From positions 294,996,001 through 295,060,000 of the forward strand of contig CM126205.1 in assembly GCA_052327205.1 (NCBI GenBank): a stretch of DNA of 64,000 nt, written 5' to 3'. Origin of the DNA: Somniosus microcephalus (Eukaryota). The notes beneath the pieces are model-generated. The model was not told where the DNA came from. It saw only the letters and a list, made by a program, of their open reading frames with translations, and did no database searches. The translations under genes were made by a program, and so were the position numbers. Of this stretch, positions 1 through 64,000 are shown in pieces (position 1 is the first letter of the stretch; each line of letters starts with the position of its first letter).

Positions 1-620
1 TTCAACGCCGGGCAGATCATGGTGTCATTGAGCGTGCAACAACGCTCACTGGGTGCCCGATCTGGAAAATTAATTGTCGCCACTTACCTCAGCGCCGCGA
101 ACACACAGCGACAGGGAGCGCTAACGTGCAGCTGCAGGAAGCCGGCTCCAGCGATCTTATTTAAAGGCATCAGCATTAATCACTTGCAGCTGTCAGGGTC
201 GGTTAGTTTCAGTGGTTCCTTGTCAGTTTCACCCAGTGGAACAGTTTGTATGAATAATTTCAAGCTTCTTTTGTATCAGCAGTCTTCTGGCAAGTGCAAA
301 GTAACTACATTTATTGTTCAAAGATTCAAACTGCTACACCTGGCAACATTAATGGGGGCTGTACTAGCAAGTCAGCTCAACCTCCAGGATCTATGGCAGA
401 GGGAGCGTAGGCAGCGAGAAATATAGGAACACGTGCACAGAGGGATGAGGAGGGACATTAGGGCTCAAAACCAGGTGGCCTTACCCTCCGAGGGTATTCC
501 GACAGCAATTCTCCTACCTTCAATTAAGCAAGGAGCAGTGTATTAGATGGCTCCGCATCACTAAGGTGGTAGTCACAGAACTCTGCCACCTCCTCCAAAC
601 AGACCTCCAGTCTTACAGCA
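1..620 (+). pseudogene. Decayed Harbinger transposon, left part with the N-terminal fragment of the nuclease
   Basis: About 478-612 translates to PYPPRVFRQQFSYLQLSKEQCIRWLRITKVVVTELCHLLQTDLQS. This resembles PYPLREYRQQVSYLTMTAAQCVKRLRFRREVVAEICQLLHRDLHP in the intact nuclease at 3833-4987. It stops where the CR1 5' repeats begin. Confidence 0.75.
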
Positions 621-621
621 G

Positions 622-848
622 ACTTTCGCGGGCTTTTTTTTTACAGAGGCCAGTGTTGGGAGGAGGAGAGAGCAGCGGTACAGTGAGTACTTCAACTCAC
701 TTTCGCGGGCTTTCTTTCAGAGGCCACTGTCGGGAGGAGCAGAGAGCAGCGGTACAGTAAGTACTTAAACTCACTTTCATGGGCGTTCTTTCAGAGGCCA
801 GTGTCGGGAGGAGCAGAGAGTGGTGGTACAGTGAGTACTTAAACTCAC
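622..848 (+). repeat. CR1 5'UTR tandem monomers (about 75 bp x3; further copies at about 1834-1920)
   Basis: Repeated unit ACTTTCGCGGGCTTTCTTTCAGAGGCCAGTGTCGGGAGGAGCAGAGAGCAGCGGTACAGTGAGTACTTAAACTC. Confidence 0.85.
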
Positions 849-1833
849 AATATATATTAATGATCTGGACGAGGGAATTGGATGTAGTATCTCCAACTTT
901 GCAGACGACACAAAGCTGGGTGGGCGTGTGTGCTGTGAGGAGGATGTTGTGAAACTCCAGTACGATTTGGACAGGTTGGGTGATTGGGCAGAAACATGGC
1001 AAATGCACTATAATGTGGATAAATGTGAGGTTATCCACTTTGGTGGCAAAAACAGAAAGGCAGGTTATTATTTGAATGGCAATAGATTGGGAGAAGGGGA
1101 AGTGCAAAGAGACCTGGGTGTTCTTGAGCACCAGTCGCTGAAGGTAAGCATGCAGGTGCAGCAGGCGGTTGGGAAGGCAAATGGTATGTTGGCCTTCATA
1201 GCAAAAGGGTTTGAGTACAGGAACAAGGATGTCTTGCTGCAGTTGTACAGGGCCTTGGTGAGACCGCACCTTGAGTTTTGTGTGCAGCTTTGGTCGCCTT
1301 ATCTGAGGAAGGACGTTCTTGCCATGGAAGGAGTGCAGCGAAGATTCACCAGGCTGATACCTGGGACGGCAGGAATGACGTATGAGGAGAGATTGTGTCG
1401 ATTGGGCTTATACTCACTGGAGTTTAGAAGATTGAGAGGGGATCTCATCGAAACCTATAAAATTCTGTCAGGCCTGGACAGACTAGATGCAGGAAGGATG
1501 TTCCCGATGGCCGGGGAGTCCAGAACTAGGGGTCATAGTCTAAGGATAAGGGGTAAGCCATTTAGGACTGAGATGAGGAGGAATTTCTTCACCCAAAGAG
1601 TGGTGAACCTGTGGAATTCTCTGCCACAGAAGGCAGTGGAGGCCAATTCATTAAATATATTCAAGAAGGAGTTGAATATATTTCTTAAGGCTAAAAGGAT
1701 CAAGGGATATGGGGAGTAGGCAGGGACAGGGTACTGAATTTGGATGATCAGCCATGATCTCATTGAATGGCGGAGCATGCTCGAGGGGCCGAATGGCCTA
1801 CTCCTGCTCCTATCTTCTATGTTTCTATGTTTC
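849..1833 (+). mobile_element. 5'-truncated CR1 (RT C-terminus plus 3'UTR) inserted in the 5'UTR repeats of the host CR1
   Basis: Contains the FADD motif (TTTGCAGACGAC at about 898) and ORF 928-1719 (WQMHYNVDKC, YRALVRPHLEFC, FFTQRVVNLWNSLP). Tail is TTCTATGTTTCTATGT. Closely similar to about 9836-10820. Confidence 0.92.
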
Positions 1834-2234
1834 TTTCTTTCAGAGGTCAGTGTCGGGAGGAGCAGAGAGCGGCAGTACAGTGAGTACATAAACTCACTTT
1901 CATGGGCTTTCTTTCAGAGGCTTACCAATCTCACAGACCGGCGGCGGTGTTCCAGAGCCATGTCACGATTCAAAAAGTGACGCAGGCAAGAGGAAGCAGC
2001 TGATTGGGTGAGTACGGCCAGGTGAGTAGTTATACTACTCTATCGTTTGACAGTTAAGATTAATAGTTTATAAAATTTAGAAGGTCTTACTTTTTGTGGT
2101 TATAGTTTCTAAGGTCTCTATTGTGTATCGGGGAGTGCTAGTAACCAAGGGCCCTTGAGTATATCATTTAATTGTAGTGTAATTAGTGATATTGATTTGA
2201 TTTAATTTAATTTAAACTAATTAAAGGGTAAGTC

Positions 2235-3184
2235 ATGGCAGGACAGCTCGGCCCCATGGCATGCTCCTCCTGCGCTATGTGGGAAATCAGGGACACTTCC
2301 TGTGTCCCTGATGACCATGTGTGCAGGAAGTGTAGCCAGCTGCAGCTACTGACAGACTGCATTGCAGCGCTGGAGCTGCGAATGGATACATACCGGAGCA
2401 TTCATGATGCTGAGGACATCATGGATAGCATGTTTAGGGAGTTGGTCACACCGCAGGTAAAGGCTGCACAGGCAGGAAGGGAATGGGTGACCACCAGGCA
2501 GAGTAGTAGGTGCAGACAGGTAGTGCAGGGGTCCCCTGTGGCCACCCCCCTCTCAAACAGATATACCACTTGGGATATTGTTGAGGGAGGTGCTTATCGG
2601 GGGAAGGCAGCAGCAGCCAACTTCCTGGCACCATAGGTGGTTCTGCTGCACAGGACAGGAGGAAAAAGAGTGGGAGAGCTATAGTGATAGGGGATTCTAT
2701 TGTAAGGGGAATAGGTAGGCGTTTCTGCGGCCGCAAACGAGACTCCAGGATGGTATGTTGCTTCCCTGGTGCAAGGGTAAAGGATGTCTCGGGGCGGCTG
2801 CAGGGCATTCTGGAGGGGGAGGGTGAACAACCAGTTGTTGTGGTGCATATAGGTACCAACGATATAGGTAAAAAATAGGATGAGGTCCTAAAAGCTGAAT
2901 ATAGGGAGTTAGGAGGTAAATTAAAAAATAGGACCTCAAAGGTAGTAATCTCAGGATTGCTACCAGTGCCACGTGCTAGTCAGAATAGAAATAGAAGGAT
3001 ATTTCAGATGAATATGTGGCTAGAGGAATGGTGCAAGGGGGAGGGATTCAAATTCCTGGGACATTGGAACCAGTTCTGGTGGAGGTGGGACCAGTACAAA
3101 CTGGACGGTTTGCACCTGGGCGGGACCGGGACTGATTTCCTAGCGGGAGTGTTTGCTAGTGCTGTTGGGGAGGGTTTAAACTAA
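2235..3184 (+). pseudogene. CR1 ORF1 (Zn-finger plus SGNH esterase), frameshifted and stop-interrupted
   Basis: CSSCAMWE...HVCRKC in 2235-2636; GDSIVRG and VVVHIGTNDIG in 2684-2878; DGLHL in 2957-3184. Confidence 0.88.
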
Positions 3185-3832
3185 AATGGCAGGGGGCTGG
3201 GAACCTGTGCAAGGAGGCAGAGGAAAGGGAAGCAAGGGTAGAAACAAAAGACAGGAAGGAGAAAAGCAAAAGTGGAAGGCAGAGAAATCAAAGGTGCAAA
3301 TCAAACAGGGCTACAGTAAATAATAATTCTAAAGGGACTAAGGCCTAGAAATTCAGTTGCGTTCGCCAGCCGTTAGCGCCATAGGAGGAGTAGATTTCGA
3401 GCGCTAGGCACTTACGCAGAACGATCTGCGCCTACGCCCAACTTCAGTAGACATTTAGCGCCGGCGCAAAGTGTTTGCGCGCGCTCAGCTGCGCGCGCAA
3501 CTTATGACATCATTTCGTCGTGCAACGCCCTTTGTGCGCCCCAAACCGGAACTTCAGTCGCGCCCGCCCAATGTGGGCGTGGCGCTGTTAAGAACTGTGA
3601 AGTGGAACGCAGCAGAGGCCCTGCGGGCCTCGGGGAGCGCTAATTAAAGGGCACTTAGACTGAACTATAAAGGCCAGCCATTTTGCTCCAATGACTTTAG
3701 TGCAATGGATTTCTGGACAGAGACCAAGGAAGAGACCTTACTGATTTGGGCCAACATAGGAGAGGTATTTTTGGCTTCTGGCCAGAGCTTGGAAATTTGA
3801 CTCATTGTGATTTCACTGTTTGCAAGTATATT

Positions 3833-4987
3833 ATGGGGGTTGCATGGGGTTCCAACCCTCAGTTCCAGCATTATGTGCGAAGGGCTCGCAGACGCTGTGT
3901 GAGAGGGGCAGCCATGCCTAGACGCAGAGGGGCCATCAGGCATCGGCAACATAGGCCTTACCCACTCAGGGAATACCGCCAGCAGGTGTCCTATCTCACC
4001 ATGACTGCCGCGCAGTGTGTTAAGAGGCTGCGCTTCAGAAGGGAGGTGGTTGCAGAGATCTGCCAGCTGCTTCACAGAGATCTGCATCCACAGCTGATGT
4101 GCAGGACGTCTCTGTCGGTGGAAGTGAAAGTCACGGTGGCTCTGAACTTTTATGCAAGCGGCTCCTTCCAAGCCGCTGCTGGGGACATAGCTAACATCTC
4201 CCAGTTCGCCGTGCATCGCTACATCCGGCAGGTCACCGATGCCCTTTTCACAAGGAGACACCAATTCATCTCCTTCCCCATGACCCTAGAGAGGCAGGAG
4301 CAGCGTGCAGTCGGATTTGCGAGGATCGCCGACTTCCCCATGGTGCAGGGCGCCATTGACTGCACGCATTTGGCTTTGCGGGCACCTATCGACAATGCCG
4401 AGGATTACCGCAACCGGAAGGGCTACCATTCCCTCAATGTACAGCTGGTGTGTGACCACAGGCAGCGCATCCCAGCTGTCAATGCCCGCTTTCCAGGCAG
4501 CAGCCACGATGCATTTATCCTGCGCCAGACTACTGTGGCTGACATGTTCCAGGCACAGCCTCCCCCAAGAGGATGGCTTATCGGGGACAAAGGCTATCCT
4601 TTGTGTACATGGCTCATGACCCCGCTCCGCGTGCCCAGGACCCCTGCTGAGGAGGCATACAACGAAAGCCATCAAGCCACAAGGAACATCATAGAGCAAA
4701 CGATTGGCGTCCTCAAGCAACGGTTCCGCTGCCTGGATCGCTCCGGCGGATCTCTGCAGTATTCGCCGGATAGAGTCTCCCAGTTCGTCGTCGTTTGCTG
4801 CATGCTGCACAACCTGGCTATCCGCAGGACTCAGGCACTGCCACCTCACGTTGGACCACCACCTCAGGAGGATGAGCAGGAGGACCATGAGGAGGAGGAG
4901 GAGGAGGAGGAGGAGGAGTACCAGCCCAGGAGGGAGCCACAAGGTCCAAGGGCCGTCCGTCGGCGGCTTATTGAACGACACTTCTAG
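3833..4987 (+). CDS. Harbinger DDE transposase (HARBI1-like, 384 aa from the first ATG)
   Basis: Uninterrupted ORF with GAIDCTH, RNRKGYHSLNVQLVCD, FPGSSHDAFIL, LIGDKGYP, IEQTIGVLKQRFRCL, CCMLHN and an acidic tail. The catalytic D/D/E residues are present. Confidence 0.95.
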   Translation: MGVAWGSNPQFQHYVRRARRRCVRGAAMPRRRGAIRHRQHRPYPLREYRQQVSYLTMTAAQCVKRLRFRREVVAEICQLLHRDLHPQLMCRTSLSVEVKVTVALNFYASGSFQAAAGDIANISQFAVHRYIRQVTDALFTRRHQFISFPMTLERQEQRAVGFARIADFPMVQGAIDCTHLALRAPIDNAEDYRNRKGYHSLNVQLVCDHRQRIPAVNARFPGSSHDAFILRQTTVADMFQAQPPPRGWLIGDKGYPLCTWLMTPLRVPRTPAEEAYNESHQATRNIIEQTIGVLKQRFRCLDRSGGSLQYSPDRVSQFVVVCCMLHNLAIRRTQALPPHVGPPPQEDEQEDHEEEEEEEEEEYQPRREPQGPRAVRRRLIERHF

Positions 4988-5242
4988 GCCCCCTGTCACG
5001 GAATGGCTTGTGGCCATGAAGGCACATGAATGCAGCCGCTCCGCAAGCCCTCAGCCGGTTAACGCAACAACCACTTGAAACATCACACATGGACAAGCTG
5101 AATAAAGAAAAAGCTTTATTGAACAAACTCAGGGCCCTTCCCACATGAAACCCAAAAACAGACAACACCCCCAAAAAACACTCAAATACATATCTCACTC
5201 CCACAACCTGGGGAGGAATAACAAAACTTGTCCATCCAAATG

Positions 5243-5390
5243 GCCTTCATCCTCGGCCTTACCAAAAGAACCCCCCCCATAGACAGCACAAGCACCCCCA
5301 TATAAAAAAACATTTGCCTTCATCCTCGGCCTTACCAAAAGAACCCCCCCCCATAGACAGCACAAGCACCCCCATATAAAAAAACATTTG
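5243..5390. repeat. Tandem duplication of about 74 bp between the convergent Harbinger genes
   Basis: GCCTTCATCCTCGGCCTTACCAAAAGAACCCCCCCCATAGACAGCACAAGCACCCCCATATAAAAAAACATTT occurs twice. Confidence 0.85.
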
Positions 5391-5400
5391 CCAACACACT

Positions 5401-7548
5401 CTACTTTGTGTGCCGAGAGGGCGAGTCCTTGTCCAGCCTTTTCCGGCCCCTGGCCGACCTGCTGCTCCGCCTCAACCTGGGCCCTGTGGGTGTTGCAAGG
5501 CTGGGGGAAGGCTCCTGAGGGGCACATTGCGTGACGGCAGGTGCCCTTGGGGGTCGGCCTAGACGAGCTCTGGCCCTCGAGGGGCCGGCTGCTGACTGCT
5601 GCAGCTGTGGCTGGGCAGCATCAGTCTCTCCAGCAGCTCGTCGCAGCGTTGCTGGGGGAGTAGCAGTGGCGGCTGCAGCAATGGGGGCAAGCTGGCTGAT
5701 GCCAGGCGCTCGCTGCTCGCCAGAGACACTGGCACTCGGCCGGGCTGGCACTGCAGCAAGCGCAGCAATCTGGTGAAGGCCAGACCGCTGTGCTGCAGCA
5801 GCGCGGCGGGTGCCCTGGCGATGCGTGCGTGACACAGCGAGTGTGGCAGCAGTGAGTGCCCGTACTGCCCTGGTCTGTGCCCGCATCAGACCAGCCAGTG
5901 ACTGCATGGCACCACTGATCAACTGTCCACTCGCTGCCTGTGCTGTCCTGAAGTCGTCCCGACTCGCGTCCTGTGCTGCCCTGAATTCGGCCCGACTCGC
6001 ATCCTGTGGTGCCCCGAATTCGGCCCGACTCGCGTCCTGTGATGCCCTGAATTGTTCGAGACCCCTGGCCTGTGCTGCCGCGAGTTGTTCGAAACCCCTG
6101 GCCTGTGAGGCCCCGAAATCGGACACACTATGAGCCAGGGACTCAATGGCCTCAGGCAACCGTGCCACAACCCCCATGAACTCGGTGTGCCGACGATCCG
6201 AGTCTGCGGACATTTGATCAAGGAGGCGCACCTCCTGGGCGAGGACCGTCTCCGGACTGGAGGCCGGACTCTCCCTCTGGGGAGAAGGCCGCCGAGCTGC
6301 CCGACCCTTCCCGCGTGGCTGCACGCCACTGGGCCCAGCAACTACACTCCCCTGCAACACTTCCCCCCTCTGGGGAGAAGGCAGCCGGGCTGCCCGACCC
6401 TTCCCGCGTGGCTGGACGCCACTGGGCACAGGAGCTACACTCCCCTGCAACACTTCCCCCCTCTGGGGAGAAGGCAGCCGTGCTGCCCGACCCTTCCCGC
6501 GTGGCTGGATGCCACTGGGCACAGGAGCTACACCCCCCTGCAACACTTCCCCCTGGCTCTCCTCCAGGGAAGACGTGTCCCCTCCATTGCCATCCCCTGG
6601 CGCGGATGAGGGATCCCCCGATGGGCCGCCTTCCTCTTGCTCCTCCTCGTCCTCCTCTTCCGAGGGACTGACACTCGCAGCTTCAGGGACCTCCTCCTCA
6701 CCAGCTGAAAGCAGGAAGGCACAAGAGTAGCTTTAGAGTGAGGACAGGGCATCAGCGAGGGAGGCATGAGTGGTGGCATTCTGCGCATTGGTCGGACAGT
6801 GGCAAAGGATGTAGATCTGAAGCGCAAGGGGAACGAGAGAGGTCCAAAAGGTCATGTCCTTACCATTGGGGCCCAGCACAGGGTCGGCATCTCCAATTGC
6901 AATGGGGCCAATCACCCGGGCACCCATGAGTCGACCCACGCGCTCCTCCAGGTCACTGAGCTCCTGGAACTGGGTACGGCCTCCCCCGGTGACAGTCCGG
7001 CTCTTCAGATTCTGGGCCAGCTTGGCCTGCAAGAGAAAGGACGGCTTCTAAGTACAGTGTGGTGCCCTGTTGTTGTGTGCACTGCCTCCCATGGTCGAAT
7101 AGCTTGGCCAGTGTGGTGCCCTGTTGTTGTGTGCACTGCCTCCCATGGTCGAATAGCTTGGCCAGTGTGTAAAGTGCAGAAAGTGCAAATGATGTTCATG
7201 CCAGTGCCATAGCTGCTGGATGAGGGCTGGCCATTAGGCCTTAGAGGTCCCTTTGCCCATAATGTGAGGTGCACATGCAAGGATGAGGAGGACACTGGAA
7301 AGGGTACTCACCCTGACAATCCGAGTGAGGTCGTTAAACTTTTTCCGGCATTGGACAACAGTCCAGGGGACATCGCAGGTGGCTGTGACCCTCTGGGCGA
7401 TTTCCCTCCAGGCTCTCCTGTACACCCTGTTGGGAGGCTTCTTGCCACTGTCCGGGAACAAGATATGGCTTCTCTTCTCCAAAGCCCTAACCAGCACCTT
7501 TAAATCATGGCCAGAGAAGCGCTGCGCTCGCTCACGGGCCCTCTGCAT
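5401..7548 (-). CDS. Harbinger Myb/SANT-like DNA-binding protein, 3 exons (7548-7312, 7026-6864, 6704-5401; about 567 aa)
   Basis: Exon 1 has RFSGHDLKVLV...AWREIAQRV...WTVVQCRKKFNDL followed by GTGAGT. Exon 2 follows TTGCAG, encodes AKLAQNLKSRTVTGGG...LEERV and ends at GTAAG. Exon 3 follows TTTCAG and is in frame with ORF 5401-6546. Intron phases 0 and 1 give one open frame. Confidence 0.85.
6268..6553 (-). repeat. 93-bp x3 coding tandem repeat in Myb exon 3
   Basis: A GEVLQGSVAPVPSGVQPRGKGRAARLPSPQR-like unit occurs three times. There are also 33-bp (11-aa) repeats at about 5935-6110. Confidence 0.85.
7055..7168. repeat. Perfect 54-bp tandem duplication in Myb intron 1
   Basis: CAGTGTGGTGCCCTGTTGTTGTGTGCACTGCCTCCCATGGTCGAATAGCTTGGC occurs twice. 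Confidence 0.9.
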
Positions 7549-7913
7549 CCTTCCTGGCGCTATTTCTCTCCAGCAGCAGTGTTTAGGCCTAGCTGGAGGG
7601 CTGCAGGATCCAGGGCGTGGCAGCAGACCAAGTCGACCCTTCCCCCTTTAAGAGCTGGCCGGCGCCAGGGTGTCTGCTGTCAATCAAAACATGACCGCAC
7701 CTGCGCTGCGCCCGGCCTCGGCGGTATCAGTCTGCACCGCCGGCTTAGCGCCTAAGGATAGCCATGCATCGCCAGTTTTAGCGCTCGAGCAAACTCCTTG
7801 GCCAAAGCTACTGAATTTCGGCGAACTGCCCTCCACTTTCCGGCGGGCGCAAACTTTAGCGGCCGCCCGACTTTACCGCCCCAAAAGTGGCTCAACTGAA
7901 TTTCTAGGCCTAA

Positions 7914-10727
7914 GAGTGTTAAAAAAACAAGCCTGAAGGCTTTGTGTATAATGCGAGGAGCATTCGTAATAAGGTGGATGAATTAACTGCGCAAATAGAT
8001 GTAAACAGATATAATGTAATTGGAATTACGAAGACATGGCTCCAGGGTGACCAAGGCTGAGAATTCAACATCCAGGGGTATTCAATATTCAGGAAGGACA
8101 GGCAAAAACGAAAAGGAGGTGGGGTAGCATTTCTGGTTAAAGAGGAGATTAACACAATAGTAAGGAAGGATATCAGCTCTGATGATGTGGAATCTGTATG
8201 GGTAGAGCTGAGAAATACCAAGGGGCAGAATAGGTTAGTGGGAGTTGTATACAGACCCCCAAACAGTAATGCTGAGGTTGGGGATGGCATTAAACTGGAA
8301 ATTAGAGATGCGTGGAATAAGGGCACAGCAGTTATCATGGATGACTTTAATCTACATATAGATTGGGCTAACCAAATTAGTAACAATACTGTGGAGGAGG
8401 AATTCCTAGAGTGTCTACGGGATGGTTTCCTGGACCAATATGTCGAGGAACCAACTGGAGATCAGGCCATCTTAGACAGGGTATTATGTAATGAGAAAGG
8501 ATTAATTAGCAATCTTGTTGCGTAAGGCCCCTTGGGGAAGAGCGATCATAATATGAAGGAATTCTTCATTAAGATGGAGAGTGAAGTAGTTGACTCAGAG
8601 ACTAGGGTCCTGAATTTAAATAAAGGAAACTATGATGGTATGAGGTGCAAGTTGGCTAGGATGGATTGGGGAATGTTACTTAAAGGGTTGACGGTGGATA
8701 GGCAAGGGCAAACATTTAAAGATCGCATGGATGAACTACAGAATTTGTTCATCCCTGTTTGGCATGAAAATAAAACAAAAAAGGTGACTCAACTGTGGCT
8801 AACAAGGGAAATTAGGGATAGCATAAGATCGAAGGAGAGGACATATAAATTGGCCAGAAAAAGCAGCAAACCTGAGGATTGGGAGCAGTTTAGGATTCAG
8901 CAAAGGAGGACAAAGGGATTATTTAAGAGGGGGAAAATAGAATATGAGAGTATGCTTGCAGGGAACATAAAAACTGACTGTAAAAGCTTCTATAGATACG
9001 TGAAGAGAAAAACATTGGTGAAGTCCCTTGCAGCCAGATTCAGGGGAATTTATAATGGGGAACAAAGAAATGGCAGGCCAATTAAATACATACTTTGGTT
9101 CTGTCTTCAAAAGGAGGACACAAATAACCTTCCAGAGATGTCGGGGAACATAGGGCCTAATGAGAGGGAGGAATTGAATGAAATCAGTATTAGTAGGAAA
9201 ATGGTGTTAGGGAAATTGACGGCATTGAAGGCCGATAAATCCCCAGGGCCTGATAATCTACATCCTAGGGTACTTAAGGAAGTGGCCCTAGAAATAGTAG
9301 ATGCATTGATGGTCATCTTCCAAAGTTCTATAGACTCTGGAATAGTTCCCATGGATTGGAGGGTAGCTAATGTAACCCCACTATTTAAAAAAGGTGGTAG
9401 AGAGAAAACGGGCAATTATAGACCGGTAAGCCTGACATTGGTAGTGGGGAAAATGCTAGAGTCCATTATAAAAGATGTAATAGCAGAGCACTTGGAAAAC
9501 AGTGACATGATCGGACAAAGTCAACATGGATTTACAAAAGGTAAATCATGCATGACTAATCTACTGGAATTTTTTGAGGATGTAACTGGTAGAATAGATA
9601 AGGGAGAACCAGTGGATGTGGTGTATTTGGACTTTCAGAAGGCTTTTGATAAGATCCCGCATAAGAGATTGGCGTGCAAAGTGAATGCACATGGGATTGG
9701 GTGTAAGGTACTGACTAGGATAGAGAACTGGTTGGCAGACAGGAAGCAAAGTGTTGGAATAAATGGGTCTTTTTCCGAGTGGCAGGCAGTGACTAGTGGG
9801 GTACTGCAGGGAATGGTGCTAGGACCCCAGGTATTCACAGTATATATTAATGTTCTAGGCGAGGGAACTAGATGTAATGACTCCAAGTTTGCAGACAGCA
9901 GAAAGCTGAGTGGGCATGTGTTCTGTGAGGAGGATGCAGAGAAACTCCAGTATGATTTGGACAGGTTGGGTGATTGGGCAGATGCATGGCAGATGCAGTA
10001 TAATGTGGATAAATGCGAGGTTATCCACTTTGGTGGCAAAAACAGGAAGACAGATTATTGTTTGAATGGCAATAGATTGGGAAAAGGGGAAGTGCAACGA
10101 GACCTGGGTGTCCTTGTGCACCAGTCACTGAAGGTAAGCATGCAGGTACAGCAGGCGGTTGGGAAGGCAAATGGTATGTTGGCCCTCATAGCGAGAGGAT
10201 TCGAGTACAGGAGCAAGGATGTCTTGTTGCAGTTGTACACGGCCTTGGTGAGACCGCACCTTGAGTATTGTGTGCAGTTTTGTTCACCTTATCTGAGGAA
10301 AGATGTTCTTGCCATGGAGGGAGTGCAGCGAAGATTCACCAGATTGATACCTGGGATGGCAGGAATGATGTATGAAGAGAGATTGGGTCCATGAGGCTTA
10401 TATTCGCTGGAGTTTAGAAGAATGAGAGGGGATCTCATTGAAACTTATAACATTCTAAAAGGACTAGACAGACTAGATGCAGGAAGGATGTTCCCGATGG
10501 CGGGGGAGTCCAGAACCAGGGGTCACAGTCTAAGGATAAGGGGTAAGCCATTTAGGACTGAGATGAGGAGGAATTTCTTCACCCAGAGAGTGGTGAACCT
10601 GTGGAATTCTCTACCACAGAAGGCAGCTGAGGCCAACTTATTAAATATATTCAAGAAGGAGTTGAATATATTTCTTAAGGCTAAAGGGGTCAAGGGATAT
10701 GGGGAGAAAGCAGGGACAGGGTACTGA
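7914..10727 (+). pseudogene. CR1 ORF2 (APE endonuclease plus RT), disrupted
   Basis: NARSIRNKVDEL, GVVYRPP, DFN, KSPGPD, NYRPVSLT, SQHGF, YLDFQKAFD, FADS (YADD position degenerate). Several stops and frameshifts. Confidence 0.92.
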
Positions 10728-10820
10728 ATTTGGATGATCAGCCATGATCTCATTAAATGGCAGAACAGGCTCGAGGGGCCGAATGGCCTACTCCTGTTCC
10801 TATCTTCTATGTTTCTATGT

Positions 10821-11573
10821 TGACTTAAATCCCAGATCCCTTTTGCTCACCACATGCCCATCATACCATCCCTGTGTCATGCCATATCACAGCGTCCTCC
10901 TGGGTGCAAAGGTGAAATGAGAGAGAGCACAAAATATTGAAAACTCCATTAATAAATATATGCATAAACATATCACACATATCGCATGCATTCTAATATC
11001 TAATAACTCTTGTGTCTGCCATTGTTGAATAGCTGTCATTGTGTGCAAGGCATGAGATGTGGGTGTGAGTGTTGGTAGGTAGAGATTGTTGTTGGGTGAG
11101 TGCTGGGGGTGTCATGCTTTGGGCAGTGTGTGAAGCTTGTGGTGCAGATGGTGGTATGCAGCATTTGTTGAATCCTTCAATCACCCTGACCAGCCGACTG
11201 AGGTGGATCTGCCATGAGCACACCTGCTTCAGTCCTCCGGCTCCTTCTCCTTGTTGTGTTCCTCCATGCTGAGGCAGCTGCACAGCCAGCAATGCTGGGA
11301 ATGAGGTGCTGCAGTGTCAATGAACCTCCCCTTTAATACTGTGAAAAGCCTGTGGCAATGATGAGTTGCGATTAGACTGCACCCAATATTGGTCCACCCT
11401 TTCAGTGTAACGCCACTGAACTAGGCCTTTAAGACTTGATTTAGTGCTCCAATCATTTCTTTGAGCAGTGAGAATGAACTTTGCGTGCAGTCTAAAGCAT
11501 TAGCGCCTGGCGCTAATTCTCAAACTTTTCTAAAGATACCACCCATTTCTGGGCTATAATGAATTTCTAGCCC
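10821..11573. mobile_element. Decayed Harbinger right end, probably the partner of 1-620
   Basis: Ends in GAATTTCTAGCCC (11561-11573), similar to the intact TIR end GAATTTCTAGGCC. GCGC-rich subterminal motifs. Confidence 0.55.
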
Positions 11574-12676
11574 AAAAATCTTTTAAATGTTAGCAAAGCA
11601 TTAAAGGGATGGTTAGCTCTCAGCAAACAAAAATTGCAGCCAGCTTTAGGTACTAGTGAGTGGAGTTCTGAGCACGTGTGCTTCCCTGACAAGACAGACA
11701 GGATGCCGAGAGTATAACTCAGGTCTGCTGTCTCTCTATCACTCTAAAAAGGTACATACTGTATAATAACGTACTAAATGAATGATTAAGTTACAAAACA
11801 GATTTTAGTACAGAAAAAAAATGTTGTGCAATTTGTGTGTGTATCTGAAATGCAAACAAAAAAGGTGGTTGATGTTGTTATCAATACACCAAGATTAGTT
11901 TTAACTTTAAAAATTCAATACTAATCACCACATGGGATGGGTTGAAAATATTAGCATGGTCAGTTCTTCTGTCTTGAATGGAATAATCTATTTACAAGAT
12001 AATTCTCAAGGATAGATTTACATTTTTGGTTAATTAAATCAATAGTTAATTTAAGATTGTGTATTGCACCTGCTGTAAATTTAAGTTATTTTCTCACTTG
12101 TGCAGCGGAAGCTGAGGAAAGGCTGACTTGAAGTGCTTGAATGTTTTTTTTCTGGTTGGGCTGTAATTCACATTACAAGGTAAATGGTTGGGGACGGAGC
12201 TCACAGTAGGAATCTCCAGGGGATGACTCTTTGAAAGAACATTTGACCAAACAAACATTATGCTTACTGCACACTTGTGAGGTATTCTGATCCACTTGTC
12301 AATTAGCCTGGCCTGTCAGAGGCTGCCTCCTGCTAATCCATCACTTGTCCACACGCTGTGTGCAATTCAGTTCATTTGGCTGCGGATTAAAATGATAGAA
12401 TGGACAGAGGATGTAAACTTGCTGGTTTCAAACAAATTAAATCAGCAAGGCGTAAATCGATACTTTAATATATTACACAATTGTCTTTCAAATTCTTAAG
12501 AACCATTCCAGGCTACAACTTTACTATCAATGGTAATGAATGAGGGGAAAATTCCACCTGGAATTTGAAAGGCCATAGCAATTTTAAAGAGTTACATTAG
12601 CAAGGTTAATTTGCAACATGTGCACACATTGAAAATATAAATGAATTTCAGTTAAAATATCATAGCAGTACAACTT

Positions 12677-13020
12677 AACAACAATTTGTATTTATATAGC
12701 GCCTTTAACGTAATAAAACGTCTCAAGGCACTGCACAGGAGTATTTTAAGACAAAAATTTTGACACCGATCTACATAAGGATAAATTAGGGCAGGTGACC
12801 AAAAGTTTGGTCAAACAGGTAGGTTTTAAGGAGCGTCTTAAAGGAGGAAAGAGGGGTAGCGAGGCGGAGAGGTTTAGGCAGGGAATTCCAGAGCTTAGGG
12901 CCTAGGCAACAGAAGGCACGGCCACCAAAGGTTGAGCGATTATAATCAGGGATCCTCAAGAGGGCAGAATTAGAGGAGCGCAGATATCTCGGGGTGTTGT
13001 GGGGCTGAAGGAGATTACAG
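12677..13020 (-). mobile_element. L2-clade LINE 3' fragment
   Basis: Minus strand reads LWNSLP...LSSFKTLLKTYLFDQTF and has the AGGCGCTATATAAATACAAATTGTTGTT tail typical of L2. Confidence 0.75.
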
Positions 13021-14240
13021 AGATAGATTACAGAGATAGACTACAGATTACAGAGATTAATCCTCATAATGTTCAGAAGCAAAGGTTCTTGCTTTATATT
13101 GCAATTATTAGCTTCAAAATGTTGTACGAATTGCAATTTTATAATGCTGTTATACTGTAACTAATGATCTGTGACAGGTATCTGTCCAATGCAATGTATA
13201 AACAGCTGGCCTTTGTTATAGTGCACATTGACCGGAATCTCCCCAGCACCCAGGTGCAGTGACAACTGAACAGTTGCGAAAGCTCCGGTGCCACAACAGC
13301 TCATTTTTAATCAACAAAACAGCTGCAAGAGTGTCCATTCTCTCATAGCATTAAAAGCATTCCAGTCAAAGTTATAAAAACCTCCAGGAGGTCCAACAGA
13401 CCACTGGACACTTTTGAAATTCGGCATCATATTGGGCTAAAAGATATGTTGGAGCTGGCATGAACTCGAAGTGGTGCACGATATCTGCTTGGCTTTAGAA
13501 TGCTCAGACGTCAGGTTGCGACCTGACACCAAAGGTATACTGCCAATTTCATGTCATTGCACAGACAAAATTGCTTTACACTAAAGTGTTATTATATCAC
13601 CACTTTAAATTTCTTCACTTATTTGCATTGAGTAAAGTCCAGCACAAAATACATTGTACAAAACTGGATTATCACCTTTTTAAAACATTTTTGAAATACA
13701 TCGTATTTTGGGGTGATTTTTTTTATGCTCACTGTTGGGAAATGGTACTGCTTATTCCTAAAGAAACACTGGATAAATACAGCCAAATAAATTTAAAAAA
13801 AAGAGTGGCTGCCGTTTCATGTTTATGAAGCATAATCTGTTTTAAACTTAGTTTACTTCTATTCTGTATTCATTTATTTAAGTATTTCATCTAAAATTAT
13901 GCATCAAACATGTAACGAGGTCAGCAATGTTTCCTTAAATTGTGTTCTGAACTTATGACACTGCAGTTAAAATGAAAAAGGCCTTTGGACTTCTGTAATC
14001 TACACAAACTCTTATGTATTGAATGACACATCTCATGACTGACCTATTATAACACTGGACTGGACTACAAAGGGGATTTAATGCATTGCAGCAGCCACCT
14101 TCAGAGCCTAGTGGGACATTCTGACCACCCAAGATTTATGTCAGCTAGTATTTATTATTAGGGCTGTTGCCTGTTGTTGGTGGGTTGTTTATGCCGAGGT
14201 GCCATAAAATCTGTCTGGAGTACTGACCCAATGACACCAG

Positions 14241-15060
14241 GGGGGCGATTTTGCCAGCCCTGGGGAAGCAGGTTTGGAGGCGGGACTGCCGAGAAAATGG
14301 CAGAATTTGGGGGCGGGTGTCCAATCCACCCCCAGCCCACCTCCATGCCACCTTGCCAGGAGGCAGGTAGTCGTCCCGCGCTGGGTCTCGTCTCCTTGGA
14401 GGCGGGAAGGGATTACATCCACTTAATTGCCGGTTAACAGGTAGTTAATAGGCAGAAAATAGGATTATCACCATTTTGGCCACAAGTGTGGGCTTCCTGA
14501 AGGCTCCGAAGCCTGCCAGGTGAGTAGTGGGTCTGCGGGGTTCGGAGGGGTCCAAAAGTGTGCTGTGGAAGTGAGAGATGGGTGCAAGTGTGGAGAGGTG
14601 AGTATCTGAAGTAAGTGCAAAGTGTTAGAAAAAGTGTATTTACCTTTGTTTCTTCCTGCAGGCTTCAATCGGTGGGTATGCAGGGTTTCGCACCTCCGCA
14701 GCAAAGTTGACTGATGGCCAATGCAACAACCATCTAATTTCTACAAAAGAAAGAGATTTGATGAGGTCTTGAATTCAAGAACTCATCAAACTACAGAGAA
14801 CGTCGGTGTTTGACAGCTTCACAGAGCTGTCAAATGATGACAGTTCACCTGTCAAAAATTTTTGACAGATGAAACGTCATATGTTGACGTTCTCTGTAAT
14901 CGGCTTTCCCTTAATTGGCCTGCTAAGCCCGCTGGGCGGGCTTAACAAGGTCAATCAAGGGAAAATAGCATGGGTTGGCCAGAAGTTGACGGAGGCGGGA
15001 CTGAAACCCGACAAGTGGGAGCCCCGCCTCCAAAATCTCCCCATTGGCAAAATCCAGCCA
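14241..15060. mobile_element. Non-autonomous Harbinger-like MITE
   Basis: Imperfect TIRs GGGGGCGATTTTGCCA...TTTGGAGGCGGG and CCCGCCTCCAAAA...TGGCAAAATCCAGCC. Internal TGACAG/CTGTCA hairpins. Confidence 0.6.
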
Positions 15061-15599
15061 CATGGAGTCTATACACCCAAATAAATGGCCAAATGACCCA
15101 AGACATCTACAGTAGTGGGTTAAACCCATGTCAGATTGGCCTTGTTCTGCTGCTGTTCCCCCAATGTTAACAGCACTAGAAGTGGAATAATCTTGGGATA
15201 TTCGTACCACTGGACCCATCTTTCCCTATGGCCTACAGGTAGCTCTTAATCTCTGCATTATCTCGTCTCTTTTAAAGGGCAGTACAATTCAATATTGTAG
15301 CAGAATGCTGGTTATGGACACCGATGAGAGAAGACACACTTATTTTGTGAAGCAACAAAATGCACATTTTTCTGCTTTTACTCCTGCAACACATTTTGAA
15401 GCATGCAAATTAATGACAACAAAAATCATATCGCATGTTGACAGGCAAGAAGCTTCCCTGCAGGGTACACAAAGTCCAGTGAAGCAAAGAATTTATTTTG
15501 ATTGCCCAGCCACCAACATGGAGAGTGAATTCAAGGAAAATCAAAGTTCAGAGAAAGTTGGTAACATGAATTAGATAGCTTATCTTCCAGCAGTCACTT

Positions 15600-15815
15600 T
15601 GAAACAAGAACAGAAAATACCAGCAATACACAGATCAGTCAGCTTCCATAGAGAGAAAAGACAAGTTAACGTTTCTGATACAACCTGTCATCAGAAAGAT
15701 GAAGGGGTACATCCAAAAATTTTAACCTGTATTTTCTCTTTACAGATGCTGACTGATCAGTAGATTGCCATCATTTTCTGATCTTGTTAGAGATTTACAG
15801 CATCTGCAGTTTTAT
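15600..15815. mobile_element. Degenerate Penelope-like pseudo-LTR inverted repeat
   Basis: Imperfect fold-back centred near 15695, with the TTAAC...TTCTCT...ACAGATGCTG...CAGCATCTGCAG pattern I recall from shark Penelope-derived repeats. Confidence 0.5.
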
Positions 15816-16335
15816 TTTTCTTTTGAAGTTTTTTCTTGTCTCAATGTTTTTTCAGTCCTGCTAGTGAATGCTTGGCTGACAATTGATGAAAGTAACCCAT
15901 GTAGTAGGCAAGTTGCTGTGTTAAGATTTGAGAAATAATGCCCCACATTAGGTAGTGAATGCATCATATTTGGCATTGAGCTCATTTCTGCTTTCTTCGG
16001 ATAACTCCAGGCTTGGGTCATTTAACCTTTTTACCAGCATAAACCTAATATTTTGGACTGAATGAAATGGCACTAACTTGTGTTTCTGTTTGCTGTACAG
16101 TACTAGTTTTTTTGCTTCTGCTTAATCAATAACATTTTCCAATGGGAAGGTTTTTTAAATAAAACAGATACAATTAAATAAGAGTTTTAACATTTAGAAA
16201 GAAAACAATAATTAACAAGAAAAAGTCAGAACATAGGGCTGTTCTGAGAGTAATGTGCATGACCAGAGTGAAAGGGTTAGATGGATAATAGTTTATAATG
16301 ATGAAAGGTAGTTCAAATTATGTTAGTGTCATTCT

Positions 16336-16403
16336 TGGCTCATTGGTAGCACTCTCATTTCTAAGTCAGACGATAATGGGTTCAAACCCCACTCTAGAGA
16401 CTC
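16336..16403 (+). mobile_element. tRNA-derived SINE head fragment
   Basis: A-box-like TGGCTCATTGG and B-box-like GGTTCAAACC. No complete cloverleaf. Confidence 0.55.
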
Positions 16404-16839
16404 TTCTTACACATTTCTGTTTGTAGTTAGTGGCCTACAGTGTGTCAAGGTGAGCTGACTTCACAAGTCAGGAGGCTAAGATGCCACAGCTGATGCAGGA
16501 GATGAATGGTCATTTGTTGCATAAGATGCATAAAAAGCCATAAAACCAGAACAGAAATATTATTTTCAGAAAATATGAAGGATAAAGTACTTAGTATGCA
16601 TTATACAGACTGGAGTCTGTTATTAAAAATGTTAGACATTTGAGAGATTTAGAGGACACCACCAATATCAGCAAGAGCAAAATATATATCACAAAACATT
16701 TTTTTTGTCAAATGTTTTAGTTTTATGAAGCTCTCCACTGGAGTTTTATGGTCAAAATTCACATCTTCTAGTACTAATCACTACAATTCTTACAGCTAAT
16801 TGTGTTGTGCCATTAGCCTCCATCGCATGACAGGAATAT

Positions 16840-17034
16840 GTGGGGCCTGAAAACCTTTGAGTCTCGCTCTGCCTTTATAACCTTGGTGGAGCAGTACGTC
16901 CGCCTGCTGGCCTCAGGCAGCCCTCACCTTGTCCTAATCCAAATTGTACACTCTCGGGAGCCGCAAGCCTACATTTCGTTGTACTGCACTTGTGCACTAA
17001 CAATGACAATAAAAGTTGATTTGATTTGATTTGA
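16840..17034 (+). mobile_element. LINE 3' end fragment (Rex1/Babar-like)
   Basis: ...CATTTCGTTGTAC...AATGACAATAAA followed by a (TGATT)n tail. Confidence 0.45.
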
Positions 17035-17742
17035 AATTGCTGGAGTCAAGGGAATTTACATAAAATGGGTGGGTGCCAATGCCAGTGATGGCACAGTTGG
17101 GTGCCTACTAAGTAAAGGAGGGGAAAGGCATGGAGGAATTTTGGTGCGGAAGATGAGTGCTGGGGTGGAGTTTCAGTAGAGCCAGACAAAGCTGCGTCTT
17201 TTAATAAAAGTGTCCCTTTTCAAATAAAGCGGGTATCTGGAGGACAGATGATAGCATCATGCCCAGCTAGCATAGCAAACCAGCCTTTCAAAATACAGCG
17301 GGTCCCAATTTGGCCAGGATGCGGTCATGGCAAGTAATCTACACCAGCTCAAGCAAGTGTGCGATGCTTTGGGTGCAACAGAGACAGAACTGGCAGGAAT
17401 TCTGGTATATATATGAAAGGGGGGAAGAAGATGTATGGGAGTTGGTGTGGAGTGCCAGTGCATGATCGGGATTTGGCTCGATACAAAAATGGTCAGGAAA
17501 GGCAGTGCATAGCATTACCTCACATAATCACGTAACTGGGCTGGCTACAAGGTACAATCAAAAACATAGAAATGCAAGTGTTGCAAGACAAAGGGGATGC
17601 TCAAGATGTGTGACCGCCCTAGAAACCAGACGGCCTAACAATATCCCAAGGACATTAGTAGATCAGGAAGCAGACACAAAGTCAACAATTCTTGGGATTA
17701 GAACAAAGGGCCAGTAAACAAATGCTAATAAGAATGAAATGA

Positions 17743-17963
17743 TGTTATAATGCAGAACATTCTAGAAGCTAGGCGGGAACAATGTATATCACATCAAACT
17801 ATATGTCTAAATATCTACTAACTGCTGTAACAATTCGGAGAAGCTTGACGAAGGCGGAAGCAGGCTGTCTCCCCACCAGTGGCCGCCCCACCGGTGCGAA
17901 TAAAGGCTGTTTGGACTCTCGAACTCGGACTTGTGTTGAGTGATTTGAAATTACTCCACAACA
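17743..17963 (+). mobile_element. Probable solo LTR
   Basis: TGTT...AACA termini, AATAAA at about 17899, 221 bp. No clean TSD. Confidence 0.45.
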
Positions 17964-19473
17964 ATATATATATACACATATATAAAAAATATTAACAAAG
18001 TAATCATCAAGCATGTTTCATCATTATAATCTCACTGATGAATAAATATTCTCAATCCTTGGTAGGAAAAGAGAAAATGAGCTAATATAGATTTGTACTT
18101 TTGGCACCTGTTCGTTATCTTTTCATGTTAAAATAACTGAAATGATCCTCTGGAATTTTTGCAGTGACTTTACAACATGACTGTTGTCTGTTCATCACAA
18201 ACTTGGGCCAGAAACATAGGCAGGATGCAATTTGCAATTAACTTTAATAAAAAAAAAATGTTTTTCATGGCATGAATTCAGTGAGTACTGCTTGCCTCCA
18301 ATTCTTGCATCAATGCCTCAGGCCATTTCCACACATTATACCCACTTCACACTTGTACTGCAAATTTGCCTTTGTTGTGAATTTGCAGCACTGTCAAGAC
18401 ATCTGTCGAAGTATAATTCACGAGGAGTTATTTCTTGTGGTGAAATATTAGAACAAATAATCCCTTCACTTGGACTGTAAAGCAGAAAATTTGCATCAAA
18501 ATACAATAAACAACAGATGTGAAATGCTGCTGATTTAAAAAAAATCAATTATGTTTTATTATTTTCAAGTTTAGCAAAACAAATCCTTCCCAGCTGCAAC
18601 AGATCCATTTTATATCTACAATACCAGCTGCTAGAATTTGTGGTTTACAGATACACTTACATTGCAGATTACAAAAAAAATCAAAACCATTGGCAATTTT
18701 ATCCATTCTTCTGATACATTTTGATGCACAACCGACTTCTGTTAAAGTAATCGTTAGTTTTAATGATCAATTCCTTAAAATTATCAAAATCTGTTTTTTG
18801 AAATCACAACCCATCTGATATGTCAGTGCAATCATTTATAACGTTCAGTTATGATACATGTGTAATAGCAATTCACCAATGTTGAAAAACCTCAGTTGTA
18901 ACACTGTTAATCTGCACAATCGCATATGAATGGATAATGAGATTTTTAATTTGCTGCTAATTGGTTTATTATAAATGGGCCGAAGAGTGACTCAATGGGG
19001 TCACCGTGATCCCGTTGCACAGCACTGGAGCCACTGCTCCAAAGACACTCAGTGCGCCACCTTGCAAGTGATCTGACTTTGCCCATAATGGAAGATGAGA
19101 TCATTATAATATTTACATTTTGTTCTTAAAATATTGAAGCAGTACCACATTGACCTTTGAGGTCAAAATCCACAGAAGGAGGAAGTGAACGATGCAAAGC
19201 GCTGGTGTGTGCTGAGCAGTACTTTGTGGATCATGGGATCAGCAGTATATAATCGAGGATTGCTTCATTCTGAATTACTAATCATGGGCAAACCGTTGAT
19301 TATAACAGGATGCCCCCATACCTTTATTGTAGTGTTCGAGTATAAATAATACACGGACTGCAGGAGAACAATAATAACAGGTATTTACTGAACAGAGGGT
19401 ACTCTTTTATTTGGACCCCCAAAAAAAACAATTCGACTGTAAATAAACAAAAGTTCAACTAAAGCTTAACAAA

Positions 19474-22400
19474 TCAAATTAAAATTTGGTTTTCCGTGTT
19501 GATGATGCACTCCAGTCCCCGCGGTGCCCACCGGTCGCGGAAATACTCAAGCGCACCGGCGGGCACCGCATGCTCCATCTCCAGGGCCACCCGGGCGCGA
19601 ACATGGCCGCGGAAGAGAGGCAGGCAATCCGGCTGGACGACCCCCTCGACCGCCCGCTGCCTGGACCAATTGATGGCTCTTTTAGCCAGGCCCAGGAGCA
19701 GGCCCACAAGGAGGTCCTCCAACCTGTCCGCTCCCCTCCGCACCGGGTGACCGTAGATCAAGCGCGTGGGACTGAAGTGCAACCAAAAATCGAGGAGCAG
19801 CCCCTTCAAGTAGTGAAAGAGGGGCTGCAACCTCTCACATTCCATATAAACGTGAAACATGGACTCCTCCAGGCCGCAAAAAATGCAGGCGGCCTGGGAG
19901 TCCGTGAACCTACTTAAAACCTTATTGCACGGGACCGCTCCATGCAACACCCTCCAGGCCAAGTCCCCGATGGAACAAGGGAGGACTCCCGCGTAGCGAG
20001 CCCTCCATTGGGGACCTCCGCCACCGCCAGTTGGCAAGACACCACGCCAAGGCGTGTCCGGACGGGAGACGAAGATGGCAAAGTGGAGTGTGTGTGTGCA
20101 GGAGCAGCCCGTACAGGAAACCCCTCCGCGCGGAATGAAAAGGCACGGAGGGTATTTCCTCGAGACGGCTCAAGTTGTGAGGCGCCGGTTCCCGAGGGGT
20201 GTTTCGGGGCCGGGCGCCGATGAGGAATTCCGTCCGAACAGGGGTAAGCTCGGACGGGATCACCCCACGTGCTTGAGCTGCCTCGATACACCTAGTGGAG
20301 TCGGGGCCCAGTGCCGCTTTCACCGATTCGATGGCTTCGACCGCGAGCCGGACGTTGGCCCAGGACAGGCGCCGCGCCAGCTCCTCCGGCGCCATCCAGC
20401 CCGCTCCTCCGCCATCGAGCAGGTCCCCGACTCTGGTCACCTTGCCAAGCACAGCCCTGCCCTCCGCCAGCCGCCCGAACCCGCGTTCGTGGAGGTGCGG
20501 ATTCCTGAGCAGCGGCTCCCGAAGGAGAGCCGCCGCTCCTGACGGGGGAGAGCTCCGCCTGGAAGCGACGTAGTTCCAAACCCATAGCAGTTCCTGGTAG
20601 AAGACAGGCAGCTCCCACAGGCCGGCACGCCTGCCGCCCACTTTCGCGAACAGGAGCTGCGTGTCGCACTTGAGGCCGTGCAGCTGGCGGAAGAAAAACG
20701 TCGCCAGCGCACACCATCTCGGAGGATTCTCGACGTACAGGTATCTCTGCAGCGTCTGAAGACGGAAAGTCGCAGCCTGGGTGCGAAGGCACACCAATGC
20801 CTGACCGCCCTCTCTAAGCGGGAGACACAGAACCGCGGCAGAGACCCAGTGCTTCCTTTTGTCCCAGAAGAAGTCGATGAGCTTCTTCTGCATCTTGGCG
20901 ACAAACGCAGGGGGAGGGATCAAAGTGACCAACCGGTACCACAACATGGCGGCATCCAGCTGGTTTATGACCAGCGCTCGACCCCTGTAGGACAACACTC
21001 GGAGCAGTCCTGTCCAGCGTCCTAGGCGAGCGGTGACTTTGGCCTCCAGCTCTTGCCAGTTCGCCGGCCAGGCGTCCTCGGCAGGGCTAAGGTAGACTCC
21101 CAAATAGAGGAGGTGCGTGGTGCTCCAGGCGAAAGGCCTGGACTCCTCCGGCAGGGAGTCCACCCGCCACTGACCCACCAGGAGTCCGGAACATTTCTCC
21201 CAGTTGATCTTGGCGGAGGATGCGTCCGAGTAAATCTGCTGGCATTCCCGCATCCTCCGCAAGTCAGCGGGATCCGTGACCGTGAGGAGCACGTCATCGG
21301 CGTAAGCCGAGAGGACTACCTCCACGCCCGGCCCTTGCAGAGCCAGTCCCGTCAACCTCTTCCGCAAGAGGCGCAGGAATGGCTCCACGCAAACGGCGTA
21401 TAACTGACCGGACATGGGGCATCCCTGACGCACCCCCCTCCCGAAGCGAAGGGGCGCCGTCAAGGACCCGTTAACTTTAATCAGACACTCTGCGGCGGCG
21501 TACAAAAGTCGGATCCGGGCGATGAAATGCGTCCCGAACCCGAATGCGCGCAGAGTCCCGAAGAGATACTCGTGATCCACCCTTTCGAATGCCTTCTCCT
21601 GATCCAGGGAGAGGAAGGTGACCGACAGACCAGCCCTCTGGGAGTGGTGGACCAGGTCCCAGACCAGATGGATGTTATCATGGATGGTCCGGCCCGGGAC
21701 CGTGTAGGACTGGTCAGGTTGGATCATGTGGGCCAGCACGGTGCCAAGGCGAGCAGACATGGCCCTGGCAAAGATTTTATAGTCCGTGCTGAGGAGGGAG
21801 TCCGGGCGCCAGTTCTTAAGGAGGCGGAGATCGCCCTTCTTAGGCAGCAGGACAATGACCGCCCTGCGCCAAGTGAGGGGCATCTCCCCGGTCGCCAAAC
21901 TTTCCCCCAGGACCCGCGCGCAGTCGCCCCCCAAGACGTCCCAGAACATCCTGTGGAACTCCACGGTAAGCCCGTCCAACCCCGGGGACTTTCCCCTAGA
22001 GAGCTGGTGGAGGGCGCCGGTCAGCTCCGCCAGGCTTAGCGGAGCGTCCAGTTTTTCGGCGCCCTCCGGGCTGACCTTCAGCAGGTCCTCCCACAAAACT
22101 CTGCGTGCATCCTCGCTGGACGGATCCGGAGAGAAAAGAGCCCCGTAGTAGGCGCGGGTCTCCGCGCTGATTCCCTCCGGATCCGAGACCAGAGATCTGT
22201 CGTCGACCAGCAGCCCCAAGAGCTGCTTACGGACCCCCCGTCTTTTTTCCAGCGAGTAGAAGAAGGGGGAGCCGCGGTCCAGGTCCCGCAGGAGCTGGAT
22301 CCACGACCTCACGTACGCGCCTCGGGACCCGACGAGCTGCAGGTCCTTCAGCGCGCCCTTCTTCTCTTCGTACACCTTCCGCAGGGCCGGGTCCTCGACG

Positions 22401-23377
22401 ACCTGACCGAGGCAGGACTCCAGGTCGAGCATCTCCTTCTCCAACCGCCCGACCCGGGCCTCCCGCCTCTTGGTCGACCCCTTCGCGTACTCCTGACAGA
22501 AGAGACGGATGTGAGCCTTGCCCACATCCCACCATAGCCTCAAGGAGGGGAAGCCCCCCTGCTTCCTTCTCCAGTCGGCCCAGAATCGATGCAACGAATC
22601 CCGGAACCGTGCGTCCTCCAGCAGCAGGTTGTTAAAATGCCAGTACGCATACCCCCCCCGCGCACGCAGCGGAGCGAGCTCCGCCCATACCAGGTGGTGG
22701 TCCGTGCACGGCACCGGCCGCATGGAAGCTGCCGGAACGCAGGAGACGTACGCCCGGGAAATGTAAAGGCGGTCGATTCTGGACCTTCCTCCCCCAGACC
22801 TCACGCTAGTGAAGGCGCTGGAGTCGGGGTGGAGATTTCGCCAGACGTCCACCAAGTCGAAGGACCCAACCAGGTCCCTCAACTTCTCCATCGCCGCCGG
22901 GCTTCGCGGGGGACCCGAACGGTCCCTCGCCTCGAGGGTGCAGTTAAAATCCCCCCCGAGGATGACGCACTCGCCCACGTCGATGGAGCCCAAGAGAGCG
23001 GACACTTCTTCGAAGAAGCGCACTTGCTGCGCACTGGTCTGAGGGGCGTACACGTTCACTAGATGGAGCGGCACGCCCCCCAGGCGAACAGTGACCTGGA
23101 GCAAGCGGCCCGGCACGTGCTCCTTGACCCCCAAGATCTCCGGCTGAAAATGCGGGGCCAGCAAGATAGCCACCCCGCTGGAATTGTTGGAGAGGTGACT
23201 CATGCTGACCCCTCCTTGCCACTCCAGGAGCCACGTGGCTTCGTCTCCCGGAACGGTGTGGGTTTCTTGCAGGAAGCACACCGCATACTTCCCGTCCCGA
23301 AGGACCGAGAAGTTATTGAATCTGCGGCGCGCCTCCCTGCTGCCGTTGATGTTGAGGCTGGCTATGGTTATCTTCAT
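19474..23377 (-). pseudogene. Tx1 ORF2, copy 1 (APE-RT-Zn), frameshifted near 20090
   Basis: A (GT) expansion at about 20088-20098 splits the ORF. It has KAFE instead of KAFD and WRPDS instead of WRPVS. Confidence 0.92.
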
Positions 23378-23408
23378 GTCAGAAGCATAGTGCAACCTCT
23401 ACCTACAC

Positions 23409-25548
23409 CTAACGGGGGGAGGAAGCGCAGCCGCTGGTCCGCCGCCACTTCCTCAGCAGCCCAGTGAGAAACGTTGTGAGCCGACGCAGCTCGAGCGGGA
23501 TCACACCCTCGTCCGCGCCCAAGATCTTAACGGCGGCGCGGACGGAATCGATGAGCAGCGCCAGCTCCGACCACCTGTCGAGGGCCAGCCGGACCTTATT
23601 GCGCTGACCCAGGCACGTGGCCATAAAATCCCGGAGTTCCCTTACGGAAATGAGGGGAGACTCGGCAAGGGGCACGAGGTCATCCATCGCCACGTCGGCG
23701 CTGGAGTCCGAATCGTCCTCCGTGCCCATCACCGAGTCCCCATCCTCCTCCAGGGGGTCGTCACCAGCGGCCGACCCGTCCGCCGCACAGTGCGAAGCGA
23801 ACGACTCGGCCGCGCCAGCCAGCCCCGCCTCCGCCCGGATCCCACCCCCAGGATCGGCGGCAGAGGATTTCTCCCTGGGCTCCTCTAGGGGTGCCAGGCC
23901 AGAAGACGGCGGCGGTTCAGAGCTCCCCTCCGCCTCAGACGCCGGAACGACCGGAGAGAGAACAATTTCCAGCTCCTCCAGTACGTCCGGCACCAGAGAC
24001 GCAGCCAGGGGGCCATCCTCCTCCCCGCCACCAACCTCCGACCCAGCGGACGGGGGGTTTTGAATTAAAAGCTCGACCAGGACGAGCATCCCCTGGGAGA
24101 CGTCCGGGTCGCATTGGGCGAGCTCATTATCCTCGAGCTCGCCCGACCCAGCCCCCAGGCTGCCCGACCCGGCGAGGGGTAACGACACCGATAAAAGGTC
24201 AACTTCAATTACTGCCGCGGGTTGTTCCGCAACCCCCCCCACGGGCAGGGTCTCATCCCCATCCCCGGGAGGCACGTGCTGGACAGACACATCTGCCTCA
24301 GCCTCCCGAGGGACAGGCGACCCCTGCCGATCGCTGGTGATGACGACAGCGCTGGCGGGGGGGGGGGGGCGCAGTACCCGCGGCGGGCGACGACTCCCCC
24401 TGCTCGGAGGGACCTTCCTCCTCCCGGTCCTCCTCCTCATCCAGGGGGTCGCGCCTTCTTTTTAGCACGGAGGGAGCGAGGGAGACCTCCATGTCTGCAA
24501 AGGCGTCCTCCTCGACTCCCTCCGGCTGAGCAGGTTTGTCGGGCCCGAGCCCGGCCGCAGGTATTGGCATTACCGCTGCGGCGGTTGCGGCCACAGGCTC
24601 GGGCACGGGGCCCCTCCCGCTCACATCTGCCCTGATCAACTCCGCGAGGAGCGCGGGTGTAAGGGGCTCAAGGGGCAAGGGCTCACCATCCACGGGGGGA
24701 CCTGCCCTAAGGTGCTTCTTTTTTCCCCGCGCCTTCTTTCCGGCCGGACACGCTCCCTCCCCCCCGCCGGAGGCCTTGGTGGCATCGGCCCCCGACGTCA
24801 ACCGCGCATCAGACGTACTTGACGCGCGGGCAGATCCGGGGGGAAGGGCGGCGGCGGCGGCGCCAGCCTCGGCCGCACGAGATGATCCGGCGGCCTTGGA
24901 GGCAGGGCAGTTCCTCCTGATGTGCCCCACCTCCCTGCAGGCATGGCACCTCACACCGTCCGACGTCCAAAAGGCGCGGTAGGCGGTCCCCTCGTGGAGG
25001 ACGACGAACGCCCCTTCAGTGTCCTCCTCCCGCGCCAGCTGGATAAACAGCTGGCGCCGGAAGGAGAAGACGTGGCGAAGGCTGGCCTCCCGGAAGCCGA
25101 GCGGGATGGGCGTGATCCCCGACCTCACCTCCCCAAGTTGTCGCAAATGGGGAAGGAGGAGCTCACCAGGAACATAGGGCGGGACGTTGGAAATAATGAT
25201 CCTCTGCGCGGTGGCCTCGAGAGGATCCACCGGCAGGAAGGTCCCGCCCACGGTGAGCCCCTTGGCGACAGCCAGGGACACCGCCCGCTCCGACCCCAGG
25301 AAGAACACAGCCTTCCCATACATTTTCGAGGCCGCGACGATGGCTGAGGGGCCGACAACCCCAGCCATGGCCTTGACGCAGGCCTCGATGGTCATAGTGG
25401 GGTGAGTGTAGCTCTTCACCCCAAGCTTTTTTGTTATTAATCGAAAAGGTGACGGGGCAGCAGGAACAGCGGGAGCAGCTGTGGCTGTGGCTACCACTCT
25501 CGCATAGGTCCCAGCTGGCCCCGCCACCGGCGAAGACGCAGTCGCCAT
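23409..25548 (-). pseudogene. Tx1 ORF1, copy 1, frameshifted at a G-run near 24360
   Basis: Two ORF pieces (24298-25590 and 23409-24440) join to match the 718-aa ORF1 of copy 3. It has two 9-bp deletions. Confidence 0.88.
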
Positions 25549-26625
25549 TCTGGGGTGCTTTTTTTTTTTTTTTTTAAGGGCTACACTCACCCCAAGTCAC
25601 AGGCCTGAAGGTGTTAATGGCCTCGGTGTATATATATATTTTTTTGTCCTCTATTGAGCAGAGGGAGCTGATTAAAATGAGGACACACCTCTCTCCTTAT
25701 TGATTTAAATTGGGAGAGGAGCCCTCACCCCTCTGCTCAATTGGCAATTAATAAAATAGATGAAACTAAGGTGCCTTAGAAAGACAGGCAGAGAGAGACA
25801 AAGAGAGAGAGAGAGAGGTGGGGGGGGTGGGAAGGAGGGAGGACGCAAAGGGCAGTGTTGCCACTCAGGATGGTGGGTGGGTGTTGGCAGGGTTGCACTC
25901 TCCGATGGAAAAAGTCTTTGGCGGTCTTCTGGCAGGGGGAGAAGACGTCTTCATCTGGAAAAGCTGGAGAAGCCCAGGCTTAGTCCTGCAACAGGTCTTA
26001 ACGATGTAATTAAATTAAATTAAGGACTTCACCTTGGGCAGCTCCAAGCTCTCCCAGGGCAGGCAATAGAAGGGATGCTAATTAGTGGTGTGTGTGGCCT
26101 AGCTTTTAACAAGAGCACACACACACTACACCCCTTGATGATCCGGCCTTGCTTCTTCTTTTCTCCCCCCACCTAAAATACAAAGTCTTGGGAGAGTGCC
26201 CCAAATAACACCCACCTGTAGATGTTCCGGATGAAGTTTTCTTCCCTCCTTTCAAGCAGTTGGTTTCTCTCCCCTCTCTCCCTCTCCTGAAGTGGAGGCC
26301 AATTTGGGGAGGCAGTGATAGAAAGGCCTCTCCCCTGGTTGATGTTGATGTAGGCCTCCTTTCTCCTTCTCCTTCTCCTCCTCTGTCCTCTCTCTCCAGG
26401 CACCTCAGTTGATGTAATGATGGTGGAGTTGGTGGTGGTGGTGGTGGTTCAACGTTCTCCTCCTCTTCCTGGTCAGGGGACCACCACTTTAATCCACTCT
26501 CCAAAGTCTGGCTGCTCCCTCTGCTCGTGCTTGTAGCTGAACAGAGGGTACTCTTTTATTTGGACTCAAAAAAAAAAACCCAATCCAACTGTAAATAAAC
26601 AAAAGTTCAACTAAAGCTTAACAAA

Positions 26626-29600
26626 TCAAATTAAAATTTGGTTTTCCGTGTTGATGATGCACTCCAGTCCCCGCGGCGCCCATCGGTCGCGGAAATACTC
26701 AAGCGCACCGGCGGACACCGCGTGCTCCATCTCCAGGGCCACCCGGGCGCGAACATGGCCGCGGAAGAGATGCAGGCAATCCGGCTGGACGACCCCCTCG
26801 ACCGCCCGCTGCCTGGACCAATTGATGGCTCTTTTAGCCAGGCCCAGGAGCAGGCCCACAAGGAGGTCCTCCAACCTGTCCGCTCCCCTCCGCACCGGGT
26901 GACCGTAGATCAAGAGCGTGGGACTGAAGTGCAACCAAAAATCGAGGAGCAGCCCCTTCAAGTAGTGAAAGAGGGGCTGCAACCTCTCACAATCCATATA
27001 AACGTGAAACACGGACTCCTCCAGGCCGCAAAAAATGCAGGCGGCCTGGGAGTCCGTGAACCTACTTAAAACCTTATTGCACGGGACCGCTCCGTGCAAC
27101 ACCCTCCAGGCCAAGTCCCCGATGGAACAAGGGAGGACTCCCGCATAGAGAGCCCTCCATTGGGGACCTCCGCTGCCGCCGGTCGGCAAAACGCCACGCC
27201 AAGGCGTGTCCGGACGGTAGACGAAGATGGCAAAGTGGAGAGTGTGCAGGAGCAGCCCGTACAGGAAACCCCTCCGCGCGGAATGAAAAGGCACGGAGGG
27301 TATTTCCTCGAGACGGCTCAAGTTGTGAGGCGCCGGTTCCCGAGGGGAGTTTCGGGGCCGGGCGCCGATGAGGAATTTCGTCCGAACGGGGGTAAGCTCG
27401 GACGGGATCGCCCCACGTGCTTGAGCCGCCTCGATACACCTAGTGGAGTCGGGGCCCAGTGCCGCTTTTACCGATTCGATGGTTTCGACCGCGAGCTGGA
27501 CGTTGGCCCAGGACAGGCGCCGCGCCAGCTCCTCCGGCGCCATCCAGCCCGCTCCTCCGCCATCGAGCAGGTCCCCGACTCTGGTCACCTTGCCAGCCAC
27601 AGCCCTACCCTCCGCCAGCCGCCCGAACCCGAGTTCGTGGAGGTGCGGATTCCTGAGCAGCGGCTCCCGAAGGAGAGCCGCCGCTCCTGACGGGGGAGAG
27701 CTCCGCCTGGAAGCGACGTAGTTCCAAACCCATAGTCGTTCCTGGTAGAAGACAGGCAGCTCCCACAGGCCGGCACGCCTGCTGCCCACTTTCGCAAACA
27801 GGAGCTGCGTGTCGTAATTGAGGCCATGCAGCTGGCGGAAGAAAAACGTCGCCAGCGCACACCATCTCGGAGGATTCTCGACGTACAGGTATCTCTGCAG
27901 CGTCTGAAGACGGAAAGTCGCAGCCTGGGTGCGAAGGCACACCAGCGCCTGACCGCCCTCCCTAAGCAGGAGACACAGAACCGCGGCAGAGACCCAGTGC
28001 TTCCTTTTGTCCCAGAAGAAGTCGATGAGCTTCTTCTGAATCTTGGCGACAAACGCAGGGGGAGGGATCAAAGTGACCAACCGGTACCACAACATGGCGG
28101 CCACCAGCTGGTTTATGACCAGCGCTCGACCCCTGTAGGACAACACTCGGAGCAGTCCTGTCCAGCGTCCTAGGCGAGCTGTGACTTTGGCCTCCAGCTC
28201 TTGCCAGTTCGCCGGCCAAGCGTCCTCGGCAGGGCTAAGGTAGACTCCCAAATAGAGGAGGTGCGTGGTGCTCCAGGCGAAAGGCCTGAACTCCTCTGGC
28301 AGGGAGTCCACCCGCCACTGACCCACCAGGAGTCCGGAACATTTCTCCCAGTTGATCTTGGCGGAGGATGCGTCCGAGTAAATCTGCTGGCATTCCCGCA
28401 TCCTCCGCAAGTCAGCGGGATCCGTGACCGTGAGGAGCACGTCATCGGCGTAAGCCGAGAGGACCACCTCCACGCCCGGCCCTTGCAGAGCCAGTCCCGT
28501 CAACCTCTTCCGCAAGAGGCGCAGGAAAGGCTCCACGCAAATGGCATATAACTGACCGGACATGGGGCATCCCTGACGCACCCCCCTCCCGAAGCGAAGG
28601 GGCGCCGTCAAGGACCCGTTAACTTTAATCAGACACTCCGCGGCGGCGTACAGAAGTCGGATCCGGGCGACGAAATGCGTCCCGAACCCGAATGCGCGCA
28701 GAGTCCCGAAGAGATACTCGTGATCCACCCTGTCGAACGCCTTCTCCTGATCCAGGGAAAGGAAGGCGACCGACAGACCAGCCCTCTGGGAGTGGTGGAC
28801 CAGGTCCCGGACCAGATGGATGTTATCGTGGATGGTCCGGCCCGGGACCGTGTAGGACTGGTCGGGGTGGATCATGTGGGCCAGCACGGTGCCAAGGCGA
28901 GCAGACATGGCCCTGGCAAAGATTTTATAGTCCGTGCTGAGGAGGGAGACCGGGCGCCAGTTCTTAAGGAGGCGGAGATCGCCCTTCTTAGGCAGCAGGA
29001 CAATGACCGCCCTGCGCCAAGAGAGGGGCATCTCCCCGGTCGCCAAACTTTCCCCCAGGACCCGCGCGTAGTCGCCCCCCAAGACGTCCCAGAACGCCCT
29101 GTGGAACTCTACGGTCAGCCCGTCCAGCCCCGGGGACTTTCCCCTAGAGAGCTGGCAGAGGGCACCGGTCAGCTCCGCCAGACTTAGCGGAGCGTCCAAT
29201 TTTTCGGCGCCCTCCGGGCCAACCTTCGTCAGGTCCTCCCACAAAACTCTGCGCGCATCCTCGCTGGATGGATCCGGAGAGAACAGAGCCCCGTAATAGG
29301 CGCGGGTCTCCGCGCTGATTCCCTCCGGATCCGAGACCAGAGATCCGTCGTCGGCCAGCAGCCCCAAGAGCTGCTTACGAACCCCCCGTCTTTTTTCCAG
29401 CGAGTAGAAGAAGGGGGAGCCGCGGTCCAGGTCCCGCAGGAGCTGGATCCGCGACCTCACGTACGCGCCTCGGGACCCGACGAGCTGCAGGTCCTTCAGC
29501 GCGCCCTTCTTCTCTTCGTACACCTTCCGCAGGGCCGGGTCCTCGACGACCTGACCGAGACGGGACTCCAGGTCGAGCACCTCCTTCTCCAACCGCCCGA

Positions 29601-30525
29601 CCCGGGCCTCCCGCCTCTTGGTCGACCCCTTCGCGTACTCCTGACAGAAGAGACGGATGTGAGCCTTGCCCACATCCCACCATAGCCTCAAGGAGGGGAA
29701 GCCCCCCTGCTTCCTTCTCCAGTCGGCCCAGAATCGATGAAACGAATCCCGGAACCGTGCGTCCTCCAGCAGCAGGTTGTTAAAATGCCAGTACACGGAC
29801 CCCCCCCGCGCGCGCAGCGGAGCGAGCTCCGCCCACACCAGGTGGTGGTCCGTGCACGGCACCGGCCGCATGGAAGCCGTCGGAACGCAGGAGACGAACG
29901 CCCGGGAAATGTAGAGGCGGTCGATTCTGGACCTTCCTCCCCCAGACCTCACGCTAGTGAAGGCGCTGGAGTCGGGGTGGAGATTTCGCCAGACGTCCAC
30001 CAAGTCGAAGGACCCAACCAGGTCCCTCAACTTCTCCATCGCCGCCGGGCTTCGCGGGGGACCCGAACGGTCCCTCGCCTCGAGGGTGCAGTTAAAATCC
30101 CCCCCGAGGATGACGCACTCGCCCACGTCGATGGAGCCCAAGAGAGCGGACACTTCTTCGAAGAAGCGCACTTGCTGCGCACTGGTCTGAGGGGCGTACA
30201 CGTTCACTAGATGGAGCGGCACGCCCCCCAGGCGAACAGTGACCTGGAGCAAGCGGCCCGGCACGTGCTCCTTGACCCCCAAGATCTCCGGCTGAAAATG
30301 CGGGGCCAGCAAGATAGCCACCCCGCTGGAATTGTTGGAGAGGTGACTCATGCTGACCCCTCCTTGCCACTCCAGGAGCCACGTGGCTTCGTCTCCCGGA
30401 ACGGTGTGGGTTTCTTGCAGGAAGCACACCGCATACTTCCCGTCCCGAAGGACCGAGAAGTTATTGAATCTGCGGCGCGCCTCCCTGCTGCCGTTGATGT
30501 TGAGGCTGGCTATGGTTATCTTCAT
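26626..30525 (-). CDS. Tx1 ORF2, copy 2: APE endonuclease, reverse transcriptase and C-terminal Zn finger (1299 aa from ATG)
   Basis: ASLNING, LQETH, GGDFN, SRIDR, TDH; KSPGLDG, DQEKAFD, GVRQGCP, YADD; CIFCGLEESVFHVYMDC. Confidence 0.95.
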   Translation of the reverse strand: MKITIASLNINGSREARRRFNNFSVLRDGKYAVCFLQETHTVPGDEATWLLEWQGGVSMSHLSNNSSGVAILLAPHFQPEILGVKEHVPGRLLQVTVRLGGVPLHLVNVYAPQTSAQQVRFFEEVSALLGSIDVGECVILGGDFNCTLEARDRSGPPRSPAAMEKLRDLVGSFDLVDVWRNLHPDSSAFTSVRSGGGRSRIDRLYISRAFVSCVPTASMRPVPCTDHHLVWAELAPLRARGGSVYWHFNNLLLEDARFRDSFHRFWADWRRKQGGFPSLRLWWDVGKAHIRLFCQEYAKGSTKRREARVGRLEKEVLDLESRLGQVVEDPALRKVYEEKKGALKDLQLVGSRGAYVRSRIQLLRDLDRGSPFFYSLEKRRGVRKQLLGLLADDGSLVSDPEGISAETRAYYGALFSPDPSSEDARRVLWEDLTKVGPEGAEKLDAPLSLAELTGALCQLSRGKSPGLDGLTVEFHRAFWDVLGGDYARVLGESLATGEMPLSWRRAVIVLLPKKGDLRLLKNWRPVSLLSTDYKIFARAMSARLGTVLAHMIHPDQSYTVPGRTIHDNIHLVRDLVHHSQRAGLSVAFLSLDQEKAFDRVDHEYLFGTLRAFGFGTHFVARIRLLYAAAECLIKVNGSLTAPLRFGRGVRQGCPMSGQLYAICVEPFLRLLRKRLTGLALQGPGVEVVLSAYADDVLLTVTDPADLRRMRECQQIYSDASSAKINWEKCSGLLVGQWRVDSLPEEFRPFAWSTTHLLYLGVYLSPAEDAWPANWQELEAKVTARLGRWTGLLRVLSYRGRALVINQLVAAMLWYRLVTLIPPPAFVAKIQKKLIDFFWDKRKHWVSAAVLCLLLREGGQALVCLRTQAATFRLQTLQRYLYVENPPRWCALATFFFRQLHGLNYDTQLLFAKVGSRRAGLWELPVFYQERLWVWNYVASRRSSPPSGAAALLREPLLRNPHLHELGFGRLAEGRAVAGKVTRVGDLLDGGGAGWMAPEELARRLSWANVQLAVETIESVKAALGPDSTRCIEAAQARGAIPSELTPVRTKFLIGARPRNSPREPAPHNLSRLEEIPSVPFHSARRGFLYGLLLHTLHFAIFVYRPDTPWRGVLPTGGSGGPQWRALYAGVLPCSIGDLAWRVLHGAVPCNKVLSRFTDSQAACIFCGLEESVFHVYMDCERLQPLFHYLKGLLLDFWLHFSPTLLIYGHPVRRGADRLEDLLVGLLLGLAKRAINWSRQRAVEGVVQPDCLHLFRGHVRARVALEMEHAVSAGALEYFRDRWAPRGLECIINTENQILI

Positions 30526-30556
30526 GTCAGAAGCATAGTGCAACCTCTACCTACAC

Positions 30557-32715
30557 CTAACGGGGGGAGGAAGCGCAGCCGCTGGTCAGCCGCCACTTCC
30601 TCAGCAGCCCAGTGAGAAACGTTGTGAGCCGACGCAGCTCGAGCGGGTTCACACCCTCGTCCGCGCCCATGATCTTAACGGCGGCGCGGACGGAATCGAT
30701 GAGCAGCGCCAGCTCCGACCACCTGTCGAGGGCCAGCCGGACCTTATTGCGCTGACCCAGGCACGTGGCCATAAAATCCCGGAGTTCCCTTACGGAAATG
30801 AGGGGAGACTCGGCAAGGGGCACGAGGTCATCCATCGCCACGTCGGCGCTGGAGTCCGAATCGTCCTCCGTGCCCATCACCGAGTCCCCATCCTCCTCCA
30901 GGGGGTCGTCACCAGCGGCCGACCCGTCCGCCGCGCAGTGCAAAGCGAACGACTCGGCCGCGCCAGCCAGCCCCGCCTCCGCCCGGATCCCACCCCCAGG
31001 ATCGGCGGCAGAGGATTTCTCCCTGGGCTCCTCTAGGGGTGCCGGGCCAGAAGACGGCGGCGGTTCAGAGCTCCCCTCCGCCTCAGACGCCGGAACGACC
31101 GGAGAAACCGGGGAGAGAACAATTTCCAGCTCCTCCAGTACGTCCGGCACCAGAGACGCAGCCAGGGGGCCATCCTCCTCCCCGCCACCAACCTACGACC
31201 CAGCGGACGGCGGGTTTTGAATTAAAAGCTCTACCAGGACGAGCATCCCCTGGGAGACGTCCGGGTCGCATTGGGCGAGCTCATTATCCTCGAGCTCGCC
31301 CGACCCAGCCCCCAGGCTGCCCGACCCGGCGAGGGGTAACGACACCGATAAAAGGTCAACTTCAATTACTGCCGCGGGTTGTTCCGCAACCCCCCCCACG
31401 GGCAGGGTCTCATCCCCATCCCCGGGAGGCACGTGCTGGACAGACACATCTGCCTCAGCCTCCAGAGGGACAGGCGACCCCTGCCGATCGCTGGTGATGA
31501 CTACAGCGCTGGGGGGGCGGGGGGGGGCGCAGTACCCGCGGCGGGCGACGACTCCCCCTGCTCAGAGGGACCTTCCTCCTCCCGGTCCTCCTCCTCATCC
31601 AGGGGGTCGCGCCTTCTTTTTAGCACGGAGGGAGCGAGGGAGACCTCCATGTCTGCAAAGGCCTCCTCCTCGACTCCCTCCGGCGGAGCAGGTTTGTCGG
31701 GTTCCTCGGGCCCGAGCCCGGCCGCAGGTATTGGCATTACCGCTGCGGCGGTTGCGGCCACAGGCTCGGGCACGGGGCCCCTCCCGCTCACATCTGCCCT
31801 GATCAACTCCGCGAGGAGCGCGGGTGTAAGGGGCTCAAGGGGCAAGGGCTCACCATCCACGGGGGGACCTGCCCTAAGGTGCTTCTTTTTTCCCCGCGCC
31901 TTCTTTCCGGCCGGACACGCTCCCTCCCCCCCGCCGGAGGCCTTGGTGGCATCGGCCCCCGACGTCAACCGCGAATCAGACGTACTTGACGCGCGGGCAG
32001 ATCCGGGGGGAAGGGCGGCGGCGGCGGCGCCAGCCTCGGCCGCACGAGATGATCCGGCGGCCTTGGAGGCAGGGCAGTTCCTCCTGATGTGCCCCACCTC
32101 CCTGCAGGCATGGCACCTCACACCGTCCGACGTCCAAAAGGCGCGGTAGGCGGTCCCCTCGTGGAGGATGACGAACGCCCCTTCAGTGTCCTCCTCCCGC
32201 GCCAGCTGGATAAACAGCTGGCGCCGGAAGGAGAAGACGTGGCGAAGGCTGGCCTCCCGGAAGCCGAGCGGGATGGGCGTGATCCCCGACCTCACCTCCC
32301 CAAGTTGTCGCAAATGGGGAAGGAGGAGCTCACCAGGAACATAGGGCGGGACGTTGGAAATAATGATCCTCTGCGCGGTGGCCTCGAGAGGATCCACCGG
32401 CAGGAAGGTCCCGCCCACGGTGAGCCCCTTGGCGACAGCCAGGGACACCGCCCGCTCCGATCCCAGGAAGAACACAGCCTTCCCATACATTTTTGAGGCC
32501 GCGACGATGGCTGAGGGGCCGACAACCCCAGCCATGGCCTTGACGCAGGCCTCGATGGTCATAGTGGGGTGAGTGTAGCTCTTCACCCCAAGCTTTTTTG
32601 TTATTAATCGAAAAGGTGACGGGGCAGCAGGAACAGCGGGAGCAGCTGTGGCTGTGGCTACCACTCTCGCATAGGTCCCGGCTGGCCCCGCCACCGGCGA
32701 AGATGCAGTCGCCAT
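30557..32715 (-). pseudogene. Tx1 ORF1, copy 2, frameshifted at G-runs near 31510-31528
   Basis: A 404-aa N-terminal part plus downstream pieces match copy 3 ORF1. The homopolymer frameshift could be a sequencing error. Confidence 0.8.
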
Positions 32716-33793
32716 TCTGGGGTGCTTTTTTTTTAATTTTTTTTTTAAGGGCTACACTCACCCCAAGTCACAGGCCTGAAGGTGTTAATAGCCTCGGTGT
32801 ATATATATATATTTTTTTGTCCTCTATTGAGCAGAGGGAGCTGATTAAAATGAGGACACACCTCTCTCCTTATTGATTTAAATTGGGAGAGGAGCCCTCG
32901 CCCCTCTGCTCAATTGGCAATTAATAAAATAGATGAAACTAAGGTGCCTTAGAAAGACAGGCAGAGAGAGACAAAGAGAGAGAGAGAGGTGGGGGGGTGG
33001 GAAGGAGGGAGGCCGCAAAGGGCAGTGTTGCCACTCAGGATGGTGGGTGGGTGTAGGCAGGGTTGCACTCTCCGATGGAAAAAGTCTTTGGTGATGGTGG
33101 TCTTCTGGCAGGGGGAGAAGACGTCTTCACCTGGAAAAGCTGGAGAAGCCCAGGCTTAGTCCTGCAACAGGTCTTAACGATGTAATTAAATTAAATTAAG
33201 GACTTCACCTTGGGCAGCTCCAAGCTCTCCCAGGGCAGGCAATAGAAGGGATGCTAATTAGTGGTGTGTGTGGCCTAGCTTTTAACAAGAGCACACACAC
33301 ACTACACCCCTTGATGATCCGGCCTTGCTTCTTCTTTTCTCCCCCCACCTAAAATACAAAGTCTTGGGAGAGTGCCCCAAATAACACCCACCTGTAGATG
33401 TTCCGGATGAAGTTTTCTTCCCTCCTTTCAAGCAGTTGGTTTCTCTCCCCTCTCTCCCTCTCCTGAAGTGGAGGCCAATTTGGGGAGGCAGTGATAGAAA
33501 GGCCTCTCCCCTGGTTGATGTTGATGTAGGCCTCCTTTCTCCTTCTCCTCCTCTGTCCTCTCTCTCCAGGCACCTCAGTTGATGTAATGATGGTGGAGTT
33601 GGTGGTGGTGGTGGTGGTTCAACGTTCTCCTCCTCTTCCTGGTCAGGGGACCACCACTTTAATCCACTCTCCAAAGTCTGGCTGCTCCCTCTGCTCGTGC
33701 TTGTAGCTGAACAGAGGGTACTCTTTTATTTGGACCCAAAAAAAAAACCAATTCGACTGTAAATAAACAAAAGTTCAACTAAAGCTTAACAAA

Positions 33794-36700
33794 TCAAATT
33801 AAAATTTGGTTTTCCGTGTTGATGATGCACTCCAGTCCCCGCGGCGCCCACCGGTCGCGGAAATACTCAAGCGCACCGGCGGACACCGCGTGCTCCATCT
33901 CCAGGGCCACCCGGGCGCGAACATGGCCGCGGAAGAGATGCAGGCAATCCGGCTGGACGACCCCCTCGACCGCCCGCTGCCTGGACCAATTGATGGCTCT
34001 TTTAGCCAGGCCCAGGAGCAGGCCCACAAGGAGGTCCTCCAACCTGTCCGCTCCCCTCCGCACCGGGTGACCGTAGATCAAGAGCGTGGGACTGAAGTGC
34101 AACCAAAAATCGAGGAGCAGCCCCTTCAAGTAGTGAAAGAGGGGCTGCAACCTCTCACAATCCATATAAACGTGAAACACGGACTCCTCCAGGCCGCAAA
34201 AAATGCAGGCGGCCTGGGAGTCCGTGAACCTACTTAAAACCTTATTGCACGGGACCGCTCCGTGCAACACCCTCCAGGCCAAGTCCCCGATGGAACAAGG
34301 GAGGACTCCCGCATAGAGAGCCCTCCATTGGGGACCTCCGCTACCGCCGGTCGGCAAAACGCCACGCCAAGGCGTGTCCGGACGGTAGACGAAGATGGCA
34401 AAGTGGAGAGTGTGCAGGAGCAGCCCGTACAGGAAACCCCTCCGCGCGGAATGAAAAGGCACGGAGGGTATTTCCTCGAGACGGCTCAAGTTGTGAGGCG
34501 CCGGTTCCCGAGGGGAGTTTCGGGGCCGGGCGCCGATGAGGAATTCCGTCCGAACGGGGGTAAGCTCGGACGGGATCGCCCCACGTGCTTGAGCCGCCTC
34601 GATACACCTAGTGGAGTCGGGGCCCAGTGCCGCTTTTACCGATTCGATGGTTTCGACCGCGAGCTGGACGTTGGCCCAGGACAGGCGCCGCGCCAGCTCC
34701 TCTGGCGCCATCCAGCCCGCTCCTCCGCCATCGAGCAGGTCCCCGACTCTGGTCACCTTGCCAGCCACAGCCCTACCCTCCGCCAGCCGCCCGAACCCGT
34801 GTTCGTGGAGGTGCGGATTCCTGAGCAGCGGCTCCCGAAGGAGAGCCGCCGCTCCTGACGGGGGAGAGCTCCGCCTGGAAGCGACGTAGTTCCAAACCCA
34901 TAGTAGTTCCTGGTAGAAGACAGGCAGCTCCCGCAGGCCGGCACGCCTGCTGCCCACTTTCGCAAACAGGAGCTGCGTGTCGTAATTGAGGCCATGCAGC
35001 TGGCGGAAGAAAAACGTCGCCAGCGCACACCATCTCGGAGGATTCTCGACGTACAGGTATCTCTGCAGCGTCTGAAGACGGAAAGTCGCAGCCTGGGTGC
35101 GAAGGCACACCAGCGCCTGACCGCCCTCCCTAAGCGGGAGACACAGAACCGCGGCAGAGACCCAGTGCTTCCTTTTGTCCCAGAAGAAGTCGATGAGCTT
35201 CTTCTGAATCTTGGCGACAAACGCAGGGGGAGGGATCAAAGTGACCAACCGGTACCACAACATGGCGGCCACCAGCTGGTTTATGACTAGCGCTCGACCC
35301 CTGTAGGACAACACTCGGAGCAGTCCTGTCCAGCGTCCTAGGCGAGCGGTGACTTTGGCCTCCAGCTCTTGCCAGTTCGCCGGCCAAGCGTCCTCGGCAG
35401 GGCTAAGGTAGACTCCCAAATAGAGGAGGTGCGTGGTGCTCCAGGCGAAAGGCCTGAACTCCTCCGGCAGGGAGTCCACCCGCCACTGACCCACCAGGAG
35501 TCCGGAACATTTCTCCCAGTTGATCTTGGCGGAGGATGCGTCCGAGTAAATCTGCTGGCATTCCCGCATCCTCCGCAAGTCAGCGGGATCCGTGACCGTG
35601 AGGAGCACGTCATCGGCGTAAGCCGAGAGGACCACCTCCACGCCCGGCCCTTGCAGAGCCAGTCCCGTCAACCTCTTCCGCAAGAGGCGCAGGAAAGGCT
35701 CCACGCAAATGGCATATAACTGACCGGACATGGGGCATCCCTGACGCACCCCCCTCCCGAAGCGAAGGGGCGCCGTCAAGGACCCGTTAACTTTAATCAG
35801 ACACTCCGCGGCGGTGTACAGAAGTCGGATCCGGGCGACGAAATGCGTCCCGAACCCGAATGCGCGCAGAGTCCCGAAGAGATACTCGTGATCCACCCTG
35901 TCGAACGCCTTCTCCTGATCCAGGGAAAGGAAGGCGACCGACAGACCAGCCCTCTGGGAGTGGTGGACCAGGTCCCGGACCAGATGGATGTTATCGTGGA
36001 TGGTCCGGCCCGGGACCGTGTAGGACTGGTCGGGGTGGATCATGTGGGCCAGCACGGTGCCAAGGCGAGCAGACATGGCCCTGGCAAAGATTTTATAGTC
36101 CGTGCTGAGGAGGGAGACCGGGCGCCAGTTCTTAAGGAGGCGGAGATCGCCCTTCTTAGGCAGCAGGACAATGACCGCCCTGCGCCAAGAGAGGGGCATC
36201 TCCCCGGTCGCCAAACTTTCCCCCAGGACCCGCGCGTAGTCGCCCCCCAAGACGTCCCAGAACGCCCTGTGGAACTCCACGGTCAGCCCGTCCAGCCCCG
36301 GGGACTTTCCCCTAGAGAGCTGGCGGAGGGCGCCGGTCAGCTCCGCCAGACTTAGCGGAGCGTCCAATTTTTCGGCGCCCTCCGGGCCAACCTTCGTCAG
36401 GTCCTCCCACAAAACTCTGCGCGCATCCTCGCTGGACGGATCCGGAGAGAACAGAGCCCCGTAATAGGCGCGGGTCTCCGCGTTGATTCCCTCCGGATCC
36501 GAGACCAGAGATCCGTCGTCGGCCAGCAGCCCCAAGAGCTGCTTACGGACCCCCCGTCTTTTTTCCAGCGAGTAGAAGAAGGGGGAGCCGCGGTCCAGGT
36601 CCCGCAGGAGCTGGATCCGCGACCTCACGTACGCGCCTCGGGACCCGACGAGCTGCAGGTCCTTCAGCGCGCCCTTCTTCTCTTCGTACACCTTCCGCAG

Positions 36701-37693
36701 GGCCGGGTCCTCGACGACCTGACCGAGACGGGACTCCAGGTCGAGCACCTCCTTCTCCAACCGCCCGACCCGGGCCTCCCGCCTCTTGGTCGACCCCTTC
36801 GCGTACTCCTGACAGAAGAGACGGATGTGAGCCTTGCCCACATCCCACCATAGCCTCAAGGAGGGGAAGCCCCCCTGCTTCCTTCTCCAGTCGGCCCAGA
36901 ATCGACGAAACGAATCCCGGAACCGTGCGTCCTCCAGCAGCAGGTTGTTAAAATGCCAGTACACGGACCCCCCCCGCGTGCGCAGCGGAGCGAGCTCCGC
37001 CCACACCAGGTGGTGGTCCGTGCACGGCACCGGCCGCATGGAAGCTGCCGGAACGCAGGAGACGAACGCCCGGGAAATGTAGAGGCGGTCGATTCTGGAC
37101 CTTCCTCCCCCAGACCTCACGCTAGTGAAGGCGCTGGAGTCGGGGTGGAGATTTCGCCAGACGTCCACCAAGTCGAAGGACCCAACCAGGTCCCTCAACT
37201 TCTCCATCGCCGCCGGGCTTCGCGGGGGACCCGAACGGTCCCTCGCCTCGAGGGTGCAGTTAAAATCCCCCCCGAGGATGACGCACTCGCCCACGTCGAT
37301 GGAGCCCAAGAGAGCGGACACTTCTTCGAAGAAGCGCACTTGCTGCGCACTGGTCTGAGGGGCGTACACGTTCACTAGATGGAGCGGCACGCCCCCCAGG
37401 CGAACAGTGACATGGAGCAAGCGGCCCGGCACGTGCTCCTTGACCCCCAAGATCGCCGGCTGAAAATGCGGGGCCAGCAAGATAGCCACCCCGCTGGAAT
37501 TGTTGGAGAGGTGACTCATGCTGACCCCTCCTTGCCACTCCAGGAGCCACGTGGCTTCGTCTCCCGGAACGGTGTGGGTTTCTTGCAGGAAGCACACCGC
37601 ATACTTCCCGTCCCGAAGGACCGAGAAGTTATTGAATCTGCGGCGCGCCTCCCTGCTGCCGTTGATGTTGAGGCTGGCTATGGTTATCTTCAT
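33794..37693 (-). CDS. Tx1 ORF2, copy 3: APE endonuclease, RT and Zn finger
   Basis: All APE and RT motifs are intact (LQETH, GGDFN, TDH, KAFD, QGCP, YADD). C-terminal CxxC...H...C. Confidence 0.96.
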   Translation of the reverse strand: MKITIASLNINGSREARRRFNNFSVLRDGKYAVCFLQETHTVPGDEATWLLEWQGGVSMSHLSNNSSGVAILLAPHFQPAILGVKEHVPGRLLHVTVRLGGVPLHLVNVYAPQTSAQQVRFFEEVSALLGSIDVGECVILGGDFNCTLEARDRSGPPRSPAAMEKLRDLVGSFDLVDVWRNLHPDSSAFTSVRSGGGRSRIDRLYISRAFVSCVPAASMRPVPCTDHHLVWAELAPLRTRGGSVYWHFNNLLLEDARFRDSFRRFWADWRRKQGGFPSLRLWWDVGKAHIRLFCQEYAKGSTKRREARVGRLEKEVLDLESRLGQVVEDPALRKVYEEKKGALKDLQLVGSRGAYVRSRIQLLRDLDRGSPFFYSLEKRRGVRKQLLGLLADDGSLVSDPEGINAETRAYYGALFSPDPSSEDARRVLWEDLTKVGPEGAEKLDAPLSLAELTGALRQLSRGKSPGLDGLTVEFHRAFWDVLGGDYARVLGESLATGEMPLSWRRAVIVLLPKKGDLRLLKNWRPVSLLSTDYKIFARAMSARLGTVLAHMIHPDQSYTVPGRTIHDNIHLVRDLVHHSQRAGLSVAFLSLDQEKAFDRVDHEYLFGTLRAFGFGTHFVARIRLLYTAAECLIKVNGSLTAPLRFGRGVRQGCPMSGQLYAICVEPFLRLLRKRLTGLALQGPGVEVVLSAYADDVLLTVTDPADLRRMRECQQIYSDASSAKINWEKCSGLLVGQWRVDSLPEEFRPFAWSTTHLLYLGVYLSPAEDAWPANWQELEAKVTARLGRWTGLLRVLSYRGRALVINQLVAAMLWYRLVTLIPPPAFVAKIQKKLIDFFWDKRKHWVSAAVLCLPLREGGQALVCLRTQAATFRLQTLQRYLYVENPPRWCALATFFFRQLHGLNYDTQLLFAKVGSRRAGLRELPVFYQELLWVWNYVASRRSSPPSGAAALLREPLLRNPHLHEHGFGRLAEGRAVAGKVTRVGDLLDGGGAGWMAPEELARRLSWANVQLAVETIESVKAALGPDSTRCIEAAQARGAIPSELTPVRTEFLIGARPRNSPREPAPHNLSRLEEIPSVPFHSARRGFLYGLLLHTLHFAIFVYRPDTPWRGVLPTGGSGGPQWRALYAGVLPCSIGDLAWRVLHGAVPCNKVLSRFTDSQAACIFCGLEESVFHVYMDCERLQPLFHYLKGLLLDFWLHFSPTLLIYGHPVRRGADRLEDLLVGLLLGLAKRAINWSRQRAVEGVVQPDCLHLFRGHVRARVALEMEHAVSAGALEYFRDRWAPRGLECIINTENQILI

Positions 37694-37724
37694 GTCAGAA
37701 GCATAGTGCAACCTCTACCTACAC

Positions 37725-39881
37725 CTAACGGGGCGAGGAAGCGCAGCCGCTGGTCAGCCGCCACTTCCTCAGCAGCCCAGTGAGAAACGTTGTGAGCCGA
37801 CGCAGCTCGAGCGGGTTCACACCCTCATCCGCGCCCAAGATCTTAACGGCGGCGCGGACGGAATCGATGAGCAGCGCCAGCTCCGACCACCTGTCGAGGG
37901 CCAGCCGGACCTTATTGCGCTGACCCAGGCACGTGGCCATAAAATCCCGGAGTTCCCTTACGGAAATGAGGGGAGACTCGGCAAGGGGCACGAGGTCATC
38001 CATCGCCACGTCGGCGCTGGAGTCCGAATCATCCTCCGTGCCCATCACCGAGTCCCCATCCTCCTCCAGGGGGTCGTCACCAGCGGCCGACCCGTCCGCC
38101 GCGCAGTGCGAAGCGAACGACTCGGCCGCGCCAGCCAGCCCCGCCTCCGCCCGGATCCCACCCCCAGGATCGGCGGCAGAGGATTTCTCCCTGGGCTCCT
38201 CTAGGGGTGCCGGGCCAGAAGACGGCGGCGGTTCAGAGCTCCCCTCCGCCTCAGACGCCGGAACGACCGGAGAAACCGGGGAGAGAACAATTTCCAGCTC
38301 CTCCAGTACGTCCGGCACCAGAGACGCAGCCAGGGGGCCATCCTCCTCCCCGCCACCAACCTCCGACCCAGCGGACGGGGGGTTTTGAATTAAAAGCTCC
38401 ACCAGGACGAGCATCCCCTGGGAGACGTCCGGGTCGCATTGGGCGAGCTCATTATCCTCGAGCTCGCCCGACCCAGCCCCCAGGCTGCCCGACCCGGCGA
38501 GGGGTAACGACACCGATAAAAGGTCAACTTCAATTACTGCCGCGGGTTGTTCCGCAACCCCCCCCACGGGCAGGGTCTCATCCCCATCCCCGGGAGGCAC
38601 GTGCTGGACAGACACATCTGCCTCAGCCTCCCGAGGGACAGGCGACCCCTGCCGATCGCTGGTGATGACGACAGCGCTGGGGGGGCGGGGGGGCGCAGTA
38701 CCCGCGGCGGGCGACGACTCCCCCTGCTCGGAGGGACCTTCCTCCTCCCGGTCCTCCTCCTCATCCAGGGGGTCGCGCCTTCTTTTTAGCACGGAGGGAG
38801 CGAGGGAGACCTCCATGTCTGCAAAGGCCTCCTCCTCGACTCCCTCCGGCGGAGCAGGTTTGTCGGGTTCCTCGGGCCCGAGCCCGGCCGCAGGTATTGG
38901 CATTACCGCTGCGGCGGTTGCGGCCACAGGCTCGGGCACGGGGCCCCTCCCGCTCACATCTGCCCTGATCAACTCCGCGAGGAGCGCGGGTGTAAGGGGC
39001 TCAAGGGGCAAGGGCTCACCATCCACGGGCGGACCTGCCCTAAGGTGCTTCTTTTTTCCCCGCGCCTTCTTTCCGGCTAGACACGCTCCCTCCCCCCCGC
39101 CGGAGGCCTTGGTGGCATCGGCCCCCGACGTCAACCGCGCATCAGACGTACTTGACGCGCGGGCAGATCCGGGGGGAAGGGCGGCGGCGGCGGCGCCAGC
39201 CTCGGCCGCACGAGACGGTCCGGCGGCCTTGGAGGCAGGGCAGTTCCTCCTGATGTGCCCCACCTCCCTGCAGGCATGGCACCTCACACCGTCCGACGTC
39301 CAAAAGGCGCGGTAGGCGGTCCCCTCGTGGAGGACGACGAACGCCCCTTCAGTGTCCTCCTCCCGCGCCAGCTGGATAAACAGCTGGCGCCGGAAGGAGA
39401 AGACGTGGCGAAGGCTGGCCTCCCGGAAGCCGAGCGGGATGGGCGTGATCCCCGACCTCACCTCCCCAAGTTGTCGCAAATGGGGAAGGAGGAGCTCACC
39501 AGGAACATAGGGCGGGACGTTGGAAATAATGATCCTCTGCGCGGTGGCCTCGAGAGGATCCACCGGCAGGAAAGTCCCGCCCACGGTGAGCCCCTTGGCG
39601 ACAGCCAGGGACACCGCCCGCTCCGACCCCAGGAAGAACACAGCCTTCCCATACATTTTCGAGGCCGCGACGATGGCTGAGGGGCCGACAACCCCAGCCA
39701 TGGCCTTGACGCAGGCCTCGATGGTCATAGTGGGGTGAGTGTAGCTCTTCACCCCAAGCTTTTTTGTTATTAATCGAAAAGGTGACGGGGCAGCAGGAAC
39801 AGCGGGAGCAGCTGTGGCTGTGGCTACCACTCTCGCATAGGTCCCGGCTGGCCCCGCCACCGGCGAAGATGCAGTCGCCAT
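37725..39881 (-). CDS. Tx1 ORF1, copy 3 (gag-like, CCHC zinc knuckle, long acidic disordered region)
   Basis: 718 aa with IVAASKMYGKAVFFL, IIISNVPPY, HVFSFRRQ and CHACREVGHIRRNC. Confidence 0.93.
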   Translation of the reverse strand: MATASSPVAGPAGTYARVVATATAAPAVPAAPSPFRLITKKLGVKSYTHPTMTIEACVKAMAGVVGPSAIVAASKMYGKAVFFLGSERAVSLAVAKGLTVGGTFLPVDPLEATAQRIIISNVPPYVPGELLLPHLRQLGEVRSGITPIPLGFREASLRHVFSFRRQLFIQLAREEDTEGAFVVLHEGTAYRAFWTSDGVRCHACREVGHIRRNCPASKAAGPSRAAEAGAAAAALPPGSARASSTSDARLTSGADATKASGGGEGACLAGKKARGKKKHLRAGPPVDGEPLPLEPLTPALLAELIRADVSGRGPVPEPVAATAAAVMPIPAAGLGPEEPDKPAPPEGVEEEAFADMEVSLAPSVLKRRRDPLDEEEDREEEGPSEQGESSPAAGTAPPRPPSAVVITSDRQGSPVPREAEADVSVQHVPPGDGDETLPVGGVAEQPAAVIEVDLLSVSLPLAGSGSLGAGSGELEDNELAQCDPDVSQGMLVLVELLIQNPPSAGSEVGGGEEDGPLAASLVPDVLEELEIVLSPVSPVVPASEAEGSSEPPPSSGPAPLEEPREKSSAADPGGGIRAEAGLAGAAESFASHCAADGSAAGDDPLEEDGDSVMGTEDDSDSSADVAMDDLVPLAESPLISVRELRDFMATCLGQRNKVRLALDRWSELALLIDSVRAAVKILGADEGVNPLELRRLTTFLTGLLRKWRLTSGCASSPR

Positions 39882-40879
39882 TCTGGGGTGCTTTTTTTAA
39901 GGGCTACACTCACCCCAAGTCACAGGCCTGAAGGTGTTAATAGCCTCGGTGTATATATATATATTTTTTTGTCCTCTATTGAGCAGAGGGAGCTGATTAA
40001 AATGAGGACACACCTCTCTCCTTATTGATTTAAATTGGGAGAGGAGCCCTCGCCCCTCTGCTCAATTGGCAATTAATAAAATAGATGAAACTAAGGTGCC
40101 TTAGAAAGACAGGCAGAGAGAGACAAAGAGAGAGAGAGAGGTGGGGGGGTGGGAAGGAGGGAGGCCGCAAAGGGCAGTGTTGCCACTCAGGATGGTGGGT
40201 GGGTGTAGGCAGGGTTGCACTCTCCGATGGAAAAAGTCTTTGGTGATGGTGGTCTTCTGGCAGGGGGAGAAGACGTCTTCACCTGGAAAAGCTGGAGAAG
40301 CCCAGGCTTAGTCCTGCAACAGGTCTTAACGATGTAATTAAATTAAATTAAGGACTTCACCTTGGGCAGCTCCAAGCTCTCCCAGGGCAGGCAATAGAAG
40401 GGATGCTAATTAGTGGTGTGTGTGGCCTAGCTTTTAACAAGAGCACACACACACTACACCCCTTGATGATCCGGCCTTGCTTCTTCTTTTCTCCCCCCAC
40501 CTAAAATACAAAGTCTTGGGAGAGTGCCCCAAATAACACCCACCTGTAGATGTTCCGGATGAAGTTTTCTTCCCTCCTTTCAAGCAGTTGGTTTCTCTCC
40601 CCTCTCTCCCTCTCCTGAAGTGGAGGCCAATTTGGGGAGGCAGTGATAGAAAGGCCTCTCCCCTGGTTGATGTTGATGTAGGCCTCCTTTCTCCTTCTCC
40701 TCCTCTGTCCTCTCTCTCCAGGCACCTCAGTTGATGTAATGATGGTGGAGTTGGTGGTGGTGGTGGTGGTTCAACGTTCTCCTCCTCTTCCTGGTCAGGG
40801 GACCACCACTTTAATCCACTCTCCAAAGTCTGGCTGCTCCCTCTGCTCGTGCTTGTAGCTGAACAGAGGGTAACTTACG

Positions 40880-40913
40880 ACTGAAATACAGAAGCCTGCT
40901 ATGGCTTTATATA
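40880..40913 (-). promoter_or_regulatory. TATA plus initiator core promoter of the solo LTR, pointing into the Tx1 array
   Basis: TATATAAA starts at 40913. TCAGT Inr has its A(+1) at 40882, exactly 31 nt downstream. Confidence 0.7.
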
Positions 40914-41556
40914 CAGGGGTGGTCACTGCCGGTACTGCAGTATAGAATCAGTTCTTCTCTTAAAGGTACATACACAACATTTATATAAGCAAATAAAAAT
41001 CAGATCTGGTCACCAGTCAGAGCTCATCCAATTATATTTATATTTTCTAATGGACATCTTTCAATAAAGAGATTAAATATTTATTACAGTGGGTTCTTGT
41101 ATTTATTTCCCAAATTTAGCAAGGAAAACAATGTGGGGCATTAAAAAAACCCTAGGTGAAAGAATAAGAAAACGATAGTGAGCAGGATCATAGTTCTTTA
41201 ACTATTAAGATTGTTCTTGCTTTCCATCTTTTGAGACAAAAAATATTCCTCATGACTGGCTACACATTTCCATTTCCCAAAGTGTGGCAAGAGGATCCTT
41301 GAAATTCCTCAATAAGTCCATCAAATCTATTTGGACAGCATCCTCTGACACTATGGGGAGAATTTTAACCTCAAAAATGGGCGGGTTTGGGTTGGGTGGG
41401 AGGATAAAGTGTTAAAAATCTGAATCACAACCCCAACTGGCCTCCAGCCCGGCCACTTCCAGTTTTAACGGAGGCGGGATGGTGGGGGGGGGGCAGGGGG
41501 TGCAACGGGGGTGGGGGGGGTGCAGAAGGTGGGGTGGAGGGGAAGGGGGTGGGGTG

Positions 41557-43944
41557 TGTAAGGATCAATAACATGTCATTTTAAAGTGGACACTAGGTGG
41601 AGCCGTAGAGCTGTGTAGAGCTGTATATAGCTGTATATATATAAGACTACACTACCCAGCTGTATAGATATTAAGACTACATTACCCACGAGGCACTAGG
41701 CTACCCACAAGGCAACAGTCAAGATGGCAGCCTGCACACAGGAGCACACATGCTGCATCTCTACAGATACTGTACCTAGAGAACGTGTACTGAATAAATG
41801 ACTAGCTAGAAGCTAGCTGTGTTCATAATAAGAATGTCTAGTTATTAATGAACATAAGATGGTATCAGGATGGTGAAGATTGGAAGCCTGTTGCCTATGC
41901 CTCCAGGTCTATGACTGATACTGAGTGTCGATACGCCCAGATTGAAAAGGAACGTCTAGGCTTGGTAGTTGGACTAGAAAAGTTTCATAGCTACATATAT
42001 GGACTTCCCACCTTCACAGTTGAGACAGACCACAGCCCTCTGGTTGCCATCATAAAAAAGAACCTGAATGAGATGTCTCCAAGGATTCAACGACTCATGA
42101 TGAAGCTGCAAAGATATGACTTTGAACTGATCTACACACCAGGCAAATACATAGTGTTAGCAGATGCACTATCCCGAGCACCCACAATGAGTCATGTGAG
42201 CTCTACTGAAGAAGACATGGATGTTCATGTGAGTATGGTCACTGCTGCGCTGCCTGTGTCAGACACAAAATCAAAGCAAATAGCAGAAGAAACAGTAAAA
42301 GATACAGTATTACAAACAGTAATAGAGAACATTCATCATGGTTGGCCAAAAGGTTCCTGTCCAAAATATTTTCACATAAGGTCAGAATTGAGTGTCGCAA
42401 GTGGACTGTTACTAAAACAGAACAGAATAGTCATTCCACAGGCTCTATGTCAAGACATGCTCAAAAGGATTCATGAGGGACACCTCGGAATTGAAAAATG
42501 CAAAAGGAGGGCAAGAGACACTGTTTATTGGCCTGGCATAAATAAGGACATTGAGAACATGATAGGCAAATGTGAGACATGTCAGAAACACCAAAACAAA
42601 CAAGCAAAGGAACCAATGATAGTAGCTGACATACCAACAGCACCATGGCAAAAGGTTGGTATGGACCTTTTTCATTTAAATGGTAAAGACTATCTAATAG
42701 TGATTGACTACTATTCTAACTATCCTGAGATGGCACTGCTCTCAAGCACCACAGCAAGCAGTGTCATAATGCATGTGAAATCCATCTTCGCCAGACACGG
42801 AATTCCCAGGATTGCCATTAACAACAATGGTCCGTGCTTCAACTGTAAGGAGTGGCAACAGTTTGCAGCACATTATGACTTTCAGCACATCACATCCAGT
42901 CCTTTGTATGCTCAGTCAAATGGTAAGGCAGAGAAAGGTGTTCAAGTTCTCAAGCAGCTACTGAAGAAAGCGACAGAAAGCAAGTCTGATCCTTATCTCG
43001 CCCTGCTGAGCTACCGAGCCTCACCTTTAGACTGTGGTTCTTCACCTGCTGAACTACTAAGGGGTCGCAAGTTGCGCACCACGCTACCCTGCTGTGCAAA
43101 AGAACAGCAAAGTGAGGAACTGAAACAGAGACTTCAACTGTTAAAGCTGAAACAGAAATCATACTATGACAAGTCATCCAAAACTCTAAAACCATTGACA
43201 AGGGATGATGTTGTCAGGATTGAGGATCCAGATGCATGGAACAGGAAAGCTATAGTTCTTGAGGAAGTAGGACCAAGGTCATACACTGTTAGAACTGAGG
43301 AAGGACAGATTCTCAGGAGGAACCGCCGTTCCCTCCTAAAAACACAAGAGACTATTCAAGACCAGATTGATGACAATGCCGCAACTGCATCTTGTCATTC
43401 ACTGCCAGAACAATCTCATGAAGACACATCAGGCTTACCCATGTTGAGAAGATCCACACATGAAGTAAAAAAGCCTGATAGACTTAATCTTTGAGTACAA
43501 TGTAAAGCTTTGAAAATGTGTTGACTGTTTTGAAAATGTTTATGTTTGTAGAGCACTAACAAAAGTGTTACTGATATTATCTTTATTGTTTTCTTGAAAG
43601 TTGATTCATATTGATTTTGTTAAACCTCAAAGAAAGGGGGATGTAATGATCAATAACATGTCATTCTATAGTGGACACTAGGTGGAGCCATAGAGCTGTG
43701 TAGAGCTGTATATAGCTGTATGTATATAAGACTACACTACCCAGCTGTATAGGTATTAAGACTACATTACCCATGAGGCACTAGGCTACCCACAAGGCAA
43801 CAGTCAAGATGGCAGCCTGCACACAGGAGCACACATGCTGCATCTCTACAGATACTGTACCTAGAGAACGTGTACTGAATAAATGACTAGCTAGAAGATA
43901 GCTGTGTTCATAATAAGAATGTCCAGTTATTAATGAACATAAGA
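41557..43944 (+). mobile_element. Internally deleted Gypsy LTR retrotransposon
   Basis: 303-bp LTRs at 41557-41859 and 43642-43944 with about 9 mismatches. TSD GGGTG on both sides. PBS remnant TGGTATCAGGA at 41860. PPT AAAGAAAGGGGGA before 43642. Confidence 0.95.
41848..43494 (+). CDS. Truncated pol: RNase H C-terminal part plus integrase (548-aa open frame)
   Basis: PVAYASRS, YAQIEKE, ETDH, LADALSR; HEGHLG...CETC; GMDLF, NNNG (normally SDNG), SNGKAEK. Confidence 0.85.
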   Translation: MNIRWYQDGEDWKPVAYASRSMTDTECRYAQIEKERLGLVVGLEKFHSYIYGLPTFTVETDHSPLVAIIKKNLNEMSPRIQRLMMKLQRYDFELIYTPGKYIVLADALSRAPTMSHVSSTEEDMDVHVSMVTAALPVSDTKSKQIAEETVKDTVLQTVIENIHHGWPKGSCPKYFHIRSELSVASGLLLKQNRIVIPQALCQDMLKRIHEGHLGIEKCKRRARDTVYWPGINKDIENMIGKCETCQKHQNKQAKEPMIVADIPTAPWQKVGMDLFHLNGKDYLIVIDYYSNYPEMALLSSTTASSVIMHVKSIFARHGIPRIAINNNGPCFNCKEWQQFAAHYDFQHITSSPLYAQSNGKAEKGVQVLKQLLKKATESKSDPYLALLSYRASPLDCGSSPAELLRGRKLRTTLPCCAKEQQSEELKQRLQLLKLKQKSYYDKSSKTLKPLTRDDVVRIEDPDAWNRKAIVLEEVGPRSYTVRTEEGQILRRNRRSLLKTQETIQDQIDDNAATASCHSLPEQSHEDTSGLPMLRRSTHEVKKPDRLNL

Positions 43945-44229
43945 GGGTGGAGGGGCGGGCAGCCAATCCATTCCCAGGAAGTGGTTTGCCACTTTAAATA
44001 TGATAATGAGGCTGGAAGCCTCAGCTTTAACTTGCTTTGCAGGCTTAACTGTGGCCGGCCGGGGTTTCCGGGCTTTCTGCCCCCCTCCCCGGGGTTGGGA
44101 ATCGGACCCCCCCCCCAACGGGATTGGACCACCCCCACAGGGCCGAGGATCGGACCTACCTGGTCCTGCGGCCTTTTGTCCACCATTCCCCCCCGCCACC
44201 CCTGACTGCCAGTGACGTCACACACACGC

Positions 44230-44480
44230 TGTGGAGTTAGAAGTCCACAGCGTGCGGGGAAACCCAGACTTCCTTTGATGCCAAAGAGTTGGAAGTTCTA
44301 CTGCAGAAGATACACTAAAGGAAAGTGGTCCTGTTTGGGGCTGGAGGCCACCCTACAGTTAAAACATTCATTTAGTGAGATTGCTGACCAAACCTATGTA
44401 GTCACCAAGGTCCCGTGCATCTGGCTGGAAATGAAGAAGAGGTTTGCTGGCATCAGGAGGCAGGCAATGGCAAGTGTGCA
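44230..44480 (+). pseudogene. Decayed Harbinger Myb/SANT exon
   Basis: FSEIADQTYVVTKVPCIWLEMKKRFAGIRR resembles WREIAQRV...QCRKKFNDLTR. Confidence 0.45.
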
Positions 44481-46957
44481 GAGATTTCCTGTGGGACTCA
44501 TTAATTATGATGGATGCATGAACAGGGTTTCTGCCAATCTTCTGCTCAAGTTATGGCAACCAATCAGGAGAACCCTTGAGGAAATTCTTGGTGAAAATAT
44601 CTACCTAAATAAAAATATTTCATTTTCAGTCATCTGCTGCATAGGTTCTGTGTCAGCTAAGAGAACAGTTAGCACCTGCCTCTTGTTTTAATTAGCTGTC
44701 TGTGTGCTATTTCAAACAAAACCTGCTGGATCCATCATTATAATCACAGGTCTTTGCTTTTAAGACAATCTTGTTATAGCTTTACTAAACACATCGTAAA
44801 CCCACTGAATTCGATTTCTGTTGTTCTGATACTGTATTAGATTTGTTTGTGAACTAAAGTAAATACCTAAAATGCAATCTTTACATAAACATATATTAAA
44901 CCTCTGTTCATCTTGTTGTCTATTATTCCCCTCCTGTTCTTTCTTAAGTTTCATTCTATTTAATCTTCTTCTCCTGTCCATTCTTCTTTTCTACCTATTC
45001 TAATGTTCAAGGGACCAAGTTTGTGGAGGTCAGGGAATAGCTGGGGGTGACACAGTTTGGTGGCTCCCTGCTCCATGTGTGCACTGCATAAATTCCCTGG
45101 TGCCTTTTCTGTGAGTGGACAGTGCTCTTGCACAAATGGTGTGAGAGCTTAATTTTCATAATTAATGTGATGCTAATCAACTCCAATGGAATTTTATCAT
45201 GCTAATGCCTGATTCACACAGTGCACATATCCCCACATATAAAATGGGCATTAAAGTCCAATCACATTCTGGCATTGCTGGAAGTCTTATCTTAAAGACG
45301 AACTGCTGCAACTTTGACTGCTACGCTTACCTTTGTGAACGTGAGGTAAAGGTTCTGTGGGGCTCGCTGGATCCTACGCTGTAACTTTGGTGGAGCCTCC
45401 AGAAAGATGGCATAGACAGCTAAAAATGGCTGTTTATGCATTTCTCTGGGGACTCCGATAAACTTCTGCTGAAGGCAGAAGAAAGGCAAGTGAAACGTCT
45501 TAGGGTGGATTGTAGGCTGGCCACACTCTGTTGGTAAAAATGGCGCCGGCAGCTTGGTGCTTACACAAGCTGTACATTCTCATGCCGCATGGTGATTTCT
45601 GGCTTTAGTTAAACAAGGCAAGTTCCAAGCAAGGAATCCATCAGTCATTGGGAATCTGCCAGTTGGCCATAAGGAATATCTGGCTCTGTCCTAGTCATTT
45701 AAAGCTTTACCGCAATTGAAAGGGAAGGATGTTTCTGTGAGGCAAACATGTTAGTCTCACTTTCACTTGCTGGAATCAAGCTAAAACAGCATGGCCAAAC
45801 TCCCAGATGTAGCTGTGAAGCTGTTGCTTGCAGTGGGGGAAAGGAGGGTTGTCTTGTTTGGTATTCCAGGACACCCTTCCCCCTAGGAGAGCACTTCAGA
45901 CTGCCTGGAAGAAGGTGGGATGATGGGTAAATACTGCGTCAATATCCTCAGTGGAACTGGCAGCAAATGAGGAAAGAGTTTGCAGCCCTGAAGAAATCAG
46001 CCAAACCAAGGATACCAGAACATTATACCAAGTGAATGGGCAAAGTATGCCTGGGTTTCTTTACACATTGAGTGCAGCCGCATGCCAAGCATTCAAACCA
46101 TATGCCCCTTGCACAAACTGCAGCTGCAACTTGCACGTTTGGCACACTGCCCATTCAAAGGCTTCACAAGAATGAATTCCACCAAAATTACACATTGATT
46201 CACAACACAAAGGTATCACTTTAGGCCCAGCTGATAATTCCAACATTTCAACATGGTGTCTCTGTTTGCAGGACAAGGCTACATAAAAATAGGAGTAGAT
46301 GCACACCAGAGGAAAACTCCGCAATTATACTGAGTCCCTATGAAGAAGCCTGCATGGAAATTATTGGGTCTGCAGTGGAAGGAGAGGGAAGTGAACCCAG
46401 AGGCCATCCCTAAACTCACCAACCTTCTAATGTTCTTTCTTCTCCTTCTGTTCCCTCAGTCACTCATTGTCATTCACTCAAGCACAGCACTACAACACAC
46501 TGTATATTAGAATGCAAGTAATATTTGAAGTGACGTCATTAGACAGTGCTGCAGCGGGTATCCTTGGTCTCCTAGGAATCACGCGCAAAATTTGTTTTAT
46601 CCTTCAAATAAGTCTTCAGAGGACTCTCTTAAAATAAAAGATTCATTGCTACTGTTGTGGGAAGCACATCTCAACTGATCATCCTGTGCTGCTGGTCACT
46701 CATCACTTGCCAAAGCCCTTCCAGCTCATGAACAGCATTCGACTATGTGTAAGGGACTGTGCGGCAACATGTCTGCCATCAATTATACCCCTGGGGAATC
46801 CTTGGAGCGGAAAGCATTTCAGTGCCCTCCTACTTTACGATTCTTCATCAGTTTCCCAATAAAGAAACAATGCAAAAATGGCTTATTTGATGTATCTGTA
46901 CACTCCAGATTGACTGATCTTTCCAAACTCCAGATATGCCAGGCCCCAGACTTGGCA

Positions 46958-47226
46958 GTGAAATGAGGAGGAATTTCTTCACCCAGAGAGTGGTGAACCT
47001 GTGGAATTCTCTGTCACAGAGGACGGTGGAGGCCAGTTCATTAAATATATTCAAGAAAGAGTTGGATATATTTCTTGAGGCTAAAGGGATCAAGGGATAT
47101 GGGAAGAAGACAGGGACCGGGTACTTAATTTGGATGATCAGCCATGATCTCATTGAATGGTGGAGCAGGTTTGAAGGGCCGAATGGCCTACTCCTGCTCC
47201 TATCTTCTATGTTTCTATGTTTCTAT
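46958..47226 (+). mobile_element. CR1 3' end fragment (same family as 622-10820)
   Basis: EMRRNFFTQRVVNLWNSL, then the 3'UTR and (TTCTATGT)n. Confidence 0.92.
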
Positions 47227-48820
47227 AAGGGGTGGAACCTTTGTCCACCCATTACTTGGGCACCCATGAACAAAAAGGCAAGTGTTATGCAGAGTATATT
47301 TGTTGATGGCACCTACAACATGATGATTTTCAGATGAATAAAGTAATCGGTGACTCTTTGAGGGTCAACTCAAACAATATTGCTTTCTCTAAAGAAATTC
47401 CTGGTATAGCAGCTATAGGGATTTTCTGCACTATAAATTAAGATGCTGGTGCAACAGATTTTGGATGATTAAGATGAATGCAGGAATTGAACCTGACCAA
47501 TACCTCCTCACTGAGGGGATAAGACATTTGAAAAGGAACAAATGATCGGTCACTTCCTGACATCATAATCAAATATCCCTCCCCATGCTCAATTCATAAT
47601 TGAATGAATCCTTTAGCCAACAGTTATTTGTAGAGCGAGTTGTGTAGGGATGTATAACACAAGGCTGATAAATTTAACAGACAAATTCTGCTTTTTAAAA
47701 GTTACTGAACTTTTAATACTATTTGAGAGAGTAATGGTATGATCCTTTGGGAGGTCAGTTCTTGGCACTGCAAGTGTTTTAGAATAAACTGTGGGCTTTG
47801 TACATCCTTTCCTAGTCAGTTTGACCTGATCATTTCAACATGTACTGGATGCACACCCATCTCAGAAAGTAGTTTCTAATGGGCAACTCGAAGCTAATTC
47901 CTCACGTGCTTAAAATGCTTAAAAAAAAGGTTTTGATTAATTGATCTAAATACGTAAAAAATGGTTAATTTTGAATTGAAAATAATGAAATATACTGAAC
48001 TTATTCGTTTAGTACCACTCAATTTTATAATGAATACATGGAAATCATTAATCCTTCAGAGGTAATGAGGCATTACATCAAGGTGCACTGGCTGTTGACA
48101 CCTGTCATGATAATTATTGGTTAAAAAAATGGATCAAACCAGAAAAATAGCATCCCAATGAGCTTCACAGTATATAGTGTAAAAAAATAGTTACGATGGG
48201 GAGTGATTCCAAGGTTGTAATCTCATGATGGAGCTGAAATGATAGCACAAGCCACTAGAGGCTCATTCACCAAACTGATGGATAAGATGAGTGCTTTGTA
48301 ATCCTGCTATTTATCCATTATTCTCTATTTACTTCTAATACAAATAACATTTAATTTACCGTCAGACCTCATTATTAAAAACTGATGGGGGTCAACAAAG
48401 TAGGCGGTCTTGCTGGCTTCCAGCTTCTTTACTGATTATAATGATGCTTCTGTCAGGAAGTGAAGAGAGTTTGTTCGAAGCTTGTATTGCAGAGTTTGCA
48501 ATAGTGAAATTCCACTTAAGTTGTAAGTTTAGCTCGCATTCCTGTTGTTAAATCCAGTTTAACAGTAGGTTTTCAGTATGTAGAAACAAGTGGAAACATT
48601 CTTTAAATGCTATCAACAGGTTATCTGTCGCAGTATAGATATTTAAGGTGAGGCTTAAATTATTTTGACACCAAAAGAAGCAAGTGCTCTCTTATTCCTA
48701 CCAATGTAATCCAGATAGTTGTACTATCTAATAAAGTTAAGTGTAGATGACTAAATTTTTTCTTAAAACCTTGGTGCAAGGAACTGCCAAAATTACTCAT
48801 TAGAAACTGAGCTAAATCTA

Positions 48821-49095
48821 ACAATAACTCAAATTTATATAGTGCCTCTAGTGTAGGAAGATGTCCTAAGGCGCTTTACAGGAGCGCAATCAGACAAAAG
48901 TTAACACCAAGCCATATTAGGAAAGATGACTAAAAGCTTGGTCAAAGAGTAAGTTTTAAGGAGAGACTTAAAGGAGGAGAGAGAAATGGAGAGTTTTGAG
49001 AAGGGAATTCCAGCGCTTACGGCCGAAGGCATGGCCGTCAATTGTGGGGCGAAGGAAGTGGTGGATGCGCAAGAGGCCGGTGTTGGAGGAACATA
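48821..49095 (-). mobile_element. L2-clade LINE 3' fragment
   Basis: SISLSSFKSLLKTY on the minus strand plus an L2-type tail. Similar to 12677-13020. Confidence 0.7.
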
Positions 49096-49249
49096 GGCCG
49101 TGAAATTCGGCATTTAGCGCCGACTGTTAAGGCTGGTTTTGGCAAAAAATTGGCAGCTGCCTCGCTTCCACCCTGCGGTGACCACCATTTTGGGCAAGTT
49201 GGCAGCTCAGCCGTGTCCTGCGCTTGCTAGAAAACTGGTAATGAGTCAG

Positions 49250-49365
49250 ATCATTACATTACACAATCACTACACTTCAAAAGTACTTCATTGGCTGTAA
49301 AGCGCTTTGGGATGTCCGGTGGTCATGAAAGGCGCTATATAAATGCAAATCTTTCTTTTTTTTCT
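49250..49365 (+). mobile_element. SINE 3' tail (L2-related) inserted in the Harbinger
   Basis: CTACACTTCAAAAGTACTTCATTGGCTGTAAAGCGCTTTGGGA...AAGGCGCTATATAAATGCAA followed by (CTTT)n. Confidence 0.7.
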
Positions 49366-49649
49366 TTATCATGACCTCAATCAGTGTCCAACACTGATTT
49401 GACGCACAACCTGCCATTTTCAATGTTGCCGTTCCATTTAACGGCCTCTCCAAACACGAACAGCTGAACGTGTGGTATTTAAAGGGATCATCGTCAACAT
49501 CTTGCAGCTGAGATGGTTTTTCAGTTTGATTGGCTCTGTGTAAGTTTATGCAACAGTTTGGAGATTTCTACAGTTATTTAAAGTTGGTGAGGTGACAGGG
49601 AGTGGTGCTGCAAGTGGAGAAGGACTTAAAGGGCTCTGCTCAGACAACT

Positions 49650-50826
49650 TACTCCCAGTCCTGGGGGCTCTACTTGTAGTCCACCTCGCTCTGGAGTATG
49701 ACAGGGAGATGGAGCAGAGGCAGCAAAGAAGAGGACAAGCTCCTCGCAGAGGGAGGAGGTTGGAGTGGCAAGAGGGTTCTCAGCAGGAGGCCTTACCCAC
49801 CTAGGGTCTTCAAGAGCATTTTTCCTACCTGAACTTAAGCCAGGAGCAGTGTATTCAGAAGTTCCACTTCATCAAGGAGGTGGTCACAGAACTCTGCCAC
49901 CTCTTGGAACCAGACATGCAGCCTCAGAGCAGGGTGACGATGGTGCTGCCAGTGGCCCTCAAGGTCACCATGGCCCTCAATTTTTTCACCACCGGATCCT
50001 TCCAGTCTGGAGCAGGAGACAAAGATAACATCTCCCAGTTCACCATCCGTCGCAGCAGCTGGGAGGTCACAGACGCGCTGTACTCCAGGTGAAGAGATTT
50101 CATTGTCTTCTCTCTGAACAGAGAGAAGCAGCAGGAGCGTACATGTGGCTATCAGGCTTCCCCATAATGCAGGGCACCACTGACTATACACATGTGGCTT
50201 TGCCGGCGCCGTATATCAATCCTGAGATGTACCGTAACCGCAAAGGCTACCACGCACTTAATGTGTAGTTGGTGTGCGACCACGCCCAGCACATCATGAT
50301 GGTGAATGCCCGGTATCCTGGCAGCAGTCATGATGCCTTCATCCTGTGCCAGTCCGGTCTGCCAGCAATCTTCCAGCCACCACGTCGAACCTAAGGATGG
50401 CTGCTCGGAGACAAAAGCTATCCGCTCTACATCTGGCTGATGACTCCCCTCCACAACCCCACCACTCGTGGCCAGCACTCATATAATGAGAGCCATGCTG
50501 CCACGAGGAACCTCATCAAGTGGACCATTGGGGTTCTAAAGCAACGGTTCCGCTGCATTGACCGTTCGGGAGGAGTCCTCCAGTACTCGCCAGAGCAGGT
50601 GGTGGTCTGCCACATCCTGCACAAATTGGCCATCATGAGGGCACAGTCCTTGCTACCGCGGGTTCCGGGACCACCTCAGGAGAAGGAGGAGGAGGAGAAA
50701 GAGGAGTAGGAAGAAGTGGTGGAGGAGGAGGAAGAGGAGGATGAGGAGGAAAGGAGGAGGCAGGCAGCAGATGCCCGTTCCGGACAGGATGTCCATGAGC
50801 ACCTCATCAGAATCCGGTTGCTCTGA
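49650..50826 (+). pseudogene. Harbinger nuclease pseudogene
   Basis: VTELCHLL...LKVTMALNFFTTGSFQ, RNRKGYH, YPGSSHDAFIL, GDKSY, IGVLKQRFRC and an acidic tail. Stops and frameshifts are present. Confidence 0.88.
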
Positions 50827-51899
50827 ATGAAACCCATTGCTCACCACTTCCCCTTGCCATCCCTCTGTCACGGAACATCACAGCATCCTCTTGGGCACAA
50901 AGCTGAAATGTGAGCCACCACAAAACAAACATTCCAAACATAATTTATGAATGAATCAATCCAAAACGACATAACAACGTCAACTAATCACCCTTGTGAA
51001 TTCCCTGAGTGTCTGTCTTTCGTGTTCCTTTGTCTACTCAGTGCTACCAATTTTATGAATCAAACTATAACAATACTTCATGCAAAAGTAAAATAATTAC
51101 CCTTGTGCATTTCCTTAGTGCCAGTGGTCTGTGGGCCTTTGCCTGTCTGAGTGCTCCTATACAGTGCTACCCCAGTGGCTGCAGCATGGCTGGTGGAAGG
51201 CTGCTGAATTTCCGTGGTGGAGACTGTAGATGGCCTTGCAGGACAACCTCGAGTAGCTCTGGGCCTAGAAGGTCCGGTTGTAGACTGCACCACCTCGGCA
51301 TGGGCGGCAGCAGTCTGGGCTGACTGGCTGACAGGCAGGAGCCAGGGCACTGGCGGAGTGACAGTGGTGGGAATAGGAATCCTGTCACCATGAGAGAGGA
51401 CAGCAGGTTCTTGCTTCTCGGAGCCACTGCCACTCCCCCAGGGCGACGCTTCAGTATTCCCAGCCATTTGTTGGAGCACAGATTGCTGGATTGCTGTGAG
51501 ACCCTGCAAGCCCCTTTCCACACTTGTAAACCCAGCCATGATGACATCAGTCTGAGCCTGTGTGGCAGCAAGCTGAGATTGCATGAGAGCTGTCAAAGCT
51601 TCCACTGCAGCACTCTTTTAAAAAAAAAATTTATGAGGCATCTTGCCAAATACTTTCTGAAGTCAAAATATCAACCACTTTGCCTTTATCATGTAGGCTT
51701 CCAGCCAGATGGCTCTACATCCTATTTAGAAGCACGACAGAAAAAAACATTCACAGATGCACTTTCATTTACTTTTTTGTTCTTTGCATGCATTCCAAAA
51801 TTGTCTGTAAGTTGATTACTCATTCCAAAAATGGACTCTGATTCTTTGCTGTATTTTCATTTTTCATTGCTTTGTTCAGTTTTTTTTGTTTTCCTTCTT

Positions 51900-52510
51900 G
51901 GAGGCAGGGAGTGATCGACAATAACTATAAGGGAATAGGACCAGAGAGAAATTAAAGAGATAACCAGATATGATCGCAACCAAGCCTGAAGAAGATAGAA
52001 CCAAATAAGGCACAAATACAGACAATGAGGACAGAGAACCAAATGGGAAATGAACAGAGACAAAGTACAGATAACTATTGGAAATGACTGGCGATAGTAA
52101 CAGAAGAGGTGCCAGTGAAGGTAACATGTAAATAATAAGGGGAACAAATAACCAAATGCGAGAAGAAAGGCAGAGATACATAGAGAAATTCAAAAGTGAG
52201 AAGAATAGATAAGCAATTGGGAGATGAACAAAAGCACTAAGGCCGACAGATAGCCAAGTGAATGGAGATAGTGAGCAGGAGAAATAACCGTGGGGATTGA
52301 GTGGAGACAGCGATGAGGAGACATTACAGAGAACAGAATGAATATAAATAGTGAGAGAGGCAGATAATCAAGTGGAAAATTAATGAACATAGTAAGAACG
52401 AGAGATAGCTGAGTGAGGAACATATAAAGTCAATGAAAAGAATGATAACTGACAGGAAAATGCACAGTAAGTGAGAGGACAGATAACCAAGTGTGTAACG
52501 CATAGAGTAA
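51900..52510. repeat. Highly decayed purine-rich minisatellite
   Basis: Recurring ACAGATAACCAA(A/G)TG-like motif with strong A/G strand bias. Confidence 0.55.
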
Positions 52511-54531
52511 AAAATGGATTACTGATTGGTGGTTTTATTCCCATGGAGAATGGCTGTACACAGATGACGATCAGAGTTTTACTGAGCAGATGGTTGTGGA
52601 AATTATCTTTTCCTATCAATTATGTAAAATTCTAATATGGTAATCATGACTATTCTGGGAACACTTTCTGAATACGCTATGGTCTGCACATCAGAAAATA
52701 TACTGCTGTATAGCAGTTTAAGGTTAGCCCATTTATTTAACTTTCATTTTTGTGTTTATTAATTTTTATGCTCACTGAAGTGTGAGATGTCAATGATGGA
52801 GAATGATACCCAAGGGAGGATTTAATTAAATGGCAAAACTATAGCGTGGTACAGTTGAATTTATGCTTTACCTGGTGGCGTAGCAGATCAGAAATTAAAA
52901 GTCGTTTTTGACACAGTCTTGTGGTTTTGAATGGATAAACATCAACTGTTCTCAATAACTAATACAGCTAAAATTGCATTTCAAATTAATAAACATCTTG
53001 TCGAACATTTCATTCCGTGATCAACTATTCATTATTCAGGAATCATGGGAGCTATGTAAACCAATTAGAATGATAATCAAATACCCCACTGGTAAAACAA
53101 TAATCAGATTTCTTTCTTACTAAATTGCATTGCTTTATTCATTGGCTAGATGTACATTCTGTACCTTTCAGAGTTACATGCTGTCATCATGCTTAGTGAA
53201 TAGCTTTTCCACATATCCACCGTCCAACTAATGAAGTCCCAAGGTATATTTCAATATTTGTTTCACGATCAGAAAATGGTTACTTGTCCTCTGGTGCCTG
53301 AAGGACCAAATAAAGTGTCTGTAGAGGGATGTATCGCACCCAGACAGATCAATGAAGTAACTGATTTAAATTCCTGTAAATTAAATTTTACACCCGTTGG
53401 TCAACATAACCTTTCCGAAATTGTGGCTATGGCAACTCAATAGTTTAGGAACTGTCATTAATCATTGAAATGATTAATTGAATGTTGTAAATCTTCTTTT
53501 CATATAATTGTAGCAAGTAATGTGATTGTAATACATCAACCGGAAAGTAACCTTTTAAAATTAAAATTACATTGTTTTTCTTTGTTATCTGGTTTAAAAT
53601 CTGTTATGTTAGAAAGAAATGTAACTTGAGATTAATTAAGAAAATGTGAAACACAGCAAAAGGTTAATTAAAACTTTGACAGGGTAGTTTTAAACAGTGA
53701 AAATTAGCTTAAATAATTTTGAAGAAAATTCTGTTTTAAAGTCACAATGGCTTACAACTAAATTTGATATTTAAAAAAAGTGAATTAATACTAAATATCG
53801 CTACTCAGTTTAGGGTGCGGTTATACTGCAGACACCAGTGTCCAGATCTCAGTTATATTGCTGAGTACAGGGAAAGTGGCACTTTTGAGACTTTTGTGAA
53901 TGAGACACTGGTTATGCTGGTCAAATTCACAAATAATATGAAACATATACCACAGCTGACAATTCTTGATAGATTCAGAGACTTACCCATGAGATATTGC
54001 ATAATATGGCTGAATGGCCACAACCATATTGCAGTATAAGTACCTAAATAACTAATTGCAAGCAAAGTAGTTTAATTCAAAATAAAGTGCACATATTTGT
54101 GTTGTAACATTTGAATTACGCTCATTAGTGGATTGTACTACAATTCAGCCCTTGGTCTTTATAGTTGAATCTGCATTGCGTTATTATGCTAACATTAACT
54201 TTATGGCTGCAGATTTAAGGATATGTTGAAATAGCCAAAGCACTCTGAATATTAATGTATTTTGAGAAATATGAAAATGATTTTCTATGTTAAATTTTAG
54301 ATCTAGTTACACTAATTTGACTCTCTCCTGATGTTTTATTCAATGCTTTATTTGAAATTCATGCTATTTACAGATGTGCTGAATTTCTGTTCTATTCTCA
54401 AATTCTCACTGATTTGTTACAGTCCTTAAATTGTGTTTTTTTTGTCCTTGGATATGTAGGTTATGAGTTACAATTTTATGTTATGAGGACTGGGTGTTGC
54501 AGCAAAGTAGAAAACTACATTTCCAACAATT

Positions 54532-57500
54532 TATCAATTACTCATAAAAGACGGAGAGTTAGGAGAGTAACTAAAAGGCTTTTATTAGCAAAGAACAGAG
54601 CATGCCTCTCGTGGTTGACTGGGTTCCAAGAAGGCAGGGGGCTGCAGAGCAGTCACCTTTATACCTGGGCCTGTGGGTGGAGCCAGGGGCGGAGCCAGCA
54701 GAGGCATGCTGAGGCATGCATAGATACAACAGTGTGCAACAACAACAACAACGGTGAACAACAATAACAGTGGTTTACCACATTCACCCCTTGTTTAAAA
54801 TTGAGTCCGGCGGGGTGAAGTGTACTAAAGGTACGTGTAAGTAAGTCTATCAGGTGGCCTTGTATGCCGTCCTGATCGTTGTGGCGGCGGCGGTGATGGT
54901 GCAGCATCCAACGTTGAATCTGGCGTCTCATTGAGTGGTTGGGTGGTCAATGACGGGTCCTGGGGCTGCGGCATGCCGTCTACCGGGGTTGGGTTGTGGG
55001 TAGTGGTGGATGGCAATGGTAGTGTTTCAGGGGCACCCGAAGGTGCGAGGTCTCGTATGGAGACTGTGTCCTCCCGCCCGTCCGGGTACGCCACGTAAGC
55101 ATACTGGGGGTTGGCGTGGAGGAGGCTCACCCTCTCGACCAGGGGGTCCATTTTATGGGACCTCACGTGCTTCCGCAGTAGGACGGGTCCTGGAGACGTC
55201 AGCCATGTCGGTAGCGAGGTCCCCGATGTGGACTTCCTGGGGAAAGTGAACATTTTTTCATGGGGGGTGGCATTGGTGGCCGTACAAAGCAGTGACCGAA
55301 TGGAGTGGAGCACCGCAGGGAGGACCTCCTGCCAGCGAGAGGTGGGAAGGCCCTTAGATTTTAAGTTTAAGAGGACGGCCTTCCAAACCGTCGCGTTCTC
55401 TCTTTCCACCTGGCCGCTCCCCCAGGGGTTGTAGCTGGTGGTTCTGCTTGTAGCAATACCTCTCGTGAGCAGGTACTGACGGAGTTCGTCGCTCATAAAG
55501 GGTGAGCCCCGGTCGCTATGGATATAGCTAGGGAAGCCGAACAAGGCGAAAAGGTCATTCAGACATTTAATGACCGTGGTACTGGTCATGTCCGGGCACG
55601 GGATGGCAAACGGGAAATGGAAGTACTCATCAATTATGTTGAGGAAGTACACGTTGTGGTCAGAGGAGGGGAGGGGCCCTTTAAAATCGACGCTCAGGCG
55701 CTCGAAGGGGCGAGTGGCCTTGATCAGGCTTGCTCTGTCTGGCCTATAAAAATGCGGTTTGCACTCTGCACAGATTTGGCAGTTCCTGGTCATGGTCCTG
55801 ACCTCCTCGATGGAGTAGGGCAGGTTACGGGATTTGATGAAATGGAAGAACCTGGTGACCCCCGGGTGGCAGATGTCATTGTGGAGGGTCTGCAGTCTAT
55901 CGACCTGCGCGTTGGCGCATGTACCACGTGATAGGGCATCTGGGGGCTCATTGAGTTTCCCGGGCCGGTACAAGATATCGTAATTGTAGGTGGAGAGTTC
56001 AATTCTCCACCTCAAGATCTTGTCGTTCTTGATTTTGCCCCTCTGATTATTATTAAACATAAAAGCTACTGAACGCTGGTCAGTGAGCAGGGTAAATCGT
56101 TTTCCGGCCAGGTAATGCCTCCAATGTCGCACCGCTTCCACAATGGCCTGGGCCTCCTTTTCGACAGAGGAGTGTCGAATCTCGGGGCCCTGGAGGGTCC
56201 TTGAGAAAAAGGCCACAGGTCTCCCCGCCTGGTTAAGGGTTGCAGCTAGGGCGAAGTCGGATGCGTCGCTCTCCACTTGGAAAGGGATGGACTCATCCAC
56301 TGCGTGCATTGTGGCCTTCGCAATATCTTTTTTTATGAGAGTGAAGGCTGCACATGCCTCTGCTGTCAGGGGGAAGGAGGTGGACTTGATGAGGGGTCTG
56401 GCTTTGTCCGCATAGTTGGGCACCCACTGAGCATAGTAAGAGAAAAACCCTAGGCATCTCTTCAGTGCTTTTTGGCAGTGGGGGAGGGGGAGCTCCATAA
56501 GGGGGCGCATTCTGTCGGGGTCGGGGCCGATGACTCCGTTCTCCACTACGCAGCCAAGAATGGCGAGGCGCGTGGTGCGAAACATACATTTGTCCTTGTT
56601 GTATGTTAGATTCAGCCGCTGGGCCGTACGGAGGAATTTCTCTAGGTTAACGTCATGGTCCTGCTGGTCGTGGCCGCAGATGGTGATGTTGTCTAGATAG
56701 GGGAAGGTGGCCTGCAGCGCGTTCTGGTCAACCATTCGGTCCATCTCCCTTTGGAAGACCGAAACCCCGTTGGTGACGCCGAAGGGGACTCGGAGGAAGT
56801 GGTAGAGACGGCCGTCAGCTTCAAAAGCTGTGTACTGGCGGTCCTCAGCCCTGATGGGGAGCTGGTGGTATGCCGACTTCAGATCAATCGTCGAGAACAC
56901 CCGGTATTGTGCTATCTGATTGACCATGTCAGATATGCGGGGGAGTGGGTATGCATCTAACTGGGTGTAGCGATTGATCGTCTGGCTGTAGTCAATAACT
57001 AGGCGCTGCTTTTCGCCAGTCTTCACTGCCACCACTTGTGCTCGCCATGGGCTAGTGCTACCCTCAATAATCCCTTCCTTCAGGAGTCTTGCTACTTCGG
57101 ATTTAATGAAGCTCCTATCCCCGGCACTGTACCGCCTGCTTTTGGTAGCGATGGGCTTACAGTCGCGGGTGAGGTTAGCGAACAAGGGGGGGGGGGAGAC
57201 TTTAAGCGTGGAGAGGCTGCAAATGGTGCGCGGCGGGCGATTTAAAAGCTGCTGGCTGCAGACTGTGAGTGGGGGGAAGGGTCCGCCGTACGCTAATGTG
57301 ACACTTTTAAGGTGGCACTGAAAATCCAACCCCAGTAGAACGGCAGCGCAGAGATGGGGCAGGACAAGAAGTTTAAAATTTTTGTATTCTGTGCCCCTTA
57401 CTGAAAGGGTCACTACACAGTAGCCACCGACGTCTGCTGAATGGGATTTGGAAGCCATAGAGATCCGATGGCGCGTTGGCAGGACCGGGAGAGAGTAACT

Positions 57501-58997
57501 GCGCACCGCGTCGGGGTGGATAAAGCTCTCCATGCTCCCGCTGTCGAAAAGGCAGGTAGTAGCGCGGCCGTTTACCGTAATGTCCATCATGGACCTGGAC
57601 AGTTGGTGAGGGAGAGATTGGTCCAGCGTCACGGAGGCCAGCGTATGGTCGAGCGAGCCGCTGTGGTCGTCAGACGAGGCAGGGGGGAACGGGGAACGGC
57701 CAGGTGGAAAGAGAGAATGCGACGGTTTGGAGGCGTCCAAGATGGCGGACAAAATGGCTGTGCCCATGATCCCGATCCCCACGCGGCTGGAGGTGTCCAA
57801 GATGGCGGACAAGATGGCTGCCCCCCACGGTTCACACGCGGCGCTGCTGGCGTTAGCGGTTTTACCTTTGCAGGCGCTGACGTAGTGTCCTTTCTTCCCG
57901 CAGCCAGAGCAGGTAGCGTTTTTCGCCGGGCAGCGTGCTCTGGGGTGTTTTGCCTGGCCACAAAAGTAACATTTCGGGCCCTTGGACATCGCTGCAGCAG
58001 TTGGTGCCAGGGGTGGCGGTCCCATGACCCAAGGTTGCGGCGTCCACGGTGCGGAGCGGTTAGGGGAGAATGCGTCCATATTCCGGTGGGCCGCGTCTAG
58101 CGAGAGCGCGAGGGACACTGCCTTCTTCAGGTCGATTTCGCCCTTCTCCAGCAGTCTCTGCCGGGAGTAGTCGGATTTGAGGCCCGCAACAAAGGCATCT
58201 CGGATAAGTCCCTCCGCGTGTGTCGCGGCCGATACCTCTTTACAATCGCAGGCTCGGCCGAGTATCTGTAGTGCCCGTAGGAATGCCTCCACCGATTCCC
58301 CGGACTGCTGTTTGCGGGATCTCAGGAGGTGTCTGGCATAAACCGTATTTACCGGGCGTGTGTATTGTCCTTTTAGCAGATCGATAGCCGCCGTGTAGGT
58401 AGTCGCGTCCTGGATGAGCGTGTAGACTTGGTGGCCCACCTTGGAGGCCAGGATTTTTAGTTTGTTTCCATCTAGTGTCACGGCTGAGGCTTCCAGGTAA
58501 GCTTCGAAGCAACGCAGCCATTGTGCGAACTTGGTAGACGAACCCGCCTCTTGAGGGTCTAGGTCCAGGCATGTTGGTCTGAGGGCATGCAGCAGCGCCT
58601 GCTGCTCAGCGTTTGGTGCTGTCGTTTGCTGCAGCGCCTGCTGCTCAGCATTTGGTGCAGCAGCCTGCTGCTCAGCGTTTGGTGCAGCAGCCTGCTGCTC
58701 AGCGTTTGGTGCCAACATTTTGTTTTTGCTAATAAAATTGATGCGCTATCAATTACTCATAAAAGACAGAGAGTTAGGAGAGTAACTAAAAGGCTTTTAT
58801 TAGCAAAGAACAGAGCATGCCTCTCGTGGTTGACTGGGTTCGAAGAAGGCAGGGGGCTGCAGAGCAGTCACCTTTATACCTGGGCCTGTGGGTGGAGCCA
58901 GGGGCGGAGCCAGCAGAGGCATGCTGAGGCATGCATAGATACAACAGTGTGCAACAACAACAACAACGGTGAACAACAATAACAGTGGTTTACCACA
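54532..58997 (-). mobile_element. Young Gypsy (Mag/SURL-like) LTR retrotransposon
   Basis: 5' LTR 58739-58997 (TGTGGTAAA...GCGCATCA). 3' LTR 54532-54782 lacks the last 8 bp. Two mismatches in 251 bp. PPT AAGGGGTGAA. Confidence 0.95.
54825..58718 (-). CDS. Single gag-pol polyprotein (1297 aa)
   Basis: Two CCHC knuckles (CYFCGQAKHPRARC, CSGCGKKGHYVSAC), protease FDSGS, RT IDLKSAYHQ/PFGV/YLDN, RNase H SDAS/EKE/TDQ, integrase HHCC plus VDFKG/SDRG/QVER. N-terminal APNAEQQA x4. Confidence 0.95.
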   Translation of the reverse strand: MLAPNAEQQAAAPNAEQQAAAPNAEQQALQQTTAPNAEQQALLHALRPTCLDLDPQEAGSSTKFAQWLRCFEAYLEASAVTLDGNKLKILASKVGHQVYTLIQDATTYTAAIDLLKGQYTRPVNTVYARHLLRSRKQQSGESVEAFLRALQILGRACDCKEVSAATHAEGLIRDAFVAGLKSDYSRQRLLEKGEIDLKKAVSLALSLDAAHRNMDAFSPNRSAPWTPQPWVMGPPPLAPTAAAMSKGPKCYFCGQAKHPRARCPAKNATCSGCGKKGHYVSACKGKTANASSAACEPWGAAILSAILDTSSRVGIGIMGTAILSAILDASKPSHSLFPPGRSPFPPASSDDHSGSLDHTLASVTLDQSLPHQLSRSMMDITVNGRATTCLFDSGSMESFIHPDAVRSYSLPVLPTRHRISMASKSHSADVGGYCVVTLSVRGTEYKNFKLLVLPHLCAAVLLGLDFQCHLKSVTLAYGGPFPPLTVCSQQLLNRPPRTICSLSTLKVSPPPLFANLTRDCKPIATKSRRYSAGDRSFIKSEVARLLKEGIIEGSTSPWRAQVVAVKTGEKQRLVIDYSQTINRYTQLDAYPLPRISDMVNQIAQYRVFSTIDLKSAYHQLPIRAEDRQYTAFEADGRLYHFLRVPFGVTNGVSVFQREMDRMVDQNALQATFPYLDNITICGHDQQDHDVNLEKFLRTAQRLNLTYNKDKCMFRTTRLAILGCVVENGVIGPDPDRMRPLMELPLPHCQKALKRCLGFFSYYAQWVPNYADKARPLIKSTSFPLTAEACAAFTLIKKDIAKATMHAVDESIPFQVESDASDFALAATLNQAGRPVAFFSRTLQGPEIRHSSVEKEAQAIVEAVRHWRHYLAGKRFTLLTDQRSVAFMFNNNQRGKIKNDKILRWRIELSTYNYDILYRPGKLNEPPDALSRGTCANAQVDRLQTLHNDICHPGVTRFFHFIKSRNLPYSIEEVRTMTRNCQICAECKPHFYRPDRASLIKATRPFERLSVDFKGPLPSSDHNVYFLNIIDEYFHFPFAIPCPDMTSTTVIKCLNDLFALFGFPSYIHSDRGSPFMSDELRQYLLTRGIATSRTTSYNPWGSGQVERENATVWKAVLLNLKSKGLPTSRWQEVLPAVLHSIRSLLCTATNATPHEKMFTFPRKSTSGTSLPTWLTSPGPVLLRKHVRSHKMDPLVERVSLLHANPQYAYVAYPDGREDTVSIRDLAPSGAPETLPLPSTTTHNPTPVDGMPQPQDPSLTTQPLNETPDSTLDAAPSPPPPQRSGRHTRPPDRLTYTYL

Positions 58998-59655
58998 AAA
59001 CTCATGCTATTTACAGATGTGCTGAATTTCTGTTCTATTCTCAAATTCTCACTGATTTGTTACAGTCCTTAAATTGTGTTTTTTTTGTCCTTGGATATGT
59101 AGGTTATGAGTTACAATTTTATGTTATGAGGACTGGGTGTTGCAGCAAAGTAGAAAACTACATTTCCAACAATTTTTCTTAATTCATGTGCCAAATTGCA
59201 GACAGTATTGCGCTGTGGGCCAAAACTCATTTAATAGGAACTGGAGTCAATCTACCGAATCTCCATTCATATAGATGCCTTACAACTTACAGAAAGAGGA
59301 GAATTTCATCATTTCAGTTTAGTTTGGATGCAAACCTGGTCTCGGTGGTGAAAGGACAGGATTGTAACTCACTGCACCGGGGCAGACAACAAAAACACTG
59401 AAGAGATCACCCAACAACTGAGTGTCATAGCACAGCTAGCTAAAGGGAAAAGTTGTGGAATATCACTTGCCATAACTTGATACTAATAGTTGATTTGTCT
59501 TAATTACATCTGACCATTAATAATTGGAAAGTTATTCTTTGTCCTTGCCTAATGAAGTATGCCACAATGAGAGCTTAATACAAAATATAAGGTTAAGCTC
59601 AAAACAATCGTTTCACTATAAGCACGGAGCTTGAAATGGGCAACATTAGCACTTA

Positions 59656-60742
59656 GGGCTAAAATTGGATAAGGCCCGAAAACGGACACGGGGATCGCGA
59701 TGCGCGATTAACCCATGTCCATTCAATGTAATGTAGGCAGCATGCAAACTTCGTGCTGCCTGCTAATTATAATGATAGTGGCGTGCAGCCCAGTGCAAAA
59801 TGTACTGTTGAGTGGCTGCCCGCTCAGCAGGGGGCCCAAGTTTGTGTGAGGCTAGCACCAATTAAAGCTAGCATTCAGTTCTTAAAGCCAGCCTCCAACT
59901 CTTAAAGGAGAGGTGCATTCTGGCTCCAGATGTTCCAGCCTGAAAGGAGCACGACACGAAGAAGTTCATGGCCACGGTCACCTTTACAGCCACTAGCAAT
60001 GCCGTCCTCGCCCTGGACTGAGGCTGCAGGTCTGCCTGCAGCAGATGGAAGATTAGTAAAATGGAGATGTCGCATGCACTGTTCGTCGTGAGGTTGATGT
60101 AGGAGAATTGTCCCTTGAAGACCCTGGGTGGAAATGGCCACCTGCTGAGAGCCCTTCTCCCCCTCCTCCTCCCGATTCTTCTAGCAGCTTGTCCTGCTCT
60201 GTGTCGCCTCTGCTCATTCTCCCTCTCATGCTGCAGGCCAAGGTGGATACAAACTACTGCACCCACGGCTGGGAGCAACTGGTCTGAGCAGACCCCTTGC
60301 ACATCAATACCAAGTCCTTGAGCACGTGCCACACCCCTCCTTGTAGACTTTAGGCAACTATAAAGAAGTCTAGAGATCACCAAACACTTATACAAACTCA
60401 GCAATAGATAGTAGAAATCAATCAACAACTAACCTGTAAGTAGGTGATGACCCCTTTAAGTAGCGCTGGTTTGTGGCCCTTTCTCCTGCTGAGCGCATGT
60501 TCAACTGTGCGAGGTTAAGAGAGGGTGTTAGCTCTAGTATTGAGGTCGAAAATGGCAGCACTGGCATCAAATCATTGACGTCACGATCAGCCTACTCTGC
60601 ATACTTGTGACGCACAGTCCCAGTGCCAACACTAACACCCTCACCAAAATGGCGTCTGGCGTGGCCTGCACCAGAAGTGTGCGCACTGCTCAGACACCAT
60701 TTTCGAGCCAATTTGGCACCCAAACAACTGAATTTTTAGCCT
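59656..60742 (-). mobile_element. Internally deleted Harbinger with a 5' nuclease fragment
   Basis: TIR-like GGGCTAAAATT ... AATTTTTAGCC. Minus strand encodes PFPPRVFKGQFSY...HLLQADLQPQSRARTALLVAVKVTVAMNFF. Confidence 0.75.
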
Positions 60743-60816
60743 CTGGTTTTAGTTCATAACTGTTTAGTTTTGTACCAAAAGTCTGGATCGATTTCCATGT
60801 ACATACATGTTATACT

Positions 60817-60819
<3 letters not shown>

Positions 60820-60859
<40 letters not shown>

Positions 60860-60861
60860 GT
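60820..60861. repeat. (GT)n microsatellite
   Basis: About 20 GT units. Confidence 0.95.
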
Positions 60862-61029
60862 TGGTGTTGGTTTTATAGCGTAGAACTTGTCTGCATATTT
60901 ATTGTAATGTTAATTAATCTATGCTTGCCTCAACCAAAATTGTTTGCTCCTTTCCCACTCTGGGAACAAAAAAACACATTTAAATCAAAGCAAAATATGA
61001 TTATATACAGAATACTATCAAGGTAGAGT

Positions 61030-62394
61030 TTCACAAAGGTGCACGGCTGCACCCAGGCTCTCCCATAACTCCCTCCTTATGCTAATGGAGAGAGTCACAG
61101 CACGCATGGAGGTTCTCTTCCCTTCCCATGGGTGGAAGAGATCTCCCCAGGAGATCAACGCAGCCTGGTTGCACATTGCACAGGAAGACACAAGCAGGGA
61201 TGTTGTCAGAAGGATTAGGCTGCAGTCGCGCAAACCTTTCGATGATCTGAGCAGATCACGAAATCTTACTGCCAAGCCACACTCAACCTCATCCTGCTGT
61301 GCCACTCATTACATCCACATCATTCTGCTTTTCTTACCCTAGTCCTGCACATCTTTACTCACACCAACTTACCTTGCACCTCCACCCATCCCTCTCTGTC
61401 CACATTATCACTTCCCCATCTCACTAGCCACCCCGCACACTCACACTCATCCTACTGCAAGCATACAAACTAACAAGACACAAGGTTAGGCACTTGAGTG
61501 TTTTAGCCAATGTACATGTGAAGTTTCTGGCAATGTGCTGTCAAACATTGAAAACTTTATTTTCAGCACTTTGCGTTCTTGGACAGATTTGTGTGCACCT
61601 TTGGAAGTGGCTTAGTGAGTTGTAGTGAATGGTGAGATGTAAGGGTACCCCACCCCACCCCACCACCCTCCCGCAATGGTGACAAGTATGAAAGGAATGG
61701 CTTGGGCATTGTAGGGATGCTTTATGGTGTTGGTGTGGGGTGGTGCCAACCTGGCGCATCATGTGGCATCAATTGATTGTGGAGAAGGCTGGTGTTGTTG
61801 TTGCTGCTGGTGTGCCTGGTGATGTTGGTGTTGGGGCTCATCTTGGTGGGATTCTGAGGACCAATGTGAGATATTTTCAAGGGCACCGATGCTGATGGAA
61901 TAGATGGCAGCTGAGGTTGAGATGACAGAAGCGATCTGTCAATGATGAGAGAGGTTGCACTAATGAGGTGGCACTGGATAGAGAGTTTGCAGAATGCTCA
62001 ACATGTCTTCCAAATGCAGTAAGCAACAGCTTCTGAGCTTTGAAAATGAACAGCTGTAACATGGGATCTTTTACACAAATTTGGCAGCTTTCCAGTCATG
62101 AGATAATTCAATGCTGAATCCACTCACTGACATGTTCCCCGAGCAACGGGTAACCCATGAGGAAGCATGTAAAATTGAAATGTAGGCTTAAAATAACAGT
62201 TAATTGCATGTTAACAGCCCATTTAATGATGTGAATTGCCTCCCCCGCCGCGTAGTGTTGGGTCTGTTCAGCGCCGACAGACCCAACACCTGGGAGACTC
62301 GTGTGGAGCGGGTTCCCTACCCGCTGTCAATCTTTAATTTTGACAGCTGACCCGCCTCCGAACCTGCCCTCTGAGCGCCGGCAAAATTCAGCCC
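61030..62394 (+). mobile_element. Non-autonomous Harbinger with Myb exon 1 remnant
   Basis: AAPRLSHNSL...EVLFPSHGWKR...AWLHIAQE...RKPFDDLSRS. Ends in TIR-like GGCAAAATTCAGCCC. Confidence 0.7.
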
Positions 62395-62549
62395 ATCATA
62401 ATCTAGTAAGATCTTTGACAGTATTTTTGAAAAATGTAGGCTAGTACAAATCCGTGCTCCTTTTAAACAGATTGGTCGACAAAAAATCTAACAAAGTTTA
62501 AACAGTCCAGATTGACATCAAGAACTGATTTTACCCATCACTTCTGTTA

Positions 62550-63044
62550 CAGAGGATGCAGAGGAGATTTACCAGAATTTTTCCAGGGATGAGGGATTTT
62601 AACTACAAGGTTAGGCTGGAGAAGCTGGGGTTGTTTTCCTTGGAGCAAAGGAGGTTGAGGGGAGATTTGATAGAGGTGTACAAGATTATGACGGGTTTGG
62701 ATAAGGTAGACAGAGAAAGGCTGTTCCCATTAGCTGATGGTACAAGGACTTGGGGACACAGATCTAAAGTTTTGGGCAAGAGATACAAGGGGAATGTGAG
62801 GAAGGACTTCTTTATGCAACGAGTGGTAAATACCTGGAATTCGCTGCCGACGAGGGTGGTGGAAGTGGAGACGATCAATGATTTCAAAAGGAAATTGGAT
62901 AGGCACTTGAGGGAAATAAACTTGCAGGGCTACAGGGATAGAGTGGGGGAATGAGGCTGACTGGATTGTTTTACAGAGAGCCGGCATGGACTCGATCGAC
63001 TGAATGGCCTCCTTCTGTGCCGAAATGACTCTATGACTCTATGA
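62550..63044 (+). mobile_element. CR1 3' fragment (second family)
   Basis: QRRFTRIFPG...LGLFSLEQRRLRGDLIEVYK...RVVNTWNSLP, with a (GACTCTAT)n tail. Confidence 0.92.
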
Positions 63045-63517
63045 CGTACACTCATGATTCTTCTTTTTCCAAGTTCAATAGGTTAATTTGCATTGTTTAA
63101 TGTTGATACCCAGAAACAGTGCATTGTAATCAAGCAAGTGGTGTTTTTGTGTTGTACAACAAAAGATGCACTAATTGAGTGGTGATGGATTAAACAACAT
63201 GAATGATCCAGTTCGCTGAGAAAATTATTAAACGTGGTAAAAGGCCAAATTCCTAAAGCAATTGTTAGCTACTAATGGTAATGAAGAATGTTCTTGGCCG
63301 CTTTATGCTACACTGGGAGGTCTCAAACAAATTGCCTGATGTTTTATTCAACCTTTAGTTCCCTGGTCCAACATACTGTGGTTATTATGACTGCATGTTA
63401 TACTGTATGTGATAAACTTATTTCAACAAGACTATTTTTTAATATTTCATTTTTCTTACATTCTCCCACGAAATATTGCTTTATGTCACTAGTTTAAGTG
63501 CTCTGACGACACACCAA

Positions 63518-64000
63518 GGCCGCAATTCTGCTGACCTCGGTGGGTCCGTGGCGAGCGATGTCGGTGGCGGGTCCTGACCCCGCTGCTGGCTCCATCCCAG
63601 CCTCTTAAATAAATTTCCCCTGATTGGGCTTATTCAGCCAGCCCAGCGCATTTGCTGGCTAGTGGCATCATTTGATGACACGTCATCAGTCAGTTTCCTT
63701 AAAACGAACATGGCCAACTTTCTTTTGACATTTTTGCTGTCAGTGTTCTACAGCATTAAGGCACTGCAAACACTGTTAAGCACTGCACAGAGGTACAGGA
63801 CTGCACCCAGGCTCCCCCATGACTCCCTCCATATGCTTATGGAGGGAGTCACAGCATGCAGGGAAGTCCTCGTCCCTTCCCATGGGTGGAAGAGACCTCC
63901 CTAGGAGATCAACACAGCCTGGTTGCACATTGCAGAGGAGGGCACAAGCAGAGATGTCATCAGGAAGACCTGGGTGCAGTGCCACAAATGTTTCAATGAT
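63518..64000 (+). mobile_element. Harbinger left end with Myb exon 1 remnant (same family as 61030-62394), runs off the window
   Basis: GGCCGCAATTC start. 63790-64000 is closely similar to 61040-61250 (TAPRLPHDSL...EVLVPSHGWKRP). Confidence 0.7.

Follow-up and report, generated by a model that had tools for sequence, protein, structure and literature searches.

A Tx1 LINE with a 14-base insertion site in the predicted R region of a Ty3/Gypsy LTR

The window, by which we mean the whole 64-kb stretch of DNA analysed, contains a solo LTR interrupted by an array of LINEs (Table 1). The 14-mer CTGAACAGAGGGTA occurs in it exactly four times. Between these occurrences lie three minus-strand copies of a Tx1 LINE (7,135, 7,156 and 7,138 bp from copy 3 to copy 1) with mutual identities of 98.1-99.3%; only in the promoter-proximal copy are both reading frames open. 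In copy 3, 37 of the 39 old-type sites fall within the first 3,362 nt counted from the 3' end. As a preliminary description of this locus had proposed, the outer pieces (74 and 107 bp) rebuild a 181-bp solo LTR with TGT...ACA ends and TTTAT on both sides. Its account of the promoter also holds: the predicted TATA box lies 31 nt ahead of the A of the predicted initiator, and the 14-bp duplication corresponds to +11 to +24 and overlaps the predicted poly(A) signal. The downstream piece is assigned to R-U5 by its similarity to empty LTRs that have a TGG primer-binding site after them or a polypurine tract before them. The layout of the array was thus described correctly to the base, but the three copies share their 5' ends and so are not fully independent.

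Table 1. Features of the LTR and the Tx1 array within the window
Feature	Position	Strand	Basis or remark
Left flank of the solo LTR: TTTAT (5-bp target duplication)	19323..19327	.	
Solo Ty3/Gypsy LTR, downstream part	19328..19387	-	Predicted R-U5
AGTAAA, predicted LTR poly(A) signal	19384..19389	-	Overlaps the final two nt of the Tx1 target
14-bp Tx1 target copy 1	19388..19401	-	LTR side, downstream
Tx1 copy 3	19402..26536	-	Oldest; ORF1 and ORF2 broken; 3' half older-type, 5' half young
14-bp target copy 2	26537..26550	-	Tandem junction
Tx1 copy 2	26551..33706	-	ORF1 broken; ORF2 open (26626-30546, stop to stop)
14-bp target copy 3	33707..33720	-	Tandem junction
Tx1 copy 1	33721..40858	-	Youngest; ORF1 and ORF2 both open; lacks a poly(A) tail; 3' end AATAAAAGAG
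ORF2 with APE endonuclease and reverse transcriptase (YADD) domains and a C-terminal zinc finger	33794..37693	-	Pfam and catalytic motifs
ORF1, one CCHC knuckle	37725..39878	-	zf-CCHC E=0.0014, just below cut-off
14-bp target copy 4	40859..40872	-	Upstream; predicted LTR transcript +11 to +24
Solo LTR, upstream part	40873..40979	-	Predicted U3 and start of R
TCAGT, predicted initiator	40880..40884	-	A = 40882
TATATAAA, predicted TATA box	40906..40913	-	
Right flank of the solo LTR: TTTAT (5-bp target duplication)	40980..40984	.	

ORF2 matches PF03372, PF00078 and, below its cut-off, PF13966. Over residues 1-500 it is 48% identical to Xenopus Tx1 ORF2, the sole named LINE among the top matches. 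Traits of the Tx1 clade are present: an ORF2 with APE, reverse transcriptase and zinc finger, a CCHC-bearing ORF1, and target-specific insertion with a target duplication. Borrowing of the LTR poly(A) signal, also put forward in the preliminary description, is a possibility; the young copies have an AATAAA of their own, and RNA reads continue into U5.

What is the LTR that receives these insertions? It is multicopy, as the preliminary description supposed. Among 30 loci fetched out of 40 scored matches to its U3/R half, 24 hold an empty LTR, five (the window being one) an LTR with Tx1, and one a tRNA retrocopy. In empty LTRs a TATA-like box is found in 41 of 41 and A(G/A)TAAA in 38 of 41; a strict initiator pattern finds 34 of 41, and TCAGT can be read by eye in 40 of 41. 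A natural copy of the target element encodes gag, protease, reverse transcriptase, RNase H and integrase domains in that order, with no env, in a single frame. It has paired TG..CA LTRs of 181 bp, a primer-binding site, a polypurine tract and a 4-5-bp duplication, and its closest named relatives are K02A2.6-like/Gypsy proteins of fish and skate (70-77%). On these sequence features the target LTR belongs to a Ty3/Gypsy element. It may be of the Mag clade, of which a single frame and a short LTR, as seen here, are features, and its primer is putatively tRNA-Ser.

The claim that the LINE targets an LTR is upheld throughout the genome, at an R-region site of one LTR family. GGGTA adjoins 1,452 of 1,495 exact Tx1 3' tails (97.1%) and none of the controls; these and the other genome-wide counts are restricted to Tx1 copies bearing the exact young 17-mer, the older ones being represented by samples. 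Every insertion at the target is oriented in the sense of the LTR. With 1,047 target sites filled and 1,537 empty, occupancy is 40.5%. We also surveyed the ends of Tx1 with queries free of LTR sequence, reading 30 of 40 listed matches for the 5' end and 30 of 46 for the 3' end, those of the window included. The 14-mer adjoins 30 of 30 ends on each side with at most one substitution, reduced to 12 nt at L076 behind a truncated copy. Beyond it lies an LTR half at 19 of the 5' ends and 17 of the 3' ends, and another Tx1 at 11 and 13, respectively. Twelve of the 43 tails without GGGTA were read: nine sit at a variant of the target, either in an LTR or within an array, two are not Tx1, and one, L206, lies outside any LTR at a target-like 15-mer with a duplication of its own. 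By analogy with established target-primed reverse transcription, the APE endonuclease of ORF2 would read the target sequence, with a nick in one strand just ahead of TACCC and a second nick some 14 nt further along in the other, and reverse transcription would begin on a tail that has no poly(A) stretch.

A rival reading is co-amplification: Tx1 would have entered the LTR on one or a few occasions and then been multiplied as Gypsy cargo, hitchhiking as the preliminary description suggested. The uniform junctions would fit this explanation, as would the pairs in which both LTRs are filled. Among 12 readable LTR pairs (16 were fetched), however, the partner of the filled LTR is empty in six, holds a mini-insert in one and is filled in five, a distribution consistent with 40.5% occupancy (binomial p 0.56). 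At L137, L139 and L252 the two LTRs hold different Tx1 variants (86-90% and 98-99%). Several LTR subtypes have been struck, and one insertion lies outside any LTR. The same site is shared by mini-inserts, by 5'-truncated copies that have differing ends and 12-14-bp duplications (L184, L185, L186, L222 and L163), and by two pre-tRNA retrocopies with a Tx1 tail at their end (L006 and L118). Because the partner LTR is often empty, and because truncated copies and pre-tRNA retrocopies share the site, the insertions are separate events that followed Gypsy integration. The hitchhiking claim is unsupported in view of the empty partners and the differing variants at L137 and L139, and co-amplification, largely refuted, is now a very remote prospect.

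The tRNA-precursor inserts end in only about 10 bases of the Tx1 tail, and their Leu and Pro labels from ARAGORN stem from changed anticodons. We considered whether they form a SINE family and for now reject this: 38 of 40 scored matches have no Tx1 tail, and the four tail-less loci that we scanned proved to be tandemly arrayed tRNA-Ser(TGA) genes.

Within arrays, neighbouring copies share sequence. Copies 1 and 2 of the window are identical across their 5'-most 1,198 nt and all three copies across 576 nt. These tracts hold three private variants; outside them the copies differ at 49-139 sites. Part of the uniformity of 5' junctions within arrays is copying between neighbours. The array might also be a product of misassembly or of simple segmental triplication: either would yield long identical tracts with private variants, and one truncation point is repeated within some other arrays (L149, L185 and L186). 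Neither would account for the differences outside the tracts or for the older-type 3' half of copy 3, and a tandem junction is spanned both by RNA reads and by contigs of other runs; we regard this explanation as highly improbable. Arrays would grow on the promoter side, with the neighbour's 5' end either serving to complete each new copy or converting it, a scheme that we somewhat favor. By tail type, the old tail lies downstream in six pairs against three, which is not a significant indication of growth direction.

How does the LINE join its 5' end to the LTR with such regularity? Genome-wide, 1,035 5' junctions are identical, as against 1,452 tails, and the common junction is found in 10 of 11 single insertions of one sampled set. 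The upstream target often fails to match the LTR in which it lies. In 17 filled LTRs whose target has a 1-nt insertion, the upstream target is of the common form in 15, of a shared deleted form in one and unread in one; in none is it local. Four loci, each on a different contig, share a 2-nt deletion inside the upstream target that their downstream copies do not have. In one array the outer targets are ordinary and the middle junction is of another LTR subtype. In three of four cases with an empty sister LTR to show what preceded insertion, the upstream target had been replaced. That 5' junctions often track other loci and not the local LTR is expected if the RNA carries the upstream target. 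We think it probable that transcription would proceed from the upstream LTR DNA, and that the end of the cDNA pairs with the exposed target, so reproducing the 5' junction of the source.

Some junctions behave otherwise: one locus (L034/L136) kept its local variant upstream, and the tandem junction of L085 has the T form. The common junction could also be reached by another route, through 7-of-8 microhomology from a form 26 nt longer, which is present in the young clade (five of six rows). On a tree of 58 of the 88 rows, junction types cluster overall, with 25 changes against 33.4 when shuffled (0 of 200), and no junction type makes up one clade. The rare TGTAG variant was tried as a clade marker and discarded, being scattered over the tree and common to neighbours. 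No 5' junction has a duplication of the upstream LTR (+1 to +10), the one match being a 12-nt fragment of tail. With good confidence, we conclude that this is a LINE with one 14-base site in the predicted R region of a Gypsy LTR, always inserted in sense, and that in its RNA a segment of the LTR probably precedes the element's own 5' end.

Promoter borrowing, as put forward in the preliminary description, is likely. The inheritance of junctions suggests that upstream LTR is present in the RNA; a start at +1 does not emerge from the data, in which reads continue well past the predicted initiator and +1 is not marked by any 5' duplication. Transcription from the LTR's own TATA box and initiator is a possibility that we hold only tentatively. 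A search for RNA data sets containing 40100-40990 listed none. We examined two raw RNA runs that have the same species label, X7 and X8, reading 24% and 31% of them. In X8, 20 reads span the 5' junction and extend a median of 37 letters into the LTR beyond (10 expected), and 19 span the 3' junction, reaching a median of 49 letters into U5. Among the X7 reads listed, neither loose ends of this kind nor a pile-up at +1 is present; the libraries are of unspecified strandedness. These portions of the two runs give neither a start nor a poly(A) site.

Two other explanations of transcription bear on the same data. The first keeps the targeting and supplies an internal promoter, making the position behind the TATA box incidental; uniform 5' junctions would then be owed to starts that are precise, to target microhomology and to subsequent gene conversion. 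The 980-nt 5' UTR, with a TA run near 39965, is roomy enough, the longer 5' forms provide the microhomology described above, and neither RNA nor junctions give a +1 signal. In X7 the reads of one direction are most numerous within the 5' UTR and drop to zero at the junction, and L206 shows that landing needs no TATA box. An own promoter does not explain why deletions and subtype variants of the upstream target are common to unlinked loci and missing from the downstream copies there, or why the dominant 5' form makes up about 70% of copies despite being shorter at its 5' end, by 26-32 nt, than older forms. We consider it rather unlikely. The second is read-through, in which RNA begun further upstream (from Gypsy via a 3' LTR, from the host or from an upstream copy) supplies the upstream target. 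The reach of the X8 reads past the junction agrees with it, as does one array in which LTR markers +7 and +9 match the common type (L236/L240), and many filled LTRs are the 3' LTRs of whole elements. Intronic copies would yield such reads equally, however, and L038, L047 and L164 retain their local markers +6 and +8. Nor did Rfam provide a processing ribozyme: a scan of 39800-41000 returned five chance matches, all far under cut-offs. Read-through appears similarly doubtful.

A wider reading, which we offer with reserve, is that the LINE is a promoter-less hyperparasite that needs the Gypsy LTR for landing, for its start and for 5' joining, fills about 40% of the LTRs and drives escape of the target. 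Escape is suggested because one LTR subtype, distinguished by three changes around the nick, has roughly a tenth of the occupancy: it accounts for seven of the first 100 listed empty sites and at most eight filled sites genome-wide. In two LTR pairs this subtype does not look younger. If the hyperparasite reading is true, it would make an arms race of transposon against transposon legible at single-base resolution. Some 1,450 young insertions, together with sister LTRs that preserve the site as it was beforehand, form a large natural dataset on 5' joining by APE-type LINEs and on whether transposons suppress one another. An APE enzyme that keeps to one 14-base site with 97% fidelity, delivers mostly whole 7-kb copies and has also placed tRNA precursors is a candidate for site-specific insertion. 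For annotation, the arrays cut LTRs into halves and conceal solo LTRs.

The preliminary description overstated the novelty of LTR targeting: the crocodilian elements Tx1-8_Crp and Tx1-4_AMi are reported to prefer LTR retrotransposons (Kojima 2015, PMC4494074). The main text of that paper gives them one sentence, with a threshold of >20% of flanks and neither LTR superfamily nor position. Here, the LINE uses one nucleotide position of the LTR, at 97% of tails, in one orientation and with about 40% occupancy; this difference is judged against the main text of PMC4494074, whose figure and supplements may narrow it. Beyond that sentence, the literature within our scope (subscription papers and Repbase Reports lie outside it) yielded no LINE that inserts at a set position of an LTR R region, and the available text of PMC13708176 and PMC3747384 holds nothing on LTR targets. 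Xenopus Tx1L and Tx2L are likewise sequence-specific Tx1 LINEs nested in another transposon, but, as described in the text of PMC4494074 and PMC6719617, their target is a non-autonomous DNA transposon and not the promoter region of a retrotransposon. Crocodilian Tx1-Mar, with SINEU, offers another parallel, a transposon-targeting Tx1 that also moves small RNAs to the same target, and transcription from the flanking transposon was proposed for SINEU-2 (PMC4494074, main text). Tx1-Mar differs in striking Mariner at two loose regions in both orientations (PMC4494074, main text), and in place of a SINE family like SINEU we find two tRNA retrocopies only.

The closest mechanistic comparison is with R2. 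There, according to the text of PMC3774820, RNA that includes upstream 28S sequence explains both uniform 5' junctions and the propagation of aberrant ones, and the present element has both. R2 differs in its restriction-like endonuclease, Pol I co-transcription, HDV-like ribozyme and host-gene site (PMC3774820, same text), whereas here we find an APE domain, no ribozyme by Rfam and no upstream duplications, of which R2 shows some. The element may work in part as R2 and other co-transcribed elements do, without being a member of that group.

The Tx1 element of this window belongs to a real LTR-targeting family, and an unusually strict and abundant one. Its target lies in the LTR of a Ty3/Gypsy element, at +11 to +24 from the predicted initiator. 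In element-only queries, all 30 of the 5' ends fetched (of 40 listed) and all 30 of the 3' ends fetched (of 46 listed) adjoin this target. Exact-pattern counts give 1,495 young tails genome-wide, and the first five target bases adjoin 1,452 of them (97.1%); reversed-pattern controls returned 0. Because the counted flank is orientation-specific, these copies all lie in LTR sense. LTR targeting, proposed in the preliminary description from a single array, holds across the 6.4-Gb genome. Twelve of the 43 tails lacking the exact flank were read: nine sit at variant forms of the target within LTRs or arrays, one is off-LTR and two are not Tx1. A count made from the LTR side gives 1,047 filled against 1,537 empty sites, an occupancy of ~40%, with a few of the 'empty' rows being mini-insertions (for example, locus L183). 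Exact patterns miss diverged LTRs and older Tx1 copies; first-look candidates numbered 3,097. The sole off-LTR insertion seen, at locus L206, is 205 bp long with a 15-bp duplication resembling the target. This one case suggests that sequence, rather than distance to the TATA box, is read.

The LINE inserted here has two frames; its ORF2 carries APE, RT and zinc-finger domains with catalytic motifs present. The first 500 residues of ORF2 are 48% identical to Xenopus Tx1 ORF2, and its closest named relative is a horn shark protein (74%), which makes a cartilaginous fish the likely host. The copies have no poly(A) tail; young ones terminate in AATAAAAGAG, and older ones have AACAAA. The parent of the target LTR is a 5-kb element with a single gag-protease-RT-RNase H-integrase frame and no env, its proteins having fish and skate Gypsy proteins as nearest named relatives. 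Of 41 natural empty LTRs, all have a TATA-like box, 38 have A(G/A)TAAA and 34 match the strict initiator pattern, these signals being predicted from motif and spacing.

Features in the window and at fetched loci
Feature	Position	Strand
Tx1 array in solo LTR	19328-40979	minus
Tx1 copy 1 (nearest promoter)	33721-40858	minus
Tx1 copy 2	26551-33706	minus
Tx1 copy 3	19402-26536	minus
CTGAACAGAGGGTA, starts	19388, 26537, 33707, 40859	
Predicted LTR initiator (+1)	40882	minus
Tx1 5' UTR segment	39880-40300	minus
Splice-acceptor-like tracts ending AG	near 40282 and 40100	minus
TA run in Tx1 5' UTR	near 39965	minus
Harbinger-like DDE_Tnp_4 transposase frame	3701-4987	
Related copy (68%)	49788-50730	
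Gypsy-type element, truncated or internally deleted	41551-43948	
Second Ty3/Gypsy element with flanks	54355-59178	
Its 251-bp LTRs	54532-54782, 58747-58997	
Its flanking duplication	54355-54535, 58998-59178	
Off-LTR insertion	L206:205-438	
tRNA-Ser(TGA) retrocopies	L006:1395-1500, L118:1500-1607	
Tandem truncated Tx1 ends	L149 (G000:C1:134707500-134710500)	

In the window, three Tx1 copies of ~7.14 kb each are bounded by four occurrences of the 14-mer CTGAACAGAGGGTA. Joined, the outer LTR pieces make 181 bp running from TGT to ACA, with TTTAT on both flanks. Every coordinate of the preliminary description proved correct, including those of the TATA box, initiator and AGTAAA. Copy 1 is the youngest, with 19 differences from a young copy that is unlinked to it, and alone of the three has both frames open; the 3' half of copy 3 is of an older type. 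Between copies 1 and 2 there are 49 differences over 5,940 nt, and their 5'-most 1,198 nt are identical (Poisson p 5e-5); all three copies also have in common three private variants close to the 5' end. This pattern is consistent with an array that extends on its promoter side, the new copy being completed from its neighbour; it is also consistent with gene conversion after insertion. The 5' UTR of the array contains pyrimidine tracts resembling splice acceptors; the RNA run data list no splice joint there.

Other elements lie nearby. The Gypsy-type element that starts 570 bp past the filled LTR has 313-bp direct repeats and an RNase H-integrase frame. The second Ty3/Gypsy element has a single frame of 1,306 codons. 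The direct duplication on its flanks is 181 bp long (2 differences), not 4-5 bp, and the element's LTR has no terminal CA on the primer side.

Does Tx1 insert into each LTR separately, or does it hitchhike on the LTR element, as the preliminary description thought possible? Partner LTRs were readable in 12 of 16 elements fetched: six are empty, one holds a mini-insert and five are filled, as expected at 40% occupancy (p 0.56). At three loci (L137, L139, L252) the Tx1 variants differ between an element's two LTRs. Truncated copies with differing 5' ends carry 12-14-bp duplications, and on two contigs tRNA-Ser(TGA) precursor retrocopies, trailer included, occupy the same target with 14-bp duplications. 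The empty partners, the differing variants and these truncated copies and retrocopies at one site show separate insertions rather than hitchhiking. Each retrocopy runs into the final 10-11 nt of the Tx1 tail; the two are likely template switches or a proto-SINE.

Five loci (L075, L183, L149, L143, L150) hold mini-insertions of ~10-13 nt of Tx1 tail with full target duplication, likely abortive priming events; one of the forms, 12 nt long, is present at three loci. L149 also holds a run of eleven truncated Tx1 ends, 224 bp each, in tandem inside an LTR; they have one breakpoint in common and make up a small satellite grown from a single insertion.

The 5' junctions bear on the origin of the upstream target copy. 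They are identical to the base in 1,035 cases, and 10 of 11 single insertions fetched have the same form. Seventeen filled LTRs among the first 100 filled-site rows listed (nine coordinate-matched to the junction listing, eight fetched) have an extra target base; on the upstream side the common form is seen in 15 and a shared deleted form in one, none has the local form, and one was unread. Four loci, each on a different contig, have the same 2-nt deletion within the upstream target, and in one array, whose outer targets are ordinary, the middle junction is of a different LTR subtype. In four cases an empty sister LTR preserves the state before insertion: the upstream copy has been replaced in three and kept in one. 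This suggests that the upstream target copy derives partly from Tx1 RNA; for R2, a passage in PMC3774820 explains uniform and inherited junctions by upstream target in the RNA. The four filled solo LTRs contained whole in one locus argue against crossing-over between loci: each still has matching 5-bp duplications on its two sides, and in two (L154, L211) the upstream junction is altered. Microhomology can also yield the common junction from a longer 5' form, and that form is present in the young Tx1 clade. Junction types are clustered overall on the tree, yet form no clades.

The preliminary description also suggested that Tx1 may borrow the LTR promoter. The junctions favour this in so far as they suggest upstream target in the RNA; the reads do not single out +1. 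In X8, a raw RNA run under the same species label, 20 reads cross the 5' junction and reach a median of 37 LTR letters beyond, where a +1 start would give 10, and 19 reads extend a median of 49 letters into U5. Run X7 has no pile-up at +1. Since reads of both runs come from many copies, with tissue and strand unspecified, they are compatible with a start at +1 and equally with starts elsewhere. Searches found no duplication of upstream LTR sequence at Tx1 5' junctions and, with Rfam over 39800-41000, no ribozyme. Given these reads, the absent duplications and ribozyme, the microhomology route and the junction tree, we consider it fairly probable that Tx1 RNA carries the upstream target, and hold transcription from the LTR initiator only as a tentative reading, somewhat on the doubtful side.

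Three linked changes around the nick mark an LTR subtype (found in L097, L098, L100, L023 and L241) that accounts for 7 of the first 100 empty sites listed but for at most eight filled sites genome-wide; only one or two of those filled sites carry its other markers. It is under-occupied (Fisher p 1e-4, on non-independent rows). Two LTR pairs of this subtype, differing at 4/180 and 3/144 positions, are as diverged as five other pairs (2-7 of ~181). Target escape is possible, a lead on small numbers.

In run X2, which bears a second organism label and comes from the same study as X1, contigs carry the target linked to the Tx1 tail (33708-33783) and span the tandem junction; a relative may therefore have the system too. 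PMC4494074 describes a preference for LTR retrotransposons in two crocodilian Tx1 families, Tx1-8_Crp and Tx1-4_AMi. Searches of openly accessible papers yielded no description of a Tx1 or other LINE with a single-base site in the R region of an LTR, with an occupancy like the ~40% seen here, or, for Tx1 elements, with junctions that are inherited. For SINEU-2 of crocodilians, PMC4494074 also proposes transcription from a flanking transposon.

Follow-up and report, generated by a model that had tools for sequence, protein, structure and literature searches.

Three full-length copies of a LINE akin to Tx1 lie head to tail inside a solo LTR in the 64,000-nucleotide stretch of Somniosus microcephalus DNA analysed here (the window). 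We propose, with a probability of about 0.6, that a Tx1-clade LINE inserted repeatedly into this one solo-LTR site and that the array was reshuffled later, copies 2 and 3 being of similar, recent age and copy 1 combining a 3' half that is old with 5' sequence that is young. The minus-strand copies measure 7135, 7156 and 7138 bp (copies 1, 2 and 3, respectively; Table 1), and the array described in an earlier note on this DNA, with three full-length copies of about 7.1 kb and four identical 14-bp repeats, is real. The 14-mer is present at exactly four sites in the window, cannot be extended, has no occurrence on the other strand of the window and is kept as a target-site duplication (TSD) at all four junctions of the array. 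The sequence before it ends in TAAGT at the native flank and in AAGAG at the inner junctions. No additional LINE copies or target sites were found elsewhere in the window.

Table 1. Coordinates of the array, its target and their signals within the window.
Feature	Position	Strand	Basis
Solo LTR TSD ATAAA, downstream copy	19323..19327	-	5-bp repeat
Solo LTR 3' part	19328..19387	-	AGTAAA, GT-rich stretch, CA end
AGTAAA poly(A)-signal variant, overlapping TSD end	19384-19389	-	motif
TSD 14 bp, distal copy	19388..19401	-	exact repeat
Copy 1, distal, full-length mosaic	19402..26536	-	repeat comparison, ORFs
673-bp tract, copy 1 = copy 2 (copy 2 29915-30587)	22767..23439	-	P=5e-5 vs uniform placement
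TSD 14 bp, copy 2/copy 1 junction	26537..26550	-	exact repeat
Copy 2, full-length	26551..33706	-	repeat comparison, ORFs
TSD 14 bp, copy 3/copy 2 junction	33707..33720	-	exact repeat
Copy 3, LTR-promoter-proximal, full-length, both ORFs open	33721..40858	-	repeat comparison, ORFs
Copy 3 ORF2, 1299 aa: APE endonuclease, RT, C-terminal zinc finger	33794..37693	-	Pfam + motifs
Copy 3 ORF1, 718 aa, one CCHC knuckle at aa 201	37725..39881	-	ORF + motif
TSD 14 bp, proximal; sole TSD retaining native upstream flank	40859..40872	-	exact repeat + flank
Solo LTR 5' part, LTR positions 1-121 of 181	40859..40979	-	TG start, promoter motifs
GTAAGT in solo LTR 5' part	40873-40878	-	motif
Inr-like TCAGT; predicted +1 at 40882	40880-40884	-	motif reading per PMC3601003
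TATA box, TATATAAA, in solo LTR 5' part	40906-40913	-	motif reading per PMC3601003
Solo LTR TSD ATAAA, upstream copy	40980..40984	-	5-bp repeat

Taken together, the flanks of the array form a 181-bp solo LTR bearing its own 5-bp TSD (ATAAA). Its TG...CA termini are 8-bp inverted repeats (7/8 match), and such termini with a 5-bp TSD were seen at 2/2192 control sites and, among 3000 shuffled sequences, in 0.4%; when a TSD of 4-6 bp is permitted, the rates are 38/2192 and 1.5%, with a range of 0.1-1.7% across nulls. The LTR signals, whose order and motifs were read following PMC3601003, run from TATA/Inr to poly(A) signal to GT-rich stretch, the poly(A) signal being an AGTAAA variant, as no AATAAA is found inside the solo LTR. 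The LINE array is inserted between the TATA/Inr and this poly(A) signal; the TATA-to-Inr spacing is 31 nt and copy 3 begins at the predicted +25. Judged from these sequences, the promoter beside the array appears to belong to the solo LTR and not to a host gene. A host mini-gene or first intron (TATA, 5-nt exon, GTAAGT, CAG) was set aside on account of the inverted TG..CA ends and the 5-bp TSD found in this stretch. Among the 118 ORFs in the flanks that reach 62 aa, one has a Pfam match, a Harbinger transposase, although short host exons may be present. A host RNA-gene target was rejected (no Rfam family reaches its gathering score anywhere in the window), as was an origin of the LTR from either Gypsy element in the window, where no other significant LTR match was found (best hit E=0.74).

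In agreement with the earlier note, both ORFs of copy 3 are open. They follow a 5'UTR of about 1 kb rich in simple repeats, and an AATAAA stands 10 nt before the 3' end of this copy, which has no poly(A) tail. ORF1 shares 46-47% identity with two turtle proteins over about 25% of its length. In ORF2, PF03372 and PF00078 score above the Pfam cut-off and PF13966 below it, and the catalytic motifs read as intact. ORF2 is 50% identical to the Xenopus Tx1 ORF2 over 100% of its length, its nearest named relatives being from Heterodontus (74%) and Hemitrygon (69%), and an RT tree of 15 rows with a midpoint root, without Keno, Kibi, Koshi, Dewa or mammalian L1 rows, groups it with Xenopus Tx1 in an 8-row clade (97/97). 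The Tx1 clade has a separate ORF1 with a CCHC knuckle, and this trait is present here together with an APE-RT-zinc finger ORF2. These comparisons place the array copies in the Tx1 clade of non-LTR retrotransposons.

The earlier note read the array as an age gradient. Private substitutions number 106, 28 and 18 in the whole copies 1, 2 and 3, and disabling lesions are absent from copy 3, affect ORF1 in copy 2 and affect both ORFs in copy 1. A clean polarised chronological record, with copies added beside a borrowed promoter and divergence rising stepwise with distance, would account for these counts, which track position, for those of the 3' 3.4 kb (columns 3802-7169; 89, 17 and 7, copy 2 vs 3 p=0.064) and for the TATA-Inr spacing and copy 3 start given above. 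We nevertheless consider such a record quite unlikely. The gradient is absent from the 5' 3.8 kb (columns 1-3801; 17, 11 and 11, p=0.40), copies 2 and 3 do not differ significantly overall (p=0.18), and three tracts of copy 1 summing to 2224 bp hold no private substitution. The many private changes claimed for copy 1 are there, but only its 3' half has them in excess, and what stands of the gradient is that this 3' half is older; no significant ranking of copies 2 and 3 emerges. When these two are not separable, the chance of the most diverged copy being the distal one is 1/3, and polarity cannot be shown from a single array (n=1).

The frameshifts are weak age markers, since each of the three is located in a simple repeat and could reflect slippage or assembly error. 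In copy 1, where both ORFs are frameshifted (416 and 1151 aa for ORF1 and ORF2) and the noted KAFD>KAFE change is confirmed as D598E, they fall in poly-C (~24361-24369) in ORF1 and, as a +4 change, in (CA)n (20095-20098) in ORF2. Copy 2 was said to carry only an ORF1 frameshift; its ORF2 is indeed open and its ORF1 ends at 404 aa and has a +2 slip in a poly-C tract (~31526), but ORF1 also has an in-frame stop, E507* (31193-31195).

Copy 1 is a mosaic, its divergence from copies 2 and 3 changing from about 0.75% in the 5' 3.8 kb to about 3% in the 3' 3.4 kb, with a switch near 22766. Uniform decay of this copy was rejected (chi2 p=4e-8; two-state HMM 2dlnL 54.5, the breakpoint being picked post hoc). 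The 673-bp tract identical in copies 1 and 2 belongs to the endonuclease region; copy 3 departs from the other two there at 3 sites, and the tract is likely one of conversion or recombination. It carries a derived change at the conserved endonuclease His94, which, with a derived change at Arg263 (at a CpG), is common to copies 1 and 2 and clashes with a simple tree; an expanded A-run just 5' of ORF1 is also common to both. Recombination, conversion or assembly collapse has overwritten part of the record in the array. An assembly artefact, that is, a copy number or a chimeric copy 1 produced by collapse or haplotype switch in a longer or heterozygous array, would explain the single dominant breakpoint of copy 1, as adjacent-unit collapse would give, and the homopolymer differences would resemble typical long-read errors. 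It is very improbable, as the copies differ by 0.67-1.9% with a signature of selection, unlike alleles of one insertion, and the two flanks match a single LTR that has a TSD of its own.

This signature is a deficit of nonsynonymous changes in ORF2 measured against spectrum-matched neutrality, with 44 of 87 changes in copy 1 (60.8 expected, P=2e-5) and 20 of 43 in copies 2 and 3 together (28.8 expected, P=0.003). About 24-44 of the 87 changes in copy 1 act like lineage differences and not decay, which also speaks against the polarised record. Derived amino-acid changes at strongly conserved ORF2 sites amount to 10/44, 1/5 and 0/7 in copies 1, 2 and 3, in keeping with the greater age of the 3' half of copy 1. 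By the nonsynonymous deficit, some of the divergence between copies was probably inherited from different source lineages, which supports separate retrotranspositions and weakens divergence as a clock. As purifying selection would not leave its mark through post-insertion duplication alone, repeated retrotransposition into one target is supported by the deficit and by the TSD at every junction, although conversion by dispersed copies could alternatively give the signature. Since the 5' ends and TSDs are uniform, without distinct 5' ends or TSD lengths, the case for independent insertion events rests on this signature.

The same uniformity counts against our preferred explanation, for all copies are full-length with identical junctions, whereas in the accessible text of McGurk and Barbash 2018 (PMC5932611) most non-LTR tandems of independent origin are truncated at the 5' end and the length of the TSD differs among independent R1 dimers. 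This hints that recombination copied some of the junctions. One or two insertions may instead have become three by unequal exchange or circle re-integration, followed by gene-conversion patching from dispersed copies. Identical junctions, full-length copies and the growth of R1 arrays by such expansion (PMC5932611, accessible text) fit this scenario, as do the 673-bp identity of copies 1 and 2 (P=5e-5) and that of copies 2 and 3 over alignment columns 1-969 (P=0.03), which bears out the noted match of their 5'UTRs. We consider it unlikely, because 48 differences, scattered over the whole element, separate copy 2 from copy 3, with the nonsynonymous deficit of P=0.003. It is also disfavoured in that copy 2 as a single-crossover chimera of a copy 1-copy 3 dimer (c1|c3 or c3|c1) was rejected, since such a chimera and pure copy 3 each leave 48 differences, in line with the earlier note.

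In the repeated-insertion explanation, a cartilaginous-fish Tx1-clade family would enter the 181-bp solo LTR by target-primed reverse transcription, leaving the 14-bp TSD, in at least two and probably three insertions from different source elements. After each insertion it is only at the upstream TSD that the first-strand nick would still be bordered by native sequence in both directions, and new copies would therefore tend to join at the 5' end, next to the LTR promoter. The array would then have been partly reshuffled through recombination, gene conversion or assembly collapse. About 10 bp around the bottom-strand nick are recognised by the Tx1L and R1Bm endonucleases, and base changes within 5 bp either side of it cost R1Bm its activity (PMC1919474). 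Nick-site geometry alone would suffice for addition at the 5' side, with no need of a promoter. The proposal that each insertion regenerates the target next to the promoter agrees with the TSD at every junction, but the promoter is that of the solo LTR and polarity need not be tied to it. We infer sequence-specific targeting (seen at one site), the side of addition and LTR-promoter read-through. Native context downstream of the second nick matters for R1Bm (PMC1919474); insertion at the upstream TSD forfeits this context, yet the TSD stays 14 bp, a point against the repeated-insertion explanation.

The array mostly fits known site-specific re-insertion. Like the present element, Xenopus laevis Tx1L (Tx1 ORF2, YTX2) has two ORFs with an APE-RT ORF2 and a long TSD at a TE-in-TE insertion, but it enters the DNA transposon Tx1D and not a solo LTR, and its endonuclease hairpin loop between anchors is 3 residues longer than that found here. 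In the accessible text of Kojima 2015 (PMC4494074), where a Tx1 family counts as sequence-specific when >20% of insertions have a common flank type, the crocodilian Tx1-8_Crp and Tx1-4_AMi prefer LTR retrotransposons, a likeness by description, with position within the LTR and polarity not described there. The same text proposes flank-driven transcription and reads tandem SINEU-3 copies that sandwich a TSD as sequential insertions, these being SINEs and not 7-kb autonomous copies. Drosophila R1 arrays and TE dimers share head-to-tail non-LTR copies, kept junction TSDs and double insertion followed by unequal exchange, but have an rDNA target, a 33-nt junction TSD and hundreds of units; the word "polar" is absent from the accessible text (PMC5932611). 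The telomeric HeT-A/TART/TAHRE arrays grow sequentially at the 5' end, head to tail, with upstream sequence supplying the promoter (accessible parts of PMC5537684 and bioRxiv 10.1101/782904), at a chromosome end, without TSD and with the promoter coming from the neighbour's 3'UTR and not an LTR. Polarity tied to a borrowed promoter, called unusual in the earlier note, is hence known for HeT-A (PMC5537684, accessible text), and LTR-targeting Tx1 families and TSD-flanked tandems are likewise already published. A search of largely open-access literature found no title dealing with a Tx1 family of sharks inside an LTR or with polar internal LINE arrays.

A broader, promoter-coupled reading, which we regard as doubtful, is that a chondrichthyan Tx1 family targets the LTR R region, captures its promoter and forms polarised arrays genome-wide. 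Insertion might then fall 10 nt past the LTR start site and across the poly(A) signal, the promoter reading into the newest copy; entry might conceivably always be on the promoter side, displacing older copies; and readthrough RNA with the 14-nt target at both ends could, speculatively, give the exact junctions.

If the array is ordinary, it adds a case, from a shark or ray, of a Tx1 LINE that targets other TEs, and it shows that complete 7-kb elements can pile up at a single position. Copy 1, being a mosaic, cautions against using the divergence of a whole copy as a clock in such arrays. Were the promoter-coupled reading true, it would offer a vertebrate site-specific LINE with intact ORF2 and a defined 14-bp TSD and target. 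Such a LINE would provide a natural test of two ideas, that arrays become polar through the geometry of the first nick and that LINEs make use of the promoter in the element they target, and the arrays would be polarised, promoter-coupled records of how subfamilies succeeded one another at internal positions in a vertebrate genome.

The window contains a tandem triplication at 19388-40872, seen by self-comparison as a 7.15-kb period, whose units of 7135, 7156 and 7138 bp are delimited by a 14-mer present at exactly four sites, the target-site duplication (TSD). All units lie on the minus strand, and copy 3 is followed by copy 2 and then copy 1 in the element's own direction. Pairwise divergence is 1.91% between copies 1 and 2, 1.77% between copies 1 and 3 and 0.67% between copies 2 and 3. 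The frameshifts all fall within poly-C or (CA)n runs, and the coding status given in the earlier note (copy 3 intact, ORF1 of copy 2 shifted, both frames of copy 1 shifted) was recovered, with an additional in-frame stop in copy 2 ORF1. The array is real and consists of three Tx1-clade LINE copies in tandem inside a solo LTR.

In ORF2, the APE endonuclease and RT domains keep their motifs and a CCHC lies at the C terminus; ORF1 has a single CCHC knuckle. The top full-length match to ORF2 is that of Xenopus Tx1 (50% over 100%), the nearest named relatives being fragments within proteins of Heterodontus (74%) and Hemitrygon (69%), which makes an elasmobranch host probable; in an RT tree of 15 rows, the copy pairs with Hemitrygon (96/96) within an 8-row clade including Xenopus Tx1 (97/97). 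At the 3' ends of the copies, AATAAA starts 10 nt before the end, a poly(A) tail is absent and the TSD follows directly. Compared with Xenopus Tx1L, the endonuclease hairpin loop contacting the target (~37072-37108, minus strand) has 3 residues fewer; it adjoins a tract of identity between copies 1 and 2. In a VWA7-like gene model of Hemitrygon akajei (P0013), the first ~500 aa are the Tx1 ORF2 of a related family, which suggests a sense-oriented Tx1 copy immediately upstream of VWA7, the fusion probably being made by gene prediction.

When joined, the flanks of the array form a 181-bp element running from 40979 to 19328, with a TG start, a CA end, 7 of 8 inverted terminal bases matched and a 5-bp direct repeat on the outside. 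This combination was met at 2 of 2192 control sites; among 3000 shuffles its frequency was 0.4%. With a TSD of 4-6 bp permitted, the two frequencies are 1.7% and 1.5%, respectively. In the interior, a TATA box is followed after 31 nt by an Inr-like motif, then by the signal AGTAAA and a GT-rich stretch, an arrangement reported for LTRs in passages of PMC3601003. The 14-bp TSD begins 10 nt past the predicted LTR start site and its final two bases are the opening two of AGTAAA, so that the proximal junction is without the poly(A) signal; with this signal lost, the predicted LTR transcript would read on into copy 3. A perfect GTAAGT splice-donor motif (40873-40878, minus strand) touches the proximal TSD, 5 nt past the predicted start site, and a pyrimidine tract with CAG lies at ~19358-19375; these motifs could allow RNA that starts in the LTR to be spliced into the array or across it. 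The solo LTR matched neither of the two Gypsy elements of the window, no RNA gene was found in the window, and the flanks held no host domain, the one of 118 flank ORFs with a Pfam match being a transposase.

Features of the window (positions in nt)
Feature	Position	Strand	Remarks
Tx1-clade LINE copies 1, 2, 3	19402-26536, 26551-33706, 33721-40858	-
Harbinger-like element	3701-6732		DDE_Tnp_4 transposase ORF (+, 428 aa) opposite 443-aa ORF (-)
Related LINE fragments (three)	835-1831, 8526-10821, 46959-47224		89-92% mutual identity
Gypsy-type element, internally deleted	41551-43948	+	313-bp repeats (96%)
RNase H/integrase ORF of the deleted element	41842-43494	+
Gypsy-type LTR retrotransposon	54355-59178	-	one open gag-pol frame, 1306 aa
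LTRs of this retrotransposon	54532-54782, 58747-58997	-	251 bp each, 99.2% identical

Among the other elements, a direct repeat of 181 bp (54355-54535, 58998-59178; 98.9%) takes the place of a short TSD on either side of the Gypsy-type retrotransposon with the open frame, whose 3' LTR apparently misses its final few bases; an aberrant integration, one-ended and with a long duplication, is a possible cause. The deleted Gypsy-type element lies upstream of the target, ~570 bp from the solo LTR. The 443-aa ORF of the Harbinger-like element contains a 93-bp tandem repeat, and decayed kin of this element lie near 49543-50730 and 59931-60398. The three LINE fragments, which we take to be CR1-like, include an RT domain within 8526-10394, in the second.

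The earlier note had read the array as a chronological record, with the youngest copy next to a borrowed promoter. Private substitutions number 106 in copy 1, 28 in copy 2 and 18 in copy 3, with 2 three-way sites; the difference between copies 2 and 3 is not significant (p=0.18). Those of copy 1 are strongly non-uniform (chi2 p=4e-8), the longest stretch without one covering 995 columns of the three-copy alignment (permutation P=5e-5), and a two-state HMM places a single switch at column 3802 (window ~22766). To the left, private counts for copies 1, 2 and 3 are 17, 11 and 11 (p=0.40), and to the right 89, 17 and 7. Three tracts of copy 1, 2224 bp in all, have zero private changes, which would not be expected from neutral decay of an old copy. 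The 3' half of copy 1 gives a mixed signal: nonsynonymous changes are in deficit (44/87 against 60.8 expected, P=2e-5), showing that ~24-44 copy 1 changes originated in an active lineage; the neutral-like load remaining after these is 1.3-1.9%. Relative to 13 named outgroups, 27 of the 44 amino-acid changes are derived, 6 agree with the outgroup and 11 are without call. Ten of the 44 fall at strongly conserved sites, so that the 3' half of copy 1 is older as well as of an earlier lineage. The age gradient is seen in this half-copy and is not significant between copies 2 and 3 or in the 5' half; a clean chronological record is not demonstrated, the other ranks not being separated and polarity needing more than one array.

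Of the 7 differences of copy 3 in ORF2, 3 agree with the outgroup, the derived state being common to copies 1 and 2. His94, inside a 673-bp tract identical in these two copies, is the clearest, the others being Arg263, at a CpG, and Asn404, which is weak. Because of these shared derived states, sequence was exchanged within the array, or units were merged by assembly. Crossover fits to the copies agree with the earlier argument that a single crossover in a dimer of copies 1 and 3 does not account for copy 2. Among the changes private to copy 2 or copy 3, too, nonsynonymous ones are in deficit (20/43 against 28.8 expected, P=0.003), as would be expected from descent from different active sources. 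The 5' ends and TSD lengths, identical in all copies, count against full independence: in passages of PMC5932611, independent non-LTR tandems of Drosophila are mostly 5'-truncated and the TSD length of new R1 dimers varies, in contrast to the uniformity seen here. We consider repeated targeted insertion, followed by recombination, as the most likely origin of the trimer (probability about 0.6).

The first nick of TPRT is made where the upstream flank meets the TSD. The five bases preceding the TSD are the native TAAGT at the upstream TSD only, and AAGAG, the element end, at the inner ones; after an insertion, the native first-nick context would persist at the upstream TSD only and new copies would join on the 5' side. 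According to portions of PMC1919474, Tx1L and R1Bm endonucleases read ~10 bp around the first nick, R1Bm needing 5 bp on either side, and according to portions of PMC1950540, nicking by Tx1L is almost restricted to its own site and is weaker when one side is swapped. Because only the upstream TSD retains the native five bases, a site-specific APE LINE would by default be expected to add copies on the 5' side, with no need of a promoter and with the caveat that the second-nick context is altered at this TSD. The polarity attributed to the borrowed promoter would not need it, the first-nick context being sufficient. A readthrough RNA with target sequence at both ends could yield exact, tailless junctions.

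Sections of Kojima 2015 (PMC4494074) describe Tx1 families preferring LTR retrotransposons and tandem Tx1-mobilised SINEs around a TSD, interpreted as sequential insertions, and propose that transcription starting in the flank may serve as a strategy. HeT-A arrays, in extracts of PMC5537684 and bioRxiv 10.1101/782904, lengthen as copies are added successively head to tail and draw their promoter from upstream sequence, and Tx1-into-Tx1D is a known TE-in-TE targeting in a section of PMC6719617. A literature search of limited coverage returned no title on the present shark Tx1 family or on internal LINE-array polarity. The remaining novelty is the insertion between the predicted start site and the poly(A) signal of the LTR, with a possible capture of the promoter, a reading we regard as unlikely.
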